In this document: positions 1 through 64,000 of the stretch, in pieces | How positions within the stretch are numbered: the first letter of the stretch is position 1 | Layout: every line of letters begins with the position of its first letter | Source of the DNA: Bacteroidales bacterium | Lineage (GTDB): Bacteria; Bacteroidota; Bacteroidia; Bacteroidales; P3 | Direction of reading: 5' to 3' | DNA length: 64,000 nt | NCBI GenBank assembly: GCA_031257915.1 | Contig: JAIRNR010000003.1 | Span: 7,670-71,669, forward strand | Position numbers and translations under genes: made by a program | The notes under the pieces: generated by a model | What the model saw: only the letters and a program-made list of their open reading frames with translations | Databases searched by the model: none | What the model was told of the DNA's origin: nothing

Positions 1-106
1 CATGTTCTACCGAGATTACTCCGCTAATGTCCATATATCCGCCGTATTCCGCGTTATACCATTTAGCGGTAAATTTTCTTCCGTTTAATTTCATTAAGTT
101 TTTCAT
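1..106 (-). CDS. hypothetical protein, 5' part only (gene continues beyond the left window edge)
   Basis: Minus-strand frame is open from ATG at 106..104 (MKNLMKLNGRKFTAKWYNAEYGGYMDISGVISVEH...) to position 1. Absent from the ORF track because it is truncated. No family recognised. Confidence 0.35.
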   Translation of the reverse strand, partial: MKNLMKLNGRKFTAKWYNAEYGGYMDISGVISVEH

Positions 107-118
107 AGATTTATGTTT

Positions 119-358
119 TTAGAGATTATTATTTGTAAGAGCATACGTTATCTTAAATCCCTGCGGGTCACAACCTCTAAGGATGTGTTGCCGCTTCTTG
201 TATTGAAGCAACGCAAACGGTCCGCGTTCAATCTCGCGCCCAAGATAAAACAGTGCGCCAATATCGCTCTTTCGCTTGTCGTGCGGCATGTTCGGTATGT
301 AACCATACTTCCTATGGTAACCAAACTGTTGTTCCTGTGTTATAGGTGTAGATTTCAT
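119..358 (-). CDS. hypothetical small protein of the integrated element
   Basis: 79-aa ORF packed head-to-tail with the neighbouring minus-strand small genes. No recognisable motif. Confidence 0.35.
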   Translation of the reverse strand: MKSTPITQEQQFGYHRKYGYIPNMPHDKRKSDIGALFYLGREIERGPFALLQYKKRQHILRGCDPQGFKITYALTNNNL

Positions 359-360
359 AT

Positions 361-771
361 CTATTTTTGCTTTGCGGCTTCTATTAAAAAATCAATTTCA
401 CTGTCAGTGATCTTGAGTCTTAATGCGCGTTTCAGGGTTATTGCGCCTTTACGCCCCAGCTGGCTAACGACGCATTCATATATCCGTATATCGCCCAATT
501 TTTCATATAAGCACAATAATCCACCACACAAATCTTCGATTTCCTTATTGTGCTTTTTAATTAGTTCGCTGTGGGTGTCGAGGTGCGTACCCATTTCAAT
601 AGGGAAGTCCTTGCGGATGTTTTCCGCCATTTTTTCAAAATCGCCGCGAAAACATTCGGCGAAGTAGCCGTCCATTTCAATCAGCGACTTGATTGCTGCG
701 ATTTCTTCTTCTTTTGTCTTTGTTTTCATATTTTTTTTTATTTTAGTTATCTTTATTGTCTTTATTGTCAC
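361..771 (-). CDS. hypothetical protein of the integrated element (more likely start is the internal Met at 729)
   Basis: 136-aa ORF. The internal start MKTKTKEEE at about 729 removes the overlap with the upstream gene. Same strand and tight packing with its neighbours. Confidence 0.45.
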   Translation of the reverse strand: MTIKTIKITKIKKNMKTKTKEEEIAAIKSLIEMDGYFAECFRGDFEKMAENIRKDFPIEMGTHLDTHSELIKKHNKEIEDLCGGLLCLYEKLGDIRIYECVVSQLGRKGAITLKRALRLKITDSEIDFLIEAAKQK

Positions 772-1051
772 GCATTAACTGCATTGCGTGATTATAATCG
801 CATTTTACCTTTCGTCCCATCTGGATGATAGCAGGCTCAATCCATCCCTCTTTGCGGTATAACCAGAACTGAGTCGGCGATATATCAAGTGCGCGACATA
901 TATTAGAGACTCCGTGAACATAACGCTTTTTGTTATTTTGCGTAATATTGCTACCCTGTAATGCCGCCGATATTTCCCTGCGGACAACACTTTTAATCTC
1001 ATCCATTAACCCATCAACTGGCAGTGATATTGATATTACACTATTATTCAT
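743..1051 (-). CDS. excisionase-like / MerR-AlpA type helix-turn-helix DNA-binding protein
   Basis: The segment VSNICRALDISPTQFWLYRKEGWIEPAIIQMGRKVKCD resembles the HTH_17/excisionase pattern (HTH followed by a 'G-R-K/R-hydrophobic' wing). It lies in an integrase-bearing element. Confidence 0.5.
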   Translation of the reverse strand: MNNSVISISLPVDGLMDEIKSVVRREISAALQGSNITQNNKKRYVHGVSNICRALDISPTQFWLYRKEGWIEPAIIQMGRKVKCDYNHAMQLMRDNKDNKDN

Positions 1052-1242
1052 AATAGCCCCTCCCTTCTCATTATCTCATCAGCTTCTTTGCGCATTTTCC
1101 ATGCGCGAATGGTCTCACTCTTTTCCAGCATATAAGACACCGTAAATATTGGCATGCCGTGTTTTTGGCTCAGCTCAGTCGCTACGCCACGAGGATACCT
1201 TCTCTCTTTGTGTTCCTTTGTTCTTTTTTGTTTTTTTTTCAT
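1048..1242 (-). CDS. small basic protein, hypothetical (start taken at the internal Met)
   Basis: MKKKQKRTKEHKERRYPRGVATELSQKHGM... has a 4-nt overlap with the downstream gene. An A9 tract directly follows the ATG (plus-strand T9 at 1231-1239). Confidence 0.4.
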   Translation of the reverse strand: MKKKQKRTKEHKERRYPRGVATELSQKHGMPIFTVSYMLEKSETIRAWKMRKEADEIMRREGLL

Positions 1243-1376
1243 TATATTTGTTTTTTTATTTGTGTTACTAATAATCAAAATTAAGTAAGCATAAAAATCA
1301 ATACGCAAAATTAAACAAAAATAAACAAAAAAACAAATAGTTTATATCATATTGTATATCAGTTAATTATTTTATT

Positions 1377-1751
1377 ATGGAAACTCCACAACAGCGACTG
1401 AACAAGGTTTTAGTCCATTTAAAGATGGATAAATCCAATCTATCAAAGGAATTGGGCAGTCATCCCATGACGCTTCAAAGTATCTCTAATGGAAGAAATA
1501 AGAAGATTACCCCCAAAGTAGCGGAAAAAATAGTCGCAAAGCACCCCGAAATAAATTACGAGTGGCTTGTAACAGGCACAGGTAATATGCTTGTCAATAA
1601 AGGCGAAGTAAGTAACAGTATTATTGGCGATGGTAATGGGCATAGAATATCCCCCGATAATAGTGATAGATGGATTTCGTTATTAGAGAATAAGGATAAG
1701 CAGATAGACAAGTTAATATCACTGCTTGAAAAAGCACAAAATTCTAAATAA
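1377..1751 (+). CDS. XRE/Cro-CI-like helix-turn-helix regulator of the element
   Basis: LNKVLVHLKMDKSNLSKELGSHPMTLQSISNGRNKKITPKVAEKI is an HTH_3-like layout. The gene is divergent from the minus-strand gene block, a repressor-like position. Confidence 0.6.
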   Translation: METPQQRLNKVLVHLKMDKSNLSKELGSHPMTLQSISNGRNKKITPKVAEKIVAKHPEINYEWLVTGTGNMLVNKGEVSNSIIGDGNGHRISPDNSDRWISLLENKDKQIDKLISLLEKAQNSK

Positions 1752-1759
1752 ATAAAACA

Positions 1760-2263
1760 ATGAAGAATAAATTACTGTTAGCGTTTATCGGGCTACTTAT
1801 CTATGGTGCTATTTCCGCGCAAGACACTATTAGAGATCCATACAACTCATCTTATATAAGAATAAACTATGATGGTTTTTCCATTATATCCCACGATGAA
1901 CCGCAAATCAAACCCTTTGACGGTGGCATAGATGACGCTATCAATACGTTTTTAGAATCTGCAAAAAGACAATTAGGCGGAAGAAATAGATATAATGAGA
2001 TAAATAAAGATTATATACGTTTTTCTGAGCAAAAATACTGCTACCTGCAAGACATAGACAGAATTACGATACATAAAAGAGAACGTAGTACTTATATTGG
2101 CAAACATAAAAAAGAATACGGTTACTACGTTATTAAATTCAGAAATCCTGTAACAGACAGAGAGGATGTATTGGAGTTTGCCTTGAGCCAAAAAAGTACA
2201 GCAGAAAATGTTTTTTCGGCATTGGTGCTTCTCATTAAAAACGCAAAGGGTATAACGCAATGA
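1760..2263 (+). CDS. secreted hypothetical protein (element cargo)
   Basis: N-terminal signal peptide MKNKLLLAFIGLLIYGAISAQ. No family recognised. Confidence 0.5.
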   Translation: MKNKLLLAFIGLLIYGAISAQDTIRDPYNSSYIRINYDGFSIISHDEPQIKPFDGGIDDAINTFLESAKRQLGGRNRYNEINKDYIRFSEQKYCYLQDIDRITIHKRERSTYIGKHKKEYGYYVIKFRNPVTDREDVLEFALSQKSTAENVFSALVLLIKNAKGITQ

Positions 2264-2287
2264 TGATACGTAAACAAAGTTTAATAT

Positions 2288-2794
2288 ATGAAAAAGATAT
2301 TATTATTTACATTCGTCGCAACGGCAATATTATTCGCCTGCGAAAAAGAGAAGCCACAAAAAGATAAACAACCCAATTATCTATACGGCACACATTGGCA
2401 GCAGGATTCGGTTGCTGCTAATATTTTTTGGCAATACGATACCTCATCTTCATTGTATTTTATAACAGAGGATAAGGTGGTACACACCCGAATGATATTG
2501 GTGGATACGGCGGGTCGAGGCTTCGGCTATTACACGGTGATGACCGACACCGTTAAATATCGAATAATAGAAACGATTGATACTACGAGTCAAACATTTT
2601 ACATTGAGGGGTATTATCACAGGCAGATACATCCATTCCGCAACGATTACACAAAAATTGATACGGCTTATCTCTGTGTATTAGATATACAGAAAGAGCG
2701 ATTACGGAAATCTGTTACCACGTACATAATACTGTCTTCGTATGACAGGAACGCACAATATTGGCCATGGGTGTTCTACAGAAAAAAGCAGTAG
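2288..2794 (+). CDS. putative lipoprotein (element cargo)
   Basis: Signal peptide with lipobox LFAC. A decayed second copy lies at 6625-6973. Confidence 0.55.
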   Translation: MKKILLFTFVATAILFACEKEKPQKDKQPNYLYGTHWQQDSVAANIFWQYDTSSSLYFITEDKVVHTRMILVDTAGRGFGYYTVMTDTVKYRIIETIDTTSQTFYIEGYYHRQIHPFRNDYTKIDTAYLCVLDIQKERLRKSVTTYIILSSYDRNAQYWPWVFYRKKQ

Positions 2795-2798
2795 CGCA

Positions 2799-4079
2799 AT
2801 GCCGATAAAACGTCACGAGCAATTCATTCCTGACACAGAGAAAGGCAATGCCGCAGACGGCAAATTGCGCTACCGTATCCGATGGGGGCGCAATATCGTT
2901 AATTTCAATCTCGGATACAGGGTAGAGTTTAAGAAGTGGAGTTATGATACGCAGCGGTGCAAGAATGGCACAACGCATGGAAAAAGGAAAATATCCGCCG
3001 CGATTATAAACAGGGCGATAAATAAATTTGAGCGGGCGACGGAACATGTTTTTAATTCTTTTGAGATTAAGGGCAAAATGCCCGATTTGCCGTCCTTTCG
3101 CGCGGAGTTTAATAAATGTATTGGGCGGACAAAAACAGTTCCGCAAATCGCGCCAGATAACTTTTTCGGTATATGGGATGAATTCCAAAAAACAATGGGC
3201 AATAAAAATAATTGGACTGTTGCAACGTATGCAAAGTTTCGTTCTATATTGAGGCACATAAAAGAGTATGACAGGAATACAAGCATTGATGATATAGATG
3301 ATAATTACCTGCAGGGATTTGTGTCTCATCAATTGACAGTGCCGCTGCGGAATAGCACGATACAAAAAAACCTTTCTTTCGTGCGGTGGTTTCTGCGATG
3401 GGCATACAATAATGATTATTATAAAGGAAAGTCGCACGAGACGTTCCGTCCTCGATTGAAAGGTGCTACGGGTAATGTCCGCACGGTGGTGTATCTTACA
3501 TGGCAAGAGTTGCAGCATTTATACTCTTTTCGTTTTTCGCGGCAGTGTCTTGAACAGGTGAGGGATGTTTTTTGTTTTTGTTGTTTTACCGGACTGCGTT
3601 ATTCAGACGTAAAGAAACTCCGCAAGACGGATATAAGAGATAAATATTTTGATGTCGTAACGCAAAAGACGGCAGAGGCATTGAGGATAGAGTTTAATAA
3701 TTTCAGTAAGACAATAATAAATAAATATTGGAACGAGCCACTGAAAAATGATTGCGCGTTACCCGTTATCAGTAATGCTAAAATGAATTTATTCCTCAAG
3801 GATATGGCGCGTATTGCGGGAATTGACAGTCCGCAGAGAATGGTATATTTTACGGGGAGTACTCGGCATGAAGACGTGTATCCGAAGTGGCAGTTAATAA
3901 CGACGCACTGCGGCAGGCGTACTTTTATCGTCAATGCGTTATATCTGGGCATTAGCGCGGAAGTTGTAATGAAGTGGACGGGTCACGCGGATTATAAGGC
4001 GATGAAACCATATATTGAGATTGTGGACTCGCTAAAAGAAAGGGAAATGATGAAGTTTAATAGTTTTATTCCTGATTAG
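2799..4079 (+). CDS. tyrosine-type site-specific recombinase / integrase (Bacteroidetes phage-integrase family)
   Basis: C-terminal catalytic-domain pattern: CFTGLRYSDV (Arg I), HCGRRTF (His-x-x-Arg), WTGHADYKAMKPY (His/Tyr region). Start set at the MPIKRHEQF Met at 2799, just after the stop of the upstream gene. Confidence 0.9.
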   Translation: MPIKRHEQFIPDTEKGNAADGKLRYRIRWGRNIVNFNLGYRVEFKKWSYDTQRCKNGTTHGKRKISAAIINRAINKFERATEHVFNSFEIKGKMPDLPSFRAEFNKCIGRTKTVPQIAPDNFFGIWDEFQKTMGNKNNWTVATYAKFRSILRHIKEYDRNTSIDDIDDNYLQGFVSHQLTVPLRNSTIQKNLSFVRWFLRWAYNNDYYKGKSHETFRPRLKGATGNVRTVVYLTWQELQHLYSFRFSRQCLEQVRDVFCFCCFTGLRYSDVKKLRKTDIRDKYFDVVTQKTAEALRIEFNNFSKTIINKYWNEPLKNDCALPVISNAKMNLFLKDMARIAGIDSPQRMVYFTGSTRHEDVYPKWQLITTHCGRRTFIVNALYLGISAEVVMKWTGHADYKAMKPYIEIVDSLKEREMMKFNSFIPD

Positions 4080-4145
4080 TCCCCGATACGAAAAACGGGG
4101 ACTAAAATAGCGTGGCGTAATAAATCCCAATGAACCCTAATGAAT

Positions 4146-4234
4146 GAAAAATGTAAAATTTTAATAACTTTGCCGTCAAATAAACTGTAATAAATCCTAA
4201 TGAACAATGGGGCGCAGTGCGTTATGCTCCACAA
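4146..4234 (+). repeat. about 88-bp direct repeat, copy 1 of the prs-upstream segment (partner at 6990-7074)
   Basis: GAAAAATGTAAAATTTTAATAACTTTGCCGTCAAATAAACTGTAATAAATCCTAA...GCTCCACAA appears at both places with a few substitutions and a 5-nt indel. Confidence 0.8.
4165..4172 (+). promoter_or_regulatory. Bacteroidetes -7 box TAACTTTG (duplicated copy of the prs promoter box)
   Basis: Matches the TAnnTTTG consensus and is identical to the box at 7009-7016. Confidence 0.4.
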
Positions 4235-4267
4235 ACGAAAAATACTGCAAATACAGCAGCAACAAAG

Positions 4268-4299
4268 GAAAGACGGCAGATTTTAGCCGTCTTTTTTAT
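4268..4299 (+). terminator. rho-independent terminator
   Basis: AAGACGGC-agatttta-GCCGTCTT hairpin followed by a T6 run. Confidence 0.55.
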
Positions 4300-4479
4300 T
4301 GCCCGTTTTTGCAAGAAAAAATGAAAATTGTACCTTTGGAGTGAAAAATCGCAATTTTTTCGCAATTATTTTTAAGAAGGCAAAATCATGGCTACTTGGA
4401 ATAGATTTAACAAATTTTATTGTAGAGGCGGGCAAAACAAAAACTGCGACCGCAACGAAAAGAGATTATTAAAATATAA

Positions 4480-4758
4480 CTACAATTTAAGCAGTTCGGA
4501 ATGTGTGCCTGTGCGCACCGCTGTTAGTATCAATTCTTTTGAGTTAAGCATATATATCAAAAGCCAATCCGTCTCTATATGACACTCCCTGAATCCTTTA
4601 TAGTTTCCTTCAAGTTGATGGTCCTTATACTTTAAATCCAACTTCTTCCCCGCCGCTATAGTTGAGATAACGTCTCGTAAGACGTCTTCTGACTTTCCTT
4701 GTTTTATGATTTTACGAAAATCCTTTTTGAATTGATGTGTGAAGACAACCCTGTACAA
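4480..4758 (-). CDS. yafQ: type II toxin, YafQ/RelE-family mRNA interferase
   Basis: YKDHQLEGNYKGFRECHIETDWLLIYMLNSKELILTAVRTGTHSELL closely parallels the E. coli YafQ signature YKDHPLQG..YRDAHVEPDWILIYK...RTGTH. Confidence 0.85.
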   Translation of the reverse strand: MYRVVFTHQFKKDFRKIIKQGKSEDVLRDVISTIAAGKKLDLKYKDHQLEGNYKGFRECHIETDWLLIYMLNSKELILTAVRTGTHSELLKL

Positions 4759-4761
4759 TTA

Positions 4762-4998
4762 TTATTTTTTTAAAGCGTTAAACATTTCCTCAACAGAGTT
4801 AAAAGGCTCACTGACATTTCTGTTCAACATGGCGTCATTCATCGCAGAAACAGTTGTTGAATTAAATTCTTTGTTCGCTGTCTTCTCTGTTGAATTGATA
4901 ATATCCCTGATAAGGCGCGTTCTGTCTTTCTCGGATAGCCGATACACCATATCTCTTACAGCGTTATAGTTTGAATATTGCTGTGCCAATGTTCCCAT
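4762..4998 (-). CDS. putative cognate antitoxin
   Basis: 78-aa ORF 3 nt upstream of the toxin gene on the same strand. A TATATTTG -7 box lies upstream on the minus strand (about 5050-5065). Confidence 0.55.
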   Translation of the reverse strand: MGTLAQQYSNYNAVRDMVYRLSEKDRTRLIRDIINSTEKTANKEFNSTTVSAMNDAMLNRNVSEPFNSVEEMFNALKK

Positions 4999-5103
4999 GA
5001 TTGTTTGAGGTTATTTATGGTTTTAGTTGTAGTTTGATTGTATTTTAGTTGCACAAATATACGAAAATATGTAAAAAACACGAAAGTTTGTGCTTTTGGG
5101 TGC

Positions 5104-5305
5104 AGGGCAAACCTTAAGTTTACAGTGAAATAAAAACTGGGGGTTAAATTTTTACTTTTGTTGTATTAAAGTAAGAAATTAACCAACTAACAGAGGTAAA
5201 CTATCAGGTATTTATAACACTTATTCTTTAATGAAAATTTATAAAGATTTGCGGTTGTAATTTATTTGTTATCAGCAAATAAACTTGTTTAAATGCGTTA
5301 GCCCT
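5104..5305. repeat. MITE-like repeat, long variant (arm AGGGCAAACCTTAAG at 5104-5118, inverted arm TTTAAATGCGTTAGCCCT at 5288-5305)
   Basis: The right-hand ~95 bp are about 85-90 percent identical by eye to the element at 37224-37332. The left arm matches the arms at 37765 and 50475. Confidence 0.6.
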
Positions 5306-5475
5306 GATCCTTTTGCGTTTCTTTGATATTTTTTATTCTTTTTTCATTATATTTGTTTTTTATTTGTATTACGAATAAGCAAAATCAAGCAAATATAAAA
5401 ATCAATACGCAAAATCAAACAAAAACAACCAAAAAAGCAAATAGTTTGTATTGTACATCAATTAATTATTTTATT

Positions 5476-5613
5476 ATGGAAACTCCACAACAGCGACTGG
5501 ATAAGGTTTTAGTCCATCGATAATAGCGATAGATGAATTTCGCTATTAGAGAATAAGGATAAACAGATAGACAGGATAATATCGCTACTTGAAAAAGCAC
5601 AAACTTTTAAATA
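5476..5613 (+). pseudogene. remnant of the XRE-like regulator gene (internal ~230-bp deletion removes the HTH)
   Basis: METPQQRLDKVLVH is identical in style to the 1377 gene, then reaches a premature stop. The 3' end (…LLEKAQ…K*) is retained out of context. Confidence 0.75.
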
Positions 5614-5614
5614 A

Positions 5615-6622
5615 ATGAATATGATAGCGTCAACACTGCAATCTCTCGCACAAAAATCGCGTGAGTATAACAGCTACATGAAAACAGAAGAGGCAACTAA
5701 AACGGTGCTTGTATTGCCATTCATCCAAGCGTTAGGATGGGATATTTTCAATCCTAAGGAATTAATACCCGAAATGGTTATAGATAAAAGGAAAGGCGAT
5801 AAGATTGATTATACCATAATGCTGAATGATAAACCCGCTATACTTATAGAATGTAAGCAGTGCGGCGCAAATTTATCACTGTATTACGGACAGATACGGA
5901 ATTATTTCTATATGTCGGAGGCAAGGCTTGGAATACTTACTAATGGGATAATATATCAATTTTACACCGACTTAGACAGAGATAACGTAATGGACGACAA
6001 ACCATTCTTTGAATTTAATTTATTGAATATGAGTAATAGCGATGTTGAATATCTCACACATTTTCAAAAAACAAAATTCAGTATAGATCATTTTGCGGAA
6101 TTAAAAACAATAAATACAATTAAACAGGTAGCGCAAAGGGAATTTAATAATCCAAGTCGCGAATTTGTGCAACTGCTCTGCCGGTCGGTATCCACATTCA
6201 CAGTGAAAGAGGCAGCGAAATATTCAGCGTTTGTGAAAATAGCGATAAACGACATTATTGGATGTGCTATTCCGCCACCGCGCCAATTAGAAGAAAAATT
6301 AATAAATATTAAATTACAGGCGTTTGACATAATAAAGTCCATTTTAAGTAAGATAGTTAACCCTGATGAGATGGCGTACAATGATAATATTTCTCATTTT
6401 TCAATACGCATAAACAGTGAGAAAAATATTAAAAAAGAATGGATATGCAGACTGTATTTTAATGATAATGGAAAACGAAACCTTGTCTTCAAGCTCGACC
6501 CAAATATCCCGCGCGTCGGAACGAACAATAGCAAGAAACTTGATAGCATAAAACTTAAAGATATTGATGACATAAGAAGATATTCCGACAGAATAATAAT
6601 GGAAGCCAAAAAATATATCTGA
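5615..6622 (+). CDS. HsdR-N-terminal-like (restriction endonuclease-fold) domain protein
   Basis: N-terminal TEEATKTVLVLPFIQALGWDIFNPKELIPEMVIDKRKGDKIDYTIMLNDKPAILIECKQ matches my recollection of the HSDR_N_2 / PD-(D/E)xK pattern (D...ExK). It occupies the slot that holds the 1760-2263 cargo gene in copy 1. Confidence 0.55.
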   Translation: MNMIASTLQSLAQKSREYNSYMKTEEATKTVLVLPFIQALGWDIFNPKELIPEMVIDKRKGDKIDYTIMLNDKPAILIECKQCGANLSLYYGQIRNYFYMSEARLGILTNGIIYQFYTDLDRDNVMDDKPFFEFNLLNMSNSDVEYLTHFQKTKFSIDHFAELKTINTIKQVAQREFNNPSREFVQLLCRSVSTFTVKEAAKYSAFVKIAINDIIGCAIPPPRQLEEKLINIKLQAFDIIKSILSKIVNPDEMAYNDNISHFSIRINSEKNIKKEWICRLYFNDNGKRNLVFKLDPNIPRVGTNNSKKLDSIKLKDIDDIRRYSDRIIMEAKKYI

Positions 6623-6624
6623 TT

Positions 6625-6973
6625 ATGAGAAAGGGCATGATATTTACATTCGTTGCAGCAACGTTATTGTTTGCCTGTGAAAAAGAGAAACCGCAAAAAG
6701 ATAAGCAACCTAATTATCTATACGGCACATATTGGCAGCAAGATTCGGTTGCTGCTGAACACTGCGAGTCAAACATTTTACACTGAGGGGTATTATCACA
6801 GGCAGATACATCCGTTTCGTAATGATTACACAAAAATTGATACGGCTTATCTCGGCGTATTAGATATACAGAAAGAGCGATTACGGAAATCTGTTACCAC
6901 GTATATAACGTTTTCTCCGTATGGCAGGAACATACAATATTGGCCATGGGTGTTCTACAAGAAAAAGCAATAA
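6625..6973 (+). pseudogene. frameshifted, internally deleted copy of the 2288-2794 lipoprotein gene
   Basis: The N-terminal frame MRKGMIFTFVAATLLFACEKEKPQKDKQPNYLYGTYWQQDSVAA stops. The C-terminal 70 aa (YYHRQIHPFRNDYTKIDTAYL...WPWVFYKKKQ) continue in another frame. Confidence 0.8.
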
Positions 6974-6989
6974 CGCAAGCCGATAAAAC

Positions 6990-7074
6990 GAAAAATGTAA
7001 AATTTTAATAACTTTGCCGTCAAATAAACTGTAATAAATCCTAACGAAGAAAGGGGCACAGTGCTGCTCCACAA
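6990..7074 (+). repeat. about 85-bp direct repeat, copy 2 (immediately upstream of prs)
   Basis: See 4146-4234. Confidence 0.8.
7009..7016 (+). promoter_or_regulatory. candidate prs promoter -7 box TAACTTTG
   Basis: TAnnTTTG consensus about 70 nt upstream of the prs start. Confidence 0.45.
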
Positions 7075-7085
7075 TCCTGTTATTT

Positions 7086-8027
7086 ATGGTAGAGTCAAAA
7101 GTCAAAATTTTTTCAGGTCGCGCATCACATTATTTAGCGGAAAAAGTCGCTTCCGCTTACGGTGCGAAATTAGGCAAGTCGGATGTTATAACATTCTCGG
7201 ACGGCGAGTTTCAAACATCTTTTGAAGAAAATGTTCGCGGAGACGATATTTTTATCGTTCAATCGACATTTTCGCCAACTGAAAATCTTTTTGAGTTGCT
7301 TATGATGATTGATGCGGCAAAACGCGCTTCGGCACGTAAAATTATAGCCATTATCCCTTATTTCGGCTTTGCCCGTCAAGACCGTAAAGATAAGCCGCGT
7401 GTGCCGATTACGGCAAAACTTATTGCAAATTTGCTTACTGTTGCGGGGGTTTCGCGTATTGTTACAATTGATTTTCACGCCGACCAGATTCAAGGATTTT
7501 TTGAAACTCCGGTAGATCATCTTTATTCATCCTCTCTATTTATTCCTTATCTGCGCAAGCAAAAAATAACCGATTTAATGTTCGCTTCGCCCGATACGGG
7601 AGGAACAAAGCGTGCCGCCCAGTATGCAAAAATTTTTGATACGGGTTTTGCGATTTGTTATAAGCAGCGTTCACGTCCCAATGTTGTAGATAAAATGGAG
7701 TTGATAGGTGAGGTTCAAGGGCAGAATGTTATTTTACTTGACGATATTCTTGATACAGGCAATACGATGGTTAAAGCCGCAGATCTTATCATGAAATACG
7801 GTGCGGCGAGTGTACGCGCAATGGTAACGCATCCTGTTCTTTCTGACGACGCTATTGAAAAAGTTGAGAAGTCGTCAATATCGGAACTTATCGTCAGCGA
7901 CACTATTCCGCTTCGCAGGAAAAGTGAAAAAATAAAAGTGCTTTCCATAGCAGATTTGCTTGCGGAAGTTATAATGCGCGTTGAGAATTGTCAGAGTATT
8001 TCCGATTTATACAGTTTTAAAAAATAG
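7086..8027 (+). CDS. prs: ribose-phosphate pyrophosphokinase
   Basis: KIFSGRASHYLAEKVA..., GEFQTSFEENVRGDDIFIVQS, ARQDRKDKPRVPITAKL and a DTGNT PRPP loop. 313 aa. Confidence 0.95.
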   Translation: MVESKVKIFSGRASHYLAEKVASAYGAKLGKSDVITFSDGEFQTSFEENVRGDDIFIVQSTFSPTENLFELLMMIDAAKRASARKIIAIIPYFGFARQDRKDKPRVPITAKLIANLLTVAGVSRIVTIDFHADQIQGFFETPVDHLYSSSLFIPYLRKQKITDLMFASPDTGGTKRAAQYAKIFDTGFAICYKQRSRPNVVDKMELIGEVQGQNVILLDDILDTGNTMVKAADLIMKYGAASVRAMVTHPVLSDDAIEKVEKSSISELIVSDTIPLRRKSEKIKVLSIADLLAEVIMRVENCQSISDLYSFKK

Positions 8028-8040
8028 CGGCATACGCGCT

Positions 8041-9597
8041 ATGAAACGAGTAACGGATTTTCTTGTTATCGGTACAGGCATTGCCGGATTAAGTTACGCA
8101 CTGAAAGTTGCTGACTATGGCGGCGTATTGCTTGTTGCGAAATCCCTTGCAGACGAGGGTTCGACAAACTATGCCCAAGGTGGTATAGCAGCTGTTGTAG
8201 ATGCACTTGATTCTTATGAAAAACATATTAAGGATACTCTTATTGCGGGTGACGGCTTATGTGATGAAGAAGTAGTTCGTTTCACGATCGAAGATTCTAC
8301 AGAGCGGATAAAAGAACTTGTCGGTTATGGTGCGCAGTTTGACAGAAAGCGTTCCGGAGAATTTGACCTTGCAAGAGAGGGCGGACATTCCGAACATCGC
8401 GTACTTCATCATAAAGACCGTACCGGACAGGAAATAGAGCGTATTTTATTGGAAAAAGTGCGGCAGCATCCGAATATAAGTTTACTTGAAAATCATTTCG
8501 CGATTGATATTATTACGCAACATCATTTGGGAGTTGAAGTGAATCACCGCACACCCGATATTCGCTGTTATGGTGCTTATGTGCTTGATTTAAAAGAAAA
8601 TCGTATAGATACTTTTCTTGCAAAAACTACAATGCTTGCAACAGGGGGCAACGGAAACGTTTACGCGACAACAACAAATCCCATTGTTGCCACCGGCGAC
8701 GGCGTGGCTATGGTACATCGTGCAAAAGGTACTGTTAGAAATATGGAATTTATCCAGTTTCATCCCACATCGTTATACAATCCGGGTGAAAAACCGTCGT
8801 TTTTAATTTCCGAAGCAGTACGCGGTGCGGGTGCGCGGCTCTGCAACCTGAAGACTGAATATTTTATGGCGAAATATGATAAACGTCTTGAACTCGCTCC
8901 GCGCGATATTGTTGCTCGTGCCATTGACAACGAAATGAAGATCACAGGGGACGACCATGTTTATCTTGACTGTCGCGGTATTTCCAAATATACATTGCTG
9001 CAACATTTTCCAACCATATATGCAAAATGTCTTTCAACAGGTATTGATATAAGTAAGGAACTGTTGCCTGTAGTGCCTGCCGCTCATTACAGTTGCGGTG
9101 GTATTGTGGTAGATGAAAATGCGTGTACGAGTATTGAGAGATTATATGCTTCGGGTGAATGTTCCTGTACAGGACTGCATGGAGCAAACCGCCTTGCGTC
9201 CAATTCGCTTTTGGAAGCACTTGTATTTTCGCACAGGGCATATCTGCATGCCGTAGAAGTAGTGCGTGATACCGAAATTTGCAGTGATATTCCCGAATGG
9301 AATTCCGAAGGCATGGTGCTTAATGAGGAAATGATTTTGATAACGCAGAGTTTGAAAGAAGTGCAGACGATTATGTCAAGTTATGTCGGTATTGTACGCT
9401 CTAATCTTCGTTTGAAACGTGCGTTTGACCGCCTTGCAATTATTCACCGCGAAACGGAGGCACTCTACAATCGCAGTGTACATTCGGTAGCACTTGCCGA
9501 ATTGCGCAATCTCATCAAAATCGGATACCTTATAATAACGATGTCAATGGAACGCAGGGAAAACAGAGGTTTGCATTATAATGTTGATAACAGATAG
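8041..9597 (+). CDS. nadB: L-aspartate oxidase
   Basis: FAD-binding DFLVIGTGIAGLSYA, YAQGGIAA, HPT, and a fumarate reductase/succinate dehydrogenase-type flavoprotein layout. Start set at the MKRVTDF Met. Confidence 0.92.
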   Translation: MKRVTDFLVIGTGIAGLSYALKVADYGGVLLVAKSLADEGSTNYAQGGIAAVVDALDSYEKHIKDTLIAGDGLCDEEVVRFTIEDSTERIKELVGYGAQFDRKRSGEFDLAREGGHSEHRVLHHKDRTGQEIERILLEKVRQHPNISLLENHFAIDIITQHHLGVEVNHRTPDIRCYGAYVLDLKENRIDTFLAKTTMLATGGNGNVYATTTNPIVATGDGVAMVHRAKGTVRNMEFIQFHPTSLYNPGEKPSFLISEAVRGAGARLCNLKTEYFMAKYDKRLELAPRDIVARAIDNEMKITGDDHVYLDCRGISKYTLLQHFPTIYAKCLSTGIDISKELLPVVPAAHYSCGGIVVDENACTSIERLYASGECSCTGLHGANRLASNSLLEALVFSHRAYLHAVEVVRDTEICSDIPEWNSEGMVLNEEMILITQSLKEVQTIMSSYVGIVRSNLRLKRAFDRLAIIHRETEALYNRSVHSVALAELRNLIKIGYLIITMSMERRENRGLHYNVDNR

Positions 9598-10024
9598 ATG
9601 TGTGTGTTGTTAATGGAGCTGCGAGCGAGGCTTGCAACAATTGTGATATAAGTAAAATAGAAAATCGTAATTTAGAACAAATTTTTAATAATCAAAACGT
9701 ATGTAGAATTATAATCCGTAATACGGATAATGAAATAAATAGATAAATAGGGCTTTACGCTTTTATTCTCACTGTTAGAAACGTCCAAATTTCAAAAAGT
9801 GGTTGAGATAAGAGTGCGAAAGTTCGCGTTTTTAAGGCGTGAACTGTTTCGTAACTTGTTTGACCATAAAGGTATGGACACCTCTAACAGCAAACAGGTA
9901 AGAAATGGCTTCACGTCTTTTTTTGCCAAAAAGTTTAAGAGTTTGAAGTTCTGCAAACCCTTGAACTATGATAATAAAGGCAAATAAAAATTCCAATCTA
10001 TTCTCTCAAAATAATGAAAATAAA

Positions 10025-11227
10025 ATGATTATGGCCAATACTGTCGCCATTGGCGATAATATCAGGTTTTTGCATCATTTGGCAGATAAATTTGAAAAAT
10101 TTGATGTAATTTATATTGACCCGCCTTACAATACAGGTAATAATTTTTCTTACAACGACAAACGCAGCACTGACGACTGGCACGATTTTATGACAAAGCG
10201 GCTGAAACTGGCTTGTCAAATTTTGAAAGATGATGGTGTTATTTTTATTTCTATTGATGATAATTCGCTATACGAATTAAAAATTGTTTGCGATACGATT
10301 TTCAATAAATCAAATTTTTTGGGTGTCTTCATTACCAAACAAGCCGTCAGAAGCAATTCAAAGCATATCAATACAATTCACGAATATATTCTTGTTTATG
10401 CACAAGATATAAAATTGCTCGAAGATTTTAAAATTAAGCGTCTGAACAATGCTTACGAAGCAGCTATGATTGGCGATATTTCAAAAAAAGTAAAAACACA
10501 ATTCAATTTATACGGTCGTGCTTCTGCTTTAAAATTACTTTCCGAACTCAACGAGGAAAATATGAAGAAATACGGTATTACCTGGTTGCGTAATTATTCT
10601 GAAATTGACGAAAAAGGTGAGATATTTTTTCCAAAAGATTTGTCTGTTCCCGGAACTCCAAATGAATTATTTATTGAAGAAATAAATCTGAAATTGCCCG
10701 CTTTAAAAACTCGCAAATGGTCTTCGCCACAGAAAATTCTTAGGCTTCACGCTGAGAATATGCTACACTTTAAGGGTAACAGACCCTATGAAAAACATTA
10801 TCTTAAAGATTCTTACGATAATGTCGTTTCTATTTTGGACTTCTATTCCAGACAGGGGACAAACGACTTGGTAAAACTTGGTTTGAGAAATCTTTTTGAC
10901 ACACCAAAACCTGTAGAGTTGATAAAATACATTATCAGAATTTCTACAAATGGGAAAGAAAATGCTAAGATACTTGACTTTTTCGCAGGTAGTGGTACTA
11001 CGGGGCAAGCCGTTTTGGAAATCAATAAAGAGGACAGTAAAAATCATACATTTTATTTGATACAAATTGATGATAAAGTCGCAGAGAACAGTTTAGCATA
11101 CCAATTTTGTACTGAAAATAATTTAACGCCAACGTTAGACCAACTTTTAATTCATAGAATTAAGGTTGTCGTTAAGAAAATAAAATCAAACTATAATATT
11201 AATGTAATAACTGCTACTGACTTATGA
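10025..11227 (+). CDS. beta-class (Mod-like, N6/N4) DNA methyltransferase
   Basis: Motif IV DVIYIDPPYNTG sits near the N-terminus and motif I LDFFAGSGTTGQAV near the C-terminus, with a variable region between. This is the type III Mod / PF01555-like motif order. Confidence 0.85.
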   Translation: MIMANTVAIGDNIRFLHHLADKFEKFDVIYIDPPYNTGNNFSYNDKRSTDDWHDFMTKRLKLACQILKDDGVIFISIDDNSLYELKIVCDTIFNKSNFLGVFITKQAVRSNSKHINTIHEYILVYAQDIKLLEDFKIKRLNNAYEAAMIGDISKKVKTQFNLYGRASALKLLSELNEENMKKYGITWLRNYSEIDEKGEIFFPKDLSVPGTPNELFIEEINLKLPALKTRKWSSPQKILRLHAENMLHFKGNRPYEKHYLKDSYDNVVSILDFYSRQGTNDLVKLGLRNLFDTPKPVELIKYIIRISTNGKENAKILDFFAGSGTTGQAVLEINKEDSKNHTFYLIQIDDKVAENSLAYQFCTENNLTPTLDQLLIHRIKVVVKKIKSNYNINVITATDL

Positions 11228-11442
11228 ATTTATTAGACAAAGGAAATTTTGTAGAAATAAACGATGGGTTTTTGACACGCTCACTTGATGTGTTTCAGAA
11301 TTTACAACGTATTCAAAAAGAATTTGATAAGAACGACACCGATACTTTTATGAACGAAGTACGTGATTCTGTTGCTGCTAAATATCTTAATTTTACGCAT
11401 ATAAATACCGAAAAACATGGCTTTGATGCTCGCAGAAAATAG
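11224..11442 (+). CDS. 72-aa ORF translationally coupled to the methyltransferase (possible remnant of a partner nuclease)
   Basis: ATGA stop/start overlap with the MTase gene. No recognisable domain. Followed by about 100 bp of non-coding DNA. Confidence 0.35.
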   Translation: MNLLDKGNFVEINDGFLTRSLDVFQNLQRIQKEFDKNDTDTFMNEVRDSVAAKYLNFTHINTEKHGFDARRK

Positions 11443-11540
11443 ACAAATCAGGATTTTGATTATCTTGATATGATAAAGCCCATCACTGCTATCTGCTAAT
11501 TCCGTTAGTTTTATTTTACTGTTATGTATCTCAACCTCCC

Positions 11541-13010
11541 TCACAACTTCCTGCGGGAATGGGCAAAAACAAACCCGCCGTTAACAAGTTCGTAATTCTT
11601 ATTTACATGAATCTTCCTGAATGTAACCTTTACACCCGTGTTCGCCAACAAGGGAATATTAGTGTATCCGGTACCGCTGAAAATACCGTTTTCGCCTGTA
11701 ACATCTTCAATAGAAATAATAAGTCCGCTTGCTGTTTTGACTTTATCAAAGCGATGTAAAATAAAAAGTGAGTCGGTTGCCCGCTCAATTTCAGTAACCA
11801 TCTCTCCACAATTATTTTCAGTTGCTTTATTCGGAAATCTTGTATAAAAAGTTATAACAGGATCATTTTCGCTAACCGCGCCGCTGCCTTCAAAAGCGCA
11901 TGTTGCGGATATTTTACACTCGTATTCCGTACCATTTTCCAGATTGCCGATTTCGGTAAAATCATCTGTGTTGCCGAGCGGCATAGAAAACCATTGCCGG
12001 TCTTTTTTTCTGTAAGAAAGAGTGATAAACGCCGCATTAGCAGAAGGTGTCCATTGAAGTAAGGCACTGTTTTCCGAAGGAGCGGCAGTTAAATTTTTTA
12101 CTCCGATACATCGTTCCTTAATAGAGAAAGTTCTTATTTCGCTATAACCGTTATTTTTTAGAATAAGTTCCTCGCCGCCGGCACTGAAACATTGCGCCCT
12201 GACTCTGTACGCACAGGTGCTTCCTGTTTCTAAAAGCGCATTATTGTTGTCAAAATAACAGTATGTATTGTTTGTTTCCGTTTCGTAAATGCGGGGAAAT
12301 GTATTGAAATACGAATTGATATTTGAAGAAAAATTTTTAGGTACCTGTACAATTTCAAGTGTATATCTGTTATCGGTAAAGCCTGCGGCAGAGCCAATAT
12401 GACGTGGTGTCCAGCGAAAGAAAAATTGCAACGGCACATCTGCATAGAAAACTTCGTTCTGCGCAGGACTTGTGAGAATCGGCGGATCAGGAGAATGAAA
12501 ATAAAATCGTGAAGATATTTCTGTGCGTGATACTTTCGTTCCCGAATAATATTCATACACCTCAAAACGCAGTGTGTAGTTGCCGTCAGGTAAAGAATTT
12601 CCGTTTTTTTGATAATCAGTAAAAGAATACCCTTTAAATGACAAATTTGATAATGAGAAAAACGGCATAAGATCTTCGGTATGGAGTATTTTATCCTCGC
12701 CGCCTTTGATATTCACAGGAATTGAAAGAGGTGCGGGATTTTCAATTTTTCCGTTCGCACCATTTGAAAACTCAAGAACCATTTTTATTTTTACTGTCGC
12801 GTTTGCAACATTTACATCAAGCATTGAAAGGTGCACTTCTATATTGTTTTCACCGGGTATCGCCCATTTTTCAATATTTCTTGACAATTTGGAATACGTT
12901 ACTGTTTGGCTGCGCACAGGTGAAATAATATTTTGCGCACTTGTAAAAAATGGTGCAAGCACAAGTGTTATTATCAAGTAGATGTTAAACTTTTGACATG
13001 TTCGTTTCAT
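11541..13010 (-). CDS. secreted protein with a fibronectin type III-like module
   Basis: Signal peptide ...APFFTSAQN. FN3-like stretch NLTAAPSENSALLQWTPSANAAFITLSYRKK...GTEYECKISA. ATGA overlap with the upstream gene. Confidence 0.6.
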   Translation of the reverse strand: MKRTCQKFNIYLIITLVLAPFFTSAQNIISPVRSQTVTYSKLSRNIEKWAIPGENNIEVHLSMLDVNVANATVKIKMVLEFSNGANGKIENPAPLSIPVNIKGGEDKILHTEDLMPFFSLSNLSFKGYSFTDYQKNGNSLPDGNYTLRFEVYEYYSGTKVSRTEISSRFYFHSPDPPILTSPAQNEVFYADVPLQFFFRWTPRHIGSAAGFTDNRYTLEIVQVPKNFSSNINSYFNTFPRIYETETNNTYCYFDNNNALLETGSTCAYRVRAQCFSAGGEELILKNNGYSEIRTFSIKERCIGVKNLTAAPSENSALLQWTPSANAAFITLSYRKKDRQWFSMPLGNTDDFTEIGNLENGTEYECKISATCAFEGSGAVSENDPVITFYTRFPNKATENNCGEMVTEIERATDSLFILHRFDKVKTASGLIISIEDVTGENGIFSGTGYTNIPLLANTGVKVTFRKIHVNKNYELVNGGFVFAHSRRKL

Positions 13011-15370
13011 AATGAAATTATTTTAATGGTTTTTGTTGATGTTTTATTATTTTCGGCAGTTGCGGTGATTAGTAATATATATGTTCCCGAAGAAAATTTT
13101 TCAGATTCAACAGGCAAATATGTTCTTTCATTTGCACGTAGAAAAAGACTGCTGTAAACAGATTGCTGTCCGGTGGCGATATTATAGACTTTAATATTTA
13201 CGGAAGCGTTAATTCCGGTTTCTATTTCTAATACGCTTTCGGACGTAATCGGCTGCGGATACACACTTGCATAGTTGATAATTGAGAAAGATGATTTTTG
13301 TTCGGGGTATTTTTGCTGCGGCATATTTACAATTACGGATACTTCTTTTTCGGCGACACAATTATAATAATACCCAAACATTCCTACTTTAAAAATTCCC
13401 GTATCATTGAATTGCAGTTCAAGTTCGTGATAGTCTTCATAGCGCAGTTCCGCCTCAGGTGGAAATGTCCACAATATACTGTCGAAGCGGGTTAAGGAAA
13501 CATTTACTGCAAGTCCGATGTCGTAAAGCGTAAATTCGGAACAGAGCCAAAAATCGGCGGCAATGCTGCTGTCGCAAGGTATGAGTGTATCAATGGGTGG
13601 CGTGACTGTGGTGTCCGGTGGTGTAACAATGGTGTCGGGCGGTATGACGATAGTGTCCGGTGGTATGACGATAGTGTCCGGTGGTGTAATAATAGTATCG
13701 GGTGGTATAACGATAGTGTCCGGCGGTGCAACGATGGTATCGGGTGGTGCAATGATAGTGTCGGGCGGTATGACAATAGTATCAGGTGGTATAATGACAG
13801 TGTCCGGTGGTGCAATGATAGTGTCCGGCGGTATGACAATAGTATCAGGTGGTATAATGACAGTGTCCGGTGGTGTAATAATAGTATCGGGTGGTATGAC
13901 AATAGTATCCGGCGGTGCAATGATAGTATCAGGTGGTATAATGACAGTGTCCGGTGGTGCAATAATAGTATCGGGTGGTATGACGATAGTGTCCGGTGGT
14001 GTAATAAGAGTATCGGGTGGTATAACGATAGTGTCCGGCGGTGCGACGATGGTATCGGGTGGTGCAATGATAGTGTCGGGCGGTATGACAATAGTATCAG
14101 GTGGTATAACAATAGTGTCCGACGGTGCAACAATGGTATCGGGTGGTGTAATAATAGTGTCCGGCGGCACAATGACAGTGTCCGGCGGTGCAACAATAGT
14201 GTCCGGCGGTATAATGACAGTATCCGGCGGTACAACAATAGTATCCGGCGGCACGACAAAAGTATCCGGTGGTGTAATAATCGTATCGGGCGGCACGACA
14301 ATAGTATCCGGTGGTATAACAACAGTGTCCTGTGGTTTAACAGAAGTGTCCGCTTCAACTTTTATTCTGCTCGAAGAAACAAGCCCTGTACGCTGTCCGT
14401 ATCCGATAGCATAGTATTCACCCGCCCCTGCGTCATAAAGAAAATTTTCCAAACCACTTTTAAGTAATACGCCGTTTTTGTACCATTCGACAAACAGCAC
14501 TTCAGGTTTATTATATTGCACAATGGAAAGATGGGCATCGCTGACATTCGCGTCCGAAAGCGGTTTATCAAGTGAAATGCCTATATGTAATGTGTCAGGC
14601 GAAATCATAATAGTGTCGTGAATATCCAAGGAACAGCCGTTATTATCCCATAAGGTAAAAACTATCGGCATCTGGCAACCAAAATATATTGTATCGTAAG
14701 AACTTTCAAGACCCAATTCTTTGTATAAAATTTCGTATGGCGGCGTTCCGTTCTTAATACTTTCAAAATCAAAAGCAAAAAATGCACTCCTGCCGCTTTC
14801 CCATTCCCCGTCAAAAAATTGCATTCCTGAAATATCTTTTTTTGTATATGATATTTCCATTTTTGCAACAGAATTGATAACAAATTCAAGCCATAATTCG
14901 CCTTCCATACGAAAAAATCCATTATTAAAATGATATGAAGCAAATAGCATGTAATCTCCGGGCGGCAATGAAAAGAAACCGAAAGTTGCGTATGACTCGC
15001 TTGTTGCGGTATAATGATTCGGAATATATTCCGTAAATCCGATAGAATCACTGTGCTGCAAATAAAAAGTAAAAGATTCCGGCGGATTATTATCCAAAAC
15101 ATGTTTATTTATCGTTAATATCATATTTCCCGATTGAGATTCACTCCAGCAAACAGGGTCATACGTTCTTATTGAATAGGGTAAAGACAGAGTCTTTGTT
15201 TGCGGCGTCTGCGTTGATAAGTTGTGCGTAAATTTATCGTATTCGGGTAAAGTCTGCGGGGATAAATCATGCCCGAATGAATTACATGCTGACAAAGCAT
15301 ATACAGGTGAAGTGAATACCGGCAAAAGTAAATTGCAAAAAATCAGTGTTGAGAATAAAAAGTGTTTCAT
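13007..15370 (-). CDS. T9SS cargo protein with about 35 tandem PPDTIVI heptads, a PKD-like module and a Por C-terminal sorting domain
   Basis: Signal peptide. The C-terminal ~85 aa (VYPQPITSESVLEIE...IKVYNIATGQQ...SGTYILLITA...KTIKIISL) fit the T9SS CTD pattern (YPNP...G.Y...K). Confidence 0.8.
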   Translation of the reverse strand: MKHFLFSTLIFCNLLLPVFTSPVYALSACNSFGHDLSPQTLPEYDKFTHNLSTQTPQTKTLSLPYSIRTYDPVCWSESQSGNMILTINKHVLDNNPPESFTFYLQHSDSIGFTEYIPNHYTATSESYATFGFFSLPPGDYMLFASYHFNNGFFRMEGELWLEFVINSVAKMEISYTKKDISGMQFFDGEWESGRSAFFAFDFESIKNGTPPYEILYKELGLESSYDTIYFGCQMPIVFTLWDNNGCSLDIHDTIMISPDTLHIGISLDKPLSDANVSDAHLSIVQYNKPEVLFVEWYKNGVLLKSGLENFLYDAGAGEYYAIGYGQRTGLVSSSRIKVEADTSVKPQDTVVIPPDTIVVPPDTIITPPDTFVVPPDTIVVPPDTVIIPPDTIVAPPDTVIVPPDTIITPPDTIVAPSDTIVIPPDTIVIPPDTIIAPPDTIVAPPDTIVIPPDTLITPPDTIVIPPDTIIAPPDTVIIPPDTIIAPPDTIVIPPDTIITPPDTVIIPPDTIVIPPDTIIAPPDTVIIPPDTIVIPPDTIIAPPDTIVAPPDTIVIPPDTIITPPDTIVIPPDTIVIPPDTIVTPPDTTVTPPIDTLIPCDSSIAADFWLCSEFTLYDIGLAVNVSLTRFDSILWTFPPEAELRYEDYHELELQFNDTGIFKVGMFGYYYNCVAEKEVSVIVNMPQQKYPEQKSSFSIINYASVYPQPITSESVLEIETGINASVNIKVYNIATGQQSVYSSLFLRANERTYLPVESEKFSSGTYILLITATAENNKTSTKTIKIISL
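13590..14335 (-). repeat. 21-bp tandem repeat array (about 35 units) encoding PPDT[IV][IV]x
   Basis: Plus strand reads GGTGG(T/C)(A/G)T(A/G)ACNATAGTGTCCGGTGG... repeatedly. Higher-order 63-bp periodicity is visible (IVI/IIA/VII triplets). Confidence 0.9.
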
Positions 15371-15609
15371 ACTGTCTAAATTTTAGGCAGCAAAAATAAT
15401 ACACTAAAAACTTATTACTGAGAAAAAAATGTTAAAGTTTCTTAAACGTTAAGAGTTTTTAACTTTTGTCTTAAAATTTTCTTAAAAAATGAGATAAAAT
15501 GCCTCTCTTTTTAACAACACAATGTTAGAGAATTTATATTTTTGCCTGACGAAAAGACCACTTAAATAGGTAATTTAGCAAAATAAAAGTAAGTATTAAC
15601 AGGCAAATA

Positions 15610-18600
15610 ATGAAACAAAAGGTAATATTATTATTAACGTTATTGCTTTTCGTGTTGCCGCTGTCGGCACAAAAAACACATTTTTATGATGAGCCGGATG
15701 CGACTTTTCGTTCTGCGGTAGAATTATATTCAAAAGCAAAATACGGCAGTGCGCAAAAGCAGTTTGAATGGGTGCTTAAAAAGTTGCAAAACTCGCAGGG
15801 CAATAAACATGATGGTGCAAATGTTGATTACATGCGCGAAGAAGCGATGTATTATTCTGCAATGTGCAACATAAAACTTTTTCATTCTCATTCCGACGCT
15901 CCGCTTATCCGCTTTTTGCATGAATATCCGCAAAGTTTGCGGATAAACAGTATTTACCTTTCTCTCGGGAACTTTGAATATACGCAAAAACGGTACAAAG
16001 AGACCATAGAATATTATGAAAAAGTAAATACGGATGCTCTTTCTCCTGAGGATAAAAATGAATTTACTTTTCGCAAGGGATATGCTCTTTTTATGCAGAA
16101 AAAATATCTTGACGCTGAAGTACTTTTTTATTCTTTGATTGAAGAAGATATGCGCTATCGTGTAGTTTCAACGTATTACTACGCATACTGTCTGTATGTA
16201 CAGGAGAAATATCAAAGTGCGCGTACCGAGTTTGAAAAGATAGAAGACGACCCTTCTTTCGCAACAATTATTCCCTATTTTCTTTTGCAGATTGATTATA
16301 AACAGAAGGAATACGATAAGGTGATAGATAAAGGACTTGAACTTTTTTCCGATGCAAAACAGACAAGAAAGATAGAACTTTCGCATTTGATAGGCGACAG
16401 TTATTTGAAAAAAGGTAAGTATCAGGAAGCGTTGCCGTACTTAAAGATGTATGTTTCCCTGTCGCCCGAAAATCCGGATCCTGCCGATAATTATAATCTT
16501 GGGTATGCTTATTTCGGAATAAAAAAATATGATTCCTCCGCATACTTTTTTCAAAAAGTTGCAACGCTTTCCGATACTTCATATCAGCGTTTGATACAGA
16601 GTTCGCTTTACCATTTGGGATATATTTATTCGCAGCAGGATTTGATAAGATTTGCGCAGGAAGCGTTTCGCAGTGCGGCAGATATGGAGAGCGGCAATAC
16701 GGTTTTGCAGGAAGATGCATTTTATAATTATGCAAAACTTGTACATCAAAAGGGGCAGGCAACATATCAGGAAAAGGCAGATGCGTTAAGGGGTTTTCTT
16801 ACAAAGTATCCGTATTCGGTTTATAATAATATTATTCATGCCTATCTTGTGGATGTTCTTATGACGACCCACTCTTACAGAGAAGCACTTGAAACGCTTG
16901 CCGAAATTCCTTATAAAACGGCGGAAATGAAAGAAGCGGAACAGCGTCTTTTCTTTGGCAGAGCGGTTGAACTTTTTAATATTGAAGATTATGAAAGTGC
17001 GTTTGACGCATTTACTTCGTGTGAGAAAAACAGCTATAATGATATTTATACATCGCGTGCAATTTATTGGAAAGGGATGTGTCTTTCCGTTCTTGATAAA
17101 AAGCAGGAAGCGATGGCTGAGTATAATAGATTTTTATCGTTGCCGTCATCTAAAAATACGGAAGAATACGCCTACGCATTGTATTGTATGGGCGTAATTC
17201 AGATGGAACAGAATCAATATGCTGCTGCTGCCTCGCAGTTTAATCGGTTCGTGCTTTTAACGCAAGATTCTGTTTACAGGCGGGACGCTTTAATGAATAT
17301 TGCCGATTGCAAATTTATGCTTAAACAGTACAATACGGCTTTTGACGATTACGATAAGGCTATGGTTGCCGACGACGGTCGAAACGATTATGCTTTATAT
17401 CAGCAGGCGTTATGCTCCGGTGCAATGGCAAAATATGCACAAAAAATTTCTTTATTGAAAAAAGTAAATGTTTCAAGTTCGTTGATGCCGCAGGTATTAA
17501 GTGAACTCGGTGCAACCGAAATGCTGCTTGAGAATAATGTTAAGGCGGAAGACGCTTTCAGCGGACTTATTCGTGAGTATCCCAATCATCCTCTCGTGAA
17601 AAATGCTTATATGAAAATAGGCATGATGTATTTTAATGAAGGTAAAAATAAAGAGGCGTTGGAATATTTTAAAAAAGTGATAGAAAAATATCAGGGAACT
17701 TCGGAAGCGAAACAATCGCTGCTTACGCTGAAGAATATCTACATTGCAATGAATAAGCCTGACGAATTTTTTGATTATGCGAAAAAAATGTCGGGTGTGA
17801 AAATAGATGAACAGGAGCAGGATTCCATCCTTTATTTAGCGGCGGAAAATATTTATTTTGAAGGAAACTTTAGCGAGGCGGCAAAATCATTTACAAAATA
17901 TATTGAGCAGTTTCCGAAAGGATTTTTTGTTGTTGAAGCATTACATTCGCTTGCCGATTGCGCAGTTCGTACAAACGATGGAAATCTTGCGAAAAGCACT
18001 TATCAAAAATTGGCAAATATTCCCGCAACGCCTTATACGGAGCAAGCTACTATAACTGTTGCAGGCATGGAGTTTTCAGATAAAAATTTCACTGCTGCAC
18101 TTGAAAATTATACACGTTTGCGCTCTATTGCAAGCACGCCGGCTAATGCGCTTTTGGCACAAACAGGAATTATGCGTTCGTATGTGCAGATGGATAGAAA
18201 GAAAGAGGCAGTTGACGAAGCGCAGATATTACTTAAAATGGATAGACTGTCGGACAATCAAAAAGACGAGGCGAATATTACTATTGCACGTCTTTCGCGT
18301 CAGATGGGCGATAATGAACTGAGCGACGATTCATATATGCGTCTTACCTCGTCTAAAAATCCGAATTATCAAGCGGAAGCACGTTATATTTTAATAGAGG
18401 GTATGGTGCGGGACGGCTTACTTGTGGAAGCGGAACAGAAGATTGTTGACTATATTTCGGATGCGCCGGGCAATGATGAATATCTTGCAAAGATGTTTAT
18501 TCTTTGGTCGGATATTTATTTTCAGCGTGGAAATTTTTTGCAGGCAAAACAGACATTACGGAGTGTAATTGATAATTATGATGATGGGGACGATAGTGAT

Positions 18601-18750
18601 ACGAGTAGCGGCGGCGATTTGAAAAAAGTTGCGCAGGACAGGTACGATAAAATATTACAAAAAGAGGCAATACTTGAAGAGCAGGAGAGATTAGAACGGG
18701 AAAATATGAATACTGATAATACACCCGAAATAGAATTACCATCAATGTAG
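15610..18750 (+). CDS. large secreted tetratricopeptide-repeat (TPR) protein
   Basis: Signal peptide. Many A/Y/L-patterned 34-aa TPR-like units (e.g. YNLGYAYFGIKKYDSSAYFFQKV). Acidic C-terminal tail. Confidence 0.8.
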   Translation: MKQKVILLLTLLLFVLPLSAQKTHFYDEPDATFRSAVELYSKAKYGSAQKQFEWVLKKLQNSQGNKHDGANVDYMREEAMYYSAMCNIKLFHSHSDAPLIRFLHEYPQSLRINSIYLSLGNFEYTQKRYKETIEYYEKVNTDALSPEDKNEFTFRKGYALFMQKKYLDAEVLFYSLIEEDMRYRVVSTYYYAYCLYVQEKYQSARTEFEKIEDDPSFATIIPYFLLQIDYKQKEYDKVIDKGLELFSDAKQTRKIELSHLIGDSYLKKGKYQEALPYLKMYVSLSPENPDPADNYNLGYAYFGIKKYDSSAYFFQKVATLSDTSYQRLIQSSLYHLGYIYSQQDLIRFAQEAFRSAADMESGNTVLQEDAFYNYAKLVHQKGQATYQEKADALRGFLTKYPYSVYNNIIHAYLVDVLMTTHSYREALETLAEIPYKTAEMKEAEQRLFFGRAVELFNIEDYESAFDAFTSCEKNSYNDIYTSRAIYWKGMCLSVLDKKQEAMAEYNRFLSLPSSKNTEEYAYALYCMGVIQMEQNQYAAAASQFNRFVLLTQDSVYRRDALMNIADCKFMLKQYNTAFDDYDKAMVADDGRNDYALYQQALCSGAMAKYAQKISLLKKVNVSSSLMPQVLSELGATEMLLENNVKAEDAFSGLIREYPNHPLVKNAYMKIGMMYFNEGKNKEALEYFKKVIEKYQGTSEAKQSLLTLKNIYIAMNKPDEFFDYAKKMSGVKIDEQEQDSILYLAAENIYFEGNFSEAAKSFTKYIEQFPKGFFVVEALHSLADCAVRTNDGNLAKSTYQKLANIPATPYTEQATITVAGMEFSDKNFTAALENYTRLRSIASTPANALLAQTGIMRSYVQMDRKKEAVDEAQILLKMDRLSDNQKDEANITIARLSRQMGDNELSDDSYMRLTSSKNPNYQAEARYILIEGMVRDGLLVEAEQKIVDYISDAPGNDEYLAKMFILWSDIYFQRGNFLQAKQTLRSVIDNYDDGDDSDTSSGGDLKKVAQDRYDKILQKEAILEEQERLERENMNTDNTPEIELPSM

Positions 18751-18764
18751 AATATAAAAACTGT

Positions 18765-20486
18765 ATGAAACAAATAATAATAATCAATTTTATTTTTGTC
18801 GGATTTTTTGCCTGTGCACAGCAGAGTGTGCCGCAAAGTGTATCGTCTTTCAACGAAAAAGTTATCGTTGTTGCGCCTTATAATCCGACTTTGATACGGA
18901 AACCGGCAACGCTGATGTTTATGCCGCAAATGCGCGATACATTGCCTGTCAATGTTGTGCCGCGCAGCGATTATGTTATCTATTCCGTGCCTGAAAAAAC
19001 GGAATATTCAATAGAAAATATGAAGCCCGCAAAAATTTCGGGAGAGCCGATAGATAAACTTTTCCATCAGCATATAAAAATCGGTTTTGGAAATTATCTG
19101 ACCCCGCTTGCGGAAGCATATTTCAGTTTGGGGCGTGATAAAAATTACGGCATTGCGGCATCGTACAAACACCTTTCCTCGTATGGAAAAATAAAGGGAT
19201 ACTCTCGTTATAAAAGCAGTTTTGCAGACCATGAATTTGATTTGCTCGGTCAGATTTTTTCTGTTCCCTATTTTACCGTAACGCTTAATGCTTATTACAA
19301 CTATCATCAGGTAAATTGCTATGGTTTTAGTGATGATGCGGATACTTCCGCATTGAGTTTTATGGATATTTCCGATGAATCTTGGCGGTGGTATCAGAAT
19401 TTGGGATTTAATGTAAAGTTTGAAGATAATGCAACAACTCCGAATCAATGGAAATATACGGCAACTGCGCGTTATAATTTTAATTCATCCGCCTGGGGAA
19501 GTCACGAACATTCTGCTGAAGTATTGGGGCGTGTGGAAAAGAAATTAAATTATGTTGATAAATATACGGACGAACTTCGCGCAGGAGGAATTTTTAGTTT
19601 TGACGATAACACTTACGGAGTCAATTCAACCGGAACAAATAATTCTTACACAGTACGTATTGAACCGACAGTGTATTACAGATTTTTTAAAGTTGAATTG
19701 CGCGGGGGATTGCGTTTTTACATCTTTGGGGATGATTTGTCGAAAAGTCCGAAAGTACAGTTTAATCCGGTTGTGGATCTTAAATACCATATAGTAGATA
19801 AAATACTTACTGCTTTTGCAGGATTTACAGGAAATGTAGAGCGTAATACTCTTGAAAAAATTTCAAATATAAATCCGTATCTGCATCAGTTTTCGGCAGA
19901 TAAATTAAGTTTTTCACGGGATAAATTAAAATTTTATTTAGGTTTGCAAAGTAATATAAGTAAAAATATGGATGTTGCAGTTAAGGGTGAATTTATGCTG
20001 AGGGATCATATACTGAACTTTGTTCAACGTCCATATTTTGTGGGAATACACTATGAAGGTTTCAACGATTTTATTCCTGCTTACAGCGAAGATTTATTTT
20101 TTTTAAGAGTAAAAGGCGAAATGAATTTTCGTTGGGATGAACGCATATCTGCGCATGTAGAAGCAACATATAATTACTTTGACAATACGCTTTATTATAT
20201 TCCTGCATTTGAAGCAAAGGCAACGTTTCGTTACAATATCGGTAATAAATTTATTATAACCACCGATATGGTCGGATATACCGGTATGGCAGGACTTGAC
20301 CGTTATATGGATGAATTTACGGTTAATGGTGGTTTCGATTGGAATTTGGGATTTGAATATAGATTTTTCCGCCGTTGGAGTGCGTTTGCACAAGTGAATA
20401 ATTTAATTGCGCAAAGATTTTTCCGCTGGTATGATTATCCGTCTTATCGTATAAATTTTATAGTCGGAGCGACATTTGGTTTTTAA
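18765..20486 (+). CDS. putative outer-membrane beta-barrel protein (putative-porin-like)
   Basis: Signal peptide, alternating aromatic/hydrophilic strands, and a terminal ...VGATFGF aromatic residue. Starts 15 nt after the TPR gene. Confidence 0.6.
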   Translation: MKQIIIINFIFVGFFACAQQSVPQSVSSFNEKVIVVAPYNPTLIRKPATLMFMPQMRDTLPVNVVPRSDYVIYSVPEKTEYSIENMKPAKISGEPIDKLFHQHIKIGFGNYLTPLAEAYFSLGRDKNYGIAASYKHLSSYGKIKGYSRYKSSFADHEFDLLGQIFSVPYFTVTLNAYYNYHQVNCYGFSDDADTSALSFMDISDESWRWYQNLGFNVKFEDNATTPNQWKYTATARYNFNSSAWGSHEHSAEVLGRVEKKLNYVDKYTDELRAGGIFSFDDNTYGVNSTGTNNSYTVRIEPTVYYRFFKVELRGGLRFYIFGDDLSKSPKVQFNPVVDLKYHIVDKILTAFAGFTGNVERNTLEKISNINPYLHQFSADKLSFSRDKLKFYLGLQSNISKNMDVAVKGEFMLRDHILNFVQRPYFVGIHYEGFNDFIPAYSEDLFFLRVKGEMNFRWDERISAHVEATYNYFDNTLYYIPAFEAKATFRYNIGNKFIITTDMVGYTGMAGLDRYMDEFTVNGGFDWNLGFEYRFFRRWSAFAQVNNLIAQRFFRWYDYPSYRINFIVGATFGF

Positions 20487-20587
20487 TTGCACTTTCAATA
20501 CAACTCACAGATTGAACAGTTCGTTTTTATAATATCTGTATTATAGGGTATTGAAAATCGGAATGTGTGCAGAAAGCGAGATTCAAT

Positions 20588-21373
20588 ATGAAGATTTTTA
20601 AAGGCATAGAACAGTGGCAACAGATAAAAAATCCAATCGTTACGGTTGGTTCGTACGATGGAGTACATCTTGCACACCGTTCAATAATATCACTTCTTAA
20701 TCACTATGCGGAAATTGAACATGGAGAAAGTGTGCTTGTAACATTTTATCCGCACCCGCGTCTTGTGCTTAAATGTGAAGATGATTTTCGTGAAAAATTT
20801 ACGCTTATAACAACGGAACGGGAAAAGATGAGAGTACTTGAAGATGTGGGGCTTCAGAATGTTTTAGTGCTTCCGTTTTCAGAAGAATTTTCCATGATGT
20901 CGTCAGAGGATTTCGTAAAGCAAATTCTTGTTGATATTGTTCACGTAAAAAAAATGATAGTCGGTTTTAATCATTCATTTGGGTACGACCGTAAAGGCAG
21001 TTACAACAATATTCTTTCGCTGGGAGAAAAATATAATTTTTCTGTTGATATGTATCCTGAATATGTTGTCCATAATCGTAAAATAAGTTCTACTCATATA
21101 AGAAATTTAATTATTTCAGGGAATATCAGCGAAGCAAATAATTCACTTGGCTACAATTTTATGGTTATAGGAGATTATGAGGATGGGCGGTTAAAAACAG
21201 ATAACTCTCATAAAATTATTCCTGCTGACGGAAAATATCTGACGCGTGTTACGGTGGGTGGATTGCTTCATAACACTGTTTGTACGGTGGATGCCGGTGA
21301 GTTATATTTTCCCGATTTGTCTTTTATTCCTGCAGTAACTGCTGCCGTAGCGTGGTTTATTAAAGAGTTATGA
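20588..21373 (+). CDS. ribF: RibF-like FMN adenylyltransferase with a short, divergent riboflavin-kinase-like C-terminus
   Basis: GSYDGVHLAHRSII corresponds to GxFDGxHxGH. LVTFYPHPR and SSTHIRNLI are RibF N-domain motifs. The C-terminal region keeps IIPADGKY but I see no GxPTAN motif. Confidence 0.7.
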   Translation: MKIFKGIEQWQQIKNPIVTVGSYDGVHLAHRSIISLLNHYAEIEHGESVLVTFYPHPRLVLKCEDDFREKFTLITTEREKMRVLEDVGLQNVLVLPFSEEFSMMSSEDFVKQILVDIVHVKKMIVGFNHSFGYDRKGSYNNILSLGEKYNFSVDMYPEYVVHNRKISSTHIRNLIISGNISEANNSLGYNFMVIGDYEDGRLKTDNSHKIIPADGKYLTRVTVGGLLHNTVCTVDAGELYFPDLSFIPAVTAAVAWFIKEL

Positions 21374-22020
21374 TTGCAGATAATCTTTTGCGGTTAAGGA
21401 CGATGTTGCCTGCCGGCGTAACACTTGTTGCCGTTTCAAAGTATCATTCCGCAGATGAGATTTTGCAGGCGTATAATGCGGGGCAACGTATATTCGGCGA
21501 AAGCAGAGCATTAGAAATGCGTGATAAGTTTAGTGCTTTGCCGCGCGATATTCAGTGGCATTTTATCGGACATCTGCAAACAAATAAAGTAAAGTATATT
21601 GCGCCGTTCGTATCGTTAATTCACAGTGTGGACAGTCTGGAGTTATTACGTGAGATTAACCGTCAAGCATTGCGTTGCGGGCGAATTATTGATGTGCTGT
21701 TAGAATTTCATATTGCTTCCGAAAGTACAAAATCGGGCTTTGTTGATGTTGAGGCGGCTCTGAGTGCGGTTAATGCGGGTGCGGATTTATGCGGGGTGCG
21801 GATTTGCGGCGTTATGGGAATGGCAACCGATACTTCCGACACCGCGCAAATTACACGGGAATTTGAAGCATTACGCAATATTTTTGAAAATTTACGCCCT
21901 CGTGTCTCTGATATATCAGCGTTTAAATATCTCTCTATGGGCATGAGCGGCGACTATGAAATTGCTCTGCACTGCGGTAGCAATGTGATAAGGATCGGCA
22001 GTGCGATTTTTGAAAAGTAG
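21370..22020 (+). CDS. yggS: YggS-family pyridoxal-phosphate homeostasis protein
   Basis: VAVSKYH (PLP lysine), HFIGHLQTNKVKY, LSMGMSGDYEIA..GSN.IRIGSAIF. Confidence 0.9.
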   Translation: MIADNLLRLRTMLPAGVTLVAVSKYHSADEILQAYNAGQRIFGESRALEMRDKFSALPRDIQWHFIGHLQTNKVKYIAPFVSLIHSVDSLELLREINRQALRCGRIIDVLLEFHIASESTKSGFVDVEAALSAVNAGADLCGVRICGVMGMATDTSDTAQITREFEALRNIFENLRPRVSDISAFKYLSMGMSGDYEIALHCGSNVIRIGSAIFEK

Positions 22021-22121
22021 CAGTTTTTGTAATGGTGGCAGAGCAGTAAAATTTTCTATCTTTTTTACTATCTTTGAATATCTGTAAATCTATAAAATGT
22101 CTTATAAAAATTCAAAATGTT

Positions 22122-22418
22122 ATGGAAATAATCGTCAATGCTATTAAATTCAAAGCAGATCAAAAATTAGTTGATTACGTTACAAAGAGAACGGAAAAAA
22201 TTGCAAAGCAATTACCGCAGGCAGTTAAAGCGGAGATACTTTTCAAAATTGATAAGGAGCATGAGTCAGGGAATAAAATTACAAACATTCGTGTTGTAAT
22301 TCCGGGTAATGATTTATTCGTGGAAAAACAGCGCGACAGTTTTGAAAAGGCTTTTGACGACGCATTTGATGCTGTTCGCAGAATGATTGAAAAAATAAAA
22401 GACAGTTATCATCAATAA
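22122..22418 (+). CDS. hpf: ribosome hibernation promoting factor / RaiA family
   Basis: MEIIVNAIKFKADQKLVDYVTKRTEKIAK... and FEKAFDDAFDAVRRMIEK are typical of the short HPF family. A TATCTTTG box lies about 55 nt upstream. Confidence 0.85.
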   Translation: MEIIVNAIKFKADQKLVDYVTKRTEKIAKQLPQAVKAEILFKIDKEHESGNKITNIRVVIPGNDLFVEKQRDSFEKAFDDAFDAVRRMIEKIKDSYHQ

Positions 22419-22420
22419 TT

Positions 22421-23860
22421 TTGCAGAATTTTTTTGAAGATACAATTTGTGCTGCAGCAACGCCTGCGGGAGCAGGTGGAATTGCTGTTATTCGTATTTC
22501 GGGAACTGTTGCACTTGATGTTGCGGACCGCATTACTGATGTATCTGCGGTGTCCACAGTGCCTCAGTCGTCTTTTGTCCCTCGCCGGGTGTATTACAAA
22601 GAAGTTTATAACTCTGACGGCTCACTGTTGGATAACGTTTTACTGACGTATTTTAAAACTCCGTATTCCTATACAGGTGAAGATGTTGTTGAAATTTCAT
22701 GTCACGCTTCACCATATATTGTACGCACAATTTTATCGCTTTGTTTGGCAGCAGGTGCGCGAATAGCGCGGGCAGGTGAATTTACTCAAAGAGCGTTTTT
22801 AAATGGAAAGTTGGATTTGTCGCAGGCGGAGGCGGTTGCCGATGTTATTGCGTCCGAAAATGCAGCATCTCACCGTTTGGCAATAATGGGGCTGCGCGGC
22901 GGTGTTTCTGCGGAAATATCAATGCTCCGCAGCGAACTTCTTAACCTGACATCGTTGCTTGAACTGGAACTTGATTTTGGTGAAGAGGATGTGGAATTTG
23001 CTTCGCGCAGCGAATTGCGGAAATTGCTCGAAAAAATCGCTTTACATGCCAACACACTTCGTAATTCTTTCGCACTTGGTAATGCCATTAAAGAGGGTAT
23101 TCCTGTCGCAATTATAGGAAAGCCGAACGCAGGAAAATCCACGCTGTTAAATGCACTGCTCGGCGACGAAAAAGCACTTGTAAGCGAAGTTGCAGGAACT
23201 ACGCGGGACGCTATTGAGGACACTGTTATAATTAACGGTATTAAATTTCGTTTTATAGATACTGCGGGATTGCGCAATTCGGACGATATTGTCGAGCGGA
23301 TGGGTGTTGAACGCACACTGTCAAAAATGCGGCAGGCATCAATCTGGCTCTATGTTTTTGATATTACGGATATATCATTGGAACAGGCGTACAGTGAAGT
23401 CGCGGCGTTGAAGCCAAATGTTGATGCGGCAAGTGCTGATGCGGCAAGTGTACCGCAAGTTATTTTTATCGGAAATAAGATTGATAAATTATCTGAGCAA
23501 CAACTGTCGGTATTGCATAATAATTCTTTAATGCCGGCGAGCAATAATATATTTCTTTCGGCTATTTCGGCGCAAAGTTCCCAACTTGACTGTTTACGTG
23601 AAGCACTTATTGAGTTGTCAGGTGCAAATGCGGTTTCCCAAAATCAGGTAATCCTGACAAATGCCCGCCATTACGAAATACTCGGTAAGGTAATGGATGG
23701 CTTGTCGCAAATTAAAACCGAAATAGAAAGCGGACTTTCCGCCGACCTGCTATCACAGCAACTTCGCACGGTTCTGGACTGTCTTGGTGAAATTACAGGG
23801 CAGATAACTACCGATGATGTTCTTGCTAATATTTTTAGTCGGTTCTGTATTGGGAAGTAA
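22421..23860 (+). CDS. mnmE: tRNA modification GTPase MnmE (TTG start)
   Basis: DTICAAATPAGAGGIAVIRISG, the G domain GKPNAGKSTLLNAL / DTAGLR / GNKID, and the terminal FCIGK. Confidence 0.95.
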   Translation: MQNFFEDTICAAATPAGAGGIAVIRISGTVALDVADRITDVSAVSTVPQSSFVPRRVYYKEVYNSDGSLLDNVLLTYFKTPYSYTGEDVVEISCHASPYIVRTILSLCLAAGARIARAGEFTQRAFLNGKLDLSQAEAVADVIASENAASHRLAIMGLRGGVSAEISMLRSELLNLTSLLELELDFGEEDVEFASRSELRKLLEKIALHANTLRNSFALGNAIKEGIPVAIIGKPNAGKSTLLNALLGDEKALVSEVAGTTRDAIEDTVIINGIKFRFIDTAGLRNSDDIVERMGVERTLSKMRQASIWLYVFDITDISLEQAYSEVAALKPNVDAASADAASVPQVIFIGNKIDKLSEQQLSVLHNNSLMPASNNIFLSAISAQSSQLDCLREALIELSGANAVSQNQVILTNARHYEILGKVMDGLSQIKTEIESGLSADLLSQQLRTVLDCLGEITGQITTDDVLANIFSRFCIGK

Positions 23861-23963
23861 AGTAAAATTTGAATAACTTTGCAATCCTGAAAATATTACG
23901 TGCACGAGATATAAAATTACGTGTACTAAACATAAATATCAAAGTCATAAACTTTATTACATA

Positions 23964-25208
23964 ATGAACATCCCATTTGAAAAACATATTTTGTCCAACG
24001 GTTTAAAAGTAATTGCCTCGCGTGATACGGCAACGCCTTTGTGCGCATTTAATTTGTTGTATGATGCAGGCGCAAAGGACGAAAACCATGAAAAGACAGG
24101 CTTCGCGCATTTATTTGAACATCTTATGTTCGGCGGCTCAAAAAACGTAAAGAATTTTGATGAAGAATTGGAAAATATCGGAGGCGAAAATAATGCATTT
24201 ACAAATAACGATTTCACAAATTACTACATATCCGTTCCGCGTGAGCATATTGAAACAGCCTTTCGCTTGGAAAGCGACCGTATGCAGAATCTGACAATAA
24301 ATAAAACACGCCTTTCGGTGCAGCAAAAAGTTGTAATCGAAGAATACCGTCAGCGATATTTAAATCAACCGTATGGCGATGCAACTCTTTTTTTGCGTCC
24401 TCTCACCTTTACAAAACATCCGTACGGATGGAGTACAATCGGCAAAAGTATTGAGCATATAGAAAGCGTTACAGTGGAAGATGTGCGCAGTTTCTATAAC
24501 ACATTTTATATGCCGGACAACGCAATTCTTTCTGTTGTCGGTGATATTGCTGTTGAAGATGTCTTTGCACTTGCGGAAAAATGGTTTGGGCATATTCCGC
24601 GCGGCGGACGCGAAAAACGCTCTTTACCTGTCGAGCCGCAACAGGTATCCCCCCGCTTACAGCGTATTACCCGCAATGTTCCCGTAAATGCACTTTACCG
24701 TAACTACCATGTTGGTGGGCGCGGTGAAAAAAGTTTTTACGTATTTGATATAATTTCCGACATTCTTTCAAACGGTGAATCGTCACGTTTTTACATAGAA
24801 TTGGTAAAGAAAGAACAACTTTTCAGCGATATTGACGCTTATGTATCGGGAGATATTGAGCCGGGGACATTTTCAATTTCAGGACGATTAAATGACGGAG
24901 TTTCATACGAACGCGCCTGTGAGGGAATCGAGCGGCAGTTAGAGCGTATTCGCAGTGAATCTGTTGGAGATTATGAACTTGCCAAAGTGAAAAATAAAGT
25001 GGAAACGGCACTGCGATTTTCAAATATCAAAGTGTTGGATAAAGCATTGAATTTTGCATTTTTTGAACTTCTCGGCGATGCCTTATTGATTGCCGATGAA
25101 GCAAAAAAATACGCAGCAGTTACGCCCTCTATGATTAAGGAACATGCTTGCCGTTGCCTGATTGACAGCAATTGCTCAACATTGGAATACGTGAGCGATA
25201 AGTTGTAA
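23964..25208 (+). CDS. M16-family zinc peptidase (active subunit)
   Basis: The inverted zinc motif HLFEHLMFGGS (HxxEH) is present. Confidence 0.9.
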   Translation: MNIPFEKHILSNGLKVIASRDTATPLCAFNLLYDAGAKDENHEKTGFAHLFEHLMFGGSKNVKNFDEELENIGGENNAFTNNDFTNYYISVPREHIETAFRLESDRMQNLTINKTRLSVQQKVVIEEYRQRYLNQPYGDATLFLRPLTFTKHPYGWSTIGKSIEHIESVTVEDVRSFYNTFYMPDNAILSVVGDIAVEDVFALAEKWFGHIPRGGREKRSLPVEPQQVSPRLQRITRNVPVNALYRNYHVGGRGEKSFYVFDIISDILSNGESSRFYIELVKKEQLFSDIDAYVSGDIEPGTFSISGRLNDGVSYERACEGIERQLERIRSESVGDYELAKVKNKVETALRFSNIKVLDKALNFAFFELLGDALLIADEAKKYAAVTPSMIKEHACRCLIDSNCSTLEYVSDKL

Positions 25209-25226
25209 TTTATAATTTTAGTACCT

Positions 25227-26480
25227 ATGCTTGAACTTGAAAAAATATCACCCTCAGTCCATACACTTGATAACGGTATATGCGTATATGGTTATCCCGA
25301 CGATACGGCAGATTTAATTCGTATTGAATTTATTTTTAATGCAGGCGGCAGATATGCCGAAAATCCGCTTGTATCGCAGGCGTGTGTGTCCCTGCTTACA
25401 AAAGGGACACATAACAAAACAGGCGGGCAAGTTGCCGAAGAATTTGATTATTACGGTGCATATACCGATAAACTTTCCGATAAGGATACAATATCTTTTA
25501 CAGTTCATTCTCTTTCGCGTAATCTTGACACGCTTATTGATCTCTGCGCCGAAATCTTTGTTCATTCTGTTTTTTCGCAAAATGAAATAGATATTTATCT
25601 GCAAAAGAATTATCAAAAATTTTTAATAAGCAAACAGAAAGTGAGCGATGTTTCGCGCAGACAACTTTTGAAAAAAATATTCGGCGATAAGCATCCCTAC
25701 GGAGTATGCACGACTGACGAAGATTTTAAAACATTAAGGCGTGAAGATTTGCTTGATTTTTACGGCAAGCGCATTGTTAGCGGACTTTCTGCCATCGTGA
25801 TAGCGGGGACATATAACGAAAAAATAATAAAAAAGTTAAACGCATTATTCGGAACAGGCAATTTTAACCGTAATGGAATAATAAGCGAAGGTGCAGACTA
25901 TCCGCAAAACACAGATACGGCACCATTGGAACCGCATTTTATATCAATGCCGTCATCTGTGCAGACATCGCTCAGAATGGGCATGCTCTCTCCGATACCT
26001 GCCGTTCGGGATGAATTTTATCCGCTAAAAACTCTTGACTTTATTTTCGGCGGCTACTTCGGCTCGCGCCTGTCAAAAAATATTCGCGAAGAAAAGGGTT
26101 ATACTTACGGTATATCATCATATATTATATCAATGCGCAGCACAGGACTTTGGCAAATATCTTCCGAGATAAAAAAAGGTGCGGCGGAAAAAGTTCTAAA
26201 GGAAATAGAAAAAGAAAAAGAGAAATTATGCAACGATTTGATTTCCGAAAAAGAACTGACACTTGTAAAAAACTGTTTTTGGGGTGAGATGCTTCGCACT
26301 GTGGACAGTGTGTTTGACAAGGCGGAAAGGAAACGGTTTCTTGTAAATATGTCAATAGACGAAACCCATTATAAAATTCTGTGGGAAACGGTTAATAGCA
26401 CCACTCCTGCAACAGTTCGCGATACGGCGCAAAAATATTTTTCGGCAGATAACTTTGTTAAAATTATTGTCGGGGAGTGA
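25227..26480 (+). CDS. M16-family peptidase-like protein (no HxxEH, probably the non-catalytic partner)
   Basis: Same length and layout as its neighbour, with a C-terminal REEKGYTYG-type motif. Paired arrangement. Confidence 0.85.
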   Translation: MLELEKISPSVHTLDNGICVYGYPDDTADLIRIEFIFNAGGRYAENPLVSQACVSLLTKGTHNKTGGQVAEEFDYYGAYTDKLSDKDTISFTVHSLSRNLDTLIDLCAEIFVHSVFSQNEIDIYLQKNYQKFLISKQKVSDVSRRQLLKKIFGDKHPYGVCTTDEDFKTLRREDLLDFYGKRIVSGLSAIVIAGTYNEKIIKKLNALFGTGNFNRNGIISEGADYPQNTDTAPLEPHFISMPSSVQTSLRMGMLSPIPAVRDEFYPLKTLDFIFGGYFGSRLSKNIREEKGYTYGISSYIISMRSTGLWQISSEIKKGAAEKVLKEIEKEKEKLCNDLISEKELTLVKNCFWGEMLRTVDSVFDKAERKRFLVNMSIDETHYKILWETVNSTTPATVRDTAQKYFSADNFVKIIVGE

Positions 26481-26510
26481 TTGAGGATTCGGAGCTTTCA
26501 AATAATAACG
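26461..26510 (+). repeat. 50-bp direct repeat, left copy (includes the peptidase stop codon)
   Basis: AAATTATTGTCGGGGAGTGATTGAGGATTCGGAGCTTTCAAATAATAACG compared with 27584-27633 (5 mismatches). Confidence 0.85.
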
Positions 26511-26590
26511 TAAAGAGCTGTATATCTAAAAATTTAGTATTTTTACAGAAATAAATAAATAGAATTGGTAACTGTAAAAAAGTAATAGAT

Positions 26591-27412
26591 ATGAAAGAGC
26601 GTATTAAAATATTTGAAGAAAAGAAAGTTCGCATTTCATGGAATGAAGCGGAGGAAGAATGGTATTTTTCTGTCGTGGATGTTGTTGCCGTATTAACGGA
26701 CAGTAATAATCCGCAAGTTTATTGGCGAGTATTAAAGAAGCGTCTATTGACTGAGGGAAACCAAACCGTTACAATTTGTAACGGTTTGAAAATGCTTGCC
26801 TCCGACGGCAAGATGCGAATGACTGATGTCGCCAATACGGAGCAACTCTTTCGCCTCATTCAATCTATTCCTTCACCAGGGGCAGAACCGTTTAAGTTGT
26901 GGATTGCACATGTCGCAAAGGAACGTTTAGACCAGTTGCAAGACCCTGAGTTGTCTATCGAACAGGCAATGACCGATTATAAACGTTTGGGCTATTCCGA
27001 CAACTGGATAAATCAGCGTTTGAAAAGTATCGAAATTCGCAAGGATTTGACCGATGAATGGAAAAAACACGGATTACAGGAAGGTGTTGAGTTTGCTACC
27101 TTAACCGATATTATTTACAAAACGTGGTCAGGCAAAACAGCCAAAGAATACAAAAAATTGAAAGGCTTGAAAAAAGAGAATCTTCGCGATAATATGACCA
27201 ATAAGGAACTGGTCATCAACATGCTTGCCGAACTGTCAACGAAAGAAATTTCGGAAGTCGTCAATCCGGAATCTTTTTCGGAGCACGAAGATACGGCACG
27301 GCGTGGTGGTAATATCGCCAAAGAAGCCCGTCTAAAGTTAGAAATGGAAACAGGTAAAAAAGTCGTCAGTCCGCTTAATGCTAAAAGTATTTTATCTATT
27401 GAGAATAAATAG
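26591..27412 (+). CDS. Bro-N domain protein, DinD (DNA-damage-inducible protein D)-like
   Basis: N-terminal FEEKKVRISWNEAEEEWYFSVVDVVAVLTDS...YWRVLKKRL fits the Bro-N pattern. The 273-aa length and the C-terminal helical KELV/AK region match my memory of DinD-like proteins. Confidence 0.6.
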   Translation: MKERIKIFEEKKVRISWNEAEEEWYFSVVDVVAVLTDSNNPQVYWRVLKKRLLTEGNQTVTICNGLKMLASDGKMRMTDVANTEQLFRLIQSIPSPGAEPFKLWIAHVAKERLDQLQDPELSIEQAMTDYKRLGYSDNWINQRLKSIEIRKDLTDEWKKHGLQEGVEFATLTDIIYKTWSGKTAKEYKKLKGLKKENLRDNMTNKELVINMLAELSTKEISEVVNPESFSEHEDTARRGGNIAKEARLKLEMETGKKVVSPLNAKSILSIENK

Positions 27413-27465
27413 TATCCCATAAAATCAAAGATAACCAGCGTATTTCAGGTTTCTGTAAATTCTCT

Positions 27466-27585
27466 CCCCCCGATTTTTATTCGTCTATGTGTAAATTAAA
27501 AAGTTTCATGTATATTTCCCTATATTTTCCCCAAAAATTTATTCGTCTGTATGTAAGTTAAAAAGTTTCATGTATATTTGTTGAA
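27466..27585 (+). repeat. tandem duplication (2 x ~60 bp) of a promoter-like segment
   Basis: TTTATTCGTCT(A/G)T(G/A)TGTAA(A/G)TTAAAAAGTTTCATGTATATTT occurs twice. The second copy ends in TATATTTG, a -7 box about 55 nt upstream of the 27639 start. Confidence 0.8.
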
Positions 27586-27633
27586 ATTATTATCGGGGAT
27601 TGATTGAGGATTCGGAGTTTTCAAATAATTTCG
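27584..27633 (+). repeat. 50-bp direct repeat, right copy
   Basis: AAATTATTATCGGGGATTGATTGAGGATTCGGAGTTTTCAAATAATTTCG. It retains a ghost of the peptidase 3' end (EIIIGD* versus KIIVGE*). Confidence 0.85.
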
Positions 27634-27638
27634 CAAAT

Positions 27639-28754
27639 ATGAATAAAAATATCAAAAAAAAACACATTGTATTTTCCGTAATTATATTACTGTGTTGCAC
27701 ATTTTTCGGAATGGCAACCGCTCAAAATGTAAGTGGCTTAATAGCACGTTATATTGACTGTCAGGCGGTAGTAAAGTTTAACCTGAATGCTGCAGATTCC
27801 GGCACGCAACTGACCCTGAGGTACAGTGGCGATAACGGCACAACATGGTTCACCTGTACAACCATAAGCGGCGACACAGGCGTCCAAACTTCAGGCAGCA
27901 AAACAATAGTATGGGATTGCAGAGCCGATGGGGTAGTTTACGGCGTTGTAGAATTCAGGGTTGATTATATTTCCGACTGTGATGAACAGCGATATACGGT
28001 AAAAGGCAATAATGGCGATACGGCGAGCTTCACAATGAAGTGTATAAAAGGCGGCAGTCTGTACGTTGGCAACAGTCCAAATCCATTGAGCCAAAGCCCA
28101 AATGTGGTTTTAAGCGATTTCAGCATAGGCGAATACGAGGTAACGCAGGCATTATGGTTTGCCGTGATGGGCAATTGGCCCAATACATCTCCGGATACTA
28201 CTTACGGAATGGGTGATAATTATCCTGCGTATTATGTAAACTGGTACGATGTAGTAGGTATGGATTTCTCAAATATTGGTTATACCGTAGCAGGTGTAAC
28301 ATATTATCAGGATGGCTTTTGCTATAAATTAAGCCAACTTTTGGGTGGAAATAAAAAATTCTGCCTGCCCACAGAGGCGCAGTGGGAATATGCCGCACGC
28401 GGTGGACAACAGACACATGGCTATTATTACAGTGGCAGTGATACGATAGATGATGTTGCCTGGTATGGGGACAATTCATATTCAAAAGTTCATGAAGTGG
28501 GGGGAAAAGCCGCAAACGAACTTGGTTTATATGATATGAGCGGTAATGTACTTGAATGGTGCAGTGACCGGTACGGCGGCAGCTATCCGAGTTCTGACAC
28601 AAATCCTGCGGGTGCCGGCAGTGGCGACGACCGCGTATATCGTGGTGGCTGTCGTTCAAGTGGTCGTATGCAGTGTCGTGTCCACACTCGTGGCAGCTTT
28701 GGGCCGTACCAGAACCGTGAAATCTTGGGTTTTCGGCTGGCTATGACTCAATAA
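27639..28754 (+). CDS. secreted protein with a formylglycine-generating-enzyme (SUMF1/FGE-sulfatase) fold domain
   Basis: Signal peptide. EYEVTQALWFAVMG, YPAYYVNWYD, LPTEAQWEYAARGG, NELGLYDMSGNVLEWCSD, RVYRGG. Confidence 0.8.
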   Translation: MNKNIKKKHIVFSVIILLCCTFFGMATAQNVSGLIARYIDCQAVVKFNLNAADSGTQLTLRYSGDNGTTWFTCTTISGDTGVQTSGSKTIVWDCRADGVVYGVVEFRVDYISDCDEQRYTVKGNNGDTASFTMKCIKGGSLYVGNSPNPLSQSPNVVLSDFSIGEYEVTQALWFAVMGNWPNTSPDTTYGMGDNYPAYYVNWYDVVGMDFSNIGYTVAGVTYYQDGFCYKLSQLLGGNKKFCLPTEAQWEYAARGGQQTHGYYYSGSDTIDDVAWYGDNSYSKVHEVGGKAANELGLYDMSGNVLEWCSDRYGGSYPSSDTNPAGAGSGDDRVYRGGCRSSGRMQCRVHTRGSFGPYQNREILGFRLAMTQ

Positions 28755-28779
28755 ATCAGGCGTTGTTATACTCATGTTT

Positions 28780-30147
28780 TTACTGCGTCCGTTTTCGTTG
28801 AAGCCGCAGATACCGCAAATAGCCGAGAGACAGTAAAATAATAAGCAGTGTATATAAATGCTCCGTAGTCCATGCAACAGAAATAGAGCAGTGTTGCTGT
28901 TTGATAATAAACCATGCGTACAGAATATAACATGCGATAACGATCATCTCAATTACAAATGCCTGCTTTGTTTTTTCATGTCCGATAATAACGTTAAAAA
29001 TAATTTGTGCGGCACACATAATATATGACGCTGTTGCCACGACAAGTACTGCATTTATGCTTTCACGCACAATTGAAATATCTTTTGTGAAAAGCCCGAG
29101 CAACGTATTTGAAAAAATAAAAAACGGAAGTACGATAGCTGTAATACAAATACATCCCAATAATATGCTTTTTAGAACAAGAGTATTTATAAGGGATGTT
29201 GTGTTTATTTTTTCAATGCTTTCGTGTTTTTCGCTGCGCTCGCGTCCTAAAAAATAAGCCGTAAGTGAAGCGACAGTAGAGGTAAATCCCCAAACAGGAA
29301 CTAAAAAGATGTTGTAGCAACTGCGTGTAATATTTGCAATAGCAAGTGAGCGTTGTCCCATCCCCTCAATCAAAATTAAAAAACAAAAATAAGTTCCGAA
29401 TGAAAAAAGAAATTGCAGCATAGTGGGGTAGGACACTTTCAATAATCGCCCAAGCAACGAACCGTGCAGCGGGAAACGCCGATACAGGCGATAACGTTTA
29501 TTACTTTTTGTAATTGACACCGCGAAAAATATTATAACGAATATTATCTCTGAAAATACGGAAGCAATCGCTGCGCCCTCAATGCCCATTACAGGAAAGC
29601 CTCCGTGTCCGAATACGAGTAAATAATCACCGATAATATTTATTATTCCGATAGTTATTGCTGCGTATGAAATAATTTTAGTACGTGCAATGCCTATGTA
29701 AAATGCCATAAATGACGCGCTTACAAGTGAAAATGGCAGTCCCCACATTCGCGCATCAAGATATTCCATTGTGGAGTTCAGTACAGTTTCGGATGAAACG
29801 AGCATGCTCAACAAATTTTTACCCGCGATATGATAGAGTAACAGTATAAGCAACGCCGAGCAGAACATAAAAAACGCACTGTGCTGAAAAATTCGTCCGA
29901 TACTTTTTTCGTGATTTTCGCCTTTAACGCGGGCTATGGTAATTTGTGTCCCGACGCTAAAACCAAACATAAACATAAATAGAACCTGAAAAAAAATTGT
30001 GCCGAGTGCAGCAGCTGCAAGTTCTGTTTCGCCGATATGACCGATAAACATTGTGTCGGTAATAACAACTATGTTTTGCGCAAGCTGGCTTAAAATAATC
30101 GGAAATGCTATTGCGAATATTCGTTTGTATGTTACGCGCTCATTCAT
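28780..30147 (-). CDS. MATE-family efflux transporter
   Basis: 12-TM layout. N-terminal RIFAIAFPIILSQLAQNIVVITDTMFIGHIGETELAAAALG is the MATE signature. Start moved to the MNERV Met so the gene clears the tRNA promoter. Confidence 0.9.
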   Translation of the reverse strand: MNERVTYKRIFAIAFPIILSQLAQNIVVITDTMFIGHIGETELAAAALGTIFFQVLFMFMFGFSVGTQITIARVKGENHEKSIGRIFQHSAFFMFCSALLILLLYHIAGKNLLSMLVSSETVLNSTMEYLDARMWGLPFSLVSASFMAFYIGIARTKIISYAAITIGIINIIGDYLLVFGHGGFPVMGIEGAAIASVFSEIIFVIIFFAVSITKSNKRYRLYRRFPLHGSLLGRLLKVSYPTMLQFLFSFGTYFCFLILIEGMGQRSLAIANITRSCYNIFLVPVWGFTSTVASLTAYFLGRERSEKHESIEKINTTSLINTLVLKSILLGCICITAIVLPFFIFSNTLLGLFTKDISIVRESINAVLVVATASYIMCAAQIIFNVIIGHEKTKQAFVIEMIVIACYILYAWFIIKQQHCSISVAWTTEHLYTLLIILLSLGYLRYLRLQRKRTQ

Positions 30148-30176
30148 AAATTTACAAAGATACGATGAAAATGTCT

Positions 30177-30184
30177 TATCTTTG
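30177..30184 (+). promoter_or_regulatory. -7 box TATCTTTG for tRNA-Arg
   Basis: TAnnTTTG lies 10 nt upstream of the mature tRNA 5' end. Confidence 0.5.
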
Positions 30185-30193
30185 CGCTTCAAA

Positions 30194-30265
30194 GGACCCG
30201 TAGTTCAATGGATAGAATTTCAGATTCCGGTTCTGACGATAGGCGTTCGAATCGCCTCGGGTTCA
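30194..30265 (+). tRNA. tRNA-Arg (anticodon CCG)
   Basis: Hand-folded cloverleaf: acceptor GGACCCG/CGGGTTC, D arm GTTC-AATGGATA-GAAT, anticodon arm TCAGA-TTCCGGT-TCTGA, T arm AGGCG-TTCGAAT-CGCCT, discriminator A. No encoded CCA. Confidence 0.9.
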
Positions 30266-30338
30266 CGTGGGTTGTGTCAAAAGTCACAACAGGATGTCAT
30301 CGGCAGATAAGTTTGTTGTCGGGGAAAAGGCGGAGCAA

Positions 30339-32375
30339 TCAATCCTGCACCTGCTTCAATTTCTCAATCGCTTTTAAAAATCTGTCGGCATCTAAAAACC
30401 GCAAATCGCGGGCAGCCTCATTCATAAGATACTCCAACTCGGCTATACGCTGATGTAACTTTGCGGGATCGTTCCTGATTCGGCTATTGTCGTAATTCAA
30501 AACAGGGTCGGCAACTTTGGAATACTCCATATCAGTTTCGGAATAAATACTTTTGTCTCTTTCGGCAGATACGTTATTTGTCCGGTGCAGCATATTGTCC
30601 GACGACTTGACTATTTGCTTCGGTGTAATATTGTGTGCCTTGTTGTATGCCTTTTGTTTGGTGCGCCGCCGCTCTGTTTCGTCAATTGTTTCGCGCATGG
30701 CATCTGTAATTTTATCGGCATAAAAAATCACTTTGCTGTTTATATTGCGTGCAGCGCGTCCCGCTGTCTGTGTAAGAGCGCGTCCTGAGCGCAGAAAACC
30801 CTCTTTATCCGCATCCAAAATTGCAACGAGTGCCACTTCGGGTAAATCAAGCCCTTCACGCAAAAGATTTACGCCGATAAGTACGTCAATTCTCCCTGCA
30901 CGTAAATCCTGCAATATTTCCACACGTTCAAGAGTGTCAACGTCCGAATGAATATACCGGCAGCGAATATCAAGTCTTGCCATATATACACTCAGTTCTT
31001 CCGCCATTTTTTTTGTAAGCGTAGTAACGAGAACACGCTCGCCGTTATCCTGCGTAACGCGCTTTATCTCTTCAAGCAAATCGTCCACCTGATTACCTGC
31101 GGGGTGAACTTCAATCGGCGGGTCAAGCAATCCTGTGGGGCGGACAACCTGCTCTACAACAACGCCGGCTGCTTTCTTCAACTCATACTCCGCAGGTGTA
31201 GCACTGACATAAACAGTTTGCGGGGTAAGATGTTCAAACTCGTCAAACGTAAGCGGACGATTATCAAGTGCAGCCGGAAGACGAAAGCCGTATTCTACGA
31301 GATTTACCTTGCGTGAGCGGTCGCCTCCGTACATTGCCCTGATTTGCGGTACGGTAACGTGGCTTTCATCAATAATCATTAAAAAATCGTCTGAAAAATA
31401 ATCGAGCAAACAGTAGGGGCGTGTACCTGCCTCGCGTCCGTCAAAATAGCGTGAATAATTCTCAATACCTGTGCAGTAACCGAGTTCTTTTATCATTTCA
31501 ACATCGTATGTAACCCTGTCTTCAATGCGTTTTGCTTCAAGCGGCCGTCCTGTCTCGCGGAAAAAATCAATCTGTCTGCCCAAATCAAGTTGAATATCTT
31601 TAATTGCCTGTTGGATACGATGAGAAGACGGCACAAACATATTTGCGGGGTAAATGCGCAAATCGTCTAACTCCTCAAAAACCGCACCGCTTTCGGGGTC
31701 AATTTTTTGCAGTCGTTCAATCTTATTATCAAAATTTATAATGCGGTATGCATAATTATCGTAGGCAACAAAAACGTCAAGCGTATCGCCTTTAACACGG
31801 AATTTACCGCGTCCGAAATCAACTTCGTTGCGTGAATATAAAACACTCACAAGCCGCAGCATAATATCGTGCTGTTCTATTCGCTGTCCTCGTGAGAGCA
31901 TTATGATATTGTCGTGATAATCTGTGGGATTGCCGGTACCGTAGATACATGATACGGACGATACGATGATTAAATCCCTGCGTCCGGAAAGTAATGCCGA
32001 CAGCGCACTTAACCGCAGTTTATCAATCTCTTCATTTATGGATAAATCTTTTTCAATATATGTATTGCTTGACGGCAGATATGCTTCGGGCTGATAATAG
32101 TCGTAGTATGAAACGTAATATTCAACGGCATTTTCGGGGAAGAAATGCTTGAACTCACTGTACAGTTGCGCCGCAAGCGTTTTATTATGACTTAACACGA
32201 GTGTCGGCATTCCTGTTTGCCGTATAACATTCGCAATTGTAAACGTTTTGCCGCTGCCTGTAACGCCGACTAATACCTGTGCGTTATCACCCCTTTTTAT
32301 ACCCTGCGTAAGTTGCCGTATTGCCTCCGGCTGGTCGCCTGCGGGAGTAAATTCACTGTTGAGTTTGTATTGCAT
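30339..32375 (-). CDS. uvrB: excinuclease ABC subunit B
   Basis: GVTGSGKTFT Walker A, DESH box, helicase motifs, and the C-terminal UVR domain (LEYLMNEAARDLRFLDADRFLKAIEKL). Confidence 0.97.
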   Translation of the reverse strand: MQYKLNSEFTPAGDQPEAIRQLTQGIKRGDNAQVLVGVTGSGKTFTIANVIRQTGMPTLVLSHNKTLAAQLYSEFKHFFPENAVEYYVSYYDYYQPEAYLPSSNTYIEKDLSINEEIDKLRLSALSALLSGRRDLIIVSSVSCIYGTGNPTDYHDNIIMLSRGQRIEQHDIMLRLVSVLYSRNEVDFGRGKFRVKGDTLDVFVAYDNYAYRIINFDNKIERLQKIDPESGAVFEELDDLRIYPANMFVPSSHRIQQAIKDIQLDLGRQIDFFRETGRPLEAKRIEDRVTYDVEMIKELGYCTGIENYSRYFDGREAGTRPYCLLDYFSDDFLMIIDESHVTVPQIRAMYGGDRSRKVNLVEYGFRLPAALDNRPLTFDEFEHLTPQTVYVSATPAEYELKKAAGVVVEQVVRPTGLLDPPIEVHPAGNQVDDLLEEIKRVTQDNGERVLVTTLTKKMAEELSVYMARLDIRCRYIHSDVDTLERVEILQDLRAGRIDVLIGVNLLREGLDLPEVALVAILDADKEGFLRSGRALTQTAGRAARNINSKVIFYADKITDAMRETIDETERRRTKQKAYNKAHNITPKQIVKSSDNMLHRTNNVSAERDKSIYSETDMEYSKVADPVLNYDNSRIRNDPAKLHQRIAELEYLMNEAARDLRFLDADRFLKAIEKLKQVQD

Positions 32376-32380
32376 AATAG

Positions 32381-33730
32381 TTAGACAAAGGTATTAAAAA
32401 AATACTCTCGCCATTGAGATATTGCATATAGCGGTATAATTTTTACATCAGGTAACTGTCCGAAATTTTCCAGCGAGCTGCGAATACCGTAAGGCACGTT
32501 TTTTTCTTTCATAAAAAGAAACATACTTTGCATGGAACCCTTTGTACCCGATTTTATTTCAAGAGGAATTATATTCTTATCAATATTCAGCAGAAAATCA
32601 ACTTCAGCGTTACTGTTTCGCTGTTCCCTCTGCCAGTAAAATAAACTGTTTTTAATCGTGTTCGGAAATGACTTTACAAGTTCCAGTCCCGCAAAAAGTT
32701 CAGCTATTGCACCTTTGTTAATCTGTTCAAGAGATGTGCCTGTAAGCATGTCGGACATATCCATTTGCAAATATCTGTTATAAACTCCCGTATCAAAAAC
32801 AAGATATTTTGTATATTTCGGATTTTTCTCTGCTGCAAGCGGTATTCCGTTTGCCGACGAGTGTGTTACGGAATAAATTATCCCTGCCTGTTTTAATAGA
32901 TTTAAAGCATCTTTTATTTGGTAGATATTAGCGTACTCTGCGGCATTAGAGTACATGTATTTCCTGCCCATCTGTCCCAAAACAGTTTCAAAAATATCTC
33001 TTATTCTTGAAGCAGGGACACGGTCTTTATATTTTGAAAAATCATCATCTAATGTATTTATAAATTCATCCAGTACTTTTTGACATTCATAAATTGATTT
33101 CGTTTCGGCATATTTTGCAACAACTTCAGGCATACCGCCAATAATAATAAAGGTTATAAGTTCTTTTAACAATATTTTATGTGTTGTCTCGCTTAATGGT
33201 TTTTCGGGCGATGCCTGCATCATTTTTTCATGTAGATTTTTTTTACCTGTCCCTTGCAAAAATTCCGAAAAAGAAAAAGGCGTCATAAATAGTGAGTGAA
33301 TGCGCCCGACGCCGAAAGAAGGTATTTGCTGTAAGGCAAATTCAAGTAAAGAACCTGCCGCAACAACGTGTAAGTCGGGCATTTCCTCATAAAAATATCG
33401 GAGTGAAGATATTGCAGGCAAGCACGACTGTATTTCATCAAGAAAGAGTAAGGTTTTTTCAGGGACAACAGGAATATTGTAGATTATAGATAATTCATCA
33501 CACAACTCCTTTATTGACAAGTCCTTTTCAAATAATTCCTTAGCAATTCTGTTTGAACGCTTTTCAAAATCAATTTCAATATAATATTCAAACAGTTTGG
33601 ATAACTCCCTGATAGCAGAAGATTTTCCAATCTGCCTCGCTCCGCGTACCAGCAGTGGTTTTCTGTTCTTTGATTTTGCCCAAGCCGTAAAATCAGCGTC
33701 AACATTACGTTTAAGATATTCTTTCTGCAT
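32381..33730 (-). CDS. AAA_14 / DUF4143-type ATPase
   Basis: Walker A GARQIGKSS, Walker B LLFLDEIQ, and a C-terminal EVDFLL...IPLEIK restriction-endonuclease-like tail typical of DUF4143. A TATATTTG box lies upstream on the minus strand. Confidence 0.8.
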   Translation of the reverse strand: MQKEYLKRNVDADFTAWAKSKNRKPLLVRGARQIGKSSAIRELSKLFEYYIEIDFEKRSNRIAKELFEKDLSIKELCDELSIIYNIPVVPEKTLLFLDEIQSCLPAISSLRYFYEEMPDLHVVAAGSLLEFALQQIPSFGVGRIHSLFMTPFSFSEFLQGTGKKNLHEKMMQASPEKPLSETTHKILLKELITFIIIGGMPEVVAKYAETKSIYECQKVLDEFINTLDDDFSKYKDRVPASRIRDIFETVLGQMGRKYMYSNAAEYANIYQIKDALNLLKQAGIIYSVTHSSANGIPLAAEKNPKYTKYLVFDTGVYNRYLQMDMSDMLTGTSLEQINKGAIAELFAGLELVKSFPNTIKNSLFYWQREQRNSNAEVDFLLNIDKNIIPLEIKSGTKGSMQSMFLFMKEKNVPYGIRSSLENFGQLPDVKIIPLYAISQWREYFFNTFV

Positions 33731-33890
33731 AAACATATCATATTTAGGATATGCAAATATACATATTTTTTAAAAAATACAAGGCAATAATATGTTATAA
33801 ATTTAGAAAATACAAGGCAATGTGTGTTGGCGTGAACATTACAGACTTGGGTAAGAAGTTGTATTACTTTCAAGTATTACACCTGCACGC

Positions 33891-34499
33891 TTAAATACTC
33901 ACAAAATATTTATCCGTATTTATCAAATAGAAATCAACATCATTGATTTTATCAAATTTATAGATATTCTCTATTGTCGTGTTTATCGCTGACTGTGATG
34001 TTTTCTCTAATAAAAATGTCCAAAATATAATTATGGTATAATTTTTACTTGAATCTGATTTTATTTCGTTATAAATTTTGGCGTAATCATACAACTTTAT
34101 TGGTATCGTGTCTGTTTCAACGGCTGTTGCAGGTAAGAAACACGAAAATCTGTTATCGGTATTCCAGTCAATACGTGTAAATTTTCCTTTTGCAAAACAA
34201 TTATTATGATAAGATTTCAATATATTTTTTTCAAAATATAATATTTGAACAGGCTGTCCTAAAAGATGCCTCTGTTGGGCATTTCTTCCTGAATTGATAA
34301 TCTGTTTGTATTGGGTTGAGTCACTAATAAGAGAAACAAAATGTATTTGTTTTTTTATTTTTGAGATACTGTTTGCATATTTATCTTCATCAAAATAACT
34401 TATTTCATGAACTCCGTAAATTTTAGACATCAGTACAGAACAACCTGAAAATAGAATAACTGCTATAATCATTAACAGTAATGTTTTTATTCTGTTCAT
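33891..34499 (-). CDS. hypothetical lipoprotein
   Basis: Lipobox ILFSGCS. No family recognised. AT-rich. Confidence 0.5.
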   Translation of the reverse strand: MNRIKTLLLMIIAVILFSGCSVLMSKIYGVHEISYFDEDKYANSISKIKKQIHFVSLISDSTQYKQIINSGRNAQQRHLLGQPVQILYFEKNILKSYHNNCFAKGKFTRIDWNTDNRFSCFLPATAVETDTIPIKLYDYAKIYNEIKSDSSKNYTIIIFWTFLLEKTSQSAINTTIENIYKFDKINDVDFYLINTDKYFVSI

Positions 34500-34848
34500 T
34501 AGTTTTGCAATTTATATGTTGTGAAAATGCCGGCGATAGGATTTACGAATTTGATTTTTTTTTGTTGTTAGATTATTTGAAATTGTACTTTTGCAAAGGT
34601 AATATTTTATGTTATTTTTGTTACTTATTTAATGGGCATGGTAACATTAGTACAGCAAATCGTACGATATTGATTATTAGATATATCAACAATATACCTT
34701 TAATCAAAAATCAGAAATATTATATATTATTATAGTGAAATACAGACAATTTCAATACGTTAATCCGGAACAAATGTCGAAAACACCAAAACTTCACCAA
34801 ATAATAAGTATCTTTGCAATGAAGTTTTATCACTCTGATTGCAGTAGT

Positions 34849-35823
34849 ATGAATAGAAAATTATCTGATTTTCAATCGACGTTTCCATGCAGCGGCAATG
34901 CTTGCAAGCGGTCATTGCTATCCCTGCTTAAACGAAACGTTTGTCTTTTTATTATTTTGTTCTGTTGCTCTTTTGTTACAAGAGCAGAAGAATTTGATTG
35001 TACTCTGAAAGTGACGGTAAGCAATCAAATAAATGTTACAAATAAAAAGGTTTTTGAGCAGTTGGAAAAAGCACTTTCGCTTTTTGTAAATGGCAGAAAA
35101 TGGACGACACTTTCATTCAAGCCGGGTGAAAAAATTATTTGCAATATAATTGTAGATGTACAGAAATACGACTTGCAGCGTGGTTTAATGGACTGTTATC
35201 TTTCGGTGCAACTTCGCCGTCCGGTATTTAACACATCGTATTCTACGACTATTCTTAATACAATAGACAGAGATTATTCTTTTCATTATGTAGAAAACGA
35301 CCCGATAGAATATTCCGATGAAAATATCGGAACAAATCTTACGGCAACAATTTCGTATTATTGCTATTTGATGCTCGGCTTGTACTTTGATTCTTTCGGT
35401 TATCGTTCAGGTGAAAATTTCTTTGACGCAGCCCGCAATGTTGTAAACCTTGCACAAAGTTTTTCCGAAAAAGGATGGAAAGCCGTTGAAAGCAATAATC
35501 GCAACCGCTATAATACGATAGAAAGTTACGCAAACGGAAATTATTCTGCAATTCACGAAGTTTTTTATAATTATTACCGTCAGGGTTTGGATAATATGTA
35601 TGATGATCCCGCTAATGGGAGAGAGGGGATTATTGAAGCATTGCAGACATTGAAAAAATTAGACGAACAGCGTGCCAATCTGCCGTCAAAATTGTCTTTT
35701 ATGGAAGCAAAGTCAGATGAACTCATAAATATTTTTAAGGAATCATCGCCTGATGAAAAAAAAGCAGCGGGCGAGTTACTCAAAGCCCTTGACCCTGCGG
35801 GCAGTAATAAGTATAATTTTTAA
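34849..35823 (+). CDS. DUF4835-family protein (family annotated in some resources as T9SS-associated PorD; recalled from memory)
   Basis: Signal peptide then EEFDCTLKVTVSNQ...NKKVFEQLEKAL..FVNGRKWT...RRPVFNTSY...YYCYLMLGLYFDSF...NRY...YRQGLD. Start chosen at the Met about 35 nt downstream of a TATCTTTG box (about 34808-34815). Confidence 0.55.
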   Translation: MNRKLSDFQSTFPCSGNACKRSLLSLLKRNVCLFIILFCCSFVTRAEEFDCTLKVTVSNQINVTNKKVFEQLEKALSLFVNGRKWTTLSFKPGEKIICNIIVDVQKYDLQRGLMDCYLSVQLRRPVFNTSYSTTILNTIDRDYSFHYVENDPIEYSDENIGTNLTATISYYCYLMLGLYFDSFGYRSGENFFDAARNVVNLAQSFSEKGWKAVESNNRNRYNTIESYANGNYSAIHEVFYNYYRQGLDNMYDDPANGREGIIEALQTLKKLDEQRANLPSKLSFMEAKSDELINIFKESSPDEKKAAGELLKALDPAGSNKYNF

Positions 35824-35906
35824 TGATAAAGTGAACATGTCGGAAGTTAAAAAATTGCAGGTCAGGTCCGCGATAACGACTGTTCGGATACAAAATTTAT
35901 AAGCGT

Positions 35907-37220
35907 ATGAAGATTACGATAGTAGGAACAGGCTATGTAGGTCTTGTGACAGGTGTATGTTTTGCCGAAGTAGGCATTGACGTTTGTTGTGTTGATGTTG
36001 ATAAAGAAAAAATAGTCAAATTAAAAAAGGGTATCTCACCCATCTATGAGCAGGGTTTGGAGGAAATGCTGCTCAATAATATTGAAAGAGGGCGGATTAC
36101 TTTTTCCGATTCTCTGAAAGAGGGGATGAAAGATGCGGAAGTTATTTTTTCTGCCGTAGGCACTCCGCCTGACGAAGACGGCAGTGCGGATTTGCGCTAT
36201 GTTCTTGATGTCGCTCACGAGATAGGGCGCAATATGAACGAATACGTTCTTGTTGTAACAAAAAGTACCGTTCCTGTCGGTACTGCCGAAAAAGTACGTG
36301 TGGCAATAGAAGAAGAACTTACTGCAAGGGGTGTTGATATTAAGTTTGACATTGCATCAAATCCCGAATTTTTAAAAGAAGGTACGGCAATAAATGATTT
36401 TATGTACCCTGAAAGAATTGTTGTCGGCGTAAGTTCTATTCGCGGACAGGAAGTAATGGCACGTCTTTACAAACCGTTTACTCTTAATGGTCATCCTATA
36501 ATTTTTATGGATATTCCGTCTGCCGAAATGACCAAATATGCCGCGAACTCAATGCTTGCAACCCGAATCAGTTTTATGAACGACATTGCTAATTTGTGCG
36601 AACTTGTGGGAGCTGATGTTAATGCAGTGCGTAAGGGTATAGGTAGCGATACTCGTATAGGCAGTAAATTTTTATACCCGGGTATTGGCTATGGGGGCAG
36701 TTGCTTTCCGAAAGATGTGAAAGCACTTATTAAAACTGCTTCCGACAACAATTATAAAATGGGGGTTTTGTCTGCTGTTGAGGAAGTGAATGAAACGCAG
36801 AAATCGCTGATGTTTCATAAATTTATGGCTCACTTTGACGGTAAAGTTAAAGGTATGACCGTTGGTTTTTGGGGTTTGGCATTTAAGCCCGGCACGGACG
36901 ACATGCGTGAAGCACCATCGCTTGTAATGATAGAAAAACTTCGTAAGGCAGGTGTCAATATACGTGCATACGATCCTGTATCAATGCCCGAAAGCAAACG
37001 CCGCATAGGTAATGCAATTACATATTGTAAAGATATGTATGAAACGGCTTATAAGGTAGATGCACTTTTCCTGATTACCGAGTGGACAGAGTTTCGTTTT
37101 CCGGACTGGAAAAAAATTGCTTCTAATTTAAAAAACAAAGTGTTTTTTGATGGTCGCAATCTCTACGAGAAAAAAGAACTGCAACAGGAAGGATTTACTT
37201 ATTACGGCGTTGGGTTGTAG
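35907..37220 (+). CDS. ugd: UDP-glucose 6-dehydrogenase
   Basis: MKITIVGTGYVGLVTG Rossmann fold, catalytic GYGGSCFPKD, and the C-terminal UDP-binding domain. Confidence 0.93.
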   Translation: MKITIVGTGYVGLVTGVCFAEVGIDVCCVDVDKEKIVKLKKGISPIYEQGLEEMLLNNIERGRITFSDSLKEGMKDAEVIFSAVGTPPDEDGSADLRYVLDVAHEIGRNMNEYVLVVTKSTVPVGTAEKVRVAIEEELTARGVDIKFDIASNPEFLKEGTAINDFMYPERIVVGVSSIRGQEVMARLYKPFTLNGHPIIFMDIPSAEMTKYAANSMLATRISFMNDIANLCELVGADVNAVRKGIGSDTRIGSKFLYPGIGYGGSCFPKDVKALIKTASDNNYKMGVLSAVEEVNETQKSLMFHKFMAHFDGKVKGMTVGFWGLAFKPGTDDMREAPSLVMIEKLRKAGVNIRAYDPVSMPESKRRIGNAITYCKDMYETAYKVDALFLITEWTEFRFPDWKKIASNLKNKVFFDGRNLYEKKELQQEGFTYYGVGL

Positions 37221-37223
37221 TTG

Positions 37224-37332
37224 CAGGGCTAACGCGTTTATAATGCTTATTCTTGATGAAAATTTATAAAAATTTGCGTTTGTAATTTATTCGTTATCAA
37301 CAAATTAACTTGTTTAAATGTGTTGACCCTCG
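37224..37332. mobile_element. MITE-like element (~105 bp) with imperfect 17-18 bp terminal inverted repeats and a 9-bp target duplication
   Basis: Arms AGGGCTAACGCGTTTATA (37225-) and TTTAAATGTGTTGACCCT (-37330). TTGTAGTTG flanks both ends (37215-37223 and 37333-37341). No ORF inside. Confidence 0.7.
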
Positions 37333-37387
37333 TTGTAGTTGAAATTTCAAATAAAAACAAGTATCTTTGTATGAGATTTCAAATATT

Positions 37388-37708
37388 ATGGTGCAAAAGA
37401 ATGACACTTTTTCTTTACGTCTAAAAAAAATAATGCCTGAAGTTGGTGAGAATATTAAACTGGCACGGCTTCGGCGGGGGTTTTCTGCGGCACTTATAGC
37501 CGAGAGAGCAAACATAGCAACATCAACATTATGGCTAATTGAAAAGGGTAGCGGAAGCGTATCTTTTGGAAGTTACGCAAAAGTACTGTTTGTTCTCGGA
37601 TTAGAAAAAGATTTGCTGCACCTTGCAAAAGACGACATACTTGGAAGAAAATTGCAAGATGCAGAGATATTAACCAAAAAACGTGCGCCAAAACGAATGA
37701 TTGTATGA
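37388..37708 (+). CDS. XRE-family HTH regulator, HipB-like (orphan)
   Basis: VGENIKLARLRRGFSAALIAERANIATSTLWLIEKG is an HTH_3 motif. A TATCTTTG box lies about 25 nt upstream. Confidence 0.75.
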   Translation: MVQKNDTFSLRLKKIMPEVGENIKLARLRRGFSAALIAERANIATSTLWLIEKGSGSVSFGSYAKVLFVLGLEKDLLHLAKDDILGRKLQDAEILTKKRAPKRMIV

Positions 37709-37753
37709 AGAAGTTGCAGAATAATGTACCCCAATTTTAAGATCAATAGTCAA

Positions 37754-37783
37754 GGTTGACCCTGAGGGCAAACGCATTTAAAA
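37754..37783. repeat. back-to-back repeat arms GGTTGACCCT-G-AGGGCAAACGCATTTAAAA
   Basis: A right-arm core is joined to a left arm with a single-nt spacer. It ends 1 nt before the vapC stop codon. Confidence 0.65.
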
Positions 37784-37784
37784 T

Positions 37785-38180
37785 TTACAGTAATTGCAGT
37801 CCGCTTATTCTCTTAAAATGATTTTTATTGAAAGTGACTATCGGTAAGTTACTATAGACAGCAGTAGTGGCAATAAATAAATCATTTAGTTCTATTATTT
37901 GGTTTGCTCTTTTCAGATTTTGATATATGTTTGCTGATAAGATTGCTATTTCAGAATTAAAAGGGATTTGTTTTATTATATTAAATAATGTGTCCCAAAA
38001 TTCTGTTTCCTGTTCATTTTTTATTCCATTAAATATTTCAAAAACGGTAATTGTAGAAATGGCAAGATTGTAATTGTCAATTAATTCTGTTAGCAAAGCT
38101 TTATCTTTATTTGACTTGCGGTAATAATCAATAAAGATGGAAGTATCTACGAGTATATCTTTGCTGTCCATCTTTTCCAC
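37785..38180 (-). CDS. vapC: PIN-domain toxin VapC
   Basis: ILVDTSIFIDY (Asp1), VFEIFNG (Glu), LNDLFIATTA (Asp), and a TFN tail. 131 aa. Confidence 0.85.
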   Translation of the reverse strand: MEKMDSKDILVDTSIFIDYYRKSNKDKALLTELIDNYNLAISTITVFEIFNGIKNEQETEFWDTLFNIIKQIPFNSEIAILSANIYQNLKRANQIIELNDLFIATTAVYSNLPIVTFNKNHFKRISGLQLL

Positions 38181-38419
38181 GCTTTTTGATTTTCTAAATA
38201 ATTAGCATATTGTTCATCAGACATAGTCGGACCTGATAATAACAATTCTTTTAATTTTATTTTTTTATTATCGGCACTTTTTTTATGCGCATAATTGTTC
38301 TGTATAAGACATTGTATATCTGCCAATATCCGTTGCTTATCAGTAATGGGCATATTGACAATAGCGTGCATTATTTGGTCGTAATTTAACGACGGTTGAT
38401 ATGGCGTTGTTGTTTTCAT
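38147..38419 (-). CDS. putative VapB-type antitoxin
   Basis: 90-aa ORF overlapping the vapC start. A TACCTTTG box lies upstream on the minus strand (about 38433-38440). Confidence 0.55.
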   Translation of the reverse strand: MKTTTPYQPSLNYDQIMHAIVNMPITDKQRILADIQCLIQNNYAHKKSADNKKIKLKELLLSGPTMSDEQYANYLENQKAWKRWTAKIYS

Positions 38420-38629
38420 ATTTAATAACTCTCAACAAAGGTACAAAAAATTGATACTACCTTAAAATACTAAAATAATGGTCTGAAAAGGGGTACCCTA
38501 TAGGCATTTTGGTATTATTTTTGTACTTTTGCTTGATATGAAACGAACATATAAAAAGCCTGACATCCAATCAAATGATTGTTCGACAGACCTGAATTTG
38601 GCTTTGGGTGCGGCTCTAATTATAACTAT

Positions 38630-39571
38630 ATGAAGAAAATACTCGTAACAGGAGGGGCAGGATTTATAGGCTCGCATTTGGTAGAGCGGTTGCTTAATGA
38701 AAGTAATGATGTTGTTTGTCTTGATAATTATTTTACAGGACAAAAGCAAAATATCATTCACCTGCTGAGTAATCCGCATCTTGAAGTTGTGCGTCACGAT
38801 GTAACAATGCCTTACCACGCAGAAGTGGATGAAATCTATAACTTGGCTTGTCCCGCGTCGCCGATACATTATCAGTATAATCCGATTAAGACAATAAAAA
38901 CATCTGTTATGGGTGCGATAAATATGCTTGGACTCGCCAAGCGTATAAATGCAAAAATTTTGCAGGCATCCACCTCTGAGGTTTACGGCGACCCGCACGA
39001 ACATCCGCAAAAAGAAACGTATTGGGGAAATGTAAACCCTGTTGGTGTTCGGTCCTGTTACGACGAAGGCAAACGCTGCGCCGAAACGCTTTTTATGGAT
39101 TATCATCGTCAGAATAAAGTACGCACAAAAATCATTCGCATCTTCAACACATACGGTCCCCGAATGTTTATGAACGATGGGCGTGTTGTTTCAAATTTTA
39201 TTGTTCAGGCATTGAAAGGTGAGGATATTACGATTTATGGAAACGGATTGCAAACGCGCTCTTTTCAATATGTTGATGATTTGGTAGAGGGGATTATTAG
39301 GGTAATGGCGACAGGAGATGAATTTATCGGACCTGTTAATCTTGGCAATCCTAATGAGTTTACGATTAAAGAACTTGCGGAGAAAGTTATTGCGATGACA
39401 GGTACAAAATCACAAATTGTTTACAAGCCGCTTCCGCAGGACGACCCAATACAGCGCAAACCCGATATTGCCTTTGCTAACAATGCTCTTGACGGTTGGA
39501 AGCCGGTTGTGCAGTTAGAGGAAGGACTTACTGAAACGATTGATTATTTTCGCGGGATTATGGGCTTATGA
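38630..39571 (+). CDS. UDP-glucuronate decarboxylase (UDP-xylose synthase)
   Basis: [32 protein letters not shown] (YxxxK) and [10 protein letters not shown] are the UXS-type SDR signature. A TACTTTTG box lies upstream. Confidence 0.9.
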
Positions 39572-39579
39572 GGGAGGAT

Positions 39580-39728
39580 TGCGGGTCAAGCCCGCGATGA
39601 CGACGCTAAGCCCGCAATGACGGGATGTTAAGCCCGCGATGACGGCGTCAAGCCCGCGATGACGGCGTTAAGCCCGCGATGACGGCGTCAAGCCCGCAAT
39701 GGCAGGATGTCAAACCCGCAATAACGAC
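39580..39728 (+). repeat. GC-rich intergenic tandem repeat, 7 units of 20-22 bp (AAGCCCGCRATGRCGGSRTY)
   Basis: The units begin at about 39587, 39607, 39629, 39649, 39669, 39689 and 39711. The first is preceded by the inverted GCGGGTC, forming the hairpin GCGGG-tcaa-(g)CCCGC. Confidence 0.9.
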
Positions 39729-39760
39729 CATTGGGCGCAAAATTTATAAACGGATAAAAA

Positions 39761-40645
39761 ATGAATGTTTTAATAACAGGAAGTAAAGGGCAGTTGGGGA
39801 ATGAACTGCGGGTAATCACTGAAAAAAAAGTACAGGATAAATTCTTTTTTGAAGATATTGATACGCTTGATATTACTTCGGACAGTGCGGTGGATAATTA
39901 TTTTGCAGAACATAATATCGGTGCTGTTATCAACGGTGCCGCATATACTGCTGTGGATAAAGCCGAAAGTGATACTGTAAATGCGTACAAAGTGAATGAA
40001 TCGGGTGTGAGAGTGCTTTCAAAGACATGTTGTAAGTACAATGCTTTTATGCTGCATATTTCTACCGATTATGTTTTTGACGGTAATGCCGCAACACCTT
40101 ATACCGAAAGCGCGGCAACAAATCCGCAAAGTGTTTACGGTATGTCCAAACTTGCGGGTGAGAGAGCAATGATTGAAAGCGGTGTTAATGGTGCGATTGT
40201 ACGTACTTCATGGCTTTATTCTTCGTTTGGAAATAATTTTGTAAAAACGATGTTACGGTTAGCAAAGAATTGTGAAGTTAGCACTGACAGTGCAGCGATA
40301 AAAGTTGTTAATGACCAGACAGGCTCGCCTACTTATGCAGCTGATTTGGCTGATGTGTTGCTTCGGCTTTTGGCACAGCAATATGTGCAAAAGTGTAATG
40401 TGCAAAACGGTGTGGAAATCTATCATTATGCAAATAGCGGATATTGCAGTTGGGCTGAATTTGCTGCTGAAATAATGCGGTTAAGCCGTTCGCTATGCAG
40501 GGTGCTGCCCATAACTACTGCGGAATATCCGACTCTCGCTGCTCGTCCGAAATACAGTGTTCTCGACACATCTAAAATTAAAACAGCACTCGGCGTAGAA
40601 ATTCCTGTATGGCAAAACGCATTAGAGCGTATGCTCGGCAGATAA
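39761..40645 (+). CDS. rfbD: dTDP-4-dehydrorhamnose reductase
   Basis: MNVLITGSKGQLG, STDYVFDG, YGMSKLAGE (YxxxK), RTSWLYS. Confidence 0.92.
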   Translation: MNVLITGSKGQLGNELRVITEKKVQDKFFFEDIDTLDITSDSAVDNYFAEHNIGAVINGAAYTAVDKAESDTVNAYKVNESGVRVLSKTCCKYNAFMLHISTDYVFDGNAATPYTESAATNPQSVYGMSKLAGERAMIESGVNGAIVRTSWLYSSFGNNFVKTMLRLAKNCEVSTDSAAIKVVNDQTGSPTYAADLADVLLRLLAQQYVQKCNVQNGVEIYHYANSGYCSWAEFAAEIMRLSRSLCRVLPITTAEYPTLAARPKYSVLDTSKIKTALGVEIPVWQNALERMLGR

Positions 40646-41698
40646 AATTTGTTGATGCAGGCAAGTTAGAATATTATCGCGTTTTTCGTCCCAAAGGTGC
40701 ATTGCGCCTCCTTTGCAGTATTTATAATCTTTACAATTCAGACAACTGCCGGTACGTGTCCATTTGCGGTTCCGCATTATCTCAAACCGCTCATTCCACA
40801 CATCTGTAAAATTATCCCTGTAGATATTGCCTTGCACAAAAGCCCTGTCTATGTTCGGACAGGCAGATATGGAGCCATCTATAAGCACAGAGCCGATATT
40901 TATACCTGCACGGCAGAAGAAGCAATTATCGCGCACATTTCTTTCGTACTTTCCGACAAAACTTTCGCAGCTGAAAGTAGTACGCATCCGCTTATCTTTT
41001 CGTGCTTCATAAATAAAATTCATAAGATAGAGCACTTGTTCATTTGAAAGTTGCATATCATCATTTCCGAAAGCCCTGCCTATAGGTGCAATAGTAAAAA
41101 GCCGCCACTGCCTTACTTTATGTTCAAGTAAAAATTCTTTTAATGGTAAAAGTTCTTTAATATTTTTCTTATTTACACAAGTTACAACATCGTAATTTAA
41201 GCGGCCGCACGAAGCAATTAAATCAAGTGCCGTTACCGCATTTGCAAAACTTCGAGCATTATTACGAAGCCAGTTATGATTATCCGCAAGACCGTCCAAA
41301 CTTAATGTTACAGCCCCTATTCCGGCTGAAAGTAGCCGCCGGTGAATATCGGCATTATAGACATAACCGTTGGTAACAATCCCCCAGAGAAAACCGTTTT
41401 TACGCAATTCCGTTCCACATTCGGGCAAATCTTTTCTTAACAGCGGTTCGCCGCCTGTAATGGCTATAGTAATGGTGTCAGGCTTGCTGATTTTTTTCAG
41501 TGGTAAAATGGCGTTCAGAAAATCTTCAAAAGGCATATCTTTCACTTTGTAATCGGCAGCACAGTCAGATCCGCAGTGACGGCAATTTAAATTACATCTG
41601 CGGGTACATTCCCAAAATAGATAATTAAGTTCGTGAATTGCCCGTTCGTTGTTTACAAAAAAATTATTAAAACGAAGTGCTATCCTGTTCGATTTCAT
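40622..41698 (-). CDS. radical SAM enzyme with a C-terminal SPASM/twitch-like auxiliary-cluster domain
   Basis: CNLNCRHC (CxxxCxxC). A GGEPLL glycine-rich SAM motif. C-terminal CRAGINIGSVLIDGSISAC and CLNCKDYKYCKGGA (CX2CX5C; the usual 4th Cys position reads Ala). Confidence 0.85.
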   Translation of the reverse strand: MKSNRIALRFNNFFVNNERAIHELNYLFWECTRRCNLNCRHCGSDCAADYKVKDMPFEDFLNAILPLKKISKPDTITIAITGGEPLLRKDLPECGTELRKNGFLWGIVTNGYVYNADIHRRLLSAGIGAVTLSLDGLADNHNWLRNNARSFANAVTALDLIASCGRLNYDVVTCVNKKNIKELLPLKEFLLEHKVRQWRLFTIAPIGRAFGNDDMQLSNEQVLYLMNFIYEARKDKRMRTTFSCESFVGKYERNVRDNCFFCRAGINIGSVLIDGSISACPNIDRAFVQGNIYRDNFTDVWNERFEIMRNRKWTRTGSCLNCKDYKYCKGGAMHLWDEKRDNILTCLHQQILSAEHTL

Positions 41699-42134
41699 TT
41701 AGAACCACGTTAATATATACCTCGTCAGCCTCTTCAATTTCAACTGTTTTGTTCTCGTATAAACCGTTTTCCGTGCTGTCTATATCATCAAAGAAAACAG
41801 TCTCGCTCCATCCCCGTCCTTCAATTGATGTATTAAAAGAAAAATATCCGTGATTATCGGTAACTGTGCAACTGTCCGAATAACGGTTATAAGAAGTATC
41901 TCTTTGATAATAATATCCAAACGATACTTTTATCCCTTCTATGCCCCGATTATTTTTATTAGAAACAACTCTGCCTTCAACCAAAGCATTAGGAAAAGCG
42001 GCAGGCACTCCATAGCATGCCTGAAATATAAACATTGCAGTAGTTAAACTGAATCCTTTAAGCACATTGCTTATAATCTTTCTACATTTTTGTTTCACAC
42101 CGCTAATATACGAATTATTTTCGCAAAGCCTCAC
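41667..42134 (-). CDS. putative lipoprotein with a carboxypeptidase-regulatory-like beta-sandwich, partner of the radical SAM enzyme
   Basis: Lipobox FIFQAC. EGRVVSN..GIEGIKVS...TVTDNHGYFSF is CarboxypepD_reg-like. The real start may be the GTG at about 42098. Its 3' end overlaps the rSAM start by 32 nt. Confidence 0.6.
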   Translation of the reverse strand: MRLCENNSYISGVKQKCRKIISNVLKGFSLTTAMFIFQACYGVPAAFPNALVEGRVVSNKNNRGIEGIKVSFGYYYQRDTSYNRYSDSCTVTDNHGYFSFNTSIEGRGWSETVFFDDIDSTENGLYENKTVEIEEADEVYINVVLNEIEQDSTSF

Positions 42135-43404
42135 TCATAGAAATTCTTTTTCCGTTTTTAAATGCAACAACAAATGCATCACGAAACCCCTTTGCCTGAA
42201 TTTCCTGTAATAAATTCTTTGCTTGCGAAAGGTCTGTTTCCTCGCCGCTGCAATACTTGTAAACACCGTTTTCCTGATACTTGCTTATATTTTGCAGCAC
42301 ATTAAATTCGGGCGAGTTAAGCGGTTTATTTATAGATGACGAAGCGAATTGCACTTTGAAAATAATTGTTTCTGCGGCAGGTGTGGTTGCGGGCGCATTT
42401 GTAGTTTGGGCAGCAGGTGGGATTGTAGTTTGGGTCGCAGGTGGGGTTGCGGGTGCATTTGTAGTTTGGGCAGCAGGTGGGATTGTAGTTTGGGTCGCAG
42501 GTGGAGTTGTTGTCTGGGTCGCAGATGGAGTTGTGGTCTGGGTTGCAGGCGCAATTGTGGTCTGGGTAGCAGATGGGGTAGCAGATGAAATAGCAGAACT
42601 AACCCCCGCTTGATTTCCGAATCCTTCAACTTGATATTTATACTCCCTGAAAGCATTTAAAAGCGAAATTGCAATTTTGTCCTGTCCGTCGGCAGAACTT
42701 AAAAATTCTTCCTCTTCAGGATTGCTGATAAATCCGATTTCAGTAAGGACAGATGGCATCGTACACCCCCAAAGAACGACAAATCCTGCTTGAAAAACAC
42801 CGCGATTCGGCGTATTTAACAGAGTGCCGTACTGTTTTTGAATTTTTTGTGCAAAACTTAGACTTTGGTCTAAGTAGGCATTTTGGTACATTGAAAAAAT
42901 TATATAGGCATCGGGCGAATTGGGGTCGAAACCATTATAATTTTTTTCATAGTTTTGTTCTTCAAGAATAGCGGCATTTTCTTTTCGCGCGACATTTAAA
43001 TTCAAATCACTTTTGTGAAGCCCCATAACCCATGTTTCAACTCCACGCGTAGCAGTATTGTTTTCTACGGCATTGCAATGAATGGAAATAAATAAGTCGG
43101 CATTATTTCTGTTTGCAATTTTACTGCGTTCGCGCAGTTCTATATCCCTGTCATCCTTACGAGTATAAATAACCCGCACGTCTGAAAAGTTCTGCTGCAC
43201 GAGTGTACCGAATTTTAACGCAACTGCAAGCGCAATATCTTTTTCTTTACTCTTTTTTCCGACCGTACCCGGTTTATCACCTCCATGTCCTGCGTCAATT
43301 ACAAGCGTCTTAACGCTTTTCGTATTTTGAGAAAATCCGCATAAAGGCAATAATGCGAAAAAAATCAATCGAATAAAATATGTTTTCTTGAAAAAAAATT
43401 CCAT
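42115..43404 (-). CDS. N-acetylmuramoyl-L-alanine amidase (Amidase_3) with a Thr/Pro/Ala-rich linker and a C-terminal SPOR domain
   Basis: VIDAGHGGDKPGT, SIHCNA, ETWV. The C-terminal FKVQFASS...AKGFRDAFVVAFKNGKRI is SPOR-like. Confidence 0.9.
   Translation of the reverse strand: MEFFFKKTYFIRLIFFALLPLCGFSQNTKSVKTLVIDAGHGGDKPGTVGKKSKEKDIALAVALKFGTLVQQNFSDVRVIYTRKDDRDIELRERSKIANRNNADLFISIHCNAVENNTATRGVETWVMGLHKSDLNLNVARKENAAILEEQNYEKNYNGFDPNSPDAYIIFSMYQNAYLDQSLSFAQKIQKQYGTLLNTPNRGVFQAGFVVLWGCTMPSVLTEIGFISNPEEEEFLSSADGQDKIAISLLNAFREYKYQVEGFGNQAGVSSAISSATPSATQTTIAPATQTTTPSATQTTTPPATQTTIPPAAQTTNAPATPPATQTTIPPAAQTTNAPATTPAAETIIFKVQFASSSINKPLNSPEFNVLQNISKYQENGVYKYCSGEETDLSQAKNLLQEIQAKGFRDAFVVAFKNGKRISMSEALRK
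42375..42590 (-). repeat. in-frame tandem repeats encoding (P/A)PATQTT(I/T) units, including a ~60-bp perfect-looking duplication
   Basis: GCATTTGTAGTTTGGGCAGCAGGTGGGATTGTAGTTTGGGTCGCAGGTGG occurs twice in tandem (about 42395-42510). Confidence 0.85.
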
Positions 43405-43859
43405 ATATATACCAGTATCGTTGTTATAATTTTAGAATTCATATAGTATATGCCTAAGTAATCTGTGAAAATCCACATAAACAGACTGTTTAGTGCAAGT
43501 CCGATTGCGCCTATAATGCAAAAGATAATAAATTCTTTTTGCCGGCTGTAATTACCGTGCGAAGTAAAAATCCAGGTAATACTTAAAATGTAATTAAGTA
43601 CGGTACCTGTAAAAAATGCAGCTGTATTCGCTAAAAGGTAATGTATATCTGCGAGCTGTACAAGCAGGTAGAGTATAAGCATATCCGACAGTACGCACAC
43701 TCCGCCGACTAACATACCTCTTAAAAATTGAACAACGGTAAGATTTGTTCTGCGTACGATAAATATATCGTGAAACAGATCTTTTGTACTGCGCAATCGC
43801 AAACGTTCGTTCTCTTTACGGATAAAAAAGAAGTTACGGTATTCTTCAAATATACTCAT
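43365..43859 (-). CDS. GtrA-family membrane protein
   Basis: LVGGVCVLSDMLILYLLV...ANTAAFFTGTVLNYILSITWIFT is the GtrA pattern, with 4 TM segments. The ATG shares 1 nt with the dxs TAA (TAATG). Confidence 0.75.
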   Translation of the reverse strand: MSIFEEYRNFFFIRKENERLRLRSTKDLFHDIFIVRRTNLTVVQFLRGMLVGGVCVLSDMLILYLLVQLADIHYLLANTAAFFTGTVLNYILSITWIFTSHGNYSRQKEFIIFCIIGAIGLALNSLFMWIFTDYLGIYYMNSKIITTILVYIWNFFSRKHILFD

Positions 43860-45712
43860 TACAGCAAAGTTAAAATTTTTTCTGTTGTCAAGCCGCATTC
43901 TTTATATAATTCGCTAACCGCACCGTGTGTAATAAATCTGTCCGGAATACCGAGCGGAATAATATCTCCCTTATATTTCTGCAATGCTGCAAATTCGGAA
44001 ACAGCGGAAAAAAGACCACCTTTAAGCGTACCGTCTTCAATTGTTATAATACGTTTATGTTCGCCGAATATTTTATCAAGCAATACTTCGTCAAGAGGCT
44101 TCAGATAAGGCATATTATAAAGGGATATATGCTTACCCTTTGCAGCCTGCAATGCCATATTACCGATATGACCGATAGAAATAACCGCCGTATCGGTGTT
44201 TTTGCCGCCGTCATACACTTTAAAACCTTTGCCGACAGGTAATATTTCAAACGGTGTTTTCCAGTCGGTCATTACACCGCGGCCGCGCGGATAACGAATT
44301 GCAAACGGACCATCTTCATACAGGGAAGCAGTGTACATCAAATTACGCAGTTCCTGTTCATTCATTGGCGAAGCCACAACCATATTCGGTATCATACGCA
44401 TATACGCCAAATCAAATGTACCGTGATGTGTCGCGCCATCCTCGCCGACAAGTCCTGCCCTGTCAATACAAAATACAACAGGCAGTTTTTGAATTGCAAC
44501 GTCATGTATAATCTGATCAAAAGAACGCTGCAAAAATGATGAATAGATATTACAGAACGGCTTCATTCCCTCTACTGCAAGCCCTGCCGAAAATGTTACC
44601 GCATGACTTTCGGCAATACCAACGTCAAACACTCTTTCGGGAAATTCTTTCATCATCAGATTAAGTGAACATCCTGTCGGCATTGCAGGTGTTATGCCGA
44701 CAATATTTTTATTTTGTTCGGCAAGTTCAATAATTGTTTCACCGAAAACATCCTGATAGCGCGGTGTACCTGTATCACCTTTGTCCGAAAGCCTCTCGCC
44801 TGTTTCTCTGTCAAACTTTCCCGGTGCGTGATATGCAACGGGATTTGCCTCTGCATTTGGTAATCCCCTGCCTTTTGTGGTTATTATATGCAGCAGTTTC
44901 GGACCTTTTATTTGTGAAAGAGATTGTAAAACATCAACAAGATTTTCTACATTATGTCCGTCTATCGGTCCGAAATATCTGAAATTTAATGTTTCAAAAA
45001 GTTCACCTTTACGAAAGAAAAACGACTTTGTAGTGCGGCTGACTTTACTGAGAAAATCACGAAATACGGTGTTTTTTTCGGTTTTACCGCTTGTGATATT
45101 CCATACGCGGTTTTTAAAATAATTGTAGCGTGATGAGGCAGATATTTTTGTGAAATATTGATTAAGTGCGCCTGTTCCCTCGTCAATGGAAATGCCGTTG
45201 TCGTTAAGAATAACGAGCAGGTCGGCATTTGCCGCCCCTGCATTATTAAGTCCCTCAAACGCAAGTCCGCCTGTCATGGAACCGTCGCCGATTACCGCAA
45301 TATGTTTGCGGTCTGTTTCACCGCGCAGTGCGGATGCTATTGCCATACCAAGCGCGGCAGAGATGGAAATTGAAGCGTGTCCGCCGCCGAAAGCATCGTA
45401 CTCGCTTTCCGCCATAACAGGAAAGCCGCTTATACCGCCGTAAGTGCGGTGTGTTTTGAACGCTTCCGAACGTTCTGTTAGAATTTTATGCGCGTATGCC
45501 TGATGTCCTACATCCCAAATCAGTTTGTCGTAGGGAGTATTAAAAACGTAATGCAGTGCAACGGTGAGTTCCACAACTCCGAGCGAAGCCCCCAAATGTC
45601 CGGGGTGTTCCGCTACCTGATTGATAATATACTGTCTTACGCTATCGCAAACATTTTGCAATTCTTCAACAGGCAGTTTCCTTAGATCTTTTGGGGATGA
45701 TATAATACTCAT
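43859..45712 (-). CDS. dxs: 1-deoxy-D-xylulose-5-phosphate synthase
   Basis: GHLGASLGVVELTVALHYVF, the GDGSMTGGLAFEGLNNAG TPP motif, and transketolase-like C-terminal domains. Confidence 0.96.
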   Translation of the reverse strand: MSIISSPKDLRKLPVEELQNVCDSVRQYIINQVAEHPGHLGASLGVVELTVALHYVFNTPYDKLIWDVGHQAYAHKILTERSEAFKTHRTYGGISGFPVMAESEYDAFGGGHASISISAALGMAIASALRGETDRKHIAVIGDGSMTGGLAFEGLNNAGAANADLLVILNDNGISIDEGTGALNQYFTKISASSRYNYFKNRVWNITSGKTEKNTVFRDFLSKVSRTTKSFFFRKGELFETLNFRYFGPIDGHNVENLVDVLQSLSQIKGPKLLHIITTKGRGLPNAEANPVAYHAPGKFDRETGERLSDKGDTGTPRYQDVFGETIIELAEQNKNIVGITPAMPTGCSLNLMMKEFPERVFDVGIAESHAVTFSAGLAVEGMKPFCNIYSSFLQRSFDQIIHDVAIQKLPVVFCIDRAGLVGEDGATHHGTFDLAYMRMIPNMVVASPMNEQELRNLMYTASLYEDGPFAIRYPRGRGVMTDWKTPFEILPVGKGFKVYDGGKNTDTAVISIGHIGNMALQAAKGKHISLYNMPYLKPLDEVLLDKIFGEHKRIITIEDGTLKGGLFSAVSEFAALQKYKGDIIPLGIPDRFITHGAVSELYKECGLTTEKILTLL

Positions 45713-45713
45713 T

Positions 45714-45749
45714 GTAAAAAAACGGCAGGGTATATAACTACACCCTGCC
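45714..45749 (-). terminator. rho-independent terminator after gap
   Basis: The minus strand reads CGGCAGGGTGTAGTTATATACCCTGCCG followed by a T run (T6; the next three bases are ACA). Confidence 0.7.
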
Positions 45750-45772
45750 GATTATGAAGAAACAATCAAAAT

Positions 45773-46798
<1,026 letters not shown>

Positions 46799-46860
46799 TT
46801 AGTTATAACCTGTCAAAGAGGTGTGCAAAGATACGAATATCTTTGTAAATTTGCACATAT

Positions 46861-48357
46861 ATGGGTATAGTTATACGTCAGAGTATTAAAGGCACTGTTG
46901 TTACATACACCGGTGCATTTATCGGCTTTATCAGCACACTTTTCATCTTTACGCACCTGCTTACGCCTGAGGAAATAGGCTTGCAGCGCATTATCATTGA
47001 AGCAGGTCTTATGCTCGGTGGTTTGGCACAACTCGGAACATCAAGTTTGGGCATTCGTTTTTTTCCACATTTTAAAAGTGAGGACGGGAAAAATAATGGT
47101 TTTTTACTTTATCTCGCCACATTCCCATTATTCGGCATTTTATTTTTCTTTACTGCTTTTCTCGTTTTTAAAGTTCCTGTGAGTAATTATTTCAGTGAAA
47201 ATTCGGAATTATTTATTGACTACTATTACTACATATTTCCTCTTGCTGCTGCTTACGTATATCAAATTGTTTTTTCCACTTATGCAAATTCGTTAATGCG
47301 CATTGTGGTACCTCGTATTACGCAGGAGATTCTTATAAGATTAGTACTTTTGGCAGGCGTACTGCTTTATCATTTCAAGATAATCAGTTTAGACGGACTT
47401 GTTTTGAGTACGGTTATAGCATATATGCTTGCAATGCTTGTTAATTTTTTCTATCTGTTCAAAATCGGTACCGTATCTTTCAGGCGTACAAAAGGATTTG
47501 TTACTCCGGAATTGCGGAACAAAATGATAAATTATATGCTGTATCTTTTGGCAATATCGCTGATGGGGATTTTGTCGTCAAGAATAGATATTTTTATGGT
47601 GAGTGCTAAAATAGGACTTGCTTTTACTGCTGTCTATAGCATTGCTTATTACGTTGCGGCAATTATTGAAATGCCTTCGCGTTCGGTGTCGGCAATAGTT
47701 TCGCCGATTATTGCCGCAGCAATAAAAGAAGACGACAAAAAAACACTCAAAACAATTTACGATAAAGTCGCAATAAATCAGTACCTGTTCGGTATGCTGA
47801 TTTTTTTGGTATTGTGGATTAACATTGACAATTTATTCTCCTTTATTCCCAATGGTGATTTTTACAACCAGGGCAAATACGTAGTACTTTTTATAGGTTT
47901 GTCAAAACTTGTTGAAGCGGCATTTTCTTTAAGCAGCACTATTCTTTCGTATTCAAAATATTATCGTTATTCGGTTTTGTTTACGATTATTTATGGAGTA
48001 GCAATTGTTTTATCAAATAACTGGCTTATCCCTGCTTTAGGTATAACAGGTGCAGCCGTTGCTTCTCTTGGAGTGATATTTATTTTTCGTCTTTTTTATA
48101 CGCTTTTTGTCTGGTATAAATCAAAGGTTCACCCTTTCAGCTGGGAGTTGCTTTTAATTTCGGGTATGTTGTTATCGGGTATATGTATAGATATGCTATT
48201 ACCTGAATTACAAAATATTTATTTGGATGCATTTATACGTACGGTTACGGTTATGGGCTGTATTTGTGCGATAATTTATTTTACAAAAATTTCTGTAGAA
48301 GTAAACAGTATAATTGACAGAGTATTGAAAACAGTAAGACGCTATATTAAACGATGA
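46861..48357 (+). CDS. MOP-superfamily polysaccharide/oligosaccharide flippase (Wzx-like)
   Basis: 498 aa with about 14 predicted TM helices and typical N-terminal basic/Gly-rich loops. TATCTTTG / TAAATTTG boxes lie directly upstream. Confidence 0.7.
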   Translation: MGIVIRQSIKGTVVTYTGAFIGFISTLFIFTHLLTPEEIGLQRIIIEAGLMLGGLAQLGTSSLGIRFFPHFKSEDGKNNGFLLYLATFPLFGILFFFTAFLVFKVPVSNYFSENSELFIDYYYYIFPLAAAYVYQIVFSTYANSLMRIVVPRITQEILIRLVLLAGVLLYHFKIISLDGLVLSTVIAYMLAMLVNFFYLFKIGTVSFRRTKGFVTPELRNKMINYMLYLLAISLMGILSSRIDIFMVSAKIGLAFTAVYSIAYYVAAIIEMPSRSVSAIVSPIIAAAIKEDDKKTLKTIYDKVAINQYLFGMLIFLVLWINIDNLFSFIPNGDFYNQGKYVVLFIGLSKLVEAAFSLSSTILSYSKYYRYSVLFTIIYGVAIVLSNNWLIPALGITGAAVASLGVIFIFRLFYTLFVWYKSKVHPFSWELLLISGMLLSGICIDMLLPELQNIYLDAFIRTVTVMGCICAIIYFTKISVEVNSIIDRVLKTVRRYIKR

Positions 48358-48905
48358 TTTTCTTTTCATTATTTTGGGCATTTTTTAAAATCGGACTTTT
48401 CGGTTTCGGTGGCGGATATGCAATCTTACCAATGATACAAAACGAAGTTACCGTACGTCATAACTGGATTGATGCGGTGCAATTTTCCGATATGATTGCA
48501 ATTTCACAAACAACTCCGGGACCTGTAAGCATAAATTGTGCAACATACACAGGATACATTGTAACTTATGGCATTTATGATTCTTATGTGCTCGGCATTG
48601 CAGGCTCTGTTTTGGCAAGTGCGGCACTGTGTTTACCGTCGTTGCTTGTAATTTGGGGCATATTGGCGTTGCTGGTGCGTTACCGCAACAATCGTTTCGT
48701 TATAAATATTTTTTCAATACTGCGGATAGTTGTTTCGGGTTTGATATTTGCTGCTGCAATGCTTCTTGCAACGCCGAATACATTTGCCGATATATGGAGT
48801 GTTGTAATTTGCGCCGCTTCGTTTTTAATATTGTTTTTTTTCAAAAAAGTCAATCCGATATTATTGATTATTATATCGGGTGTGGCGGGTGTGTTGATAT
48901 ATTAG
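48354..48905 (+). CDS. chromate-transporter (CHR) family protein, single-domain type
   Basis: FGGGYAILPMIQNEVV...ISQTTPGPVSIN is the CHR motif. ATGA overlap with the upstream gene. Confidence 0.8.
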   Translation: MIFFSLFWAFFKIGLFGFGGGYAILPMIQNEVTVRHNWIDAVQFSDMIAISQTTPGPVSINCATYTGYIVTYGIYDSYVLGIAGSVLASAALCLPSLLVIWGILALLVRYRNNRFVINIFSILRIVVSGLIFAAAMLLATPNTFADIWSVVICAASFLILFFFKKVNPILLIIISGVAGVLIY

Positions 48906-48908
48906 ATT

Positions 48909-49781
48909 ATGATTTTTTTTCCACATGCAAAAATAAATATAGGGTTGCAGGTACTGCGCAAGCGTGAAGACGGTTTTCACGACCTCTCACTGTCGTTTGT
49001 TCCGCTTTGGGATTTACACGATATTCTTGAAATTATACCTGCCGAAAAGGACAGTTTTAAAGTTATAAACTGTTCGGATATGCCTGCTTTGGGAAGCGGT
49101 CATACCGATAATCTTGTTGTCAAGGCACGTGATTTATTGCGCAGATATGCAGATATTCCTCCCTGTGCAATTTATTTATACAAACATATTCCAATCGGTG
49201 CGGGTCTTGGCGGGGGCAGCAGCGACTGTGCATATACTCTGCACGGATTAAACAAAGTGTTTTCGCTCGGATTTTCTATTGATGAATTACAAAACCATGT
49301 TCGTCTGCTCGGCAGCGACTGTGCATTTTTTTTAGAAAACGGAAAGCGGATTGCAAACGGCAGGGGAGATTATTTTACAGCATTTGAACGATGTACGCCT
49401 GCAAATATTTACGATGTTGTTGTTATAAAGCCGTCTTTTTCCATATCCACCGCAGAGGCATACGAAAGCGTAATACCTGATGCAAATCGTCCCTCTCTCA
49501 CGGAGTTTTTGCGTCTGCCGCTTGAGCAATGGCGGAATAATATAGAAAACGATTTTGAAAAGTTTTTGCGTGAGAAATATCCGCAAATAGAGGAAATAAA
49601 AAACGAACTGTACGAAAAAGGTGCTTTATATGCTTCGCTGAGTGGCAGCGGGTCTGCAATCTACGGAATTTTTGAACATGGGTGTTCGCCCCGCTTTAAT
49701 GCTGCAATAACGGCTGACGCTACCTCTGCAATTCCTGCGCTTGCGGGGTGTCGGATTTTTTATTGTTTTTTGGAGATATGA
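48909..49781 (+). CDS. ispE: 4-(cytidine 5'-diphospho)-2-C-methyl-D-erythritol kinase
   Basis: AKINIGLQVLRKREDGFHDL and the GHMP motif IPIGAGLGGGSSDCA. Confidence 0.9.
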   Translation: MIFFPHAKINIGLQVLRKREDGFHDLSLSFVPLWDLHDILEIIPAEKDSFKVINCSDMPALGSGHTDNLVVKARDLLRRYADIPPCAIYLYKHIPIGAGLGGGSSDCAYTLHGLNKVFSLGFSIDELQNHVRLLGSDCAFFLENGKRIANGRGDYFTAFERCTPANIYDVVVIKPSFSISTAEAYESVIPDANRPSLTEFLRLPLEQWRNNIENDFEKFLREKYPQIEEIKNELYEKGALYASLSGSGSAIYGIFEHGCSPRFNAAITADATSAIPALAGCRIFYCFLEI

Positions 49782-49842
49782 GGTTTTGTTGAAGAAAATA
49801 TTCTTTTCGTAATGATCTGATCGTTTATATTGATTTTTGATT

Positions 49843-50256
49843 TTATGCAGATTCTGCTCCTTTATAGTGTTTGGCTGCCCATGAAATTACATACTTTCCT
49901 TCATCCATTGCTGTTTGAACAATTTTATAGCTCAAAACACCATCATAGCCCAAAGTAAGATGTAACAAGTCGTATGCCGTTTTAAGAGTTCTCGGCATTT
50001 TTTTATCTTTTTTATTAAGTGCATCAAGATAATCCTTAATGTCGGGACGTTGTTTTGGTTTTAAATTTTTACGAACAGGCAATACGCCGTCAAGCGCAAT
50101 AAGTACGCCTTTCCAAGCGGTATCGCCCGCCATTCTAACATATTTAGGATCGTTATAATAACCGCCGTCTTTCTCGGCTTTCGTAGATAAAATTTCACGA
50201 GCATTATCTAAATAACGTTGCGCCTCTTTAATCGGATTTTTGTGAACTGTTGCCAT
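49843..50256 (-). CDS. small all-helical protein (DUF5618-like by recollection), accessory
   Basis: MATVHKNPIKEAQRYLDNAREIL...HLTLGYDG is a four-helix, HEPN-like pattern. AT-rich. The family name is recalled from memory only. Confidence 0.45.
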   Translation of the reverse strand: MATVHKNPIKEAQRYLDNAREILSTKAEKDGGYYNDPKYVRMAGDTAWKGVLIALDGVLPVRKNLKPKQRPDIKDYLDALNKKDKKMPRTLKTAYDLLHLTLGYDGVLSYKIVQTAMDEGKYVISWAAKHYKGAESA

Positions 50257-50330
50257 AGATTTATTATTTTCAATTTCACACGAAGTTAGTAAAAAACTCA
50301 ATATTCTTATTCAGAGCTCTTCACCCGGCC

Positions 50331-50463
50331 AGGGTCAACGCATTAAAATTTTAATTCCCTTATTTACAGATGTTTATAAATCTAATTTTTACCAAATTAT
50401 GAAATATTTCTATATGTAACTTGCTGATTAACACTATTGTATAATTTTTAATGCGTTGACCCT
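50331..50463. mobile_element. MITE-like element (133 bp) with perfect 18-bp terminal inverted repeats AGGGTCAACGCATTAAAA
   Basis: Left arm at 50331-50348 and right arm at 50446-50463 are exact reverse complements. (CT)CTTCACCCGGC lies outside both ends (50317-50329 and 50462/4-50474). The interior is AT-rich with no ORF. Confidence 0.75.
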
Positions 50464-50474
50464 CTTCACCCGGC

Positions 50475-50488
50475 AGGGCAAACCTTAA
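50475..50488 (+). repeat. solo repeat arm AGGGCAAACCTTAA
   Basis: Identical to the arm at 5104-5117. It lies 11 nt after the right end of the 50331-50463 element. Confidence 0.6.
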
Positions 50489-50613
50489 TATCATGATAAA
50501 AAACAAACAATTTAAATTGCCTCTGCCGAAGCACCGCATTTGCAGGAAATTTCGTAACTTTATCACAAAGCCCGGCTTGTTGACTGTGTCGCAGACGAGC
50601 GAGTTGTAAATGT

Positions 50614-51255
50614 ATGAAAAGACAAAGCAGTGCAATGGATTTATCATCGGTGATTACCGATGCGATGTTTGATAAAAAGGCATCAAAAATTATAGTGATG
50701 GATATGCGTAGCGTAGGCGGGGCGTCGTTTGATGTTTTTGTCGTGTGTGAAGCGGTATCGGCAATTCAGGTAAAATCAATAGCAGACGGAATAGAAGAAC
50801 AGGTTTTTAAGCAACTGCACGAACATCCGTTACATAGCGAGGGCTTTACTAATGCGGAATGGATACTTCTTGATTACGGCAATGTCGTAGTACACGTTTT
50901 TCAGGAAAAAATACGTAAACATATAAATTTGGAAGAGCTTTGGTCTGACGCTAAAACGACTGAGCCGAAAGAAAAGAAACCTGTTGTAGCGAAAACGTCA
51001 GCAACGAAAACCGCAACGAAAGCCGCAACGAAAGCCGCAACGAAAGCCGCAACGAAAACCGCAACGAAAACCGCAACGAAAACCGCAACGAAAATCGCAA
51101 CGAAAACCGCAACGAAAGCCGCAACGAAAGCCGCAACGAAAACATCAACGCCAAAAGCCGCAACGAAAACGTCAACATCAAAAACAAAAAAATCACAAAA
51201 AATTATAAATGGAACAACAGGGAAATCAACGTCCGCAACCGCAAGGACAAAATAA
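50614..51255 (+). CDS. rsfS: ribosome silencing factor RsfS with a ~85-aa Lys/Thr/Ala-rich repeat tail
   Basis: Core: DMRSVGGASFDVFVVCEAVSAIQVKSIADGIEE...WILLDYGNVVVHVFQEKIRKHINLEELW. The tail is (A/T)ATK x12 plus degenerate units. Confidence 0.85.
   Translation: MKRQSSAMDLSSVITDAMFDKKASKIIVMDMRSVGGASFDVFVVCEAVSAIQVKSIADGIEEQVFKQLHEHPLHSEGFTNAEWILLDYGNVVVHVFQEKIRKHINLEELWSDAKTTEPKEKKPVVAKTSATKTATKAATKAATKAATKTATKTATKTATKIATKTATKAATKAATKTSTPKAATKTSTSKTKKSQKIINGTTGKSTSATARTK
50995..51185 (+). repeat. 12-bp tandem repeat GCAACGAAARYC (12 regular units plus degenerate flanking units)
   Basis: Units in phase from 51001 to about 51144. In frame with rsfS. Confidence 0.9.
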
Positions 51256-53224
51256 CGGTAATAAAGGCGGCAAGCGTTTTAGGTTCAACATGAATTTAAT
51301 TTATATCGCAATTGTTGCGGTAATAATTTATTTGCAATTTACGTCTAACGGTTTTTGGCAGCCGAAAAGTTTCAATACTACATTGTACAAATTAGAGCAA
51401 ATGCTCGTAAAAAACGATGTATCTAAAATAATTGTAGTAAATAAGGAATTTGCGGAAATATATATCAAAACGCAGTCTGTCTATGCCGACAGCACTTACA
51501 AACAGTTAAGAGAAGAAGATGGCTTTTCAAATAAAAAATTCTATATCTACAAATTTCTTTCGGCAGATAATTTTGAAAAGGAATTTAATAGGATTCAAGA
51601 AGAAGCACGTGAGAAAAATCCCGCATTAACAGAGCAAAATCAAATAGAACTTACTCCTGAAATACGTACTTCCTTTTGGGACGGATGGGGTAGTTTTATT
51701 TGGATTGGTATGATGATTCTTATATTTATTATGATTTTCCGCAGTGCAAGTTCGGCGATGGGCGGCGGAGCCGGCGGCGGAGGCGGAATTTTTTCTTTCG
51801 GCAAAAGTAAGGCACAACTTTACGATAAGGATACGAAAGTTGCCGTAACATTTAAAGACGTTGCAGGTTTGGAAGAGGCGAAAGTAGAGATAATGGAGAT
51901 TGTTGATTTTCTAAAAAATCCTAAACGTTATACCGATTTGGGCGGAAAAATTCCCAAAGGTGCGCTTCTTGTAGGTCCTCCCGGTACAGGAAAAACACTT
52001 CTTGCAAAAGCAGTAGCAGGTGAAGCGAAAGTTCCGTTTTTTTCTATTTCGGGATCTGATTTTGTTGAAATGTTTGTAGGTGTGGGGGCGTCGAGAGTAA
52101 GAGATCTTTTCCGCCGTGCAAAAGAAAAAGCACCATGTATTATTTTTATAGATGAAATAGATGCAATAGGACGTGCGCGTGGAAAAAATGTTTTTACAGG
52201 CGGTAATGATGAACGTGAAAGTACTCTCAATCAACTTTTAACCGAAATGGATGGTTTCGGCACAAATAGCGGTGTTATTATGCTTGCGGCAACAAACCGT
52301 GCCGACGTACTTGACAGTGCGTTGCTTCGTGCAGGACGTTTCGATCGTCAAATACATGTGGAGTTACCGGACCTTGAAGAGCGTAAGGCAATTTTCGGAG
52401 TACATTTAAAACCGATAAAAAAATCGGACGATATAGACCTTGATTTTCTTTCAAAGCAAACACCCGGATTTTCCGGTGCGGATATTGCAAATGTATGTAA
52501 CGAAGCCGCACTTATTGCAGCGAGAAATAACCATAAGAACGTAGGGCGTCAGGATTTCTTAGACGCTATAGACCGAATTGTCGGCGGGTTGGAGCGCAGA
52601 AGCAAAATAATTACAAAAGAGGAAAAAAATGTTATATCATACCATGAAGCGGGACATGCTGCTGTAAGCTGGATGCTGAAACATGCAAATCCCCTTGTAA
52701 AAGTTACAATAGTACCGCGTGGAAAATCGCTTGGTGCAGCGTGGTATTTACCTGAAGAGAGGCAAATAACGACCATAGAACAGATGCTTGATGAAATGAC
52801 GGCAACACTCGGCGGACGTGCGAGTGAAGAAGTTGTATTCGGACAGCCGTCGACAGGTGCGCTTAATGATTTGGAACGTGTAACGAAACAGGCGTATTCA
52901 ATGATTGTCTATTACGGAATGAATAAAGAAATAGGTACATTGTCTTATTACGATTCCACGGGTCAGCAAGAGTATTCGTTCGGAAAACCATATAGCGAGA
53001 AAACAGCCGAAACAATAGATGTGCAAGTGCGTAAAATGGTTGAGATGTGTTACGAAAATGCAAAGAAAATTTTACGCGAAAATCGTGAAAAATTAGATAA
53101 ACTTGCAAATATACTTTGTGAAAGAGAAGTTATCTTCAGGGATGATGTTGAACATATTTTCGGTCCGCGCCCGTTTAGTAAATCACAGGGGGATATTGCC
53201 GCGGACCAGGCGAAACCTGAATAA
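51209..53224 (+). CDS. ftsH: ATP-dependent zinc metalloprotease FtsH
   Basis: [21 protein letters not shown] region, zinc site HEAGHA. The start overlaps the rsfS tail by 47 nt. Confidence 0.96.
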
Positions 53225-53232
53225 ATAAAGTT

Positions 53233-53871
53233 ATGAGTTTTATATCAAGAAAAGAAAACATTTTAAGAAAAGTTGTTGAAGCACTTGTATCTCCGATGGA
53301 AAATCCGTATCCCGAACTTGATTTGGAAGAAGAAGTGCTTTTACGCACGAATGAGCATGAAGATGTTCGTTTTGCGGAAAATTTTATAAATCTCGGCGGA
53401 AAATTTATTTATTGCTCAGATGTATTAGAGGCGATTCAGGGTTTTAGAATGTTTGCGGAAAAGGGAAAATGGACAGGCAGAATTTTTTGCGGTGACAGTG
53501 ATATTGCATGTTTTTTGCAAAAAGCAGGTTTACAATTCGGACAGACGGAAAAAGATGCAGTAATAAAAAACGTTGTATTTTTGCCCGTTCATGCACTTGT
53601 TGTTGATGTGGGATGTGTAATTTATCCAATCAGGGGATATGCGCGTTATGCAGTTGCAAATGCGGAAACAATTGTTTTTGTTGCGACAGTGGGACAGCTT
53701 ATATCCGACTTAAAAGAAGCCTACGGAATAGTGAAAAAGAAAGCCGAAATTCTAACTGCGGTAACATCCGTATTTTCGGGTTTAAGCAAGATAAAAGATG
53801 TTGATGGAAATGAATTTCCCGGTTTCGGTGCAAAAGAAGTATATTTGTTTTTAATAGATGTCGTGGAGTAA
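53233..53871 (+). CDS. LUD-domain (LutC/YkgG-like) protein
   Basis: Size, N-terminal SRKENILRKV, and the position between ftsH and cdsA are typical of Bacteroidetes LUD-domain proteins. The assignment is from memory. Confidence 0.55.
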   Translation: MSFISRKENILRKVVEALVSPMENPYPELDLEEEVLLRTNEHEDVRFAENFINLGGKFIYCSDVLEAIQGFRMFAEKGKWTGRIFCGDSDIACFLQKAGLQFGQTEKDAVIKNVVFLPVHALVVDVGCVIYPIRGYARYAVANAETIVFVATVGQLISDLKEAYGIVKKKAEILTAVTSVFSGLSKIKDVDGNEFPGFGAKEVYLFLIDVVE

Positions 53872-53909
53872 TTATGAGGAATGGGGCAGATGCAGATTAG
53901 TAATAACTT

Positions 53910-54548
53910 ATGATAAAGGCAAAAGAATGGATAATACGAACAGTTAGCGGTGTTGTTTTTACTGCTGTAATGTTATTCTGTATTTTATACAGTGAATATA
54001 CGGGATGGGCATTGTTTGCGGTTATTGCAGCGGGATGTTTTTATGAGTGGTTTCGACTGATGAAAACAAGTAATTTTAATTGGTTCTTTAAAAATATATT
54101 TCCGTTTTTTTATATATGTATTCCTGCGGGTACGGCGTGTTATTTATGTCGGGTTAAGCCTGAACTGCTGTTATCTTTGTTTGTGTTGATTTGGGTAAAC
54201 GATATAATGGCATTTGTTATCGGTTCGCTTTTCGGACGGCATAAATTTTCGTCTTATTCACCGAGTAAAACTTGGGAAGGAACTGTCGGCGGTGTTATTT
54301 TTTCCGCAGGTGCAGGTGTTTTGATTTGGTATTTTTTTGGAAAAAAAGATATTTTGATTTGGTGGATTTTGTTCGGTATAACCGTTGGTGCGGCAAGTGT
54401 TCTCGGCGATTTATTCGAATCATATATAAAGCGTAGAGCAGGTGTGAAAGATTCAGGTAAGATGATGCCCGGACACGGTGGCTTTTTAGATAGATTCGAC
54501 AGTTTTCTTTTTGCTGCTTTATTAGCGGTGATAATATTGATTGTTTGA
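53910..54548 (+). CDS. cdsA: phosphatidate cytidylyltransferase
   Basis: SPSKTWEG and the C-terminal signature SYIKRRAGVKDSGKMMPGHGGFLDRFDS. Confidence 0.87.
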   Translation: MIKAKEWIIRTVSGVVFTAVMLFCILYSEYTGWALFAVIAAGCFYEWFRLMKTSNFNWFFKNIFPFFYICIPAGTACYLCRVKPELLLSLFVLIWVNDIMAFVIGSLFGRHKFSSYSPSKTWEGTVGGVIFSAGAGVLIWYFFGKKDILIWWILFGITVGAASVLGDLFESYIKRRAGVKDSGKMMPGHGGFLDRFDSFLFAALLAVIILIV

Positions 54549-54637
54549 ATATAAAACGAAGTTTATTAAAAATTGACAGTGTTAATAAATGGATAAAGTA
54601 AAACGCTCATTGATGCTATAATTAGAATTTTTAATCT

Positions 54638-55297
54638 ATGAAATATTACATCCATAAAGAAGGAACTATAAGTATAATAGTTGCGTTCATTTTGCTTGGT
54701 GCGGCGGCGGCGGCGGCATTGCTGTTCTTACCGCTGTGGGCGGGCATAACAATAGTGGTCATCTGTTCGTTGCTGTGGCTTGCGGTAATATCTTTTTTCC
54801 GTATCCCGATAAGAAAGCAGTTGCAATTCGGAAAAGAAGATGTCGTTGCACCCGCCGATGGAAAGATTGTAAATATCGGCAAGATATATGAAAAGGAATT
54901 TTTTAAAGATGAAAGGTTGATTATTTCAATTTTTATGTCACCTGCAAACGTTCATATAAACCGTTTTCCGATAGACGGAATTGTAAAATATGTAAAATAT
55001 CATGCAGGAAAATATTTTGTTGCGTTTCACGAAAAATCGTCGGAATTAAATGAGCGGAATACTGTTGTAATTGAAACGGAACAACATCAGATTTTAGTAC
55101 GTCAAATTGCGGGTGCGGTTGCACGCAGAATTGCATGCTATACCGGACAGCAAAAAAAAGCAGTACGCTGTGGCGAATTCGGCTTTATCCGTTTTGGCTC
55201 TCGTGTAGATACTTATCTGCCTGTAAGCGCAAAACCGACTGTTGAACTCGGTCAAAAGGTAAAGAGCGGAATAACTGTTATAGCGAAATTAGAATAA
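54638..55297 (+). CDS. psd: phosphatidylserine decarboxylase proenzyme (short type)
   Basis: SPANVHINRFP, and FGFIRFGSRVD containing the G-S self-cleavage site. Confidence 0.87.
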   Translation: MKYYIHKEGTISIIVAFILLGAAAAAALLFLPLWAGITIVVICSLLWLAVISFFRIPIRKQLQFGKEDVVAPADGKIVNIGKIYEKEFFKDERLIISIFMSPANVHINRFPIDGIVKYVKYHAGKYFVAFHEKSSELNERNTVVIETEQHQILVRQIAGAVARRIACYTGQQKKAVRCGEFGFIRFGSRVDTYLPVSAKPTVELGQKVKSGITVIAKLE

Positions 55298-55310
55298 TTT
55301 TTTAAGTATT

Positions 55311-57368
55311 ATGATAACAAAAGAACTTATTGAACCGTACTCAATAGCCGTAATAGGCGCGTCAAACGATTTGTCGAAACCGGGAGGCCGTATTGTTAAA
55401 CATATAATAGATGGGAATTTTGCAGGCAAAATATATCCTGTAAATCCGAAAGAGGACAATATTCAAAATTTAAAATGCTATCATCAGGCAAGCGAAATCC
55501 CAAACGTTGATTTGGCTGTGATAGCAATCGGCTGTCAATACACAATCGGCATAGTAGAACATCTTGTAAAAGAAAAAGAATGTAAAGCAATAATTATTCT
55601 TTCGGCAGGCTTTGGCGAAGCCGGACATGAGGGTAAGATTCTGGAAGAAAAAATTGCCGCATTATGCGATGAGTATAATTGCGCACTTATAGGACCGAAC
55701 TGTACAGGTATTTTAACGCCGTATCATCAAAGCATTTTTACAGGACCGATTCCGCAACTTGATAAAAAAGGTTGCGATCTTATTTCGGGCAGCGGAGCGA
55801 CTATCGTATTTATTCTTGAACAGGGCATACAGATGGGATTGCGTTTTGCACATATTTTTTCCGTAGGTAATTCGGCGCAAATTGGTGTTGAAGATATTTT
55901 GCAATATATGGATGAATCGTTTAACCCTGAAACATCCTCACGAGTTAAGTTGCTTTATATGGAGAGTGTGCGTCAGCCGCAGAAATTATTGAAACATGCG
56001 CGTTCTCTCGTAAAGAAAGGCTGTCGTATTGCTGCAATAAAAGCAGGCACTTCCGAAGCAGGTTCACGTGCGGCATCTTCGCATACAGGTGCGCTTGCAG
56101 GGTCGGATGCCGCTGTTGACGCGCTGTTTAGAAAAGCAGGTATTGTTCGTTGCTACGGACGGCAGGATTTAATGACAGTTGCTGCCGTTTTTCAACATCC
56201 GCGCTTAGAGGGAAAAAATATCGGTATTGTAACACATGCGGGCGGTCCTGCCGTAATGCTAACCGATACTCTATCCAAATCTTTGCTCAATGTACCGAAT
56301 TTACCTGAGGAAAAAACAGCACCGCTTCTTGAAAAACTTTTCAGCGGCTCTACGGCAAACAATCCTGTTGATTTCCTCGCAACCGGTACAGCCGAACAGC
56401 TCGGACTTATAATTGACCATTGCAATACTTACGATGAAATAGATGGAATAGTTGTTATTTTCGGTAAGCCCGGTTTATTTGATTTATATGATGTTGTAGA
56501 GGTATTACATCAAAAAATGCTCACTTCACGCAAACCCATCTTTCCTGTGCTGCCGTCATTAACAACATCAAAAAACGAAATAGATGTTTTTCTGTCAAAG
56601 GGGCATATTAACTTTCCCGAAGAAACGGTACTTGGTGCGGCACTCGGCAAAACATTTTATACGCCCGACCCGATAGAAGTACAGGACGATATTAAAGATG
56701 TTGATGTTACGGCTATCAGGGCGGTGATAGATAATGCAGCCGACGGTTATCTGTCGGCGCAACAGGTTCAGGTGCTTCTTGATTCCGTAAAAATTTCACG
56801 TGTAAACGAAGTGATTGCAAAAACACTTGGTGAAGCAACGTCGGCAGCAGCGTCAGTCGGGTATCCCATCGTAATGAAGGTTGTAGGTCCGATTCATAAA
56901 TCAGACGTAAATGGGGTTGTTCTAAACGTAAACGATTATCAAACCGTAACTAAGGAGTTTTCTCGGATGATGAATATCAGCGGTGTTACAGGAGTGCTTA
57001 TTCAATCAATGGTTTCGGGAAAAGAACTTTTTGCAGGTGTAAAATATGAGCCGAAATTCGGTCATTTGATTCTTTGCGGGCTTGGCGGAATTTTTGTAGA
57101 AGTATTGAAAGATGTTCGGAGCGCACTTGCGCCTGTATCGGAAGAAGAAGCAATGCAAATGATTTATTCGCTTAAAGGATATAAAATGTTGCAGGGAATG
57201 AGAGGGCAAAAGGGTGTGTCTTTACAGGAATATGCAAAGGTGATACTGTCTTTGTCCCGCCTCGTTGCGGTTGCTCCGGAAATTACCGAAATGGACATAA
57301 ATCCGCTTCTTGCTTTTGACGATAAAGTAATCGCCGTAGATGCGCGAATCAATATAGTCCGCCGTTGA
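55311..57368 (+). CDS. ADP-forming acetyl/acyl-CoA synthetase family protein (CoA-binding + ligase-CoA + ATP-grasp domains)
   Basis: IAVIGASNDLSKPGG, GPNCTGI, SHTGALAG, and a C-terminal ATP-grasp (GYPIVMKVVGPIHKSDVNGV). Confidence 0.85.
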   Translation: MITKELIEPYSIAVIGASNDLSKPGGRIVKHIIDGNFAGKIYPVNPKEDNIQNLKCYHQASEIPNVDLAVIAIGCQYTIGIVEHLVKEKECKAIIILSAGFGEAGHEGKILEEKIAALCDEYNCALIGPNCTGILTPYHQSIFTGPIPQLDKKGCDLISGSGATIVFILEQGIQMGLRFAHIFSVGNSAQIGVEDILQYMDESFNPETSSRVKLLYMESVRQPQKLLKHARSLVKKGCRIAAIKAGTSEAGSRAASSHTGALAGSDAAVDALFRKAGIVRCYGRQDLMTVAAVFQHPRLEGKNIGIVTHAGGPAVMLTDTLSKSLLNVPNLPEEKTAPLLEKLFSGSTANNPVDFLATGTAEQLGLIIDHCNTYDEIDGIVVIFGKPGLFDLYDVVEVLHQKMLTSRKPIFPVLPSLTTSKNEIDVFLSKGHINFPEETVLGAALGKTFYTPDPIEVQDDIKDVDVTAIRAVIDNAADGYLSAQQVQVLLDSVKISRVNEVIAKTLGEATSAAASVGYPIVMKVVGPIHKSDVNGVVLNVNDYQTVTKEFSRMMNISGVTGVLIQSMVSGKELFAGVKYEPKFGHLILCGLGGIFVEVLKDVRSALAPVSEEEAMQMIYSLKGYKMLQGMRGQKGVSLQEYAKVILSLSRLVAVAPEITEMDINPLLAFDDKVIAVDARINIVRR

Positions 57369-58065
57369 TGTTTATTACCTGTCCTGTGATGTATGCGGCT
57401 TTGCCGGAAGCGAGGAACGATACGAGAGAAGCAACTTCATCCGCATTGCCGAAACGTCCGAGGGGTATCATTTTGCGTAGCTCTGCCTCAGGCAAACCGC
57501 TTGTCATATCGGTGTGAATAAATCCGGGTGCAACAGCGTTTACCGTAATATTTTTCCTGCCGATTTCCTGCGCAAGTGCTTTTGTCGCGGCAATAACACC
57601 GCCCTTTGCGGCAGAATAGTTTGTTTGTCCCGGCAATCCCTTTACACCTGAAAGCGAAACAATATTCACAATACGTCCGCTTTTATGCGAAAGCATATCT
57701 TTCAATAACGGTTTTGTTACATTGTAAAAACTGTTCAAATTCGTATCAATAACCTTGTCCCACTGCTCGTTTTCCATCCACCAAAGTAAATTATCATTAC
57801 GGATACCTGCATTGTTTACAAGTACTTCAATATATTCATTCGGATTTGCCGAAGCCCAATTTGCCAATGCTTCCACTGTTTTTTCACGGTTGCTTACATC
57901 AAAACATAACAGTTCGCCTTTACCGCTTACAGCCCGCAATGTTTCTTTTGCGGCACTTTCGTTATTTGCATAATTTATAATTACATGGTATCCGTCTTTT
58001 GACAACGTTTCTACAATTGCACGTCCTATACCCCTGCTACCGCCTGTTACGAGTGCTGTCTTCAT
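57349..58065 (-). CDS. fabG: 3-oxoacyl-ACP reductase-type SDR
   Basis: TALVTGGSRGIGRAI, NNAGI, YSAAKGG (YxxxK), and NAVAPGFIHTDM. Confidence 0.85.
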   Translation of the reverse strand: MKTALVTGGSRGIGRAIVETLSKDGYHVIINYANNESAAKETLRAVSGKGELLCFDVSNREKTVEALANWASANPNEYIEVLVNNAGIRNDNLLWWMENEQWDKVIDTNLNSFYNVTKPLLKDMLSHKSGRIVNIVSLSGVKGLPGQTNYSAAKGGVIAATKALAQEIGRKNITVNAVAPGFIHTDMTSGLPEAELRKMIPLGRFGNADEVASLVSFLASGKAAYITGQVININGGLY

Positions 58066-58069
58066 ATTA

Positions 58070-59599
58070 TTATAATTTTTTTAAATATTCAACAACGTTT
58101 TCAATCTCTTTATACTTCGGAGTGTCGTCTATAAATACAGGAACTATAGCGCGTATATCGCCGTACAGCGACTGTGTTTCTCTGCATAATTGCGGAGCGA
58201 TTTTCAAACAGTCGGTTGCCTGCGATAATGCAATAAGATGAATTGCCGTCACCTGAAAAGCATTTTCAATAACGTGCCGGCAAATTAACGCCGCATTTGT
58301 TCCCATACTCACAATATCCTGATTATCGTTATTATTTGGGATACTGTGAACATACATCGGATTGGAAAGTGTTTGACTCTCCGCTGTTGTAGAAGTTGCG
58401 GTAAACTGCATTGCCTGCATTCCGTAATTTAATCCGAGTATGCCGAGATTTACAAATGGCGGAAGGATTTCGTTTATCTTGTCGTGAAACAAATAATTCA
58501 TCTGTCTTTCCAAAAGCATAGTCATTTTCGTAACGGCAATTTTCATTTTATCCATTTCAAATGAAATATAGTCGCCGTGAAAATTACCCCCATGATAAAC
58601 ATTGCGCGAAACAGGATCTACAATCGGATTATCATCGGCAGAATTTAATTCGTTTTCTAAAACGTTTTGTGTGTAAACAAGTGTATCATAAACAGCACCA
58701 AGAATTTGGGGTACACACCGCAGCGAATAATACGGTTGAACTTTGTGTTTAAATGTCGCTTTTTGTTCATGGGTAATATCATTGTATAATTCGTTTTCAC
58801 GTTTTAAAAGCCGTTTGCCTGTAGCGGCGGCAGTACGCATTTTTAAAGCAATTTCACGCTGTCCGCCGTGATATTTGCAGGCATTCAGTTCCTCGCTCAT
58901 CAAATCGTCATAAGAAGCGGCAATTTCGTTCATCCACAGAGAGCAGAGAACAGCAACGTTCAAAAGTTCGGAAGCATAAAGCAAATTTATTATGCCGATA
59001 CCTGTCATTACGGAAGTACCGTTTGTTGCTGCAAGCCCTTCGCGTAAATAAATGTTAAGCGGTTTTAAATTAAGTTCGCGCATTACTTCCGCTGCAGGTC
59101 GTGTCTTATGTTGCAGGCAGGGCATTTTGCCGCCATCGTAAAACACTTCACCCTCTCCGATAAGTGTTAATGCAATGTGTGCGAGTTGAACGAGGTCGCC
59201 GCTTGCGCCCACGCTGCCGTGTTGCGGAATGAAGGGAATAACGTTGTTGTTTATAAACGCCTGCAAAAGCGTAACAATTTCCGTATTTACGCCGCTGTGT
59301 CCCTGAACGAAAGTCATAAGCCGCGCCACCATTGCCGCTTTAACGTACATGGGCGCAAGCGGTTCTCCTGCCCCGACAGAATGTGAGCGGATAATATTAT
59401 ACTGTAACGCTTTGAGGTGTTCATCGCTGACGCGGTATTGCGCCATAGGTCCGAAGCCTGTGTTTATTCCGTAAATAACTTTGTCTTTTGAGAAGTCTTG
59501 CAGGAAGTTAAAGCAATCGGCAGTTTTTTTTAAGTCTGCGCTTGAAATTTCAAGCAGTTTTCCACCGAACAGTACTTCTTTTATTTCCGTTATTGTCAT
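58070..59599 (-). CDS. aromatic amino acid / histidine ammonia-lyase family enzyme (MIO cofactor)
   Basis: SVGASGDLVQLAH contains the Ala-Ser-Gly MIO triad. YGINTGFG and NHGGNFHG-like motifs are present. 509 aa. Confidence 0.88.
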   Translation of the reverse strand: MTITEIKEVLFGGKLLEISSADLKKTADCFNFLQDFSKDKVIYGINTGFGPMAQYRVSDEHLKALQYNIIRSHSVGAGEPLAPMYVKAAMVARLMTFVQGHSGVNTEIVTLLQAFINNNVIPFIPQHGSVGASGDLVQLAHIALTLIGEGEVFYDGGKMPCLQHKTRPAAEVMRELNLKPLNIYLREGLAATNGTSVMTGIGIINLLYASELLNVAVLCSLWMNEIAASYDDLMSEELNACKYHGGQREIALKMRTAAATGKRLLKRENELYNDITHEQKATFKHKVQPYYSLRCVPQILGAVYDTLVYTQNVLENELNSADDNPIVDPVSRNVYHGGNFHGDYISFEMDKMKIAVTKMTMLLERQMNYLFHDKINEILPPFVNLGILGLNYGMQAMQFTATSTTAESQTLSNPMYVHSIPNNNDNQDIVSMGTNAALICRHVIENAFQVTAIHLIALSQATDCLKIAPQLCRETQSLYGDIRAIVPVFIDDTPKYKEIENVVEYLKKL

Positions 59600-59699
59600 A
59601 GCCGCAAATTTACGATATTATTTGAGTAATTTAAGTGCAATTTGCCGTGTTGTAATATCAAAATAAAACGTATATTTGCAATATCAAAAAAATATCCGT

Positions 59700-60203
59700 A
59701 TGAAGCGAACACTTATTCTCTGTGCAGCTGTTTTGGCTTTATGTAATGCAGTTGTACGCGCACAGTCAACATCAACAACAAATACGAATATGCAGACAGT
59801 TTATGAATTTGTAAAAAATTGCGGCACTTATTACCTTGCAACGGTGGAGCAAACGGCAACCGGAGTGCAGCAGCCGCGTGTACGTCCGTTCGGCACAATT
59901 GCCGTTTTTGAAAACAAGCTCTACATTCAGACGGGCAAAAAGAAAAATGTCTCAAAGCAGATGCTTATAAATCCGCACGTTGAAATCTGTGCTTATAACG
60001 AAAAAGACCACAAATGGATACGTATTGAAGCGGAAGCGATAGAGGATGACCGTTATGAGGCAAAAGCATATATGCTTGAACAGTATCCCGAACTTAAAAG
60101 TATGTATGATGCTAACGACAGCAATACACAAGTACTTTATCTCAAAAATGTAACTGCAACTCTCTTTTCGTTCGGTGGCGAACCGATTATTATAAAATTT
60201 TAA
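59700..60203 (+). CDS. pyridoxamine-5'-phosphate-oxidase-like (FMN-binding split-barrel) protein with a signal peptide
   Basis: YYLATVEQ...PRVRPFGTIAVFENKLYIQTGKKKNVSKQMLINPHVEI is the PNPOx-like pattern. N-terminal MKRTLILCAAVLALCNAVVRAQS. A TATATTTG box lies upstream. Confidence 0.7.
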   Translation: MKRTLILCAAVLALCNAVVRAQSTSTTNTNMQTVYEFVKNCGTYYLATVEQTATGVQQPRVRPFGTIAVFENKLYIQTGKKKNVSKQMLINPHVEICAYNEKDHKWIRIEAEAIEDDRYEAKAYMLEQYPELKSMYDANDSNTQVLYLKNVTATLFSFGGEPIIIKF

Positions 60204-60210
60204 CAATACT

Positions 60211-60840
60211 ATGAAAACCATTACAATTTATAATGTCGCTTTTGCAGTAATCACTTTATTCACAGTGGCTGCGCCCGCGACAATAGCCGCTCAGAACAAC
60301 ACTGAGCAACAGACGGAAACTACTGCCGAAGTGCAGAAAAAAGCGATAAGTCTGACTAACATACATGAAGTAAATATTTCTTACGGCGACTGTTTTTTTG
60401 CGAACGATGTTCTTCTCCCTTATAATTACACCACTTTTGGTATTTTTTCGGTAACATATCAATATCATTTAAAAAAATGGCTTAGTGTCGGTGCAACGCT
60501 TTCTTATATTCCGTCCCACAAAGAACATTACAAAACAATATACGATAATACCGGTGGTGATGATTTTTTAATCAATGACGAACACACAACTCTTTACAGA
60601 AATAACCTTTCGTTTGCAACCGACATAAGATTTTATTTTTATAATAATGGTTTAATACGTATGTATGGTGGAGTTGCTTTAGGCTATATGTTTGAATTTT
60701 CCAAAGATGATTTTAAAAGCAACATATTTTTTCAGCCCACATTTTTCGGCTTTTCAGTTGGAAAGAAATTTGTGTTTGGTTGCGAAGTAGGGTGTGGTTT
60801 AAAAGGTATTTTTAACACTTACATCGGATATAAATTTTGA
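60211..60840 (+). CDS. small outer-membrane beta-barrel protein
   Basis: Signal peptide, alternating strands, and a terminal ...YIGYKF. Confidence 0.6.
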   Translation: MKTITIYNVAFAVITLFTVAAPATIAAQNNTEQQTETTAEVQKKAISLTNIHEVNISYGDCFFANDVLLPYNYTTFGIFSVTYQYHLKKWLSVGATLSYIPSHKEHYKTIYDNTGGDDFLINDEHTTLYRNNLSFATDIRFYFYNNGLIRMYGGVALGYMFEFSKDDFKSNIFFQPTFFGFSVGKKFVFGCEVGCGLKGIFNTYIGYKF

Positions 60841-60842
60841 AT

Positions 60843-61229
60843 ATGAAACAAATATCAATACAAGGCATATTTTTATTTATATGCGCTCTGTTTGCATTTC
60901 AATCATGCAGTAAAAAATTGCTTTTAAGCGGTACGGTTACTTCGGCTGATAACGGACAGAGAATAAAAGGGATAAAAGTATCTATGATAAAGCCGTCATT
61001 GCTATATGCATCAGACACATTCTATAAGACCGAAGGATGGGATCATGTTATTACGAACAATAAAGGCGAATTTTCTTTTGACGTATGGTATGAAACATCT
61101 TATGGCTGGGTATTTTTTGAAGATATTGACAGCATGGAAAACGGCTTTTATAAAAACAAAAGCGTAAGAATAGGAATTACTTCGCAGAACGAAATAGAAG
61201 TTAATATCAAGCTTGACAAAGTCAAGTAA
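60843..61229 (+). CDS. putative lipoprotein, paralogue of the rSAM-associated lipoprotein at 41667-42134
   Basis: Lipobox FQSC. SGTVTSADNGQRIKGIKVS, ITNNKGEFSF and FFEDIDSMENGFYKNKSV align with EGRVVSNKNNRGIEGIKVS, TVTDNHGYFSF and FFDDIDSTENGLYENKTV. Confidence 0.6.
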   Translation: MKQISIQGIFLFICALFAFQSCSKKLLLSGTVTSADNGQRIKGIKVSMIKPSLLYASDTFYKTEGWDHVITNNKGEFSFDVWYETSYGWVFFEDIDSMENGFYKNKSVRIGITSQNEIEVNIKLDKVK

Positions 61230-61254
61230 AATCGTGCCGTATTCAGGCAAAATA

Positions 61255-63561
61255 TTACCTGCCGCTTTTGCGGATCAATCCGAGCAGTTTTTCGTTAAAC
61301 TCGGTAGCAGCAGCAAGTTTTTCAATGGTTAAATGCATTCTGTATTTCCAGTGATTTTTGGGATTCGCCGGATCATTGATACGCTCGCTGTGCGGGTCTT
61401 TCAGCTGTAATGAGGGTGACATTGCAAGCAGATCCTGTAAAGGAAATACTGCCCACATTGAGGGCGAATTTAAGTGCTGACAAATGATGTTTTCAGCAAC
61501 CCAGTCCTCACAACAGTAAGGCACATCTCCGCCACAGCGCATAACATTGTAGTAATAGCGGGATGTTACATCGCGGTCCTCTTCCCACCACGAACGAATA
61601 CCATTCATATCATGACTTCCGGGAGAACAGACACTTTCGTAGGGAGCGTACGGTAAATCAGCAAATTCAACACTGCTATCTGAGGGCATACGTTGAATTA
61701 TAAGCGAAAGAATATGAAGCGCATTCATCACCTGCGGCACACTTGACGGTACCATGCCCAAATCCTCACCGCAAACAAGCATTTTAGTTGCAAAACGAAC
61801 TGCGGGCAATTTCATAAACGCAGAACTTTTCCAAAATTCATTATGGCGGCGATAGAAAAAATCGTTATAGATTGCGTCTAAAGCATTGCGCTGTCCACCG
61901 TCAAGTTCGGCGAAAGAGCGAGTATAATGCAATGCGATACGCGGGTGGTAATGCCCTTTTTGACGCGGATCTTCAAGGAGTATAACTTCGTTTATAAGCA
62001 TAAGAAGTTTTTCCTGCACTTCATTTGCCGAACTGCGCAGACCTGCACAGGATTTTACAGCACTGTCAAAAGTATTTATTATTTTTTTCTGCGTGTTGTA
62101 TTTATCCTTGAACTGTAACCGTCCGGACGGATGATTTTCAAAAAATATTCTTTCTACATCAGCAGCCTTATCTCCGAAAACATCACGCAAGATATAATCG
62201 GTAACGTATGGCTTACAGAGGCGGTCATAATCGAACCATGCGCCCCGTACATTCAATTCCTCCACCGGCAATGGCAATGCAGGCGAGAAATGTCCGAGAA
62301 GTCCGTGAACGGAGTGTTCGGGAATTTCCCATATACGGAAAAATCCCAGGATATGGTCCACGCGGAAAGCGTCAAAATATTCAGCCATTTTACGCAGCCG
62401 CTCGCGCCACCACGAATAGCCGTCTTTCCCCATTTCCTGCCAGTTGTACGTTGGGAAACCCCAATTTTGACCGATTGTGGAAAAAGCGTCAGGCGGCGCA
62501 CCTGCCTGACAGTCCATATTGAAAAGCGATGGCGCAATCCATGAGTCGCAACTTTTACGTGAAACTCCAATCGGAATATCCCCTTTAAGCAGTACGCCCT
62601 TAGAGCGTGCATACGCAGATACGGAACTCAGTTGCAAATGCAAATGATACTGAACAAAAGCATACAAACTGACTTCTTTTTCAGGCAGAGCAGCTATTTT
62701 TTTTACACTGTAAATACTGAATTTTCCCCATTTCAAGGGATCTATTTCGCCTGATTTATCACGTAAATAACAATATGCGCAATATGGTTTAATCCACGAG
62801 GCATTGTCGTTAAACCACGTTTTAAATTTCGCAGAAGAAAGCGTTTTTTGTCCGGATGCTTCATAAATCTGTTTGATAAAATCCCATTTGGCGGCAATCA
62901 CCGAAGGATAATCAAGATATGAAATTGCATTCAGTTTGTCCCGCAGAGCAGTATATTTTTCTTTGACGGAACGCTTTAGTGCAGCCGGCAATCCATCAAT
63001 CAATTCATCCAAATTCAAATACACAGGGTGCAGTGCAAATACGGAAATTGCGCCATACGGATAAGAATCGTCCCATGAGCCGTCGGTCATTGTGTCATTA
63101 ACAGGCAAGGTTTGCACCATTTTCATACCGCAGTCGGACGCCCAGTCAATAAACGCTTTCAGGTCGTAAAATTCACCTGTGCCGAAACCATCGGCACTGC
63201 GCAGAGAAAACACCGGAATAGCGACCCCGGCAGAGCGGGCAAATGCCGGAATATTGTCGAAGCCTTTCCATGTGTCGTAAACTTCGGAAAAATCGGATTT
63301 TTTATCGGAGATAACCGAAAACGTTCTTTCATACCCCCATTCCTGCTCAATACGTCCGTCGGGGTAACGTACAGCGTACTGATACGTGAATTTCCGCACG
63401 CTTGCAGGCACAGTAAGTTCAAGTGTCCAGCGTCCGCCGTCTCCGTACTGCATGGCAGCAGCCTTCAACCATGAGCCGCCGCCGAGTTTCGCAAGCGACC
63501 CGCACACAAGCAATTCCTGCCCGAATTTTGTGTTGTAATGAACATTAAGTTTTATTTTCAT
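61255..63561 (-). CDS. malQ: 4-alpha-glucanotransferase (GH77) with an N-terminal starch-binding (CBM20-like) module
   Basis: N-terminal KLNVHYNTKFGQELLVCGS...WTLEL (CBM20-like). GH77 motifs FRVDHILGFFRIWEIP, GEDLGMVP, SPGSHD. Confidence 0.9.
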   Translation of the reverse strand: MKIKLNVHYNTKFGQELLVCGSLAKLGGGSWLKAAAMQYGDGGRWTLELTVPASVRKFTYQYAVRYPDGRIEQEWGYERTFSVISDKKSDFSEVYDTWKGFDNIPAFARSAGVAIPVFSLRSADGFGTGEFYDLKAFIDWASDCGMKMVQTLPVNDTMTDGSWDDSYPYGAISVFALHPVYLNLDELIDGLPAALKRSVKEKYTALRDKLNAISYLDYPSVIAAKWDFIKQIYEASGQKTLSSAKFKTWFNDNASWIKPYCAYCYLRDKSGEIDPLKWGKFSIYSVKKIAALPEKEVSLYAFVQYHLHLQLSSVSAYARSKGVLLKGDIPIGVSRKSCDSWIAPSLFNMDCQAGAPPDAFSTIGQNWGFPTYNWQEMGKDGYSWWRERLRKMAEYFDAFRVDHILGFFRIWEIPEHSVHGLLGHFSPALPLPVEELNVRGAWFDYDRLCKPYVTDYILRDVFGDKAADVERIFFENHPSGRLQFKDKYNTQKKIINTFDSAVKSCAGLRSSANEVQEKLLMLINEVILLEDPRQKGHYHPRIALHYTRSFAELDGGQRNALDAIYNDFFYRRHNEFWKSSAFMKLPAVRFATKMLVCGEDLGMVPSSVPQVMNALHILSLIIQRMPSDSSVEFADLPYAPYESVCSPGSHDMNGIRSWWEEDRDVTSRYYYNVMRCGGDVPYCCEDWVAENIICQHLNSPSMWAVFPLQDLLAMSPSLQLKDPHSERINDPANPKNHWKYRMHLTIEKLAAATEFNEKLLGLIRKSGR

Positions 63562-63565
63562 ATAT

Positions 63566-64000
63566 TTAATAGTTTAACCATTTTTTAAATGCTTCGGCTT
63601 TTTCTTTGCTTACAAGTACCTGTTCTTTATACGGCGGTTTTAAAAATACCGCAACTTTTCCCTGAAAATAATTTTCAATTTTTGTAATCGCTTTCGGGCA
63701 AACAAGTATTTGACGTGTTGCACGGAAAAATTTGTCGGGATCGAGCTCCTCGCCAAGTTTGTCAAGTGAAAAATCAACAATAAAATTACCGTCATTATAT
63801 GTTTGCGCATAACAGATTTTATTCTCGCTGAAAAAATATGCAATATCCTCAATATGCATGGTTTCAAGTTGAAGTCCCCTGTTTATCAAAAAGCGTGTTC
63901 TGTACTTTTTCTCTTTATTGACAATAAATTCCGAAATGCCTTTCCAGTCGCTCTCTTTGTTTATATGATTAAAGAGTTTAGACGGACTTCTTTCAAATTT
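63566..64000 (-). CDS. LytTR-family DNA-binding response regulator, C-terminal part (gene continues beyond the right window edge)
   Basis: LytTR pattern DIAYFFSENKICYAQT...FFRATRQILVCPKAITKIE. I translated the frame by hand from 63889 to 64000 and found no stop. Confidence 0.8.
   Translation of the reverse strand, partial: KFERSPSKLFNHINKESDWKGISEFIVNKEKKYRTRFLINRGLQLETMHIEDIAYFFSENKICYAQTYNDGNFIVDFSLDKLGEELDPDKFFRATRQILVCPKAITKIENYFQGKVAVFLKPPYKEQVLVSKEKAEAFKKWLNY

What the first reader, a model, noticed from the sequence alone, without database searches (positions are those of the whole stretch)
1..7075. Tandem arrangement upstream of prs: intact integrase element, TA module, then a decayed second copy with a clean integrase deletion
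Two collinear copies of the same module (small basic gene start, XRE-like regulator, cargo, lipoprotein) are visible. Copy 1 (to about 4135) is intact and ends with a tyrosine recombinase. Copy 2 (5306-6988) has three lesions:
- The regulator carries a ~230-bp internal deletion.
- The lipoprotein gene is frameshifted and internally deleted.
- The whole integrase interval (2815-4146 in copy 1) is missing, with the junction ...CCGATAAAACG|AAAAATGTAAAATTTT.

Each copy is followed by the same ~85-88 bp segment (4146-4234 and 6990-7074). That segment carries a TAACTTTG -7 box, and the second copy of it sits directly in front of prs. A 19-bp string GTAATAAATCCYAAYGAAS occurs three times (4117, 4187, 7031) and is a candidate att core. 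So either the element duplicates the prs promoter region on integration, or its right end supplies an outward promoter that now drives prs.
Basis: partly seen in the sequence, partly recalled or inferred. Interest (0 to 1): 0.6.

Follow-up and report, generated by a model that had tools for sequence, protein, structure and literature searches.

The report
Stacked prophage remnants between tRNA-Ala and prs
Three mobile elements (an intact phage of about 46 kb or more, a gutted island, a gutted second phage) are stacked at the 3' end of a tRNA-Ala gene that in relatives sits 3-17 bases before the single-copy gene prs; this is an ordinary integration hotspot, except that prs must now be transcribed from phage-derived DNA.

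Summary
Two collinear copies about 90% identical, three deletions in copy 2 (236, 158 and 1334 bp) and a shared ~85-bp tail are all confirmed.

The interpretation needs correcting.
- Two relatives have an empty site. There tRNA-Ala(GGC) lies 3 nt (L191) or 17 nt (G001) before the prs ATG, with none of this DNA present.
- In this genome the tRNA sits on another contig (C87), followed by phage late genes.
- The inferred order is: tRNA-Ala, prophage P1 (at least 46 kb, integrase at its right end), displaced tRNA 3' end (4220-4234), remnant of an unrelated tRNA-targeting island with a YafQ/RelE pair, a composite MITE scar, the lysogeny-module remnant of a second related phage (P2), a tRNA fragment (7065-7074), then prs.
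- The 85-bp segment is the phage P arm plus the tRNA-derived core. It is not a bacterial prs promoter.
- The 19-mer is a P-arm repeat, not the core.

The insertion cuts prs off from the tRNA promoter, so prs must be driven from P2-derived DNA.

This is a new member of a known kind, of modest interest.

The parts
1..4234 (.). Right-hand 4.2 kb of prophage P1. It continues leftwards through C1:1-7669 and, after an assembly gap, C87:34391-1 up to tRNA-Ala.
   Evidence: C1 upstream carries HNH, RecT, an AAA ATPase and an MBL nuclease. C87 carries TerL, portal, major head protein, a 1584-aa tape measure candidate (called from size and position) and endolysin next to tRNA-Ala.
743..1051 (-). DUF3853 small DNA-binding protein, an early-operon gene of P1
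   Evidence: Pfam PF12964, E 3e-8
1048..1308 (-). Cro-like small basic gene. Its first ~12-35 codons are the leftmost part retained in copy 2.
   Evidence: ORF list. Homology starts at 1198-1207.
1377..1751 (+). P1 repressor-like HTH regulator. A TATATTTG box with upstream TTTG lies at 1243-1250.
   Evidence: phrog_2328 transcriptional repressor, E 1.6e-6. Weak HTH_19/HTH_26. Box found.
1760..2263 (+). Cargo of P1: a 167-aa protein with a signal peptide and no family hit
2288..2794 (+). 168-aa lipoprotein (lipobox LFAC), shared by both copies
2790..4079 (+). P1 tyrosine integrase, 429 aa
   Evidence: Phage_int_SAM_5 plus Phage_integrase. phrog_1. Hundreds of 45-64% relatives on Bacteroidales phage contigs.
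4075..4106 (.). Inverted pair of GGGGACTAA[AT] motifs (4075-4084 minus strand, 4097-4106 plus strand). A third copy lies in the P' arm beside the tRNA on C87. Candidate arm-type sites.
   Evidence: Only 6 copies in the 2.5-Mb genome, 3 of them at the two ends of P1.
4117..4205 (+). Two copies of the 19-mer GTAATAAATCCYAATGAAC (4117-4135 and 4187-4205): a P-arm repeat, not the core
4146..4219 (+). Conserved P arm of P1, with the TAACTTTGC box at 4165-4172
   Evidence: 94.7% identical to 6990-7064. Promoter-context score 10.4 bits.
4220..4234 (+). attR core of P1: the displaced 3' end of tRNA-Ala(GGC), CGTTATGCTCCACAA
   Evidence: 15/15 identical to the end of the genome's only tRNA-Ala(GGC), C87 c[34392-34465].
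4235..5102 (.). Remnant of a third element (E3), of a different tRNA-targeting island family. It holds a cassette at 4238-4375: terminator hairpin 4269-4294, TACCTTTG 4331-4338, and an integrase start at 4388 that is cut off after a few codons. It also holds a TA pair.
   Evidence: The same cassette follows tRNA-Val (C78), tRNA-Pro (C106) and tRNA-Gly or its fragment (C10, C53). In C78 and C53 it precedes a tyrosine integrase of 390+ aa.
4480..4758 (-). YafQ/RelE-family toxin, 92 aa
   Evidence: PF15738, 110 bits. TIGR02385, 84 bits.
4762..4998 (-). Putative antitoxin, 78 aa, with no family hit
   Evidence: Paralogues on C22.
5103..5308 (.). Composite of two MITE families: the left half of a CAGGGCAAACCTTAAG-type element (5103-~5201) joined to the right part of a ~135-bp CAGGGTCAACGCATTTAAA-type element (5202-5308). 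It has no target-site duplication. It is the scar where E3-side DNA meets the P2 remnant.
   Evidence: About 40 genomic copies of the second family, which carry terminal inverted repeats and ~10-bp duplications elsewhere.
5309..6989 (+). Remnant of prophage P2's lysogeny module: the cro start, a truncated regulator (5476-5523), an intact 335-aa HSDR_N-domain gene (5615-6622), a frameshifted lipoprotein pseudogene (6625-6973), and the first integrase codons with ATG changed to AGC (about 6974-6989).
6990..7064 (+). P arm of P2, with the TAACTTTGC box (7009-7016) and one 19-mer (7031-7049). Candidate promoter of prs.
   Evidence: It is the only exact TAnnTTTG in the 520 nt before prs. Context score 11.1 bits, the 80th percentile of likely promoters. 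The TAACTTTGC variant is 5-fold enriched upstream of genes.
7065..7074 (+). attR core of P2: the tRNA-Ala 3' fragment TGCTCCACAA at the ancestral tRNA/prs junction
   Evidence: Compared with the empty sites L191 and L011.
7086..8027 (+). prs (ribose-phosphate diphosphokinase), single copy in the assembly, followed by nadB
   Evidence: NF002320, 419 bits. Only one tblastn hit in the genome.

Best explanation
The region is the right-hand end of a composite insertion of at least 49 kb at the 3' end of tRNA-Ala(GGC). In related genomes that tRNA gene lies 3-17 nt upstream of prs.

Three elements were added one after another, each restoring the tRNA end and pushing earlier arrivals towards prs.
1. 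Oldest: temperate phage P2. Only its lysogeny module and right att arm survive.
2. Next: an island of a different family (E3). Only its tRNA-proximal terminator/promoter cassette and a YafQ/RelE pair survive.
3. Newest: phage P1. It appears intact at about 46 kb or more, with the integrase at its right end.

The order of arrival is inferred from position and decay; it is not shown.

The repeated ~85-bp segment is the phage P arm plus the tRNA-derived crossover core. The 19-mers and the GGGGACTAA motifs are arm repeats. P2 lost its left ~40 kb at a scar now occupied by a hybrid of two MITEs, and lost its integrase by a clean 1334-bp deletion.

Integration separated prs from the tRNA promoter that probably drives it in the empty site. 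That gene is single-copy and presumably essential. It must therefore now be transcribed from P2-derived DNA. The most likely source is the TAACTTTGC box in the P arm, about 63 nt of leader before the ATG (my estimate about 0.55). Read-through from the P2 regulator promoter at 5348 may contribute or be the source instead.
For: Empty sites:
- L191 (Prs 94% identical) joins the C87 flank (XerD-like, MoxR, DUF58, BatA genes) to prs-nadB through tRNA-Ala alone, with 3 nt between the tRNA and the ATG.
- G001/L011 has the same arrangement with 17 nt.

Own genome:
- The only tRNA-Ala(GGC) is on C87. It is followed by endolysin, tail, head, portal and terminase genes.
- The C1 start carries RecT, AAA and HNH early genes, then the repressor and integrase.
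- The tRNA 3' end matches 15/15 at 4220-4234 and 10/10 at 7065-7074.
- 3 of the 6 genomic GGGGACTAA[AT] copies lie at the two ends of P1.

E3 and the scar:
- The cassette at 4238-4375 recurs next to four other tRNA genes or fragments, ahead of an integrase.
- MITE analysis.

Copy comparison:
- About 10% divergence and different cargo.

Promoter:
- The only TAnnTTTG upstream of prs is in the P arm, and it fits the genome's extended consensus.
- No plus-strand terminator lies between 6663 and prs.
- The -7 consensus and typical leader lengths are taken from PMC7366714.
Against:
- At -70 from a start codon, TAnnTTTG is no more frequent than background in this genome.
- There is no -33 TTTG.
- Relatives of the integrase show no general excess of outward boxes.
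- C87 and C1 do not overlap at their ends. The continuity of P1 is therefore inferred from synteny with L191 and from matching att ends.
- No close relative of the phage was found anywhere (best integrase 64%). The P arm could be compared only between P1 and P2.
- E3 could instead be the left end of P2.
Confidence: 0.85

Rival explanations
1. prs is transcribed by read-through from the P2 lysogeny-operon promoter (TATATTTG at 5348 with an upstream TTTG), through the HSDR_N gene and the lipoprotein pseudogene. The P-arm box is irrelevant, or serves only att function.
For: All genes from 5476 to prs are on the same strand. No plus-strand terminator is predicted after 6663. The 5348 box scores 7.2 bits and has a -33 TTTG. 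The HSDR_N gene is intact, which suggests the operon is still expressed. P-arm conservation is expected for integrase binding anyway.
Against: When P2 was whole, this would have made an essential gene depend on transcription passing through the integrase gene. The P-arm box scores higher (11.1 bits) and lies at a normal leader distance.
Confidence: 0.35
2. The DNA at 4235-5102 is the original left end (P' arm side) of phage P2, not a third element, so only two elements are stacked.
For: It directly follows the hybrid att site, where a tandem-prophage model places the P2 left arm. No separate tRNA fragment marks an E3/P2 border.
Against: It has no similarity to the P1 left arm. The segment 4238-4375 is 86-91% identical to the tRNA-proximal ends of an unrelated integrase-bearing island family at tRNA-Val, tRNA-Pro and tRNA-Gly, including the start of that family's integrase gene.
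Confidence: 0.12
3. Copy 2 arose by local segmental duplication of copy 1 followed by decay, or the 85-bp segment is a duplicated bacterial prs promoter.
For: The layout is collinear and tandem.
Against: The copies differ by about 10% and carry unrelated cargo genes. Each ends in its own tRNA fragment. The empty sites contain no trace of the 85-bp segment.
Confidence: 0.03
4. The arrangement is a chimeric mis-assembly of a metagenome-assembled genome.
For: The genome has 109 contigs and is 86% complete. Repeats (MITEs, cassettes) lie in the region.
Against: The repeats are short and diverged (78-94%). Both outer flanks match one contiguous locus in L191. The att fragments lie exactly where integration predicts.
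Confidence: 0.03

Closest known systems
tRNA-gene (tDNA) integrated prophages and genomic islands, including tandem arrays (Islander principle, PMC4383910)
   Same: A tyrosine integrase, an intact regenerated tRNA at one end, and a displaced 3' tRNA fragment in direct orientation at the other. Several elements are stacked at one tDNA.
   Different: Only P1 keeps its integrase. The inner members are gutted, so a strict Islander tandem call (each member with its own integrase and fragment) would fail. The target tRNA abuts a single-copy, presumably essential protein gene.
Bacteroides phage BV01 (Salyersviridae) integrating between tspO and its promoter (PMC8354205)
   Same: A temperate Bacteroidales phage whose integration separates the adjacent downstream gene from its promoter.
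   Different: BV01 silences the non-essential tspO 23-fold. Here the downstream gene is prs, so expression must be maintained, apparently from the phage end. The integrase and att site are unrelated to BV01's 25-bp attB, which was not compared here beyond its description.
Cryptic or defective prophages reduced to a lysogeny module with retained accessory genes (for example the E. coli K-12 cryptic prophages; general knowledge)
   Same: Deletional decay that leaves fragments of the regulator, integrase side and accessory genes at the original att site.
   Different: The left breakpoint lies in a hybrid of two MITEs. The retained intact gene is an HSDR_N-domain protein of unknown role.
Primary sigma (sigma-ABfr) promoters of Bacteroidetes: -7 TAnnTTTG, -33 TTTG (PMC7366714 citing Bayley et al. 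2000)
   Same: The P-arm TAACTTTGC, with an upstream A/T tract, matches the -7 element and this genome's extended consensus.
   Different: No -33 TTTG is present, and activity has not been measured.

Membership tests
tDNA-integrated element (Islander criteria) | Intact target tRNA gene at one end | tested here: met
   tRNA-Ala(GGC) at C87 c[34392-34465], directly followed by phage lysis genes.
tDNA-integrated element (Islander criteria) | Displaced tRNA fragment in the same orientation at the other end | tested here: met
   15/15 nt at 4220-4234 for P1 and 10/10 nt at 7065-7074 for P2.
tDNA-integrated element (Islander criteria) | Tyrosine integrase gene inside the element | tested here: met
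   P1: 2790-4079, PF13102 plus PF00589, phrog_1. In P2 only about 8 codons remain.
tDNA-integrated element (Islander criteria) | Empty site in related genomes | tested here: met
   L191 and G001/L011 have tRNA-Ala immediately before prs.
tDNA-integrated element (Islander criteria) | Excision and circle formation | not testable with these tools
Tandem island array (strict sense) | Each member has its own integrase and its own tDNA fragment | tested here: not met
   P2 lacks an integrase. E3 lacks an integrase and has no right-hand fragment. It is a decayed array.
Tailed temperate phage (Caudoviricetes prophage) | Terminase large subunit, portal, major head protein, tail tape measure, endolysin, repressor and integrase | tested here: met
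   phrog_2, phrog_64, phrog_29, phrog_7, phrog_2328 and phrog_1. The 1584-aa tape measure candidate was called from size and position only.
Type II toxin-antitoxin, RelE/YafQ family | RelE/YafQ-fold toxin | tested here: met
   PF15738, 110 bits (cut-off 30). TIGR02385, 84 bits (cut-off 27.9).
Type II toxin-antitoxin, RelE/YafQ family | Recognisable cognate antitoxin (DinJ/RelB type) immediately upstream | tested here: inconclusive
   A 78-aa ORF lies 3 nt upstream with no Pfam, NCBIfam or PADLOC hit.
Bacteroidetes sigma-ABfr promoter | -7 TAnnTTTG | tested here: met
   TAACTTTG at 7009-7016 and 4165-4172. The context score is high.
Bacteroidetes sigma-ABfr promoter | -33 TTTG about 19-21 nt upstream | tested here: not met
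   No TTG in the 40 nt upstream. The -33 element is known to be poorly conserved (PMC7366714).
Bacteroidetes sigma-ABfr promoter | Mapped transcription start | not testable with these tools
MITE | Short, non-coding and multicopy, with terminal inverted repeats and target-site duplications | tested here: met
   About 40 copies of ~135 bp with terminal repeats CAGGGTCAACGCATTTAAA and ~10-bp duplications at other loci. The copy at 5103-5308 is a hybrid without a duplication.

The most novel reading that the evidence does not exclude
In this genus prs starts 3-17 nt after tRNA-Ala(GGC) and probably depends on the tRNA promoter. Any phage using this attB would therefore silence a single-copy, presumably essential gene. 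The P1/P2 phage lineage may have built a strong host-type promoter (AAAATTTTAATAACTTTGC) into its integrase-proximal att arm. Under this reading, integration swaps the prs promoter rather than destroying it, and promoter replacement is an obligatory part of the design of the attachment site.
Probability: 0.5. Interest if true: 0.5.

Novelty: new member of a known kind. Interest (0 to 1): 0.3.

Why it matters
This is a clean, fully bounded example of how a tRNA integration hotspot accumulates and erodes mobile elements in an uncultured Bacteroidales lineage. Empty-site relatives define every border. The one point beyond routine annotation is that prs has been cut off from its presumed tRNA-linked promoter and now lies behind phage DNA. 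If the phage arm carries the replacement promoter, it shows how phages can use attachment sites next to essential genes without killing the host. It also contrasts with phage BV01, which silences its neighbouring gene. The finding also flags a second island family and two MITE families that shape this genome.

Tried and rejected
- Rfam scan of 4000-7300 at E<=1: no hits. No known RNA family explains the 85-bp segment.
- Exact-pattern scans for the P arm in viral and metagenome contigs: nothing found.
- Integrase relatives in genome, viral and protein collections: the best is 64% identical and none lies next to prs. No third copy of the P arm could be compared.
- Test for a general outward TAnnTTTG downstream of related integrases: 25 of 108 loci on the plus strand against 13 on the minus strand, with about 19 expected. 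This is not convincing.
- Positional enrichment of TAnnTTTG at -70 from start codons: none.
- A hairpin that pairs a P-arm GGGGC with the displaced GCUCC, resembling the tRNA acceptor stem: z = -1.5 in P2 and +0.3 in P1, so it was dropped as unsupported.
- The sigma-70 consensus scan is uninformative for Bacteroidetes.
- PADLOC gave no hit for the HSDR_N cargo or the TA pair.
- A contig-end overlap between C87 and C1 was sought and not found.

Full report
**Observation**

blastn of 1-4300 against the rest and a global alignment give these ordered blocks:
- 1198/1207-1418 ~ 5303/5312-5517
- 1655-1753 ~ 5518-5616
- 2304-2421 ~ 6641-6758
- 2580-2811 ~ 6759-6989
- 4146-4220 ~ 6990-7064
- 4225-4234 ~ 7065-7074

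Identity is 87-95% overall (about 90% over 989 aligned positions). Copy 2 lacks four intervals:
- 1419-1654 (236 bp, inside the regulator gene)
- 2422-2579 (158 bp, inside the lipoprotein gene)
- 2812-4145 (1334 bp: all of the integrase gene except its first codons, whose ATG is now AGC)
- four bases, GTTA (4221-4224)

The slot between the regulator and the lipoprotein holds unrelated genes: a 167-aa secreted protein in copy 1 and a 335-aa HSDR_N-domain protein in copy 2. The 19-mer occurs at 4117, 4187 and 7031 and nowhere else.

**What the locus is**

The window is C1:7670-71669 of a 109-contig assembly. A same-genus genome (G001, locus L011) has tRNA-Ala(GGC) ending 17 nt before the prs ATG.

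A closer relative was found through its Prs protein (94% identical; L191, about 85% DNA identity). It carries BatA, DUF4381, DUF58, MoxR, a XerD-like gene, tRNA-Ala(GGC), prs and nadB on one 7.7-kb contig. Only 3 nt separate the tRNA from the prs ATG.

blastn of L191 against the window's own genome splits it in two. Its left part matches C87:39272-34532 and its right part matches C1:14753-17247. Everything between those points in this genome is therefore an insertion: C87:34391-1, an assembly gap, and C1:1-14744, at least 49 kb in all.

More distant relatives (Prs 76-83% identical, and other genera of the family) have prs in other contexts. The tRNA-Ala/prs junction is thus specific to this small clade.

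**Prophage P1**

The genome's single tRNA-Ala(GGC) is at C87 c[34392-34465]. Reading on from its 3' end come:
- a small ORF and an endolysin
- tail genes, including a 1584-aa tape measure candidate (called from size and position only)
- major head protein, portal and large terminase
- primase-type replication genes

These run up to the contig end. The start of contig C1 carries HNH, RecT, an SMC-like ATPase and an MBL-fold nuclease on the same strand. It runs into the window's cro-like gene, then the divergent repressor (phrog_2328), two secreted or lipoprotein accessory genes, and the integrase.

The last 15 nt of the tRNA region (CGTTATGCTCCACAA) recur exactly at 4220-4234, about 140 nt after the integrase stop. 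The motif GGGGACTAA[AT] occurs six times in the 2.5-Mb genome. Three of those copies lie within 150 bp of the two ends of P1.

P1 is thus a typical temperate tailed phage of at least 46 kb, integrated at the tRNA 3' end. The contigs do not overlap. Continuity is inferred from the L191 synteny, the matching att ends and the complementary gene content.

**The 85-bp segment**

Its right 10-15 nt are the tRNA-derived core. The rest (4146-4219 and 6990-7064) lies between the integrase and the core, which is where the P arm of attP sits. Neither empty site contains anything similar. The reading that the element duplicates the prs promoter region is therefore refuted.

The 19-mers lie inside the arm, with two copies in P1. 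P2 has one, because its other copy went with the integrase deletion. They are arm repeats, not the crossover core.

**Between the copies**

The segment 4238-4375 is 86-91% identical to the DNA that follows tRNA-Val (C78), tRNA-Pro (C106), tRNA-Gly (C10) and a displaced tRNA-Gly fragment (C53). It consists of a hairpin terminator, a TACCTTTG promoter box and the start of a gene. In C78 and C53 that gene is a tyrosine integrase of 390+ aa, unrelated in sequence to the P1 integrase.

In the window that gene stops being homologous a few codons after ATGGCTAC (4388). This is therefore the tRNA-proximal end of a third, different island (E3) with its integrase deleted. A YafQ/RelE toxin (4480-4758) and a small upstream partner (4762-4998) follow on the minus strand.

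The segment 5103-5308 is a hybrid. The left half belongs to one MITE family and is joined to the right two-thirds of a ~135-bp MITE that has about 40 copies with clear inverted ends and ~10-bp target duplications elsewhere. This copy has no duplication. Its outer end abuts the first base of P2 homology. I read it as the deletion scar that removed the right end of E3, the tRNA fragment between E3 and P2, and the left ~40 kb of P2.

**P2 and order of arrival**

P2 ends with TGCTCCACAA directly before the short spacer and the prs ATG, which is the ancestral tRNA/prs junction. The 10% divergence and the different cargo show that P2 was a separate phage of the same group, not a local duplication.

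Each integration at the regenerated tRNA pushes earlier tenants towards prs. The likely order of arrival is therefore P2, then E3, then P1, which matches the gradient of decay. This order is an inference.

**How prs is expressed**

In L191 there is no room for a promoter between the tRNA and prs. A TATCTTTG box lies 8 nt before the tRNA, and G001 and this genome have TACCTTTG at the same place. Co-transcription of prs with the tRNA in the empty site is therefore the simplest reading; it is inferred, not shown.

prs is single-copy here, and PRPP synthetase is generally indispensable (general knowledge). After integration the nearest upstream DNA is all phage-derived.

Points in favour of the P-arm box as the promoter:
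- The only exact TAnnTTTG in the 520 nt before prs is the P-arm TAACTTTG at 7009-7016. It would give a leader of about 63 nt. Leaders in B. thetaiotaomicron average 52 nt, with a median of 32 nt (PMC7366714).
- A position matrix was built from 246 boxes lying 8-60 nt before long ORFs and compared with 986 boxes inside coding regions. It gives the consensus aAAtttTt..TAacTTTGCa. The P-arm box scores 11.1 bits, the 80th percentile of the likely-promoter set and above every coding-region instance.
- The exact variant TAACTTTGC makes up 8.0% of upstream-sense boxes, against 1.6% in coding DNA and 3.3% in other intergenic DNA.

Points against:
- There is no -33 TTTG.
- Boxes at -70 are not enriched genome-wide.
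- Related integrase loci show no clear excess of outward boxes.
- Read-through from the P2 regulator promoter at 5348 is unobstructed by any predicted terminator.

I put the P-arm promoter at about 0.55 and read-through as sole or main source at about 0.35. The two are not exclusive. In P1 the same box faces the tRNA fragment and the E3 terminator, so it could give only a short orphan transcript, as another first-stage note suggested.

**Comparison with known systems**

This is the standard tDNA-island pattern that Islander uses to find islands: a regenerated tRNA, a displaced 3' fragment and a tyrosine integrase. Tandem arrays are recorded there, with 125 tandems of two or more among 3919 islands (PMC4383910). 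The inner members here fail the strict tandem criterion because their integrases are gone.

Bacteroides phage BV01 integrates between tspO and its promoter and lowers tspO expression 23-fold (PMC8354205). The geometry is the same here, but the downstream gene cannot be switched off.

No close relative of P1 or P2 exists in the collections searched. The best integrase match is 64% identical, and no P-arm match was found.

**Verdict**

The region is an ordinary, well-bounded stack of mobile elements at a tRNA hotspot, a new member of a known kind. It comes with one testable and mildly interesting hypothesis: that the phage arm supplies the prs promoter.

Noticed in passing
window 4238-4375; G000 C78:1172-1392, C53:1169-1340, C106:24495-24704, C10:14493-14617: A second family of tRNA-targeting islands shares a ~130-bp cassette (hairpin terminator, TACCTTTG promoter, integrase start) placed 7-8 nt after the 3' ends of tRNA-Val, tRNA-Pro, tRNA-Gly and tRNA-Ala. 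The C78 and C53 integrases differ in their N-terminal halves and are nearly identical in their C-terminal halves, and both contigs end inside the gene. C10 (intact tRNA-Gly plus a partial cassette) and C53 (tRNA-Gly fragment plus a full cassette) look like another stacked site.
   Followed up: partly
window 5103-5308; about 40 other places in G000 (e.g. C15:9105-9208, C18:48108-48211, C73:4675-4780, C1:44906-44993 = window 37237-37324): A ~135-bp MITE with inverted ends CAGGGTCAACGCATTTAAA and ~10-bp target duplications. Many copies lie at contig ends, so it probably fragments the assembly. A second family (ends CAGGGCAAACCTTAAG) is seen in C8:250-480 and C64:56287-56400.
   Followed up: partly
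L191:4914-4993 and L011 (G001:C50, tRNA at locus 3443-3516, minus strand): In the empty-site relatives the prs start codon lies only 3 nt (L191) or 17 nt (G001) after tRNA-Ala(GGC). This implies a tRNA-mRNA co-transcript and, after 3' processing of the tRNA, an almost leaderless prs mRNA in L191.
   Followed up: no
G000 C87:13442-16586: Inside the P1 head-gene module lies a block of four minus-strand ORFs that begins with a 329-aa tyrosine recombinase (30% identical to the P1 integrase). It ends at an intergenic stretch (16550-16586) that is 95% identical to the P1 cro/repressor intergenic region (window 1303-1339). This may be an inserted element or a second regulatory switch.
   Followed up: no
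window 7052-7070 and 4208-4230: A P-arm GGGGC(A/G) can pair with the displaced tRNA end (U)GCUCC, giving a hairpin that resembles the tRNA-Ala acceptor stem, including its G-U pair. The folding energy is not significant (z -1.5 and +0.3), so this may be chance or a pair of inverted core-type sites.
   Followed up: partly
G000 C87:6088-6118 versus window 4120-4150: A 31-nt stretch from the P1 P arm (part of the first 19-mer plus CCCTAATGAATGA) recurs at 90% identity in the P1 replication region, in the same orientation. Its meaning is unknown.
   Followed up: no
window 5615-6622: The only intact gene of the P2 remnant encodes a 335-aa protein. Its N-terminal region matches HSDR_N (a PD-(D/E)xK nuclease fold), and its C-terminal ~200 aa match nothing in Pfam, NCBIfam or PADLOC. 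Its retention suggests it is still useful, perhaps in defence.
   Followed up: partly

Follow-up and report, generated by a model that had tools for sequence, protein, structure and literature searches.

What are the short repeats that recur between the genes of this stretch of an uncultured Bacteroidales genome (64 kb, the window), and do they deliver the small accessory genes beside which they lie? The initial annotation described nine arms of one motif, and all nine are present, far above chance:

5104, 37225, 37765, 50331 and 50475, plus strand: motif arms
5297-5305, 37322-37330, 37755-37763 and 50455-50463, minus strand: motif arms

The pattern AGGGYNAAC is found 11 times in the window against 2.0 expected, a count that none of 100 shuffles reaches; the matches at 6356 and 48127 are both intragenic and look like chance. 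The 14-mer AGGGYNAACVCRTT has six matches (0.87 expected) and the 19-mer CAGGGYNAACGCATTWAAA, allowing up to three mismatches, has seven (0.40 expected), six of which are arms while the one at 43119 is chance. The motif is thus real, but its true start lies one base earlier than first given, at C/G-AGGG: CAGGG opens the arms at 5103, 5306 (minus strand), 37224, 37764 (minus strand), 50330 and 50474, and the remaining arms start GAGGG. The arms of a second terminus subtype (CCTT, CAGGGYMAACCTTRA), at 5103, 37764 (minus strand) and 50474, fit the original consensus in its first 10 bases only. A look-alike at 9749-9767 (TAGGGCTTTACGC), put forward as a relative, was dismissed as a chance match: it is not a member because it lacks CAGGG, AAC and a partner.

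The window holds three complete copies, A, B and C, and three solo or truncated ends:

5103..5306, plus strand: putative MITE A, 204 bp, GC 0.28
37214..37223, no strand: left target-site duplication (TSD) copy of B (GTTGTAGTTG), 10/10 match with 37332-37341
37224..37331, plus strand: putative MITE B, 108 bp, GC 0.29, ends CAGGGCTAACGCGTTTATAA and GAGGGTCAACACATTTAAAC
37332..37341, no strand: right TSD copy of B (GTTGTAGTTG)
37725..37764, minus strand: solo or truncated terminus, CCTT subtype, reading CAGGGTCAACCTTGACTATTGATC... leftwards, directly after the hipA stop codon
37764..37784, plus strand: solo canonical terminus (GAGGGCAAACGCATTTAAAAT), adjoining arm 37725-37764 tail-to-head
50320..50329, no strand: left TSD copy of C (TTCACCCGGC), 10/10 match with 50465-50474
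50330..50464, plus strand: putative MITE C, 135 bp, GC 0.26, terminal repeats (CAGGGTCAACGCATTAAAA...) matching 20/22
50465..50474, no strand: right TSD copy of C (TTCACCCGGC), its last base shared with the start of the next terminus
50474..50520, plus strand: truncated CCTT-subtype terminus (CAGGGCAAACCTTAATATC...), then what is left of the final codons of a Pyr_redox (lpd-like) gene

The three AT-rich elements without ORFs that had been reported between inverted arms therefore exist (108, 135 and 204 bp, GC 26-29%), and their longest stop-free stretches are 25-34 codons. All three are of MITE size (under ~600 bp, no coding capacity), and the copies are multiple and dispersed within the 64-kb window. 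B and C are each flanked by perfect 10-bp direct repeats, expected by chance at ~1e-6 each, and for both a hairpin formed by the terminal repeats is predicted (z = -3.3 for B and z = -5.0 for C), as MITEs would be expected to show. The left duplication of B contains the TAG stop codon of a UDP-glucose dehydrogenase gene. These duplications show that B and C arose by simple insertion into intergenic DNA.

The termini had not been recognised as those of a named IS family, yet they are canonical ISAs1 ends. This family is defined by inverted repeats of 14-22 bp beginning CAGGG together with a 10-bp direct repeat (PMC11946415), and ISArsp11, for instance, has the left repeat CAGGGCTGATGCAAAGTCG and a 10-bp duplication (PMC6305408). 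The window terminus CAGGGCTAACGCA and that of ISArsp11, CAGGGCTAATGCA (PMC6305408), both start CAGGG. Terminal repeats of this length and start are present in the window, and 10-bp duplications flank B and C, not A; a transposase gene bounded by the same termini is found in other genomes only. At least 119 stretches of GTDB genomes from many phyla contain the terminus CAGGGYNAACGCRTTWAAA, often at contig ends; by our own estimate this count is about the chance expectation for a 33-bit pattern, and what is informative is where the matches lie, not how many there are. At ten loci (L005, L002, L022, L027, L108, L008, L110, L039, L102 and L006) the ORF just inside the terminus is an NF033564 ISAs1 transposase, with E values of 1e-95 to 1e-130; the same 19-nt terminus bounds such genes in Bacteroidia, Flavobacteriia, cyanobacteria and other groups, and that of C is identical to the terminus of the transposase-bearing IS in L027 (Bacteroidia). 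Both ends could be located for four full-length elements: those of L033, L039 and L110 are 1231-1267 bp long with 10/10 duplications, that of L005 is 1480 bp long with a duplication match of only 4/10, and the transposase was confirmed in L005, L039 and L110. Nine short ORF-less elements (144-485 bp) show 10/10 duplications, and five more (129-594 bp) show 9/10; altogether, 12 elements outside this genome that carry such ends have the 10-bp duplication at 10/10.

Given the CAGGG ends, the 10-bp duplications and the presence of the same terminus on NF033564 insertion sequences elsewhere, we conclude, with a probability of roughly 0.88, that the repeats are a family of non-autonomous MITEs derived from ISAs1-family elements in this uncultured Bacteroidales host. 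The initial suggestion of non-autonomous transposable elements is borne out by terminal inverted repeats, perfect 10-bp duplications, absence of ORFs, several copies and strain differences; what was an unexplained repeat can now be placed in a named transposon family. The CCTT-type ends (CAGGGYMAACCTT), of which the window has three, were seen in no other fetched locus, and only their first 10 bases connect them to ISAs1.

In the mechanism that we propose, the CAGGG-initiated ends, ~19-22 bp long, would be bound by an ISAs1-family DDE transposase acting in trans, which would insert the element via cuts staggered by 10 bp; the duplications left by such cuts are observed directly. The window itself contains no transposase gene. 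Full-length transposase-bearing copies with the same termini, which the initial annotation proposed to look for, were found in other genomes, but no autonomous ISAs1 copy was found in the 64-kb window or in the few available contigs of this organism, and we therefore infer mobilisation in trans as well as current activity. No locus of the host's own species is among the GTDB-genome matches listed. The internal sequence of the MITEs is shared with no IS found, and only the termini match other genomes. The MITE-internal 18-mer AACTTGTTTAAATGYGTT, considered as a tag for extra copies or a parent IS, occurs in 109 stretches of metagenome contigs; since none of these runs into a ..CCCT terminus, they were set aside as chance matches.

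Comparison of orthologous loci in relatives, also proposed at the outset, revealed polymorphism at the insertion sites, in the form of absence, different alleles or another subtype (L121, L122, L237, L123 and L239), albeit with no strictly isogenic empty site. Contigs that break inside elements are a further sign of such variation. L237 and L123 keep the insertion site and duplication of B but have alleles of 134 bp and 155 bp, respectively. Neither the 96% relative L121 nor the 87% relative L122 has an element there, although the downstream DNA of L121 differs from the window, so its "empty" site is not a clean isogenic one. Because the copies are alike, they also serve as substrates for recombination or gene conversion, as the strain-differing alleles at one site show.

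Element A is a hybrid, with a left end of the CCTT subtype (CAGGGCAAACCTTAAG) and a right end of the canonical subtype (CAGGGCTAACGCATTTAAAC) that do not match each other, and its flanks carry no target-site duplication. Over its right 78 nt it shares 88% identity with B, and its right end truncates a small gene and coincides exactly with the start of homology between two island-module copies; at its identical left junction another strain (L239) has a C-type element. A is most likely the product of recombination or deletion between two copies. Its site, locus 1, belongs to an integrase-associated island, where it is flanked by a YafQ toxin pair and an HSDR_N-like gene. This island also has 78-nt direct repeats of its own (4143-4220 and 6987-7064), which have nothing to do with the motif.

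Ends abut in two places in the window: arm5/arm6 at the hipA/vapC junction, and C beside arm9 (50474). hipA in the window has an internal deletion, and arm 37725-37764 was considered as the breakpoint that truncated it; this was ruled out, as L237 and L238 keep the same CCTT-subtype arm after an intact hipA. hipBA and vapBC are adjacent whether or not elements are present. Directly next to the terminus at 37764-37784 is the vapC stop codon (37785-37787), and the left half of the L123 MITE allele matches this terminus and 65 nt at the 3' end of vapC with 96.5% identity. At the end beside C, comparison with L236 and L234 places the Pyr_redox gene directly upstream of rsfS in relatives; it was not found elsewhere in the window. 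For the GHMP kinase, no exact-protein record was found.

Could the arms instead be a generic intergenic signal, that is, a terminator, an operator or a REP/BIME-like palindrome? Every copy is intergenic, inverted arm pairs can form hairpins, and the convergent genes hipA and vapC have one pair between them. That very junction, however, does not fold significantly on either strand (z = +0.3), no T-run behind a G+C-rich stem is present, and an Rfam search of the window returned a tRNA only, with no family matching the motif. Terminators and REP-like sequences have a stable G+C-rich hairpin and no target duplication, a combination not seen here; the perfect 10-bp duplications contradict a signal of this kind, as do ends identical to those of transposase-bearing ISAs1 elements and the presence/absence and allele differences between strains, and we give the idea very little credence. 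We are equally sceptical that the arms are sites of site-specific recombination, either like the attC sites of integrons or as att sites for the tyrosine integrase encoded at 2742-4079. The neighbours, toxin-antitoxin pairs and small genes of unknown function, do look like cassettes, the ...YNAAC / GTTNR... arms bear a vague likeness to attC R''/R' cores, and there is an integrase gene in the window. Yet the arms GGCTAAC and GGTCAAC fail RYYYAAC/GTTRRRY at position 2, no cassette array or IntI-type gene accompanies the arms, and distances of 32 kb and 13 kb separate the loci. The sole integrase, of the Phage_integrase/SAM_5 type, is in a separate island whose direct repeats are its own, and staggered-cut 10-bp duplications mark transposases, not tyrosine recombinases. 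The R''/R' cores, array and adjacent intI that characterise integron cassettes were thus all missing, although, like attC sites, the arms are imperfect inverted repeats beside small accessory genes.

A third alternative, which we judge improbable, starts from the vapBC operon: ISAs1-type ends would bound toxin-antitoxin cassettes (e.g. IRL-vapC-vapB-...-IRR) and the MITEs would be their deletion derivatives. The canonical terminus 21 nt from the vapC stop codon, an arrangement kept in three strains, is what such a cassette would show, as is the L123 allele with its canonical terminus and genuine vapC 3' sequence, and the interior of the B/A type is weakly similar to the terminus plus vapC 3' stretch. 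Nevertheless, looking past vapB for a right-hand end gave nothing above noise, no gene-containing interval is flanked by a duplication whereas B and C have perfect duplications as short units, and a homologue search returned vapC at ≥90% identity at the same locus only (three samples). Conversion involving two directly oriented termini that are 1.9 kb apart is a simpler explanation of the L123 allele, and the accessory genes of relatives at the same hot spots are without termini. A broader version, in which ISAs1-type ends define cassettes moving toxin-antitoxin operons such as vapBC, MITEs are deletion or conversion products and insertions favour existing ends, also seems unlikely to us; if it were true, such cassettes and end-targeted insertions would together create small hot spots of accessory genes and rearrange them.

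The repeats had been said to occur only at core/accessory junctions, but locus 1 is inside an island and in other genomes MITEs of the same kind sit between housekeeping genes. Nor do they appear to mediate accessory gene insertion, as had been suggested: B and C with their duplications are simple intergenic insertions, and no arms enclose the accessory genes. At the same two hot spots, relatives have other accessory genes but no MITE (a sigma-70_r2 gene, a methyltransferase with its partner gene, a DUF1016 fragment), and the 87% relative L122 has neither MITE nor accessory gene. The idea that the elements are the vehicle delivering accessory genes is not supported; the best reading of their co-location, seen at just three loci of the window, is shared residence in permissive, rearrangement-prone intergenic regions. 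The elements gather in a few such regions, which also collect toxin-antitoxin and restriction-modification genes. Views on accessory-gene acquisition are unchanged by this result, and the elements are an ordinary kind of mobile DNA.

Other bacterial MITEs include the Correia elements of Neisseria and RUP of S. pneumoniae. MICs, or transporter IS, have terminal repeats around passenger genes and no transposase, as in the IS231-derived MICs of Bacillus cereus. Like MICs, the window has an ISAs1-type terminus adjoining the vapBC operon and one MITE allele holding the vapC 3' end; unlike them, it has no second terminus and no duplication round a gene-containing interval, so the resemblance goes no further. 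Compared with bacterial MITEs such as the MaeMITEs of Microcystis (PMC2779907), the window elements are likewise <600 bp, non-coding, AT-rich, multicopy and intergenic, and share terminal repeats, target-site duplications, hairpin folds and short-read assembly breaks; what sets them apart from bacterial MITEs in general is their parent family, ISAs1. With the ISAs1 insertion sequences themselves (ISAs1 of Aeromonas salmonicida, ISArsp11 and the E. coli H-repeat/ISEc1 group, NCBIfam NF033564) they share CAGGG ends and the 10-bp duplication, but at 108-204 bp they encode nothing.

ISAs1-derived MITEs with 10-bp duplications are widespread, in Bacteroidota, Chlamydiota, Verrucomicrobiota, Methylococcales and others, and we found no explicit description of them in the literature searched. 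They provide homologous stretches through which neighbouring sites can recombine or undergo conversion, and they mark strain-variable hot spots in this uncultured Bacteroidales population. They also break metagenome assemblies. Three independent contigs (L001, L240 and L239) end inside elements, L001 within B.

The AGGGYNAAC motif has 11 matches in the window where 2.0 would be expected, and none of the shuffles reaches 11; nine of these matches are the arms reported in the initial annotation, which are real and correctly placed, and the two others, at 6356 and 48127, are both intragenic and look like chance. A 14-mer has six matches (0.87 expected), and a 19-mer consensus allowing up to three mismatches has seven (0.40 expected). 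The true ends extend one base outward, to C/G-AGGG, and the arms at 5103 (plus strand), 37764 (minus strand) and 50474 (plus strand) represent a second terminus subtype, CAGGGYMAACCTTRA, the CCTT type. The weak look-alike at 9749-9767 is not a member. The three AT-rich elements bounded by arms and devoid of ORFs that had been described are present, with a GC content of 26-29% vs 39% across the window and no stop-free stretch longer than 34 codons.

Short elements of the window and their target-site duplications
5103-5306, element A, 204 bp
37224-37331, element B, 108 bp
37214-37223 and 37332-37341, duplication flanking B, GTTGTAGTTG, 10/10 match
50330-50464, element C, 135 bp
50320-50329 and 50465-50474, duplication flanking C, TTCACCCGGC, 10/10 match

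The chance of each 10/10 duplication is ~1e-6; the stop codon of the UDP-glucose dehydrogenase gene falls within the left copy of that around B. The terminal repeats of C are identical at 20 of 22 positions, and folding through the terminal repeats gives hairpins with z = -3.3 for B and z = -5.0 for C. Unlike B and C, A has no duplication in its flanks; its ends are mismatched (CCTT type on the left, canonical on the right), and it shares 88% identity with B over the 78 nt at its right side.

The initial annotation assigned these termini to no recognised IS family, an opinion overturned by their match to the ends of transposase-bearing ISAs1 elements. ISArsp11 has the IRL CAGGGCTGATGCAAAGTCG and a 10-bp DR (PMC6305408). 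The window terminus CAGGGCTAACGCATTTAAAC is alike, and a 10-bp duplication is common to both. Scanning GTDB representative genomes with CAGGGYNAACGCRTTWAAA gave at least 119 stretches. By our own estimate, a pattern of such information content would be expected to yield on the order of 100 matches by chance in this collection, so the evidence lies in the context of the matches. Among the matches listed are stretches from Bacteroidota, Methylococcales, cyanobacteria, Desulfobacterales, Riflebacteria, Chlamydiota, Verrucomicrobiota and others, many of them at contig ends. At ten loci the ORF directly inside the terminus matches NF033564, the profile of ISAs1-family transposases, with E values of 1e-95 to 1e-130, and the 19-nt terminus of one of these (L027, Bacteroidia bacterium MS499-65) is identical to that of C. 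Full-length elements of 1231-1267 bp with 10/10 duplications were found at L033, L039 and L110, and short elements with these termini comprise nine with 10/10 duplications, in Bacteroidia, Flavobacteriales, Chlamydiota and Verrucomicrobiota genomes, and five more with 9/10.

Loci in other genomes with the same termini
L005, L002, L022, L027, L108, L008, L110, L039, L102, L006: transposase-bearing, NF033564 match
L028, L041, L057, L062, L064, L077, L098, L099, L120: short elements of 144-485 bp with perfect 10-bp duplications

Transposase ORFs inside the same termini, together with full-length and short elements flanked by duplications, indicate that the window repeats are ISAs1-derived MITEs (probability about 0.88), and such MITEs appear to be widespread in many phyla. 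The repeats have CAGGG-initiated terminal repeats, 10-bp duplications, strain-variable copies and ends identical to those of transposase-bearing ISAs1 elements, which bears out the earlier reading of a non-autonomous transposable element. The transposase-bearing copy sought with the same termini exists in other genomes; no autonomous ISAs1 partner was found in the window or in the few contigs available from its organism, and a metagenome contig scan for further copies returned chance matches only. IS-derived MITEs are a well-established class, and the literature searched held no explicit description of ISAs1-derived ones. An ISAs1 DDE transposase would mobilise the elements in trans via a 10-bp staggered cut. 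New insertions may tend to land beside existing ends, as the duplication of C overlaps the first base of the 50474 end and two ends adjoin each other at 37764.

Three rival readings, as a terminator or REP-like signal, as integron attC sites or as integrase att sites, conflict with the duplications and with ends identical to those of transposase-bearing IS, and the features that define each rival are absent. That ISAs1-type ends carry accessory genes as cargo cassettes is improbable: no interval of the window that contains genes has an end on either side together with a duplication, and a search beyond vapB revealed no right-hand end. The duplications show that B was inserted as a unit of 108 bp and C as one of 135 bp, which argues against the causal role in accessory-gene insertion that had been suggested as a possibility. 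The association with accessory genes rests on three loci, too few for statistics; relatives have different accessory genes at these hot spots but no MITEs there, and MITEs of other genomes lie between housekeeping genes (for example glycerate kinase and NAPRTase at L077, glutathione peroxidase and peroxiredoxin at L114). Of 20 ORFs tested next to MITEs in other genomes, none has a toxin-antitoxin domain. B lies 57 nt upstream of hipB, and some 20-70 nt separate C from the DUF5618 gene downstream of it; promoter effects are possible at both.

Orthologous loci, proposed as a check, are polymorphic at the B site. In relative L121 (96% protein identity) no element follows the dehydrogenase stop codon, and a sigma-70_r2 gene occupies the position of hipB/vapBC; L122 (87%) has neither element nor accessory gene. 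The insertion site and duplication of B are common to strains L237 and L123 (95-99% at the DNA level), with alleles of 134 and 155 bp, respectively. Over its left half, the L123 allele matches window 37765-37851 at 96.5% identity; that stretch comprises a solo terminus plus 65 nt of the vapC 3' end, judged genuine from a VapC C-terminus (LPIVTFNKNHFKRISGLQLL) typical of PIN proteins. The match suggests that two termini in direct orientation, 1.9 kb apart, underwent conversion or recombination. In strains L237 and L238, hipA is intact; next come the same two ends as at 37764 in the window, arranged tail-to-head, and then vapC. The window has only an internal deletion of hipA, leaving an 11-codon remnant (37702-37724) and an orphan hipB-like HTH gene; HipA is 420 aa in two other strains (L237 842-2104). 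The hipA/vapC junction of ends has no significant fold (z = +0.3). The spacer between the two epimerase genes is filled by a GC-rich tandem repeat (39585-39728; unit AAGCCCGCGATGACGGCGTT, ~5.6 copies, with periods of 42 and 62 too) and is only 43 bp in L121. The dehydrogenase-epimerase spacer of L122 (5590-5900), the same hot spot, holds GC-rich direct repeats of ~75 nt (...ataatccctaacgcaagcccccgcac...gacttcattgcgaagca) of a different family.

A sits within an integrase-associated island of two partly duplicated modules, the second integrase of which is truncated (6653-6973).

Repeats of the island
1225-2799 and 5329-6978, duplicated modules, 80-90% identical, just upstream of prs (7086-8027)
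4143-4220 and 6987-7064, 78-nt direct repeat, 94% identical

The island resembles integrative elements, tandem or decayed, that have att-like repeats. The right end of A is the exact start of homology between the modules, and at that point a small gene is truncated to ~14 codons; strain L239 carries, at the exact left junction of A, a C-type element with 94% identity to C. These observations, the hybrid ends and the lack of a duplication suggest that two copies gave rise to A, through recombination or a deletion between them. Both A and the L123 allele would be products of homologous recombination or conversion among copies.

Upstream of rsfS, no MITE is present in L236, L234 or L235: L236 has a Pyr_redox (lpd-like) gene 25 bp upstream, L234 has a methyltransferase and partner gene intercalated between the Pyr_redox gene and rsfS, and L235 has a DUF1016 fragment. 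The window keeps the last codons of the Pyr_redox gene ~45 nt in from the start of the truncated 50474 terminus, as well as a 17/17-nt block common to L236, and no such gene was found elsewhere in the window; a synteny break therefore coincides with the 50474 end. Relative L124 (90%) has a tail-to-tail junction of the dehydrogenase with GHMP kinase and chromate-transporter genes (L124 2180-2330), a ~12.5-kb inversion relative to the window (about 37.2-49.8 kb). That its breakpoints coincide with the B and C loci is suggestive only, since L124 has no elements there. Within rsfS (50614-51255), ~14 copies of a 12-nt repeat, GCAACGAAAACC (51001-51170), give the ribosome silencing factor a low-complexity tail, (ATKT)n; tail length is variable, the proteins being 97-214 aa among relatives.

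In-frame periodic repeats also lie within large minus-strand ORFs, at 13596-14352 (21/42/63-nt period; 787-aa ORF, 13007-15370) and 42377-42576 (24/60-nt period; 429-aa ORF, 42115-43404), the latter ORF being homologous to an Amidase_3 gene in L122.

What the first reader, a model, noticed from the sequence alone, without database searches (positions are those of the whole stretch)
13590..14335. About 35 consecutive PPDT[IV][IV]x heptads in a T9SS-secreted protein
The 787-aa protein carries an uninterrupted run of 21-bp units encoding PPDTIVI/PPDTIIA/PPDTVII and similar variants. A higher-order three-unit periodicity is visible. The run sits between an N-terminal ~340-aa region and a PKD-like module plus the T9SS sorting domain. 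The Pro-Pro-Asp-Thr plus three beta-branched residues pattern is unlike common bacterial repeats such as collagen-like, pentapeptide or Ser/Thr-rich linkers. It could form a rigid extended stalk or a novel beta-solenoid, and Thr is a potential O-glycosylation site. Near-identical DNA units make the length prone to variation by recombination or slippage.
Basis: seen in the sequence. Interest (0 to 1): 0.6.

Follow-up and report, generated by a model that had tools for sequence, protein, structure and literature searches.

The report
Proline-Asp-Thr heptad stalk in secreted protein
A surface protein of an uncultured Bacteroidales bacterium carries 35 back-to-back seven-residue units that most likely form a long, probably sugar-coated spacer holding its working end away from the cell; it is an unusually long example of a recurring linker type, not a new kind of machine.

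Summary
A 787-aa gene (13007-15370, minus strand) holds 35 indel-free heptads P-P-D-T-[IV]-[IV]-x (aa 346-590).

Orthologues carry about 25 heptads, a different 18-residue PPIDT repeat, or no array at all. The array is therefore a dispensable, lineage-variable insert at a domain junction.

The C-terminus is a divergent type A T9SS sorting domain (profile-profile probability 95.5%). The genome encodes PorU, SprA and at least 73 such domains.

Similar Pro-Asp-Thr arrays sit next to the anchor in unrelated proteins: after lipoprotein cysteines and before a type B sorting domain.

Of the 36 D-T sites, 35 fit the Bacteroidota O-glycosylation motif D-(S/T)-(A/I/L/V/M/T). The array carries net charge -35.

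Best reading (about 0.55): an extended, polyanionic, probably O-glycosylated mucin-like stalk. A beta-solenoid is weakly hinted at by AlphaFold (pLDDT below 60) and is not excluded.

Earlier notes of this scan report sequon-saturated repeats in Bacteroidota cargo on other DNA.

The parts
13007..15370 (-). Whole gene, 787 aa (P0001): secreted T9SS cargo with the heptad array
   Evidence: ORF list and translation. Four full-length homologues plus one fragment share the frame on both sides of the array.
15296..15370 (-). Sec signal peptide, aa 1-25 (MKH + hydrophobic core + VYA, then LS)
   Evidence: Read from the sequence. Orthologues P0002, P0005 and P0007 have comparable N-termini without the Cys, so a type I signal peptide is inferred. 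No signal-peptide predictor was available.
14348..15205 (-). Conserved N-terminal all-beta region (aa ~56-341), function unknown
   Evidence: 52-65% identity to P0002-P0005 and P0007, with many invariant aromatic and Gly residues. No Pfam or NCBIfam match. Not found in 400 sampled genomes of the same order beyond two weak 33% matches.
13601..14335 (-). 35 heptads P-P-D-T-[IV]-[IV]-x (aa 346-590): proposed extended, polyanionic, O-glycosylated stalk
   Evidence: composition P 27.8%, I 22.9%, T 17.6%, D 14.3%, V 12.2%; net charge -35. The array is absent or different in orthologues. AlphaFold pLDDT is about 30.
13580..13600 (-). Degenerate terminal unit PPIDTLI, the 'seed' present in every orthologue, including those without an array
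   Evidence: Alignment A1: P592, D594, T595 and L596 are invariant in all five proteins.
13301..13579 (-). Beta-sandwich (PKD/Ig-like) module, aa ~598-690
   Evidence: Together with the sorting domain, this region is homologous to the C-termini of 990-3080-aa proteins; the four of these scanned against Pfam contain SprB repeats. The equivalent region of P0029 gives a sub-threshold PKD hit. AlphaFold predicts strands, and Foldseek matches tandem Ig/FN3 pairs including PorU.
13010..13273 (-). Divergent type A T9SS C-terminal sorting domain, aa ~700-787
   Evidence: Pfam PF18962 19.1 bits (cut-off 27) and TIGR04183 21.8 bits (cut-off 23). hhalign of the family's C-termini against 25 bona fide sorting domains of the same genome gives probability 95.5%, E 1.5e-8, aligned end to end. 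AlphaFold pLDDT is 70-80 here.
11541..13010 (-). Translationally coupled partner gene (489 aa, signal peptide, FN3-like), ATGA stop/start overlap
   Evidence: The overlap is read in the sequence. Orthologues follow the heptad-family gene in L122 (59% and 55% identity in two segments, same ...SRRKL end), in L123 (62% identity, 4-nt overlap) and, by gene position only, in L128.
15391..15398 (-). TATTTTTG, a match to the Bacteroidetes -7 promoter motif TAnnTTTG, ending 20 nt upstream of the ATG
   Evidence: Regex on the 239-nt upstream spacer. This is a consensus match only; the motif definition comes from my own knowledge of Bacteroides promoters.

Best explanation
The array is a variable-length, non-globular stalk. 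The protein is exported by Sec. In the periplasm, the Thr of each D-T-[I/V/L/T] unit is probably O-glycosylated by the phylum's general system. The protein is then passed through the T9SS. The PorU sortase is expected to remove the C-terminal sorting domain and join the new C-terminus to anionic LPS. The protein would therefore be tethered by its C-terminal end, with the PKD-like module next to the membrane. The 245-residue proline-punctuated segment carries 35 negative charges, no basic residues and, if modified, about 35 glycans. It would act as a stiff mucin-like bottle-brush that projects the conserved N-terminal domain, and perhaps its co-expressed FN3 partner, tens of nanometres outward. 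Shown here: the array, its selection at the peptide level, its dispensability and variability among orthologues, the sorting domain, the presence of T9SS machinery, and the sequon match. Inferred: actual glycosylation, extended conformation, LPS anchoring, and the function of the N-terminal domain.
For: (1) Orthologues have ~25 heptads (P0002), a contig-truncated PPDT array (P0007), an 18-residue PPIDTVT-PPIV-PPIDTIA repeat (P0005), or only the single PPIDT seed (P0003, P0004), with both flanks conserved. (2) P, P, D and T are invariant despite mixed synonymous codons. P0002's array behaves the same way. (3) The sorting domain matches at hhalign 95.5%. PorU scores 939 bits, SprA scores 2426 bits, and at least 73 sorting domains are present in the genome. 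(4) The same kind of array lies next to the anchor in unrelated architectures. These are lipobox-array-polysaccharide deacetylase (P0027), array-CHU_C type B sorting domain (P0014), lipobox-array (P0023), lipobox-array-Omp28 (P0168), and a Chitinophaga costaii LTD protein (P0163). (5) 35/36 D-T sites in P0001, 25/25 in P0002 and 22/22 in P0005 fit D-(S/T)-(A/I/L/V/M/T). The motif, its near-full occupancy and its transferability are described in PMC12871550. T9SS cargo can be heavily O-glycosylated in T. forsythia (PMC8729774, PMC10897501). (6) In PPDT arrays from a genome-wide DNA scan, the residue after D-[ST] is sequon-compatible in 18/19 sites in Bacteroidota, 242/265 in Gemmatimonadota and 14/15 in Fibrobacterota. 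In other phyla it is 95/310. (7) AlphaFold gives no confident fold for the array. The best-scoring non-family hit among 1.8 billion proteins is an animal mucin with PPGTTAG heptads. (8) Net charge -35 with no basic residue disfavours compaction.
Against: No experimental or read-level data exist: glycosylation, surface location and even expression are untested. Three consecutive beta-branched hydrophobic residues per unit (35% I+V) are atypical for a disordered linker and could instead form strands. AlphaFold on the array alone places a short strand in every heptad, with a 21-residue pattern, and its nearest (non-significant) structural neighbours are left-handed beta-helices. In P. gingivalis, abundant T9SS cargo is selected against O-glycosylation (PMC8729774). 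The O-oligosaccharyltransferase is unknown, so its presence in this genome cannot be checked. PPDT heptads also occur outside Bacteroidota. Many coding repeats in this genome carry no sequon. The hits sharing D-T were found with a D-T query, which is an ascertainment bias.
Confidence: 0.55

Rival explanations
1. Folded beta-solenoid. Three heptads (21 residues) form one triangular coil, with PP at the corners and D-T-I-V-I as the sides. This would give a rigid rod of about 6 nm, possibly oligomeric or cation-stabilised, rather than an extended glycosylated chain.
For: There is a weak 3-unit super-period in both P0001 and P0002. AlphaFold on the array alone gives a 2-5-residue strand per heptad, with longer strands spaced about 21 residues apart. 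The top Foldseek neighbours are all left-handed beta-helix enzymes such as GlmU, LpxA and gamma-carbonic anhydrase.
Against: No residue reaches pLDDT 70. Foldseek E-values are >= 0.038 and TM-scores <= 0.2. The full-length model shows almost no regular structure in the array. Orthologues change the period (7, 7/8, 18) or lack the array altogether. Related arrays have periods of 15 and 19. A stacked ladder of 35 uncompensated Asp residues, plus two hydrophobic residues facing outward on each side, would be unfavourable (inference). There is no Hexapep or other solenoid Pfam hit.
Confidence: 0.15
2. A plain proline-rich spacer without glycans. The array is a rigid linker, like the TonB or Gram-positive wall-spanning Pro-rich regions, and the sequon match is incidental.
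For: PPDTxxx heptads with non-sequon residues after Thr (R, P, N, G) are common in Actinomycetota and other phyla. Many repeats in this genome lack sequons. Surface cargo in P. gingivalis avoids O-glycosylation.
Against: D and T are the only features shared with proline-free or proline-poor arrays. Examples are KDTTAIY in this genome and KNDTIV/PGDTIY elsewhere. The position after Thr stays within the sequon set in 82/83 sites across three orthologues. Reported occupancy of such motifs in non-cytoplasmic proteins is high.
Confidence: 0.2
3. Assembly artefact or decaying gene. The unit count, or the open frame, is produced by mis-assembly of a repeat in a 109-contig metagenome bin.
For: Related contigs break at or near such arrays. 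P0007 ends inside its array, and L127 is a chimeric 853-bp contig whose homology to the gene begins just downstream of the array. A 136-bp near-identical block recurs 315 bp away. Reads could not be consulted.
Against: There are no repeated k-mers at k >= 65. The frame is intact over 735 bp with 0% indels. Both flanks align to orthologues. An independent assembly carries a ~25-unit array in a complete gene.
Confidence: 0.05

Closest known systems
O-glycosylated T9SS cargo of Bacteroidota (e.g. Tannerella forsythia S-layer glycoproteins TfsA/TfsB)
   Same: Sec signal, type A C-terminal sorting domain, and D-(S/T)-(A/I/L/V/M/T) sequons in an exported surface protein. The same pathway is expected: periplasmic O-glycosylation, then T9SS export and PorU/A-LPS anchoring (PMC8729774, PMC12871550).
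   Different: In the known cases the sites are scattered through folded domains (19 in TfsB, 11 in TfsA). Here 35 sites are packed one per seven residues in a dedicated low-complexity module. Glycosylation is untested here.
Mucin PTS tandem repeats and Pro/Thr-rich O-glycosylated linkers of secreted glycoside hydrolases
   Same: Short Pro- and Thr-rich tandem units, copy number that varies between relatives, no stable predicted fold, and a spacer role. The best non-family HMMER hit is an animal mucin with PPGTTAG heptads.
   Different: No homology. The units contain an invariant Asp and three beta-branched hydrophobic residues (I/V 35%), which PTS domains lack. The glycosylation chemistry would be the Bacteroidota en-bloc system.
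PPDT / PxDT arrays in other Bacteroidota proteins (P0027 deacetylase lipoprotein, P0014 CHU_C protein, P0168 Omp28 lipoprotein, Chitinophaga costaii LTD protein P0163)
   Same: The same motif core (Pro, D-T, then I/V/T) and the same position adjacent to the membrane anchor.
   Different: These arrays have fewer units than the 35 here (P0014's has comparable residue length), other periods (7+8, 7+4+8), unrelated passenger domains, and no shared ancestry outside the repeat.
Left-handed beta-helix (hexapeptide-repeat) proteins such as LpxA and GlmU
   Same: Short repeats rich in I/V. A 3-unit super-period could equal one triangular coil. They are the nearest Foldseek neighbours of the low-confidence model.
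   Different: The period is 7/21, not 6/18. There are two Pro residues per unit. There is no Pfam Hexapep hit, and the structural match is not significant.
SprB-repeat gliding/adhesion proteins
   Same: The last ~190 residues (beta-sandwich module plus sorting domain) are homologous to the C-termini of 990-3080-aa proteins that contain SprB repeats where scanned (E 1e-30 to 1e-11).
   Different: P0001 has no SprB repeats. Its N-terminal region is a separate, very rare family.

Membership tests
T9SS type A cargo | C-terminal sorting domain (Por_Secre_tail, PF18962 / TIGR04183) | tested here: met
   The curated cut-offs are missed (19.1 vs 27 bits; 21.8 vs 23 bits). However, hhalign of the family's C-termini against 25 above-threshold sorting domains of the same genome gives probability 95.5%, E 1.5e-8, over the full length, with YPQP/YPNP, G-x-Y and K-I-I motifs aligned. 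Homologous C-termini in SprB-repeat proteins pass the Pfam cut-off.
T9SS type A cargo | N-terminal Sec signal peptide | tested here: inconclusive
   A typical n-h-c layout is read from the sequence and conserved in orthologues. No predictor was available.
T9SS type A cargo | T9SS machinery in the genome (translocon, sortase) | tested here: met
   SprA TIGR04189 scores 2426 bits and PorU NF033707 scores 939 bits, both over their cut-offs. 73 TIGR04183 matches are over the cut-off.
Bacteroidota general O-glycoprotein | Sequon D-(S/T)-(A/I/L/V/M/T) in a non-cytoplasmic protein | tested here: met
   35 of the 36 D-T sites in and next to the array fit (one is D-T-F). There are 40 sequons in the whole protein. 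The motif definition is from PMC12871550.
Bacteroidota general O-glycoprotein | Glycan actually attached to Ser/Thr | not testable with these tools
   This needs glycoproteomics.
Bacteroidota general O-glycoprotein | Glycosylation machinery present | not testable with these tools
   The oligosaccharyltransferase, core flippase and ligase are undiscovered (PMC12871550), so no marker can be searched.
Left-handed beta-helix / beta-solenoid | Hexapeptide (18-residue coil) periodicity and a Hexapep profile match | tested here: not met
   The period is 7/21. There is no Pfam hit other than the sorting domain.
Left-handed beta-helix / beta-solenoid | Confident solenoid fold | tested here: inconclusive
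   AlphaFold pLDDT is 48, with no residue at or above 70. Foldseek's best E-value is 0.038 with TM <= 0.2.
Collagen-like / pentapeptide repeats | G-X-Y triplets, or an A(D/N)LXX 5-residue period | tested here: not met
   There is no Gly in the array and the period is 7.
Slippage-driven phase-variable or contingency repeat | Near-identical short DNA units | tested here: not met
   Mean unit identity is 76%, adjacent units are 72% identical, and the longest exact repeat is 64 bp.

The most novel reading that the evidence does not exclude
The heptad array is a previously undescribed triangular beta-solenoid. Three PPDTxxx units (21 residues) would form each coil, with Pro-Pro corners, giving a rigid polyanionic rod. 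The rod could be stabilised by cations or by oligomerisation. It would be a new solenoid class recurring in anchor-proximal positions of Bacteroidota surface proteins.
Probability: 0.12. Interest if true: 0.7.

Novelty: new variant of a known kind. Interest (0 to 1): 0.45.

Why it matters
If the array is glycosylated at every unit, it would be a bacterial, genetically compact equivalent of a mucin domain, built by the Bacteroidota general O-glycosylation system. That system's transferase is still unknown. A seven-residue unit repeated 35 times would make a strong acceptor substrate for finding that enzyme, and a ready-made module for displaying glycans or setting the reach of surface proteins. 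The contrast among orthologues with 0, ~25 and 35 units offers a natural experiment on how stalk length affects the function of T9SS-anchored proteins. If it is not glycosylated, it is simply an unusually long proline-rich spacer in a rare protein family.

Tried and rejected
- **More family members:** the metagenome-contig scan with the family alignment found no relatives.
- **Family distribution:** the N-terminal domain was sought in 400 genomes of the same order. Only two marginal 33% matches in giant proteins were found.
- **Literature:** a search for 'PPDT repeat' returned only unrelated acronyms. A search for tandem sequon repeats or proline-rich linkers in Bacteroidota found no precedent.
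- **Naming of hits:** the cluster look-up gave no organism names for nine of the ten proteins queried (the PPDT-like hits); only orthologue P0002 carried a label, 'hypothetical protein'.
- **Prediction that failed:** I expected PPDT heptads to be confined to Bacteroidota. They occur in many phyla. Only the sequon-compatible residue after Thr is concentrated in Bacteroidota, Gemmatimonadota and Fibrobacterota.
- **Prediction that failed:** I expected coding repeats in this genome to carry sequons generally. Most do not.
- **Shadow ORFs:** the ORFs on the opposite strand and in the alternative frame (13563..14414 +, 13504..14358 -) were rejected as shadows of the repeat. Only the 787-aa frame has homologues.
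- **Lipoprotein reading:** the LSAC at aa 26-29 was rejected as a lipobox because the Cys is absent from orthologues.
- **Independent check of unit number:** L127, a ~99% identical strain fragment, was examined. Its 5' part is a chimeric inverted duplicate, so it is uninformative.
Full report
**Observation**

The minus-strand ORF 13007..15370 encodes a 787-aa protein. Residues 346-590 (window 14335..13601) are 35 uninterrupted heptads, followed by a degenerate unit PPIDTLI.
- Position 1 (Pro), Asp and Thr are invariant in all 35 units. The second Pro holds in 33/35.
- Positions 5-7 are restricted to I/V (plus one each of F, L and T), then V/I, then I/A/T/V.
- Tandem Repeats Finder reports 0% indels. 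Its best score is at a 63-bp period.
- Unit-to-unit amino-acid identity peaks at a lag of three units (0.80 against 0.72-0.77). The three-unit super-period is therefore real but weak.

The DNA units are not near-identical.
- Mean pairwise identity is 76%, and neighbouring units are the least alike (72%).
- The invariant residues use mixed synonymous codons (CCA 21/CCG 14; GAC 18/GAT 17). This pattern points to long-standing purifying selection on the peptide rather than a recently slipped array.
- One 136-bp block (units 11-18) recurs 15 units downstream with 134/136 matches. At least one segmental duplication is therefore recent.
- No k-mer of 65 nt or longer is repeated.

**The rest of the protein**

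The N-terminus reads as a Sec signal peptide: MKH, a hydrophobic core, then VYA before LS.

Residues ~56-341 form a conserved all-beta region with no Pfam or NCBIfam match.

The C-terminal ~88 residues match the type A T9SS sorting domain only below the curated cut-offs (19.1 vs 27 bits; 21.8 vs 23 bits). A profile of the family's C-termini was therefore aligned against 25 above-threshold sorting domains from the same genome.
- The result is hhalign probability 95.5%, E 1.5e-8, end to end, with the hallmark motifs aligned.
- Residues ~600-783 are also homologous (E 1e-30 to 1e-11) to the C-termini of 990-3080-aa proteins. Four of these were scanned against Pfam; all four contain SprB repeats, and their tails pass the Pfam threshold.
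- In the full-length AlphaFold model this is the best-predicted part (pLDDT 70-80). Foldseek matches tandem Ig/FN3 pairs, including PorU.

The genome is a 2.49-Mb, 109-contig, 86%-complete bin with 39.9% GC. It encodes SprA (2426 bits), the PorU sortase (939 bits) and 73 above-threshold sorting domains. The label 'T9SS cargo' is therefore justified.

**Relatives**

The family is very small.
- A search of 5.8 billion proteins with the N-terminal region found four members.
- The exhaustive HMMER scan added one fragment (P0007) and a 98%-identical C-terminal piece (P0013).
- One member is annotated as coming from a Bacteroidales MAG.

The alignment shows both flanks conserved at 52-65% identity, while the array region differs between members.

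| Protein | Array region |
|---|---|
| P0002 | ~25 D-T units, nearly all heptads |
| P0007 | breaks off inside a PPDT array |
| P0005 | ~11 copies of an 18-residue unit, PPIDTVT-PPIV-PPIDTIA |
| P0003, P0004 | only the single seed (A/L)PIDT that every member has |

DNA units are slightly more alike within an array (0.76 and 0.74) than between the P0001 and P0002 arrays (0.69). This suggests lineage-specific expansion or homogenisation. The array is thus a dispensable insert, variable in both length and period, at a domain junction. That is how spacers behave; folded domains do not usually behave this way.

The downstream 489-aa FN3-like gene overlaps the stop codon (ATGA). It is conserved next to the orthologues:
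- 59% and 55% identity over two aligned segments in L122, with the same ...SRRKL terminus;
- 62% identity in L123, with a 4-nt overlap;
- a 4-nt overlapping downstream gene in L128, judged by position only.

The two genes therefore form a conserved pair, and the partner is not truncated.

**Similar arrays elsewhere**

The whole-library HMMER scan gave 1195 hits, almost all to the repeat. The best non-family hit is an animal mucin with PPGTTAG heptads. This is a compositional analogue, not a homologue.

Among bacterial hits, Pro-Asp-Thr arrays recur next to membrane anchors in unrelated architectures:
- lipobox Cys, then 13 PPDTVII units, then a polysaccharide deacetylase (P0027);
- PPLDTIV-PPIDTVIV repeats directly before a CHU_C type B T9SS domain (P0014);
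- lipobox, then PPDTIIT / PGDTIYL / KNDTIV units (P0023);
- lipobox, then PSDTIVV / PQDTIVN units, then Omp28 (P0168);
- a Chitinophaga costaii lamin-tail-domain protein with PPDTVVT-PPVT-PPDTTVIT repeats (P0163).

The loci came from many phyla, so the motif is not unique to Bacteroidota. No PPDT array in that sample exceeded 18 units.

**Sequon reading**

D-T-[I/V/L/T] is exactly the Bacteroidota general O-glycosylation motif D-(S/T)-(A/I/L/V/M/T). According to PMC12871550:
- the motif acts in non-cytoplasmic proteins;
- Glu cannot replace Asp in B. fragilis;
- occupancy is generally near complete;
- engineered motifs become glycosylated;
- the transferase is still unknown.

Fits to the motif in this family are 35/36 sites in P0001, 25/25 in P0002 and 22/22 in P0005.

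In the pattern-scan loci that lie in ORFs of at least 150 aa, I counted the residue after D-[ST] (top four residues per locus).

| Phylum group | Sequon-compatible residue after D-[ST] |
|---|---|
| Bacteroidota | 18/19 |
| Gemmatimonadota | 242/265 |
| Fibrobacterota | 14/15 |
| Other phyla | 95/310 |

The review itself notes motif enrichment in Fibrobacterota. These counts are not independent, and the sample is truncated.

Within the window's own genome, two arrays stand far above the rest for sequon density. One is this array. The other is a KDTTAI[YNDH] heptad array in a lipoprotein on contig C18. A third, PPVDTSAI[VI], has Ser after Thr. What these arrays share is D-T plus beta-branched residues, not proline. 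Most other coding repeats in this repeat-rich genome carry no sequon, so this is not a genome-wide habit.

T9SS cargo can be heavily O-glycosylated: 120 sites in 18 cargo proteins of T. forsythia, with 19 in TfsB. In P. gingivalis, by contrast, abundant surface cargo avoids it (PMC8729774, PMC10897501).

**Structure**

- AlphaFold on the full protein, with the five-sequence alignment, gives pLDDT about 30 and almost no regular structure across the array.
- The array alone, in single-sequence mode, gives mean pLDDT 47.9, with no residue at or above 70. It shows a short strand in each heptad and a roughly 21-residue pattern.
- Foldseek finds only non-significant left-handed beta-helix neighbours (E >= 0.038, TM <= 0.2).
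- The array is 27.8% Pro, 35% I+V, 17.6% Thr and 14.3% Asp, with net charge -35 and no basic residue.

A stacked solenoid would have to bury or align 35 uncompensated carboxylates, and it would expose two hydrophobic residues per side. An extended chain shielded by glycans avoids both problems. This last step is inference.

**Conclusion**

The most likely reading (about 0.55) is a variable-length, extended, polyanionic stalk. It is probably O-glycosylated once per heptad. It would hold the rare N-terminal domain away from a C-terminal LPS anchor made by PorU (mechanism as described in PMC8729774).

If fully extended at ~0.3 nm per residue, a general figure from my own knowledge, 245 residues could span several tens of nanometres.

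Rivals:
- a novel 21-residue-per-coil beta-solenoid (~0.15);
- an unglycosylated proline-rich spacer (~0.2);
- an assembly artefact (~0.05).

The function of the N-terminal domain and of the FN3 partner remains unknown.

Earlier notes of this scan record other sequon-saturated repeat arrays in Bacteroidota cargo on other DNA. I reached the sequon reading before seeing them, and I did not test them.

Noticed in passing
L002 559-2610 (-) = G000:C18, about 35,941-37,992: A 683-aa lipoprotein (LLLCSC lipobox) in the same genome carries about 18 heptads KDTTAI[YNDH], each holding a D-T-T sequon but no proline. It lies next to a GldJ/PorK-like (SUMF1-type) ORF. Among ORFs of this genome, it has the highest sequon density (11 per 70 aa).
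   Followed up: partly
G000:C52:12200-12465 and C52:13502-14689: A nonapeptide array PPVDTSAI[VI] lies in a 326-aa open frame. About 340 bp downstream begins a 1406-aa ORF with about 13 copies of a 30-aa repeat, LRDS(V/I/M)IAGEQLIIER, carrying 23 sequons in the repeat stretch.
   Followed up: no
window 11541-13010 (-): The 489-aa FN3-like partner gene is not truncated at its 3' end. Its C-terminus ...FVFAHSRRKL aligns end to end with the orthologue in L122 (...FIAETSRRKL), and the pair is conserved in three other contigs. The L122 orthologue has an extra ~70-aa insert and a 311-aa gene inserted between the pair.
   Followed up: yes
30 loci, e.g. L009, L037, L044, L054, L096, L098, L101, L115, L117, L121 (Gemmatimonadota): About 30 Gemmatimonadota loci carry PPDT(L/A/T)G(A/V)-type heptads that commonly end ~26 residues or fewer before the C-terminus of 370-870-aa proteins. 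Two related protein hits (P0172, P0173) have a Big_5 domain, and P0173 also has a lipoprotein-like N-terminus. The residue after Thr is sequon-compatible in 91% of sites, although this phylum is not known to have the Bacteroidota O-glycosylation system.
   Followed up: partly
L127 1-853: An 853-bp contig from another sample is about 99% identical to the gene's 3' end and the start of the partner gene. Its first ~320 bp look like an inverted chimeric duplicate of the downstream sequence. A near-identical strain exists elsewhere, but this contig says nothing about array length.
   Followed up: yes
whole genome G000: The genome is unusually rich in tandem repeats: 338 merged TRF loci in 2.49 Mb. 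Examples include a 12-bp x 57 array encoding VGVNDGAN in a 578-aa ORF (C61:10802-11486), TP and TG dipeptide runs, and many non-coding repeats of 64-86 bp.
   Followed up: no
window 13504-14358 (-) and 13563-14414 (+): Two long ORFs (284 and 283 aa) overlap the array in other frames. They are shadows of the repeat, with no homologues, and should not be annotated.
   Followed up: yes
window 15391-15398 (-): TATTTTTG, a match to the Bacteroidetes -7 promoter motif TAnnTTTG, ends 20 nt upstream of the start codon. It lies in the 239-nt divergent spacer shared with the TPR gene at 15610.
   Followed up: no

Follow-up and report, generated by a model that had tools for sequence, protein, structure and literature searches.

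What is the short, non-coding piece of DNA that begins three bases past the ugd stop codon of this Bacteroidales genome, and how did it get there? An earlier note, made from the letters alone, had read it as a MITE-like insertion of about 105 bp inside a 9-bp target-site duplication. We analyzed the 64-kb window (the whole stretch of DNA under study, 64,000 nucleotides) together with the rest of its host genome, a draft of a gut-type Bacteroidales (2.49 Mb in 109 contigs, 86% complete). Overall, our data led us to conclude, with a probability of roughly 0.93, that the element at 37224-37331 is a decayed MITE copy derived from an ISAs1-family insertion sequence (IS). The features on which this reading rests are collected in Table 1.

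Table 1. Features of the ugd locus and related elements (window positions unless a contig is named).
Feature	Position	Strand	Basis or remark
ugd, UDP-glucose 6-dehydrogenase-type nucleotide-sugar dehydrogenase, 437 aa, TAG at 37218-37220	35907..37220	+	ORF, Pfam, TIGR03026
Left copy of the 10-bp target-site duplication GTTGTAGTTG	37214..37223	.	includes ugd stop codon
MITE copy, non-coding, subfamily B, 108 bp (full length 140 bp), 32-bp internal deletion	37224..37331	+	own-genome BLAST and alignment
Left terminal inverted repeat remnant CAGGGCTAACGC, 12/19 nt kept	37224..37235	+	alignment with full-length copies
Right terminal inverted repeat, inward reading GAGGGTCAACACATTTAAA, 2 mismatches to consensus (1 at the tip base)	37313..37331	-	end scan
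Right copy of the 10-bp target-site duplication GTTGTAGTTG	37332..37341	.	sequence and flank comparison
TATCTTTG, presumed HTH promoter -7 box, 30 nt right of the element	37362..37369	+	sole exact TAnnTTTG in 37150-37450
Small XRE/HipB-like helix-turn-helix (HTH) gene, 106 aa from ATG	37388..37708	+	mechanical ORF start is TTG 37367
Solo left-type end GAGGGCAAACGCATTTAAA, abutting right-end-like fragment ...GTTGACCCTG (37755-37764); 2 nt from vapC stop	37764..37782	+	end scan
Left-truncated subfamily-B copy, 87% identity to the ugd copy	5211..5306	+	C1:12880-12975
Second family member in the window, 135-bp subfamily, exact 10-bp duplication TTCACCCGGC	50330..50464	+	C1:57999-58133
Autonomous-type IS, 1322 bp, ends CAGGGGCAACGCATTTAAA and CAGGGTCAACGCATTATAA, single 364-aa ORF	C12:11154-12475		end pairing and profile search

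The flanking direct repeat found by the repeat finder is 10 bp long, one base more than had been proposed. The 9-mer that the earlier note had singled out, TTGTAGTTG, is real and has exactly two copies in the window (37215-37223 and 37333-37341). Shuffled sequence contained at least two matches to this 9-mer per window in 14 of 100 shuffles, and the 9-mer repeat taken alone is weak evidence for an insertion. The 10-bp repeat draws its weight from its position, because its copies immediately adjoin the two tips of an element that is present many times in the genome, with other copies likewise flanked by 10-bp repeats. Across the junctions the sequence runs ...TAC GGC GTT GGG TTG TAG TTG / CAGGGCTAACGCG ... 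GTGTTGACCCTC / GTTGTAGTTG AAATTTC..., and the C at 37224 is part of the element, whose first bases are CAGGG. The element that had been placed between the duplications exists, with slightly wider limits and a length of 108 bp. The end of the ORF puts the ugd TAG inside the left duplication copy, in agreement with the earlier note. Terminal inverted repeats had also been claimed and are present, but the left one is only the 12-nt remnant, and the GTTTATA that had been assigned to it is internal sequence. The element lacks any ORF of at least 40 aa and thus carries no transposase.

Family membership was established within the genome itself. The query 37200-37360 returned 35 BLAST matches in its own genome, spanning roughly 37230-37330, and the wider family, with each locus assigned to its best representative, comprises about 100 loci and 11.5 kb (0.46% of the assembly). 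Side-by-side comparison of the copies showed that the complete unit is 140 bp long and that its terminal inverted repeats, CAGGGTCAACGCATTTAAA ... TTTAAATGCGTTGACCCTG, match perfectly over 19 bp. Scanning for ends with the consensus repeat CAGGGTCAACGCATTTAAA at up to four mismatches recovered 134 ends and 39 left-right pairs, which fall into length classes of 140, 135, 120, about 208, 324 and 1322 bp with common ends. Exact 10-bp flanking duplications, each different and without a consensus, accompany 20 of the 39 paired elements, including the ugd copy, and three more have a near-exact one; for the 16 pairs with no recognizable duplication, possible reasons are decay, nested insertions or contigs wrongly joined at identical repeats. 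Each of the 21 copies with a duplication that we examined is intergenic, falling between ORFs of at least 120 aa. The ugd element and its family thus show what is expected of MITEs: they are short, lack a transposase, have terminal inverted repeats and a fixed-length duplication, and are dispersed in many copies. Like the Correia elements of Neisseria, the MaeMITEs of Microcystis and the MITEs of Porphyromonas gingivalis, they are small, AT-rich, non-coding, intergenic and multi-copy, with terminal inverted repeats, a target duplication of fixed length and, in full-length copies, a long hairpin; unlike those, they belong to a different, lineage-restricted sequence family. The copies of one 140-bp subfamily are about 99% identical, which suggests that it was probably active recently. 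Subfamily B, to which the ugd copy belongs, is about 88% identical among copies and therefore older.

Longer variants of the 140-bp element, 178-209 bp in length (C72 7895-8102, C86 18983-19191, C11 41675-41852 and C44 3880-4060), have in common an additional central block of roughly 40-70 bp (...GAAAATATCCATGAAAC/TGTTT..AATTTACACACAGACGAATAAAAATTGAGG...) and form a composite subfamily. At C43 13546-14103, 558 bp between family ends contain a small Cys-rich ferredoxin-like ORF and internal end fragments, a possible small cargo. We rejected a fossil of the vapC 3′ end inside the short elements: the interior alignment scored 29 compared with 27.3 +/- 4.9 for shuffles, and 166 of 500 shuffles reached that score. 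The sequence inward of the solo end at 37764-37782 resembles the MITE interior no more than chance would allow.

The origin of the family is indicated by a single autonomous-type IS on another contig, C12. Its 364-aa ORF matches the ISAs1-family transposase model NF033564, an NCBIfam equivalog, with an E value of 2.2e-112 and 375 bits (cut-off 70), and contains the Pfam domains DDE_Tnp_1_assoc (PF13808) and DDE_Tnp_1 (PF01609). Relatives of this transposase number in the thousands in metagenomes and Bacteroidia, many of them labelled YbfD/YdcC or ISAs1 family transposase. Only one full-length IS was assembled, in addition to fragments, and it has no duplication of its own. The ISfinder length range of the ISAs1 family is 1200-1500 bp, into which the 1322-bp IS fits, and MITE-type derivatives are expected for DDE insertion sequences. 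We know of no biochemical characterization of ISAs1 transposition chemistry. Published hallmarks of this family (PMC11946415) are a 10-bp direct repeat and terminal repeats that start with CAGGG and measure 14-22 bp. The elements studied here have 19-bp repeats starting with CAGGG, a 10-bp direct repeat and a cognate IS in the same genome. In these respects the family resembles ISAs1 of Aeromonas salmonicida, IS1358, IS1548 and the E. coli H-repeat (YbfD/YdcC), a likeness that extends to the single DDE transposase ORF of the partner IS; in contrast to such insertion sequences, the ugd element is 108 bp long, lacks a transposase and shares only the ends with the IS, its interior being unrelated. 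The IS is linked to the short elements by two intermediates: a 324-bp element that retains the 3′ end of the transposase between both family ends, and the 120-bp subfamily, whose first 34-36 nt are exactly those of the IS. The proposal that this is a MITE-like transposon insertion was borne out by the roughly 100 family loci, by their 10-bp duplications and by the presence of an autonomous IS of the ISAs1 family whose ends are the same. In a limited literature search, we found no specific paper on ISAs1-derived MITEs or on MITEs in termite-type Bacteroidales. The ISAs1 family is poorly studied, and this genome offers a clean natural data set in which one autonomous IS is accompanied by deletion intermediates, by several short subfamilies and by 20 exact 10-bp duplications.

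These observations also bear on whether the 10-bp repeat is a coincidence, with the element being a dispersed non-transposon repeat, either REP/BIME-like or a regulatory palindrome, that was spread by recombination. The frequency of the 9-mer in shuffled sequence would allow this, as would the outcome of our search for an empty site: scans of metagenome contigs with the predicted sequence ...GGGTTGTAGTTGAAATTTC, which holds a single GTTGTAGTTG, and with the ugd 3′ end found nothing, and conspecific sequence without the element was not found among the contigs scanned. However, 20 independent copies with different exact 10-bp duplications precisely at their tips, an IS with identical-type ends and an ISAs1 transposase in the same genome, and the deletion intermediates that connect that IS with the short elements make a coincidence extremely improbable. 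The insertion of a MITE at ugd is deduced from the behavior of the family.

Compared with its relatives, the ugd copy is considerably decayed. Its nearest siblings in the genome are 87-92% identical to it by BLAST (8-13% divergence). In its right terminal repeat, 17 of 19 nt match the consensus, and the tip reads CCCTC compared with CCCTG in the family. Alignment with full-length subfamily-B copies revealed 32 missing base pairs, the order being CAGGGC[T]AACGC, then the absent segment ATTTAAAAC...TTATGC, and then GTTTATAATGC. This deletion removed 7 nt of the left terminal repeat and moved the internal GTTTATA up to the left tip, where its resemblance to ATTTAAA is due to chance. The lost segment is flanked by two similar short motifs, CGCATTTA and TGCGTTTA, and a slippage-type origin is plausible. 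None of the other family copies in the genome carries the deletion, which therefore probably arose in place. Most likely, the ugd copy is an old, decayed insertion that would be immobile by now.

The same family complicates genome assembly, and we considered whether the contiguity of ugd, element and HTH gene might be an artefact of metagenome assembly, in which two different repeat copies had been joined into a chimera. The assembly does break at identical family copies: 15 family loci lie at contig ends, where the copies typically hold 118 nt of the element, a length that fits contigs built with k = 119 (compare the related public record k119_...). The repeat family is therefore one cause of assembly fragmentation. 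Moreover, the independent Logan assembly of SRR14710907, reached by an exact-protein look-up, itself splits inside the ugd copy, at 37282/37283. Nevertheless, its two contigs carry the left and the right junction separately and match the window base for base. The same 10-bp duplication on both flanks would not be expected from the joining of two loci. In addition, the ugd copy shares no more than 87-92% identity with any other copy and is shorter than the assembler word, so it is spanned by unique words. An artefact is therefore very improbable. For annotation and assembly, the family is of practical value in that it accounts for many contig breaks and marks lineage-specific insertions.

Beyond this genome, the short elements are sparse. 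A search of 120 other genomes from the same taxonomic family did not recover the 140-bp unit and yielded marginal matches only. A Bacteroidales MAG record (JAIROC010000554) has one copy of 118 nt at a contig end, the sole copy in that genome. In the sister species, genome G001, three places carry exact ends of 19-25 nt, and there are also one copy of the 135-bp type that is 78% identical and fragments of ISAs1 transposase at contig ends. Therefore, the system of IS and short elements is common to the genus, and the subfamilies described here appear to be species-level expansions, as far as a sister genome that is only 78% complete allows such a comparison.

We next turn to what the insertion did to its surroundings. 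The ugd product has the N-terminal, central and C-terminal UDPG_MGDP_dh domains of Pfam and scores 460 bits with TIGR03026, above the cut-off. The 10-bp target spans the last base of a Gly codon, a Leu codon, TAG and TTG. The left duplication copy preserves the end of the gene, and the protein ends in ...YYGVGL*, like its same-genus orthologue (...GFTYYGVGL*); therefore, the end of ugd is unchanged, and the insertion is without effect on the Ugd protein. On the other side lies the presumed promoter of the HTH gene. TAnnTTTG is the Bacteroidota-type -7 motif, known from Bacteroides promoters. The earlier note had rightly put the box to the right of the element, although at 37354-37361, eight bases short of its actual position. 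The right duplication copy restores the sequence upstream of the box, so the core promoter of the HTH gene should be intact. This gene likely starts at ATG 37388, has no paralogue in the genome, and matches Pfam HTH_31 (E 5e-5) and the Y4mF/HipB-type model TIGR03070 (E 1.7e-5), both below cut-off. Nor is there support for a composite element spanning 37224-37764 with the HTH gene inside it, and we rejected this idea: the flanks do not match and the HTH gene is single-copy.

No biological consequence or regulatory role of the ugd copy has been demonstrated. The copy might have been co-opted, either as a 3′ hairpin of the ugd mRNA that stabilizes the message or partly terminates it, or as an insulator or upstream promoter element acting on the HTH gene. 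Full-length family copies form long hairpins through their ends in RNA folding (z about -7), and the + strand RNA of the ugd copy still pairs through its degraded ends, at -23.2 kcal/mol and z -3.3. Its placement would also suit such a role, with a start 3 nt past the ugd stop and an end 30 nt before the -7 box. However, when folded with its natural flanks, the copy shows no advantage over shuffled sequence (z -0.14). A search for terminator-like sites was negative, and there was no Rfam match in 36800-38600. The pairing of the ends is a by-product of inverted repeats, and the decay of the copy argues against selection. Therefore, we consider co-option distinctly unlikely.

The interval around the element differs from that of related genomes. 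From the ugd stop (37220) to the start of the following SDR gene (38630), which we read as UDP-glucuronate decarboxylase (uxs), the distance is 1.4 kb, containing the element, the XRE/HipB-like HTH gene, the element-end junction at 37754-37783 and a vapBC pair. In three other genera of the family, uxs directly follows ugd. In G001, the only same-genus genome, a GC-rich repeat spacer of 344 bp separates ugd from uxs, which is followed by rmlD; this interval contains neither the element nor the HTH gene nor vapBC, and while ugd is 79% identical, the sequence downstream of it is not alignable. The element therefore sits in a lineage-specific accessory patch. This 1.4 kb of accessory DNA parts ugd from uxs here and not in the relatives, and the repeat family marks such insertions. 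Because the target includes the ugd stop as well as the first bases of the HTH upstream region, the element would have been inserted after the arrival of the HTH gene. The G001 spacer (L010 2020-2360) begins right after the ugd stop with the short tandem repeat GAATGTAGAAT(T), followed by GC-rich direct repeats of about 60 bp, in contrast to the AT-rich patch of the window.

On the basis of these comparisons, we propose a putative course of events, in which mobilization in trans and the order of steps remain conditional. A DDE transposase supplied by the 1322-bp IS on C12, or by a relative, would have bound in trans the 19-bp ends, CAGGG[T/C][C/A]AACGCATTTAAA, of a 140-bp element. This element would then have been joined into a staggered 10-bp cut across GTTGTAGTTG, at a site that in the single-duplication model read ...GGGTTGTAGTTG joined straight to AAATTTCAAAT. 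Gap repair would have doubled the 10 bp, keeping the native ugd stop on the left and restoring the promoter-upstream sequence of the HTH gene on the right. Subsequently, the loss of 32 bp between CGCATTTA and TGCGTTTA, the mutation of the right tip and the divergence of 8-13% would have left an immobile fossil.

Additional observations concern the way in which family elements are arranged. They recur as a right end, a gap of 0-10 bp and a left end, at 50464/50475 and 37764/37765 in the window and at C12 12475/12485, C90 278/288, C86 18972/18983 and C43 13544/13546. Twice, the gap coincides exactly with the 10-bp duplication belonging to the neighboring copy. Chance would account for about 0.1 such pairs within 40 bp; at least four strict ones were observed. 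This pattern suggests insertion beside resident ends, or tandem intermediates.

A second repeat family, with ends TATA[AG]TGTACCCC...TTAAGGTG, is found in the window at 37720-37757 and 38455-38502, bracketing 37754-38419. Its ends also pair elsewhere in the genome, forming short versions of 131-600 bp, and on C83 the family adjoins a transposase C-terminus that we read as IS3-like. Its left-type and right-type ends, in inverted orientation, enclose the ISAs1-type end junction, vapC and vapB in a unit of 783 bp. No flanking duplication was seen around this unit, which may be a toxin-antitoxin cassette bounded by IS ends. A hybrid arm, CAGGGCAAACCTTAA, that would unite both repeat families was tried and rejected, as its occurrences do not run on consistently into the second family.

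We speculate that short elements of the ISAs1 type prefer sites beside resident ends and, together with the second family of IS ends, build and bound small accessory cassettes between conserved genes, although we regard this as rather unlikely. If it were true, the lone HTH gene, the vapBC pair and a vapBC paralogue on C90 would be examples of such cassettes, and the ugd element would be one part of a transposon-nucleated 1.4-kb island that split an ancestral ugd-uxs pair. On C90, the paralogue (42343-43117; identities of about 41% and 28%) is separated by 30 nt from the right tip of a 135-bp copy of the family, a placement that echoes the window, where the solo end sits beside the vapC stop.
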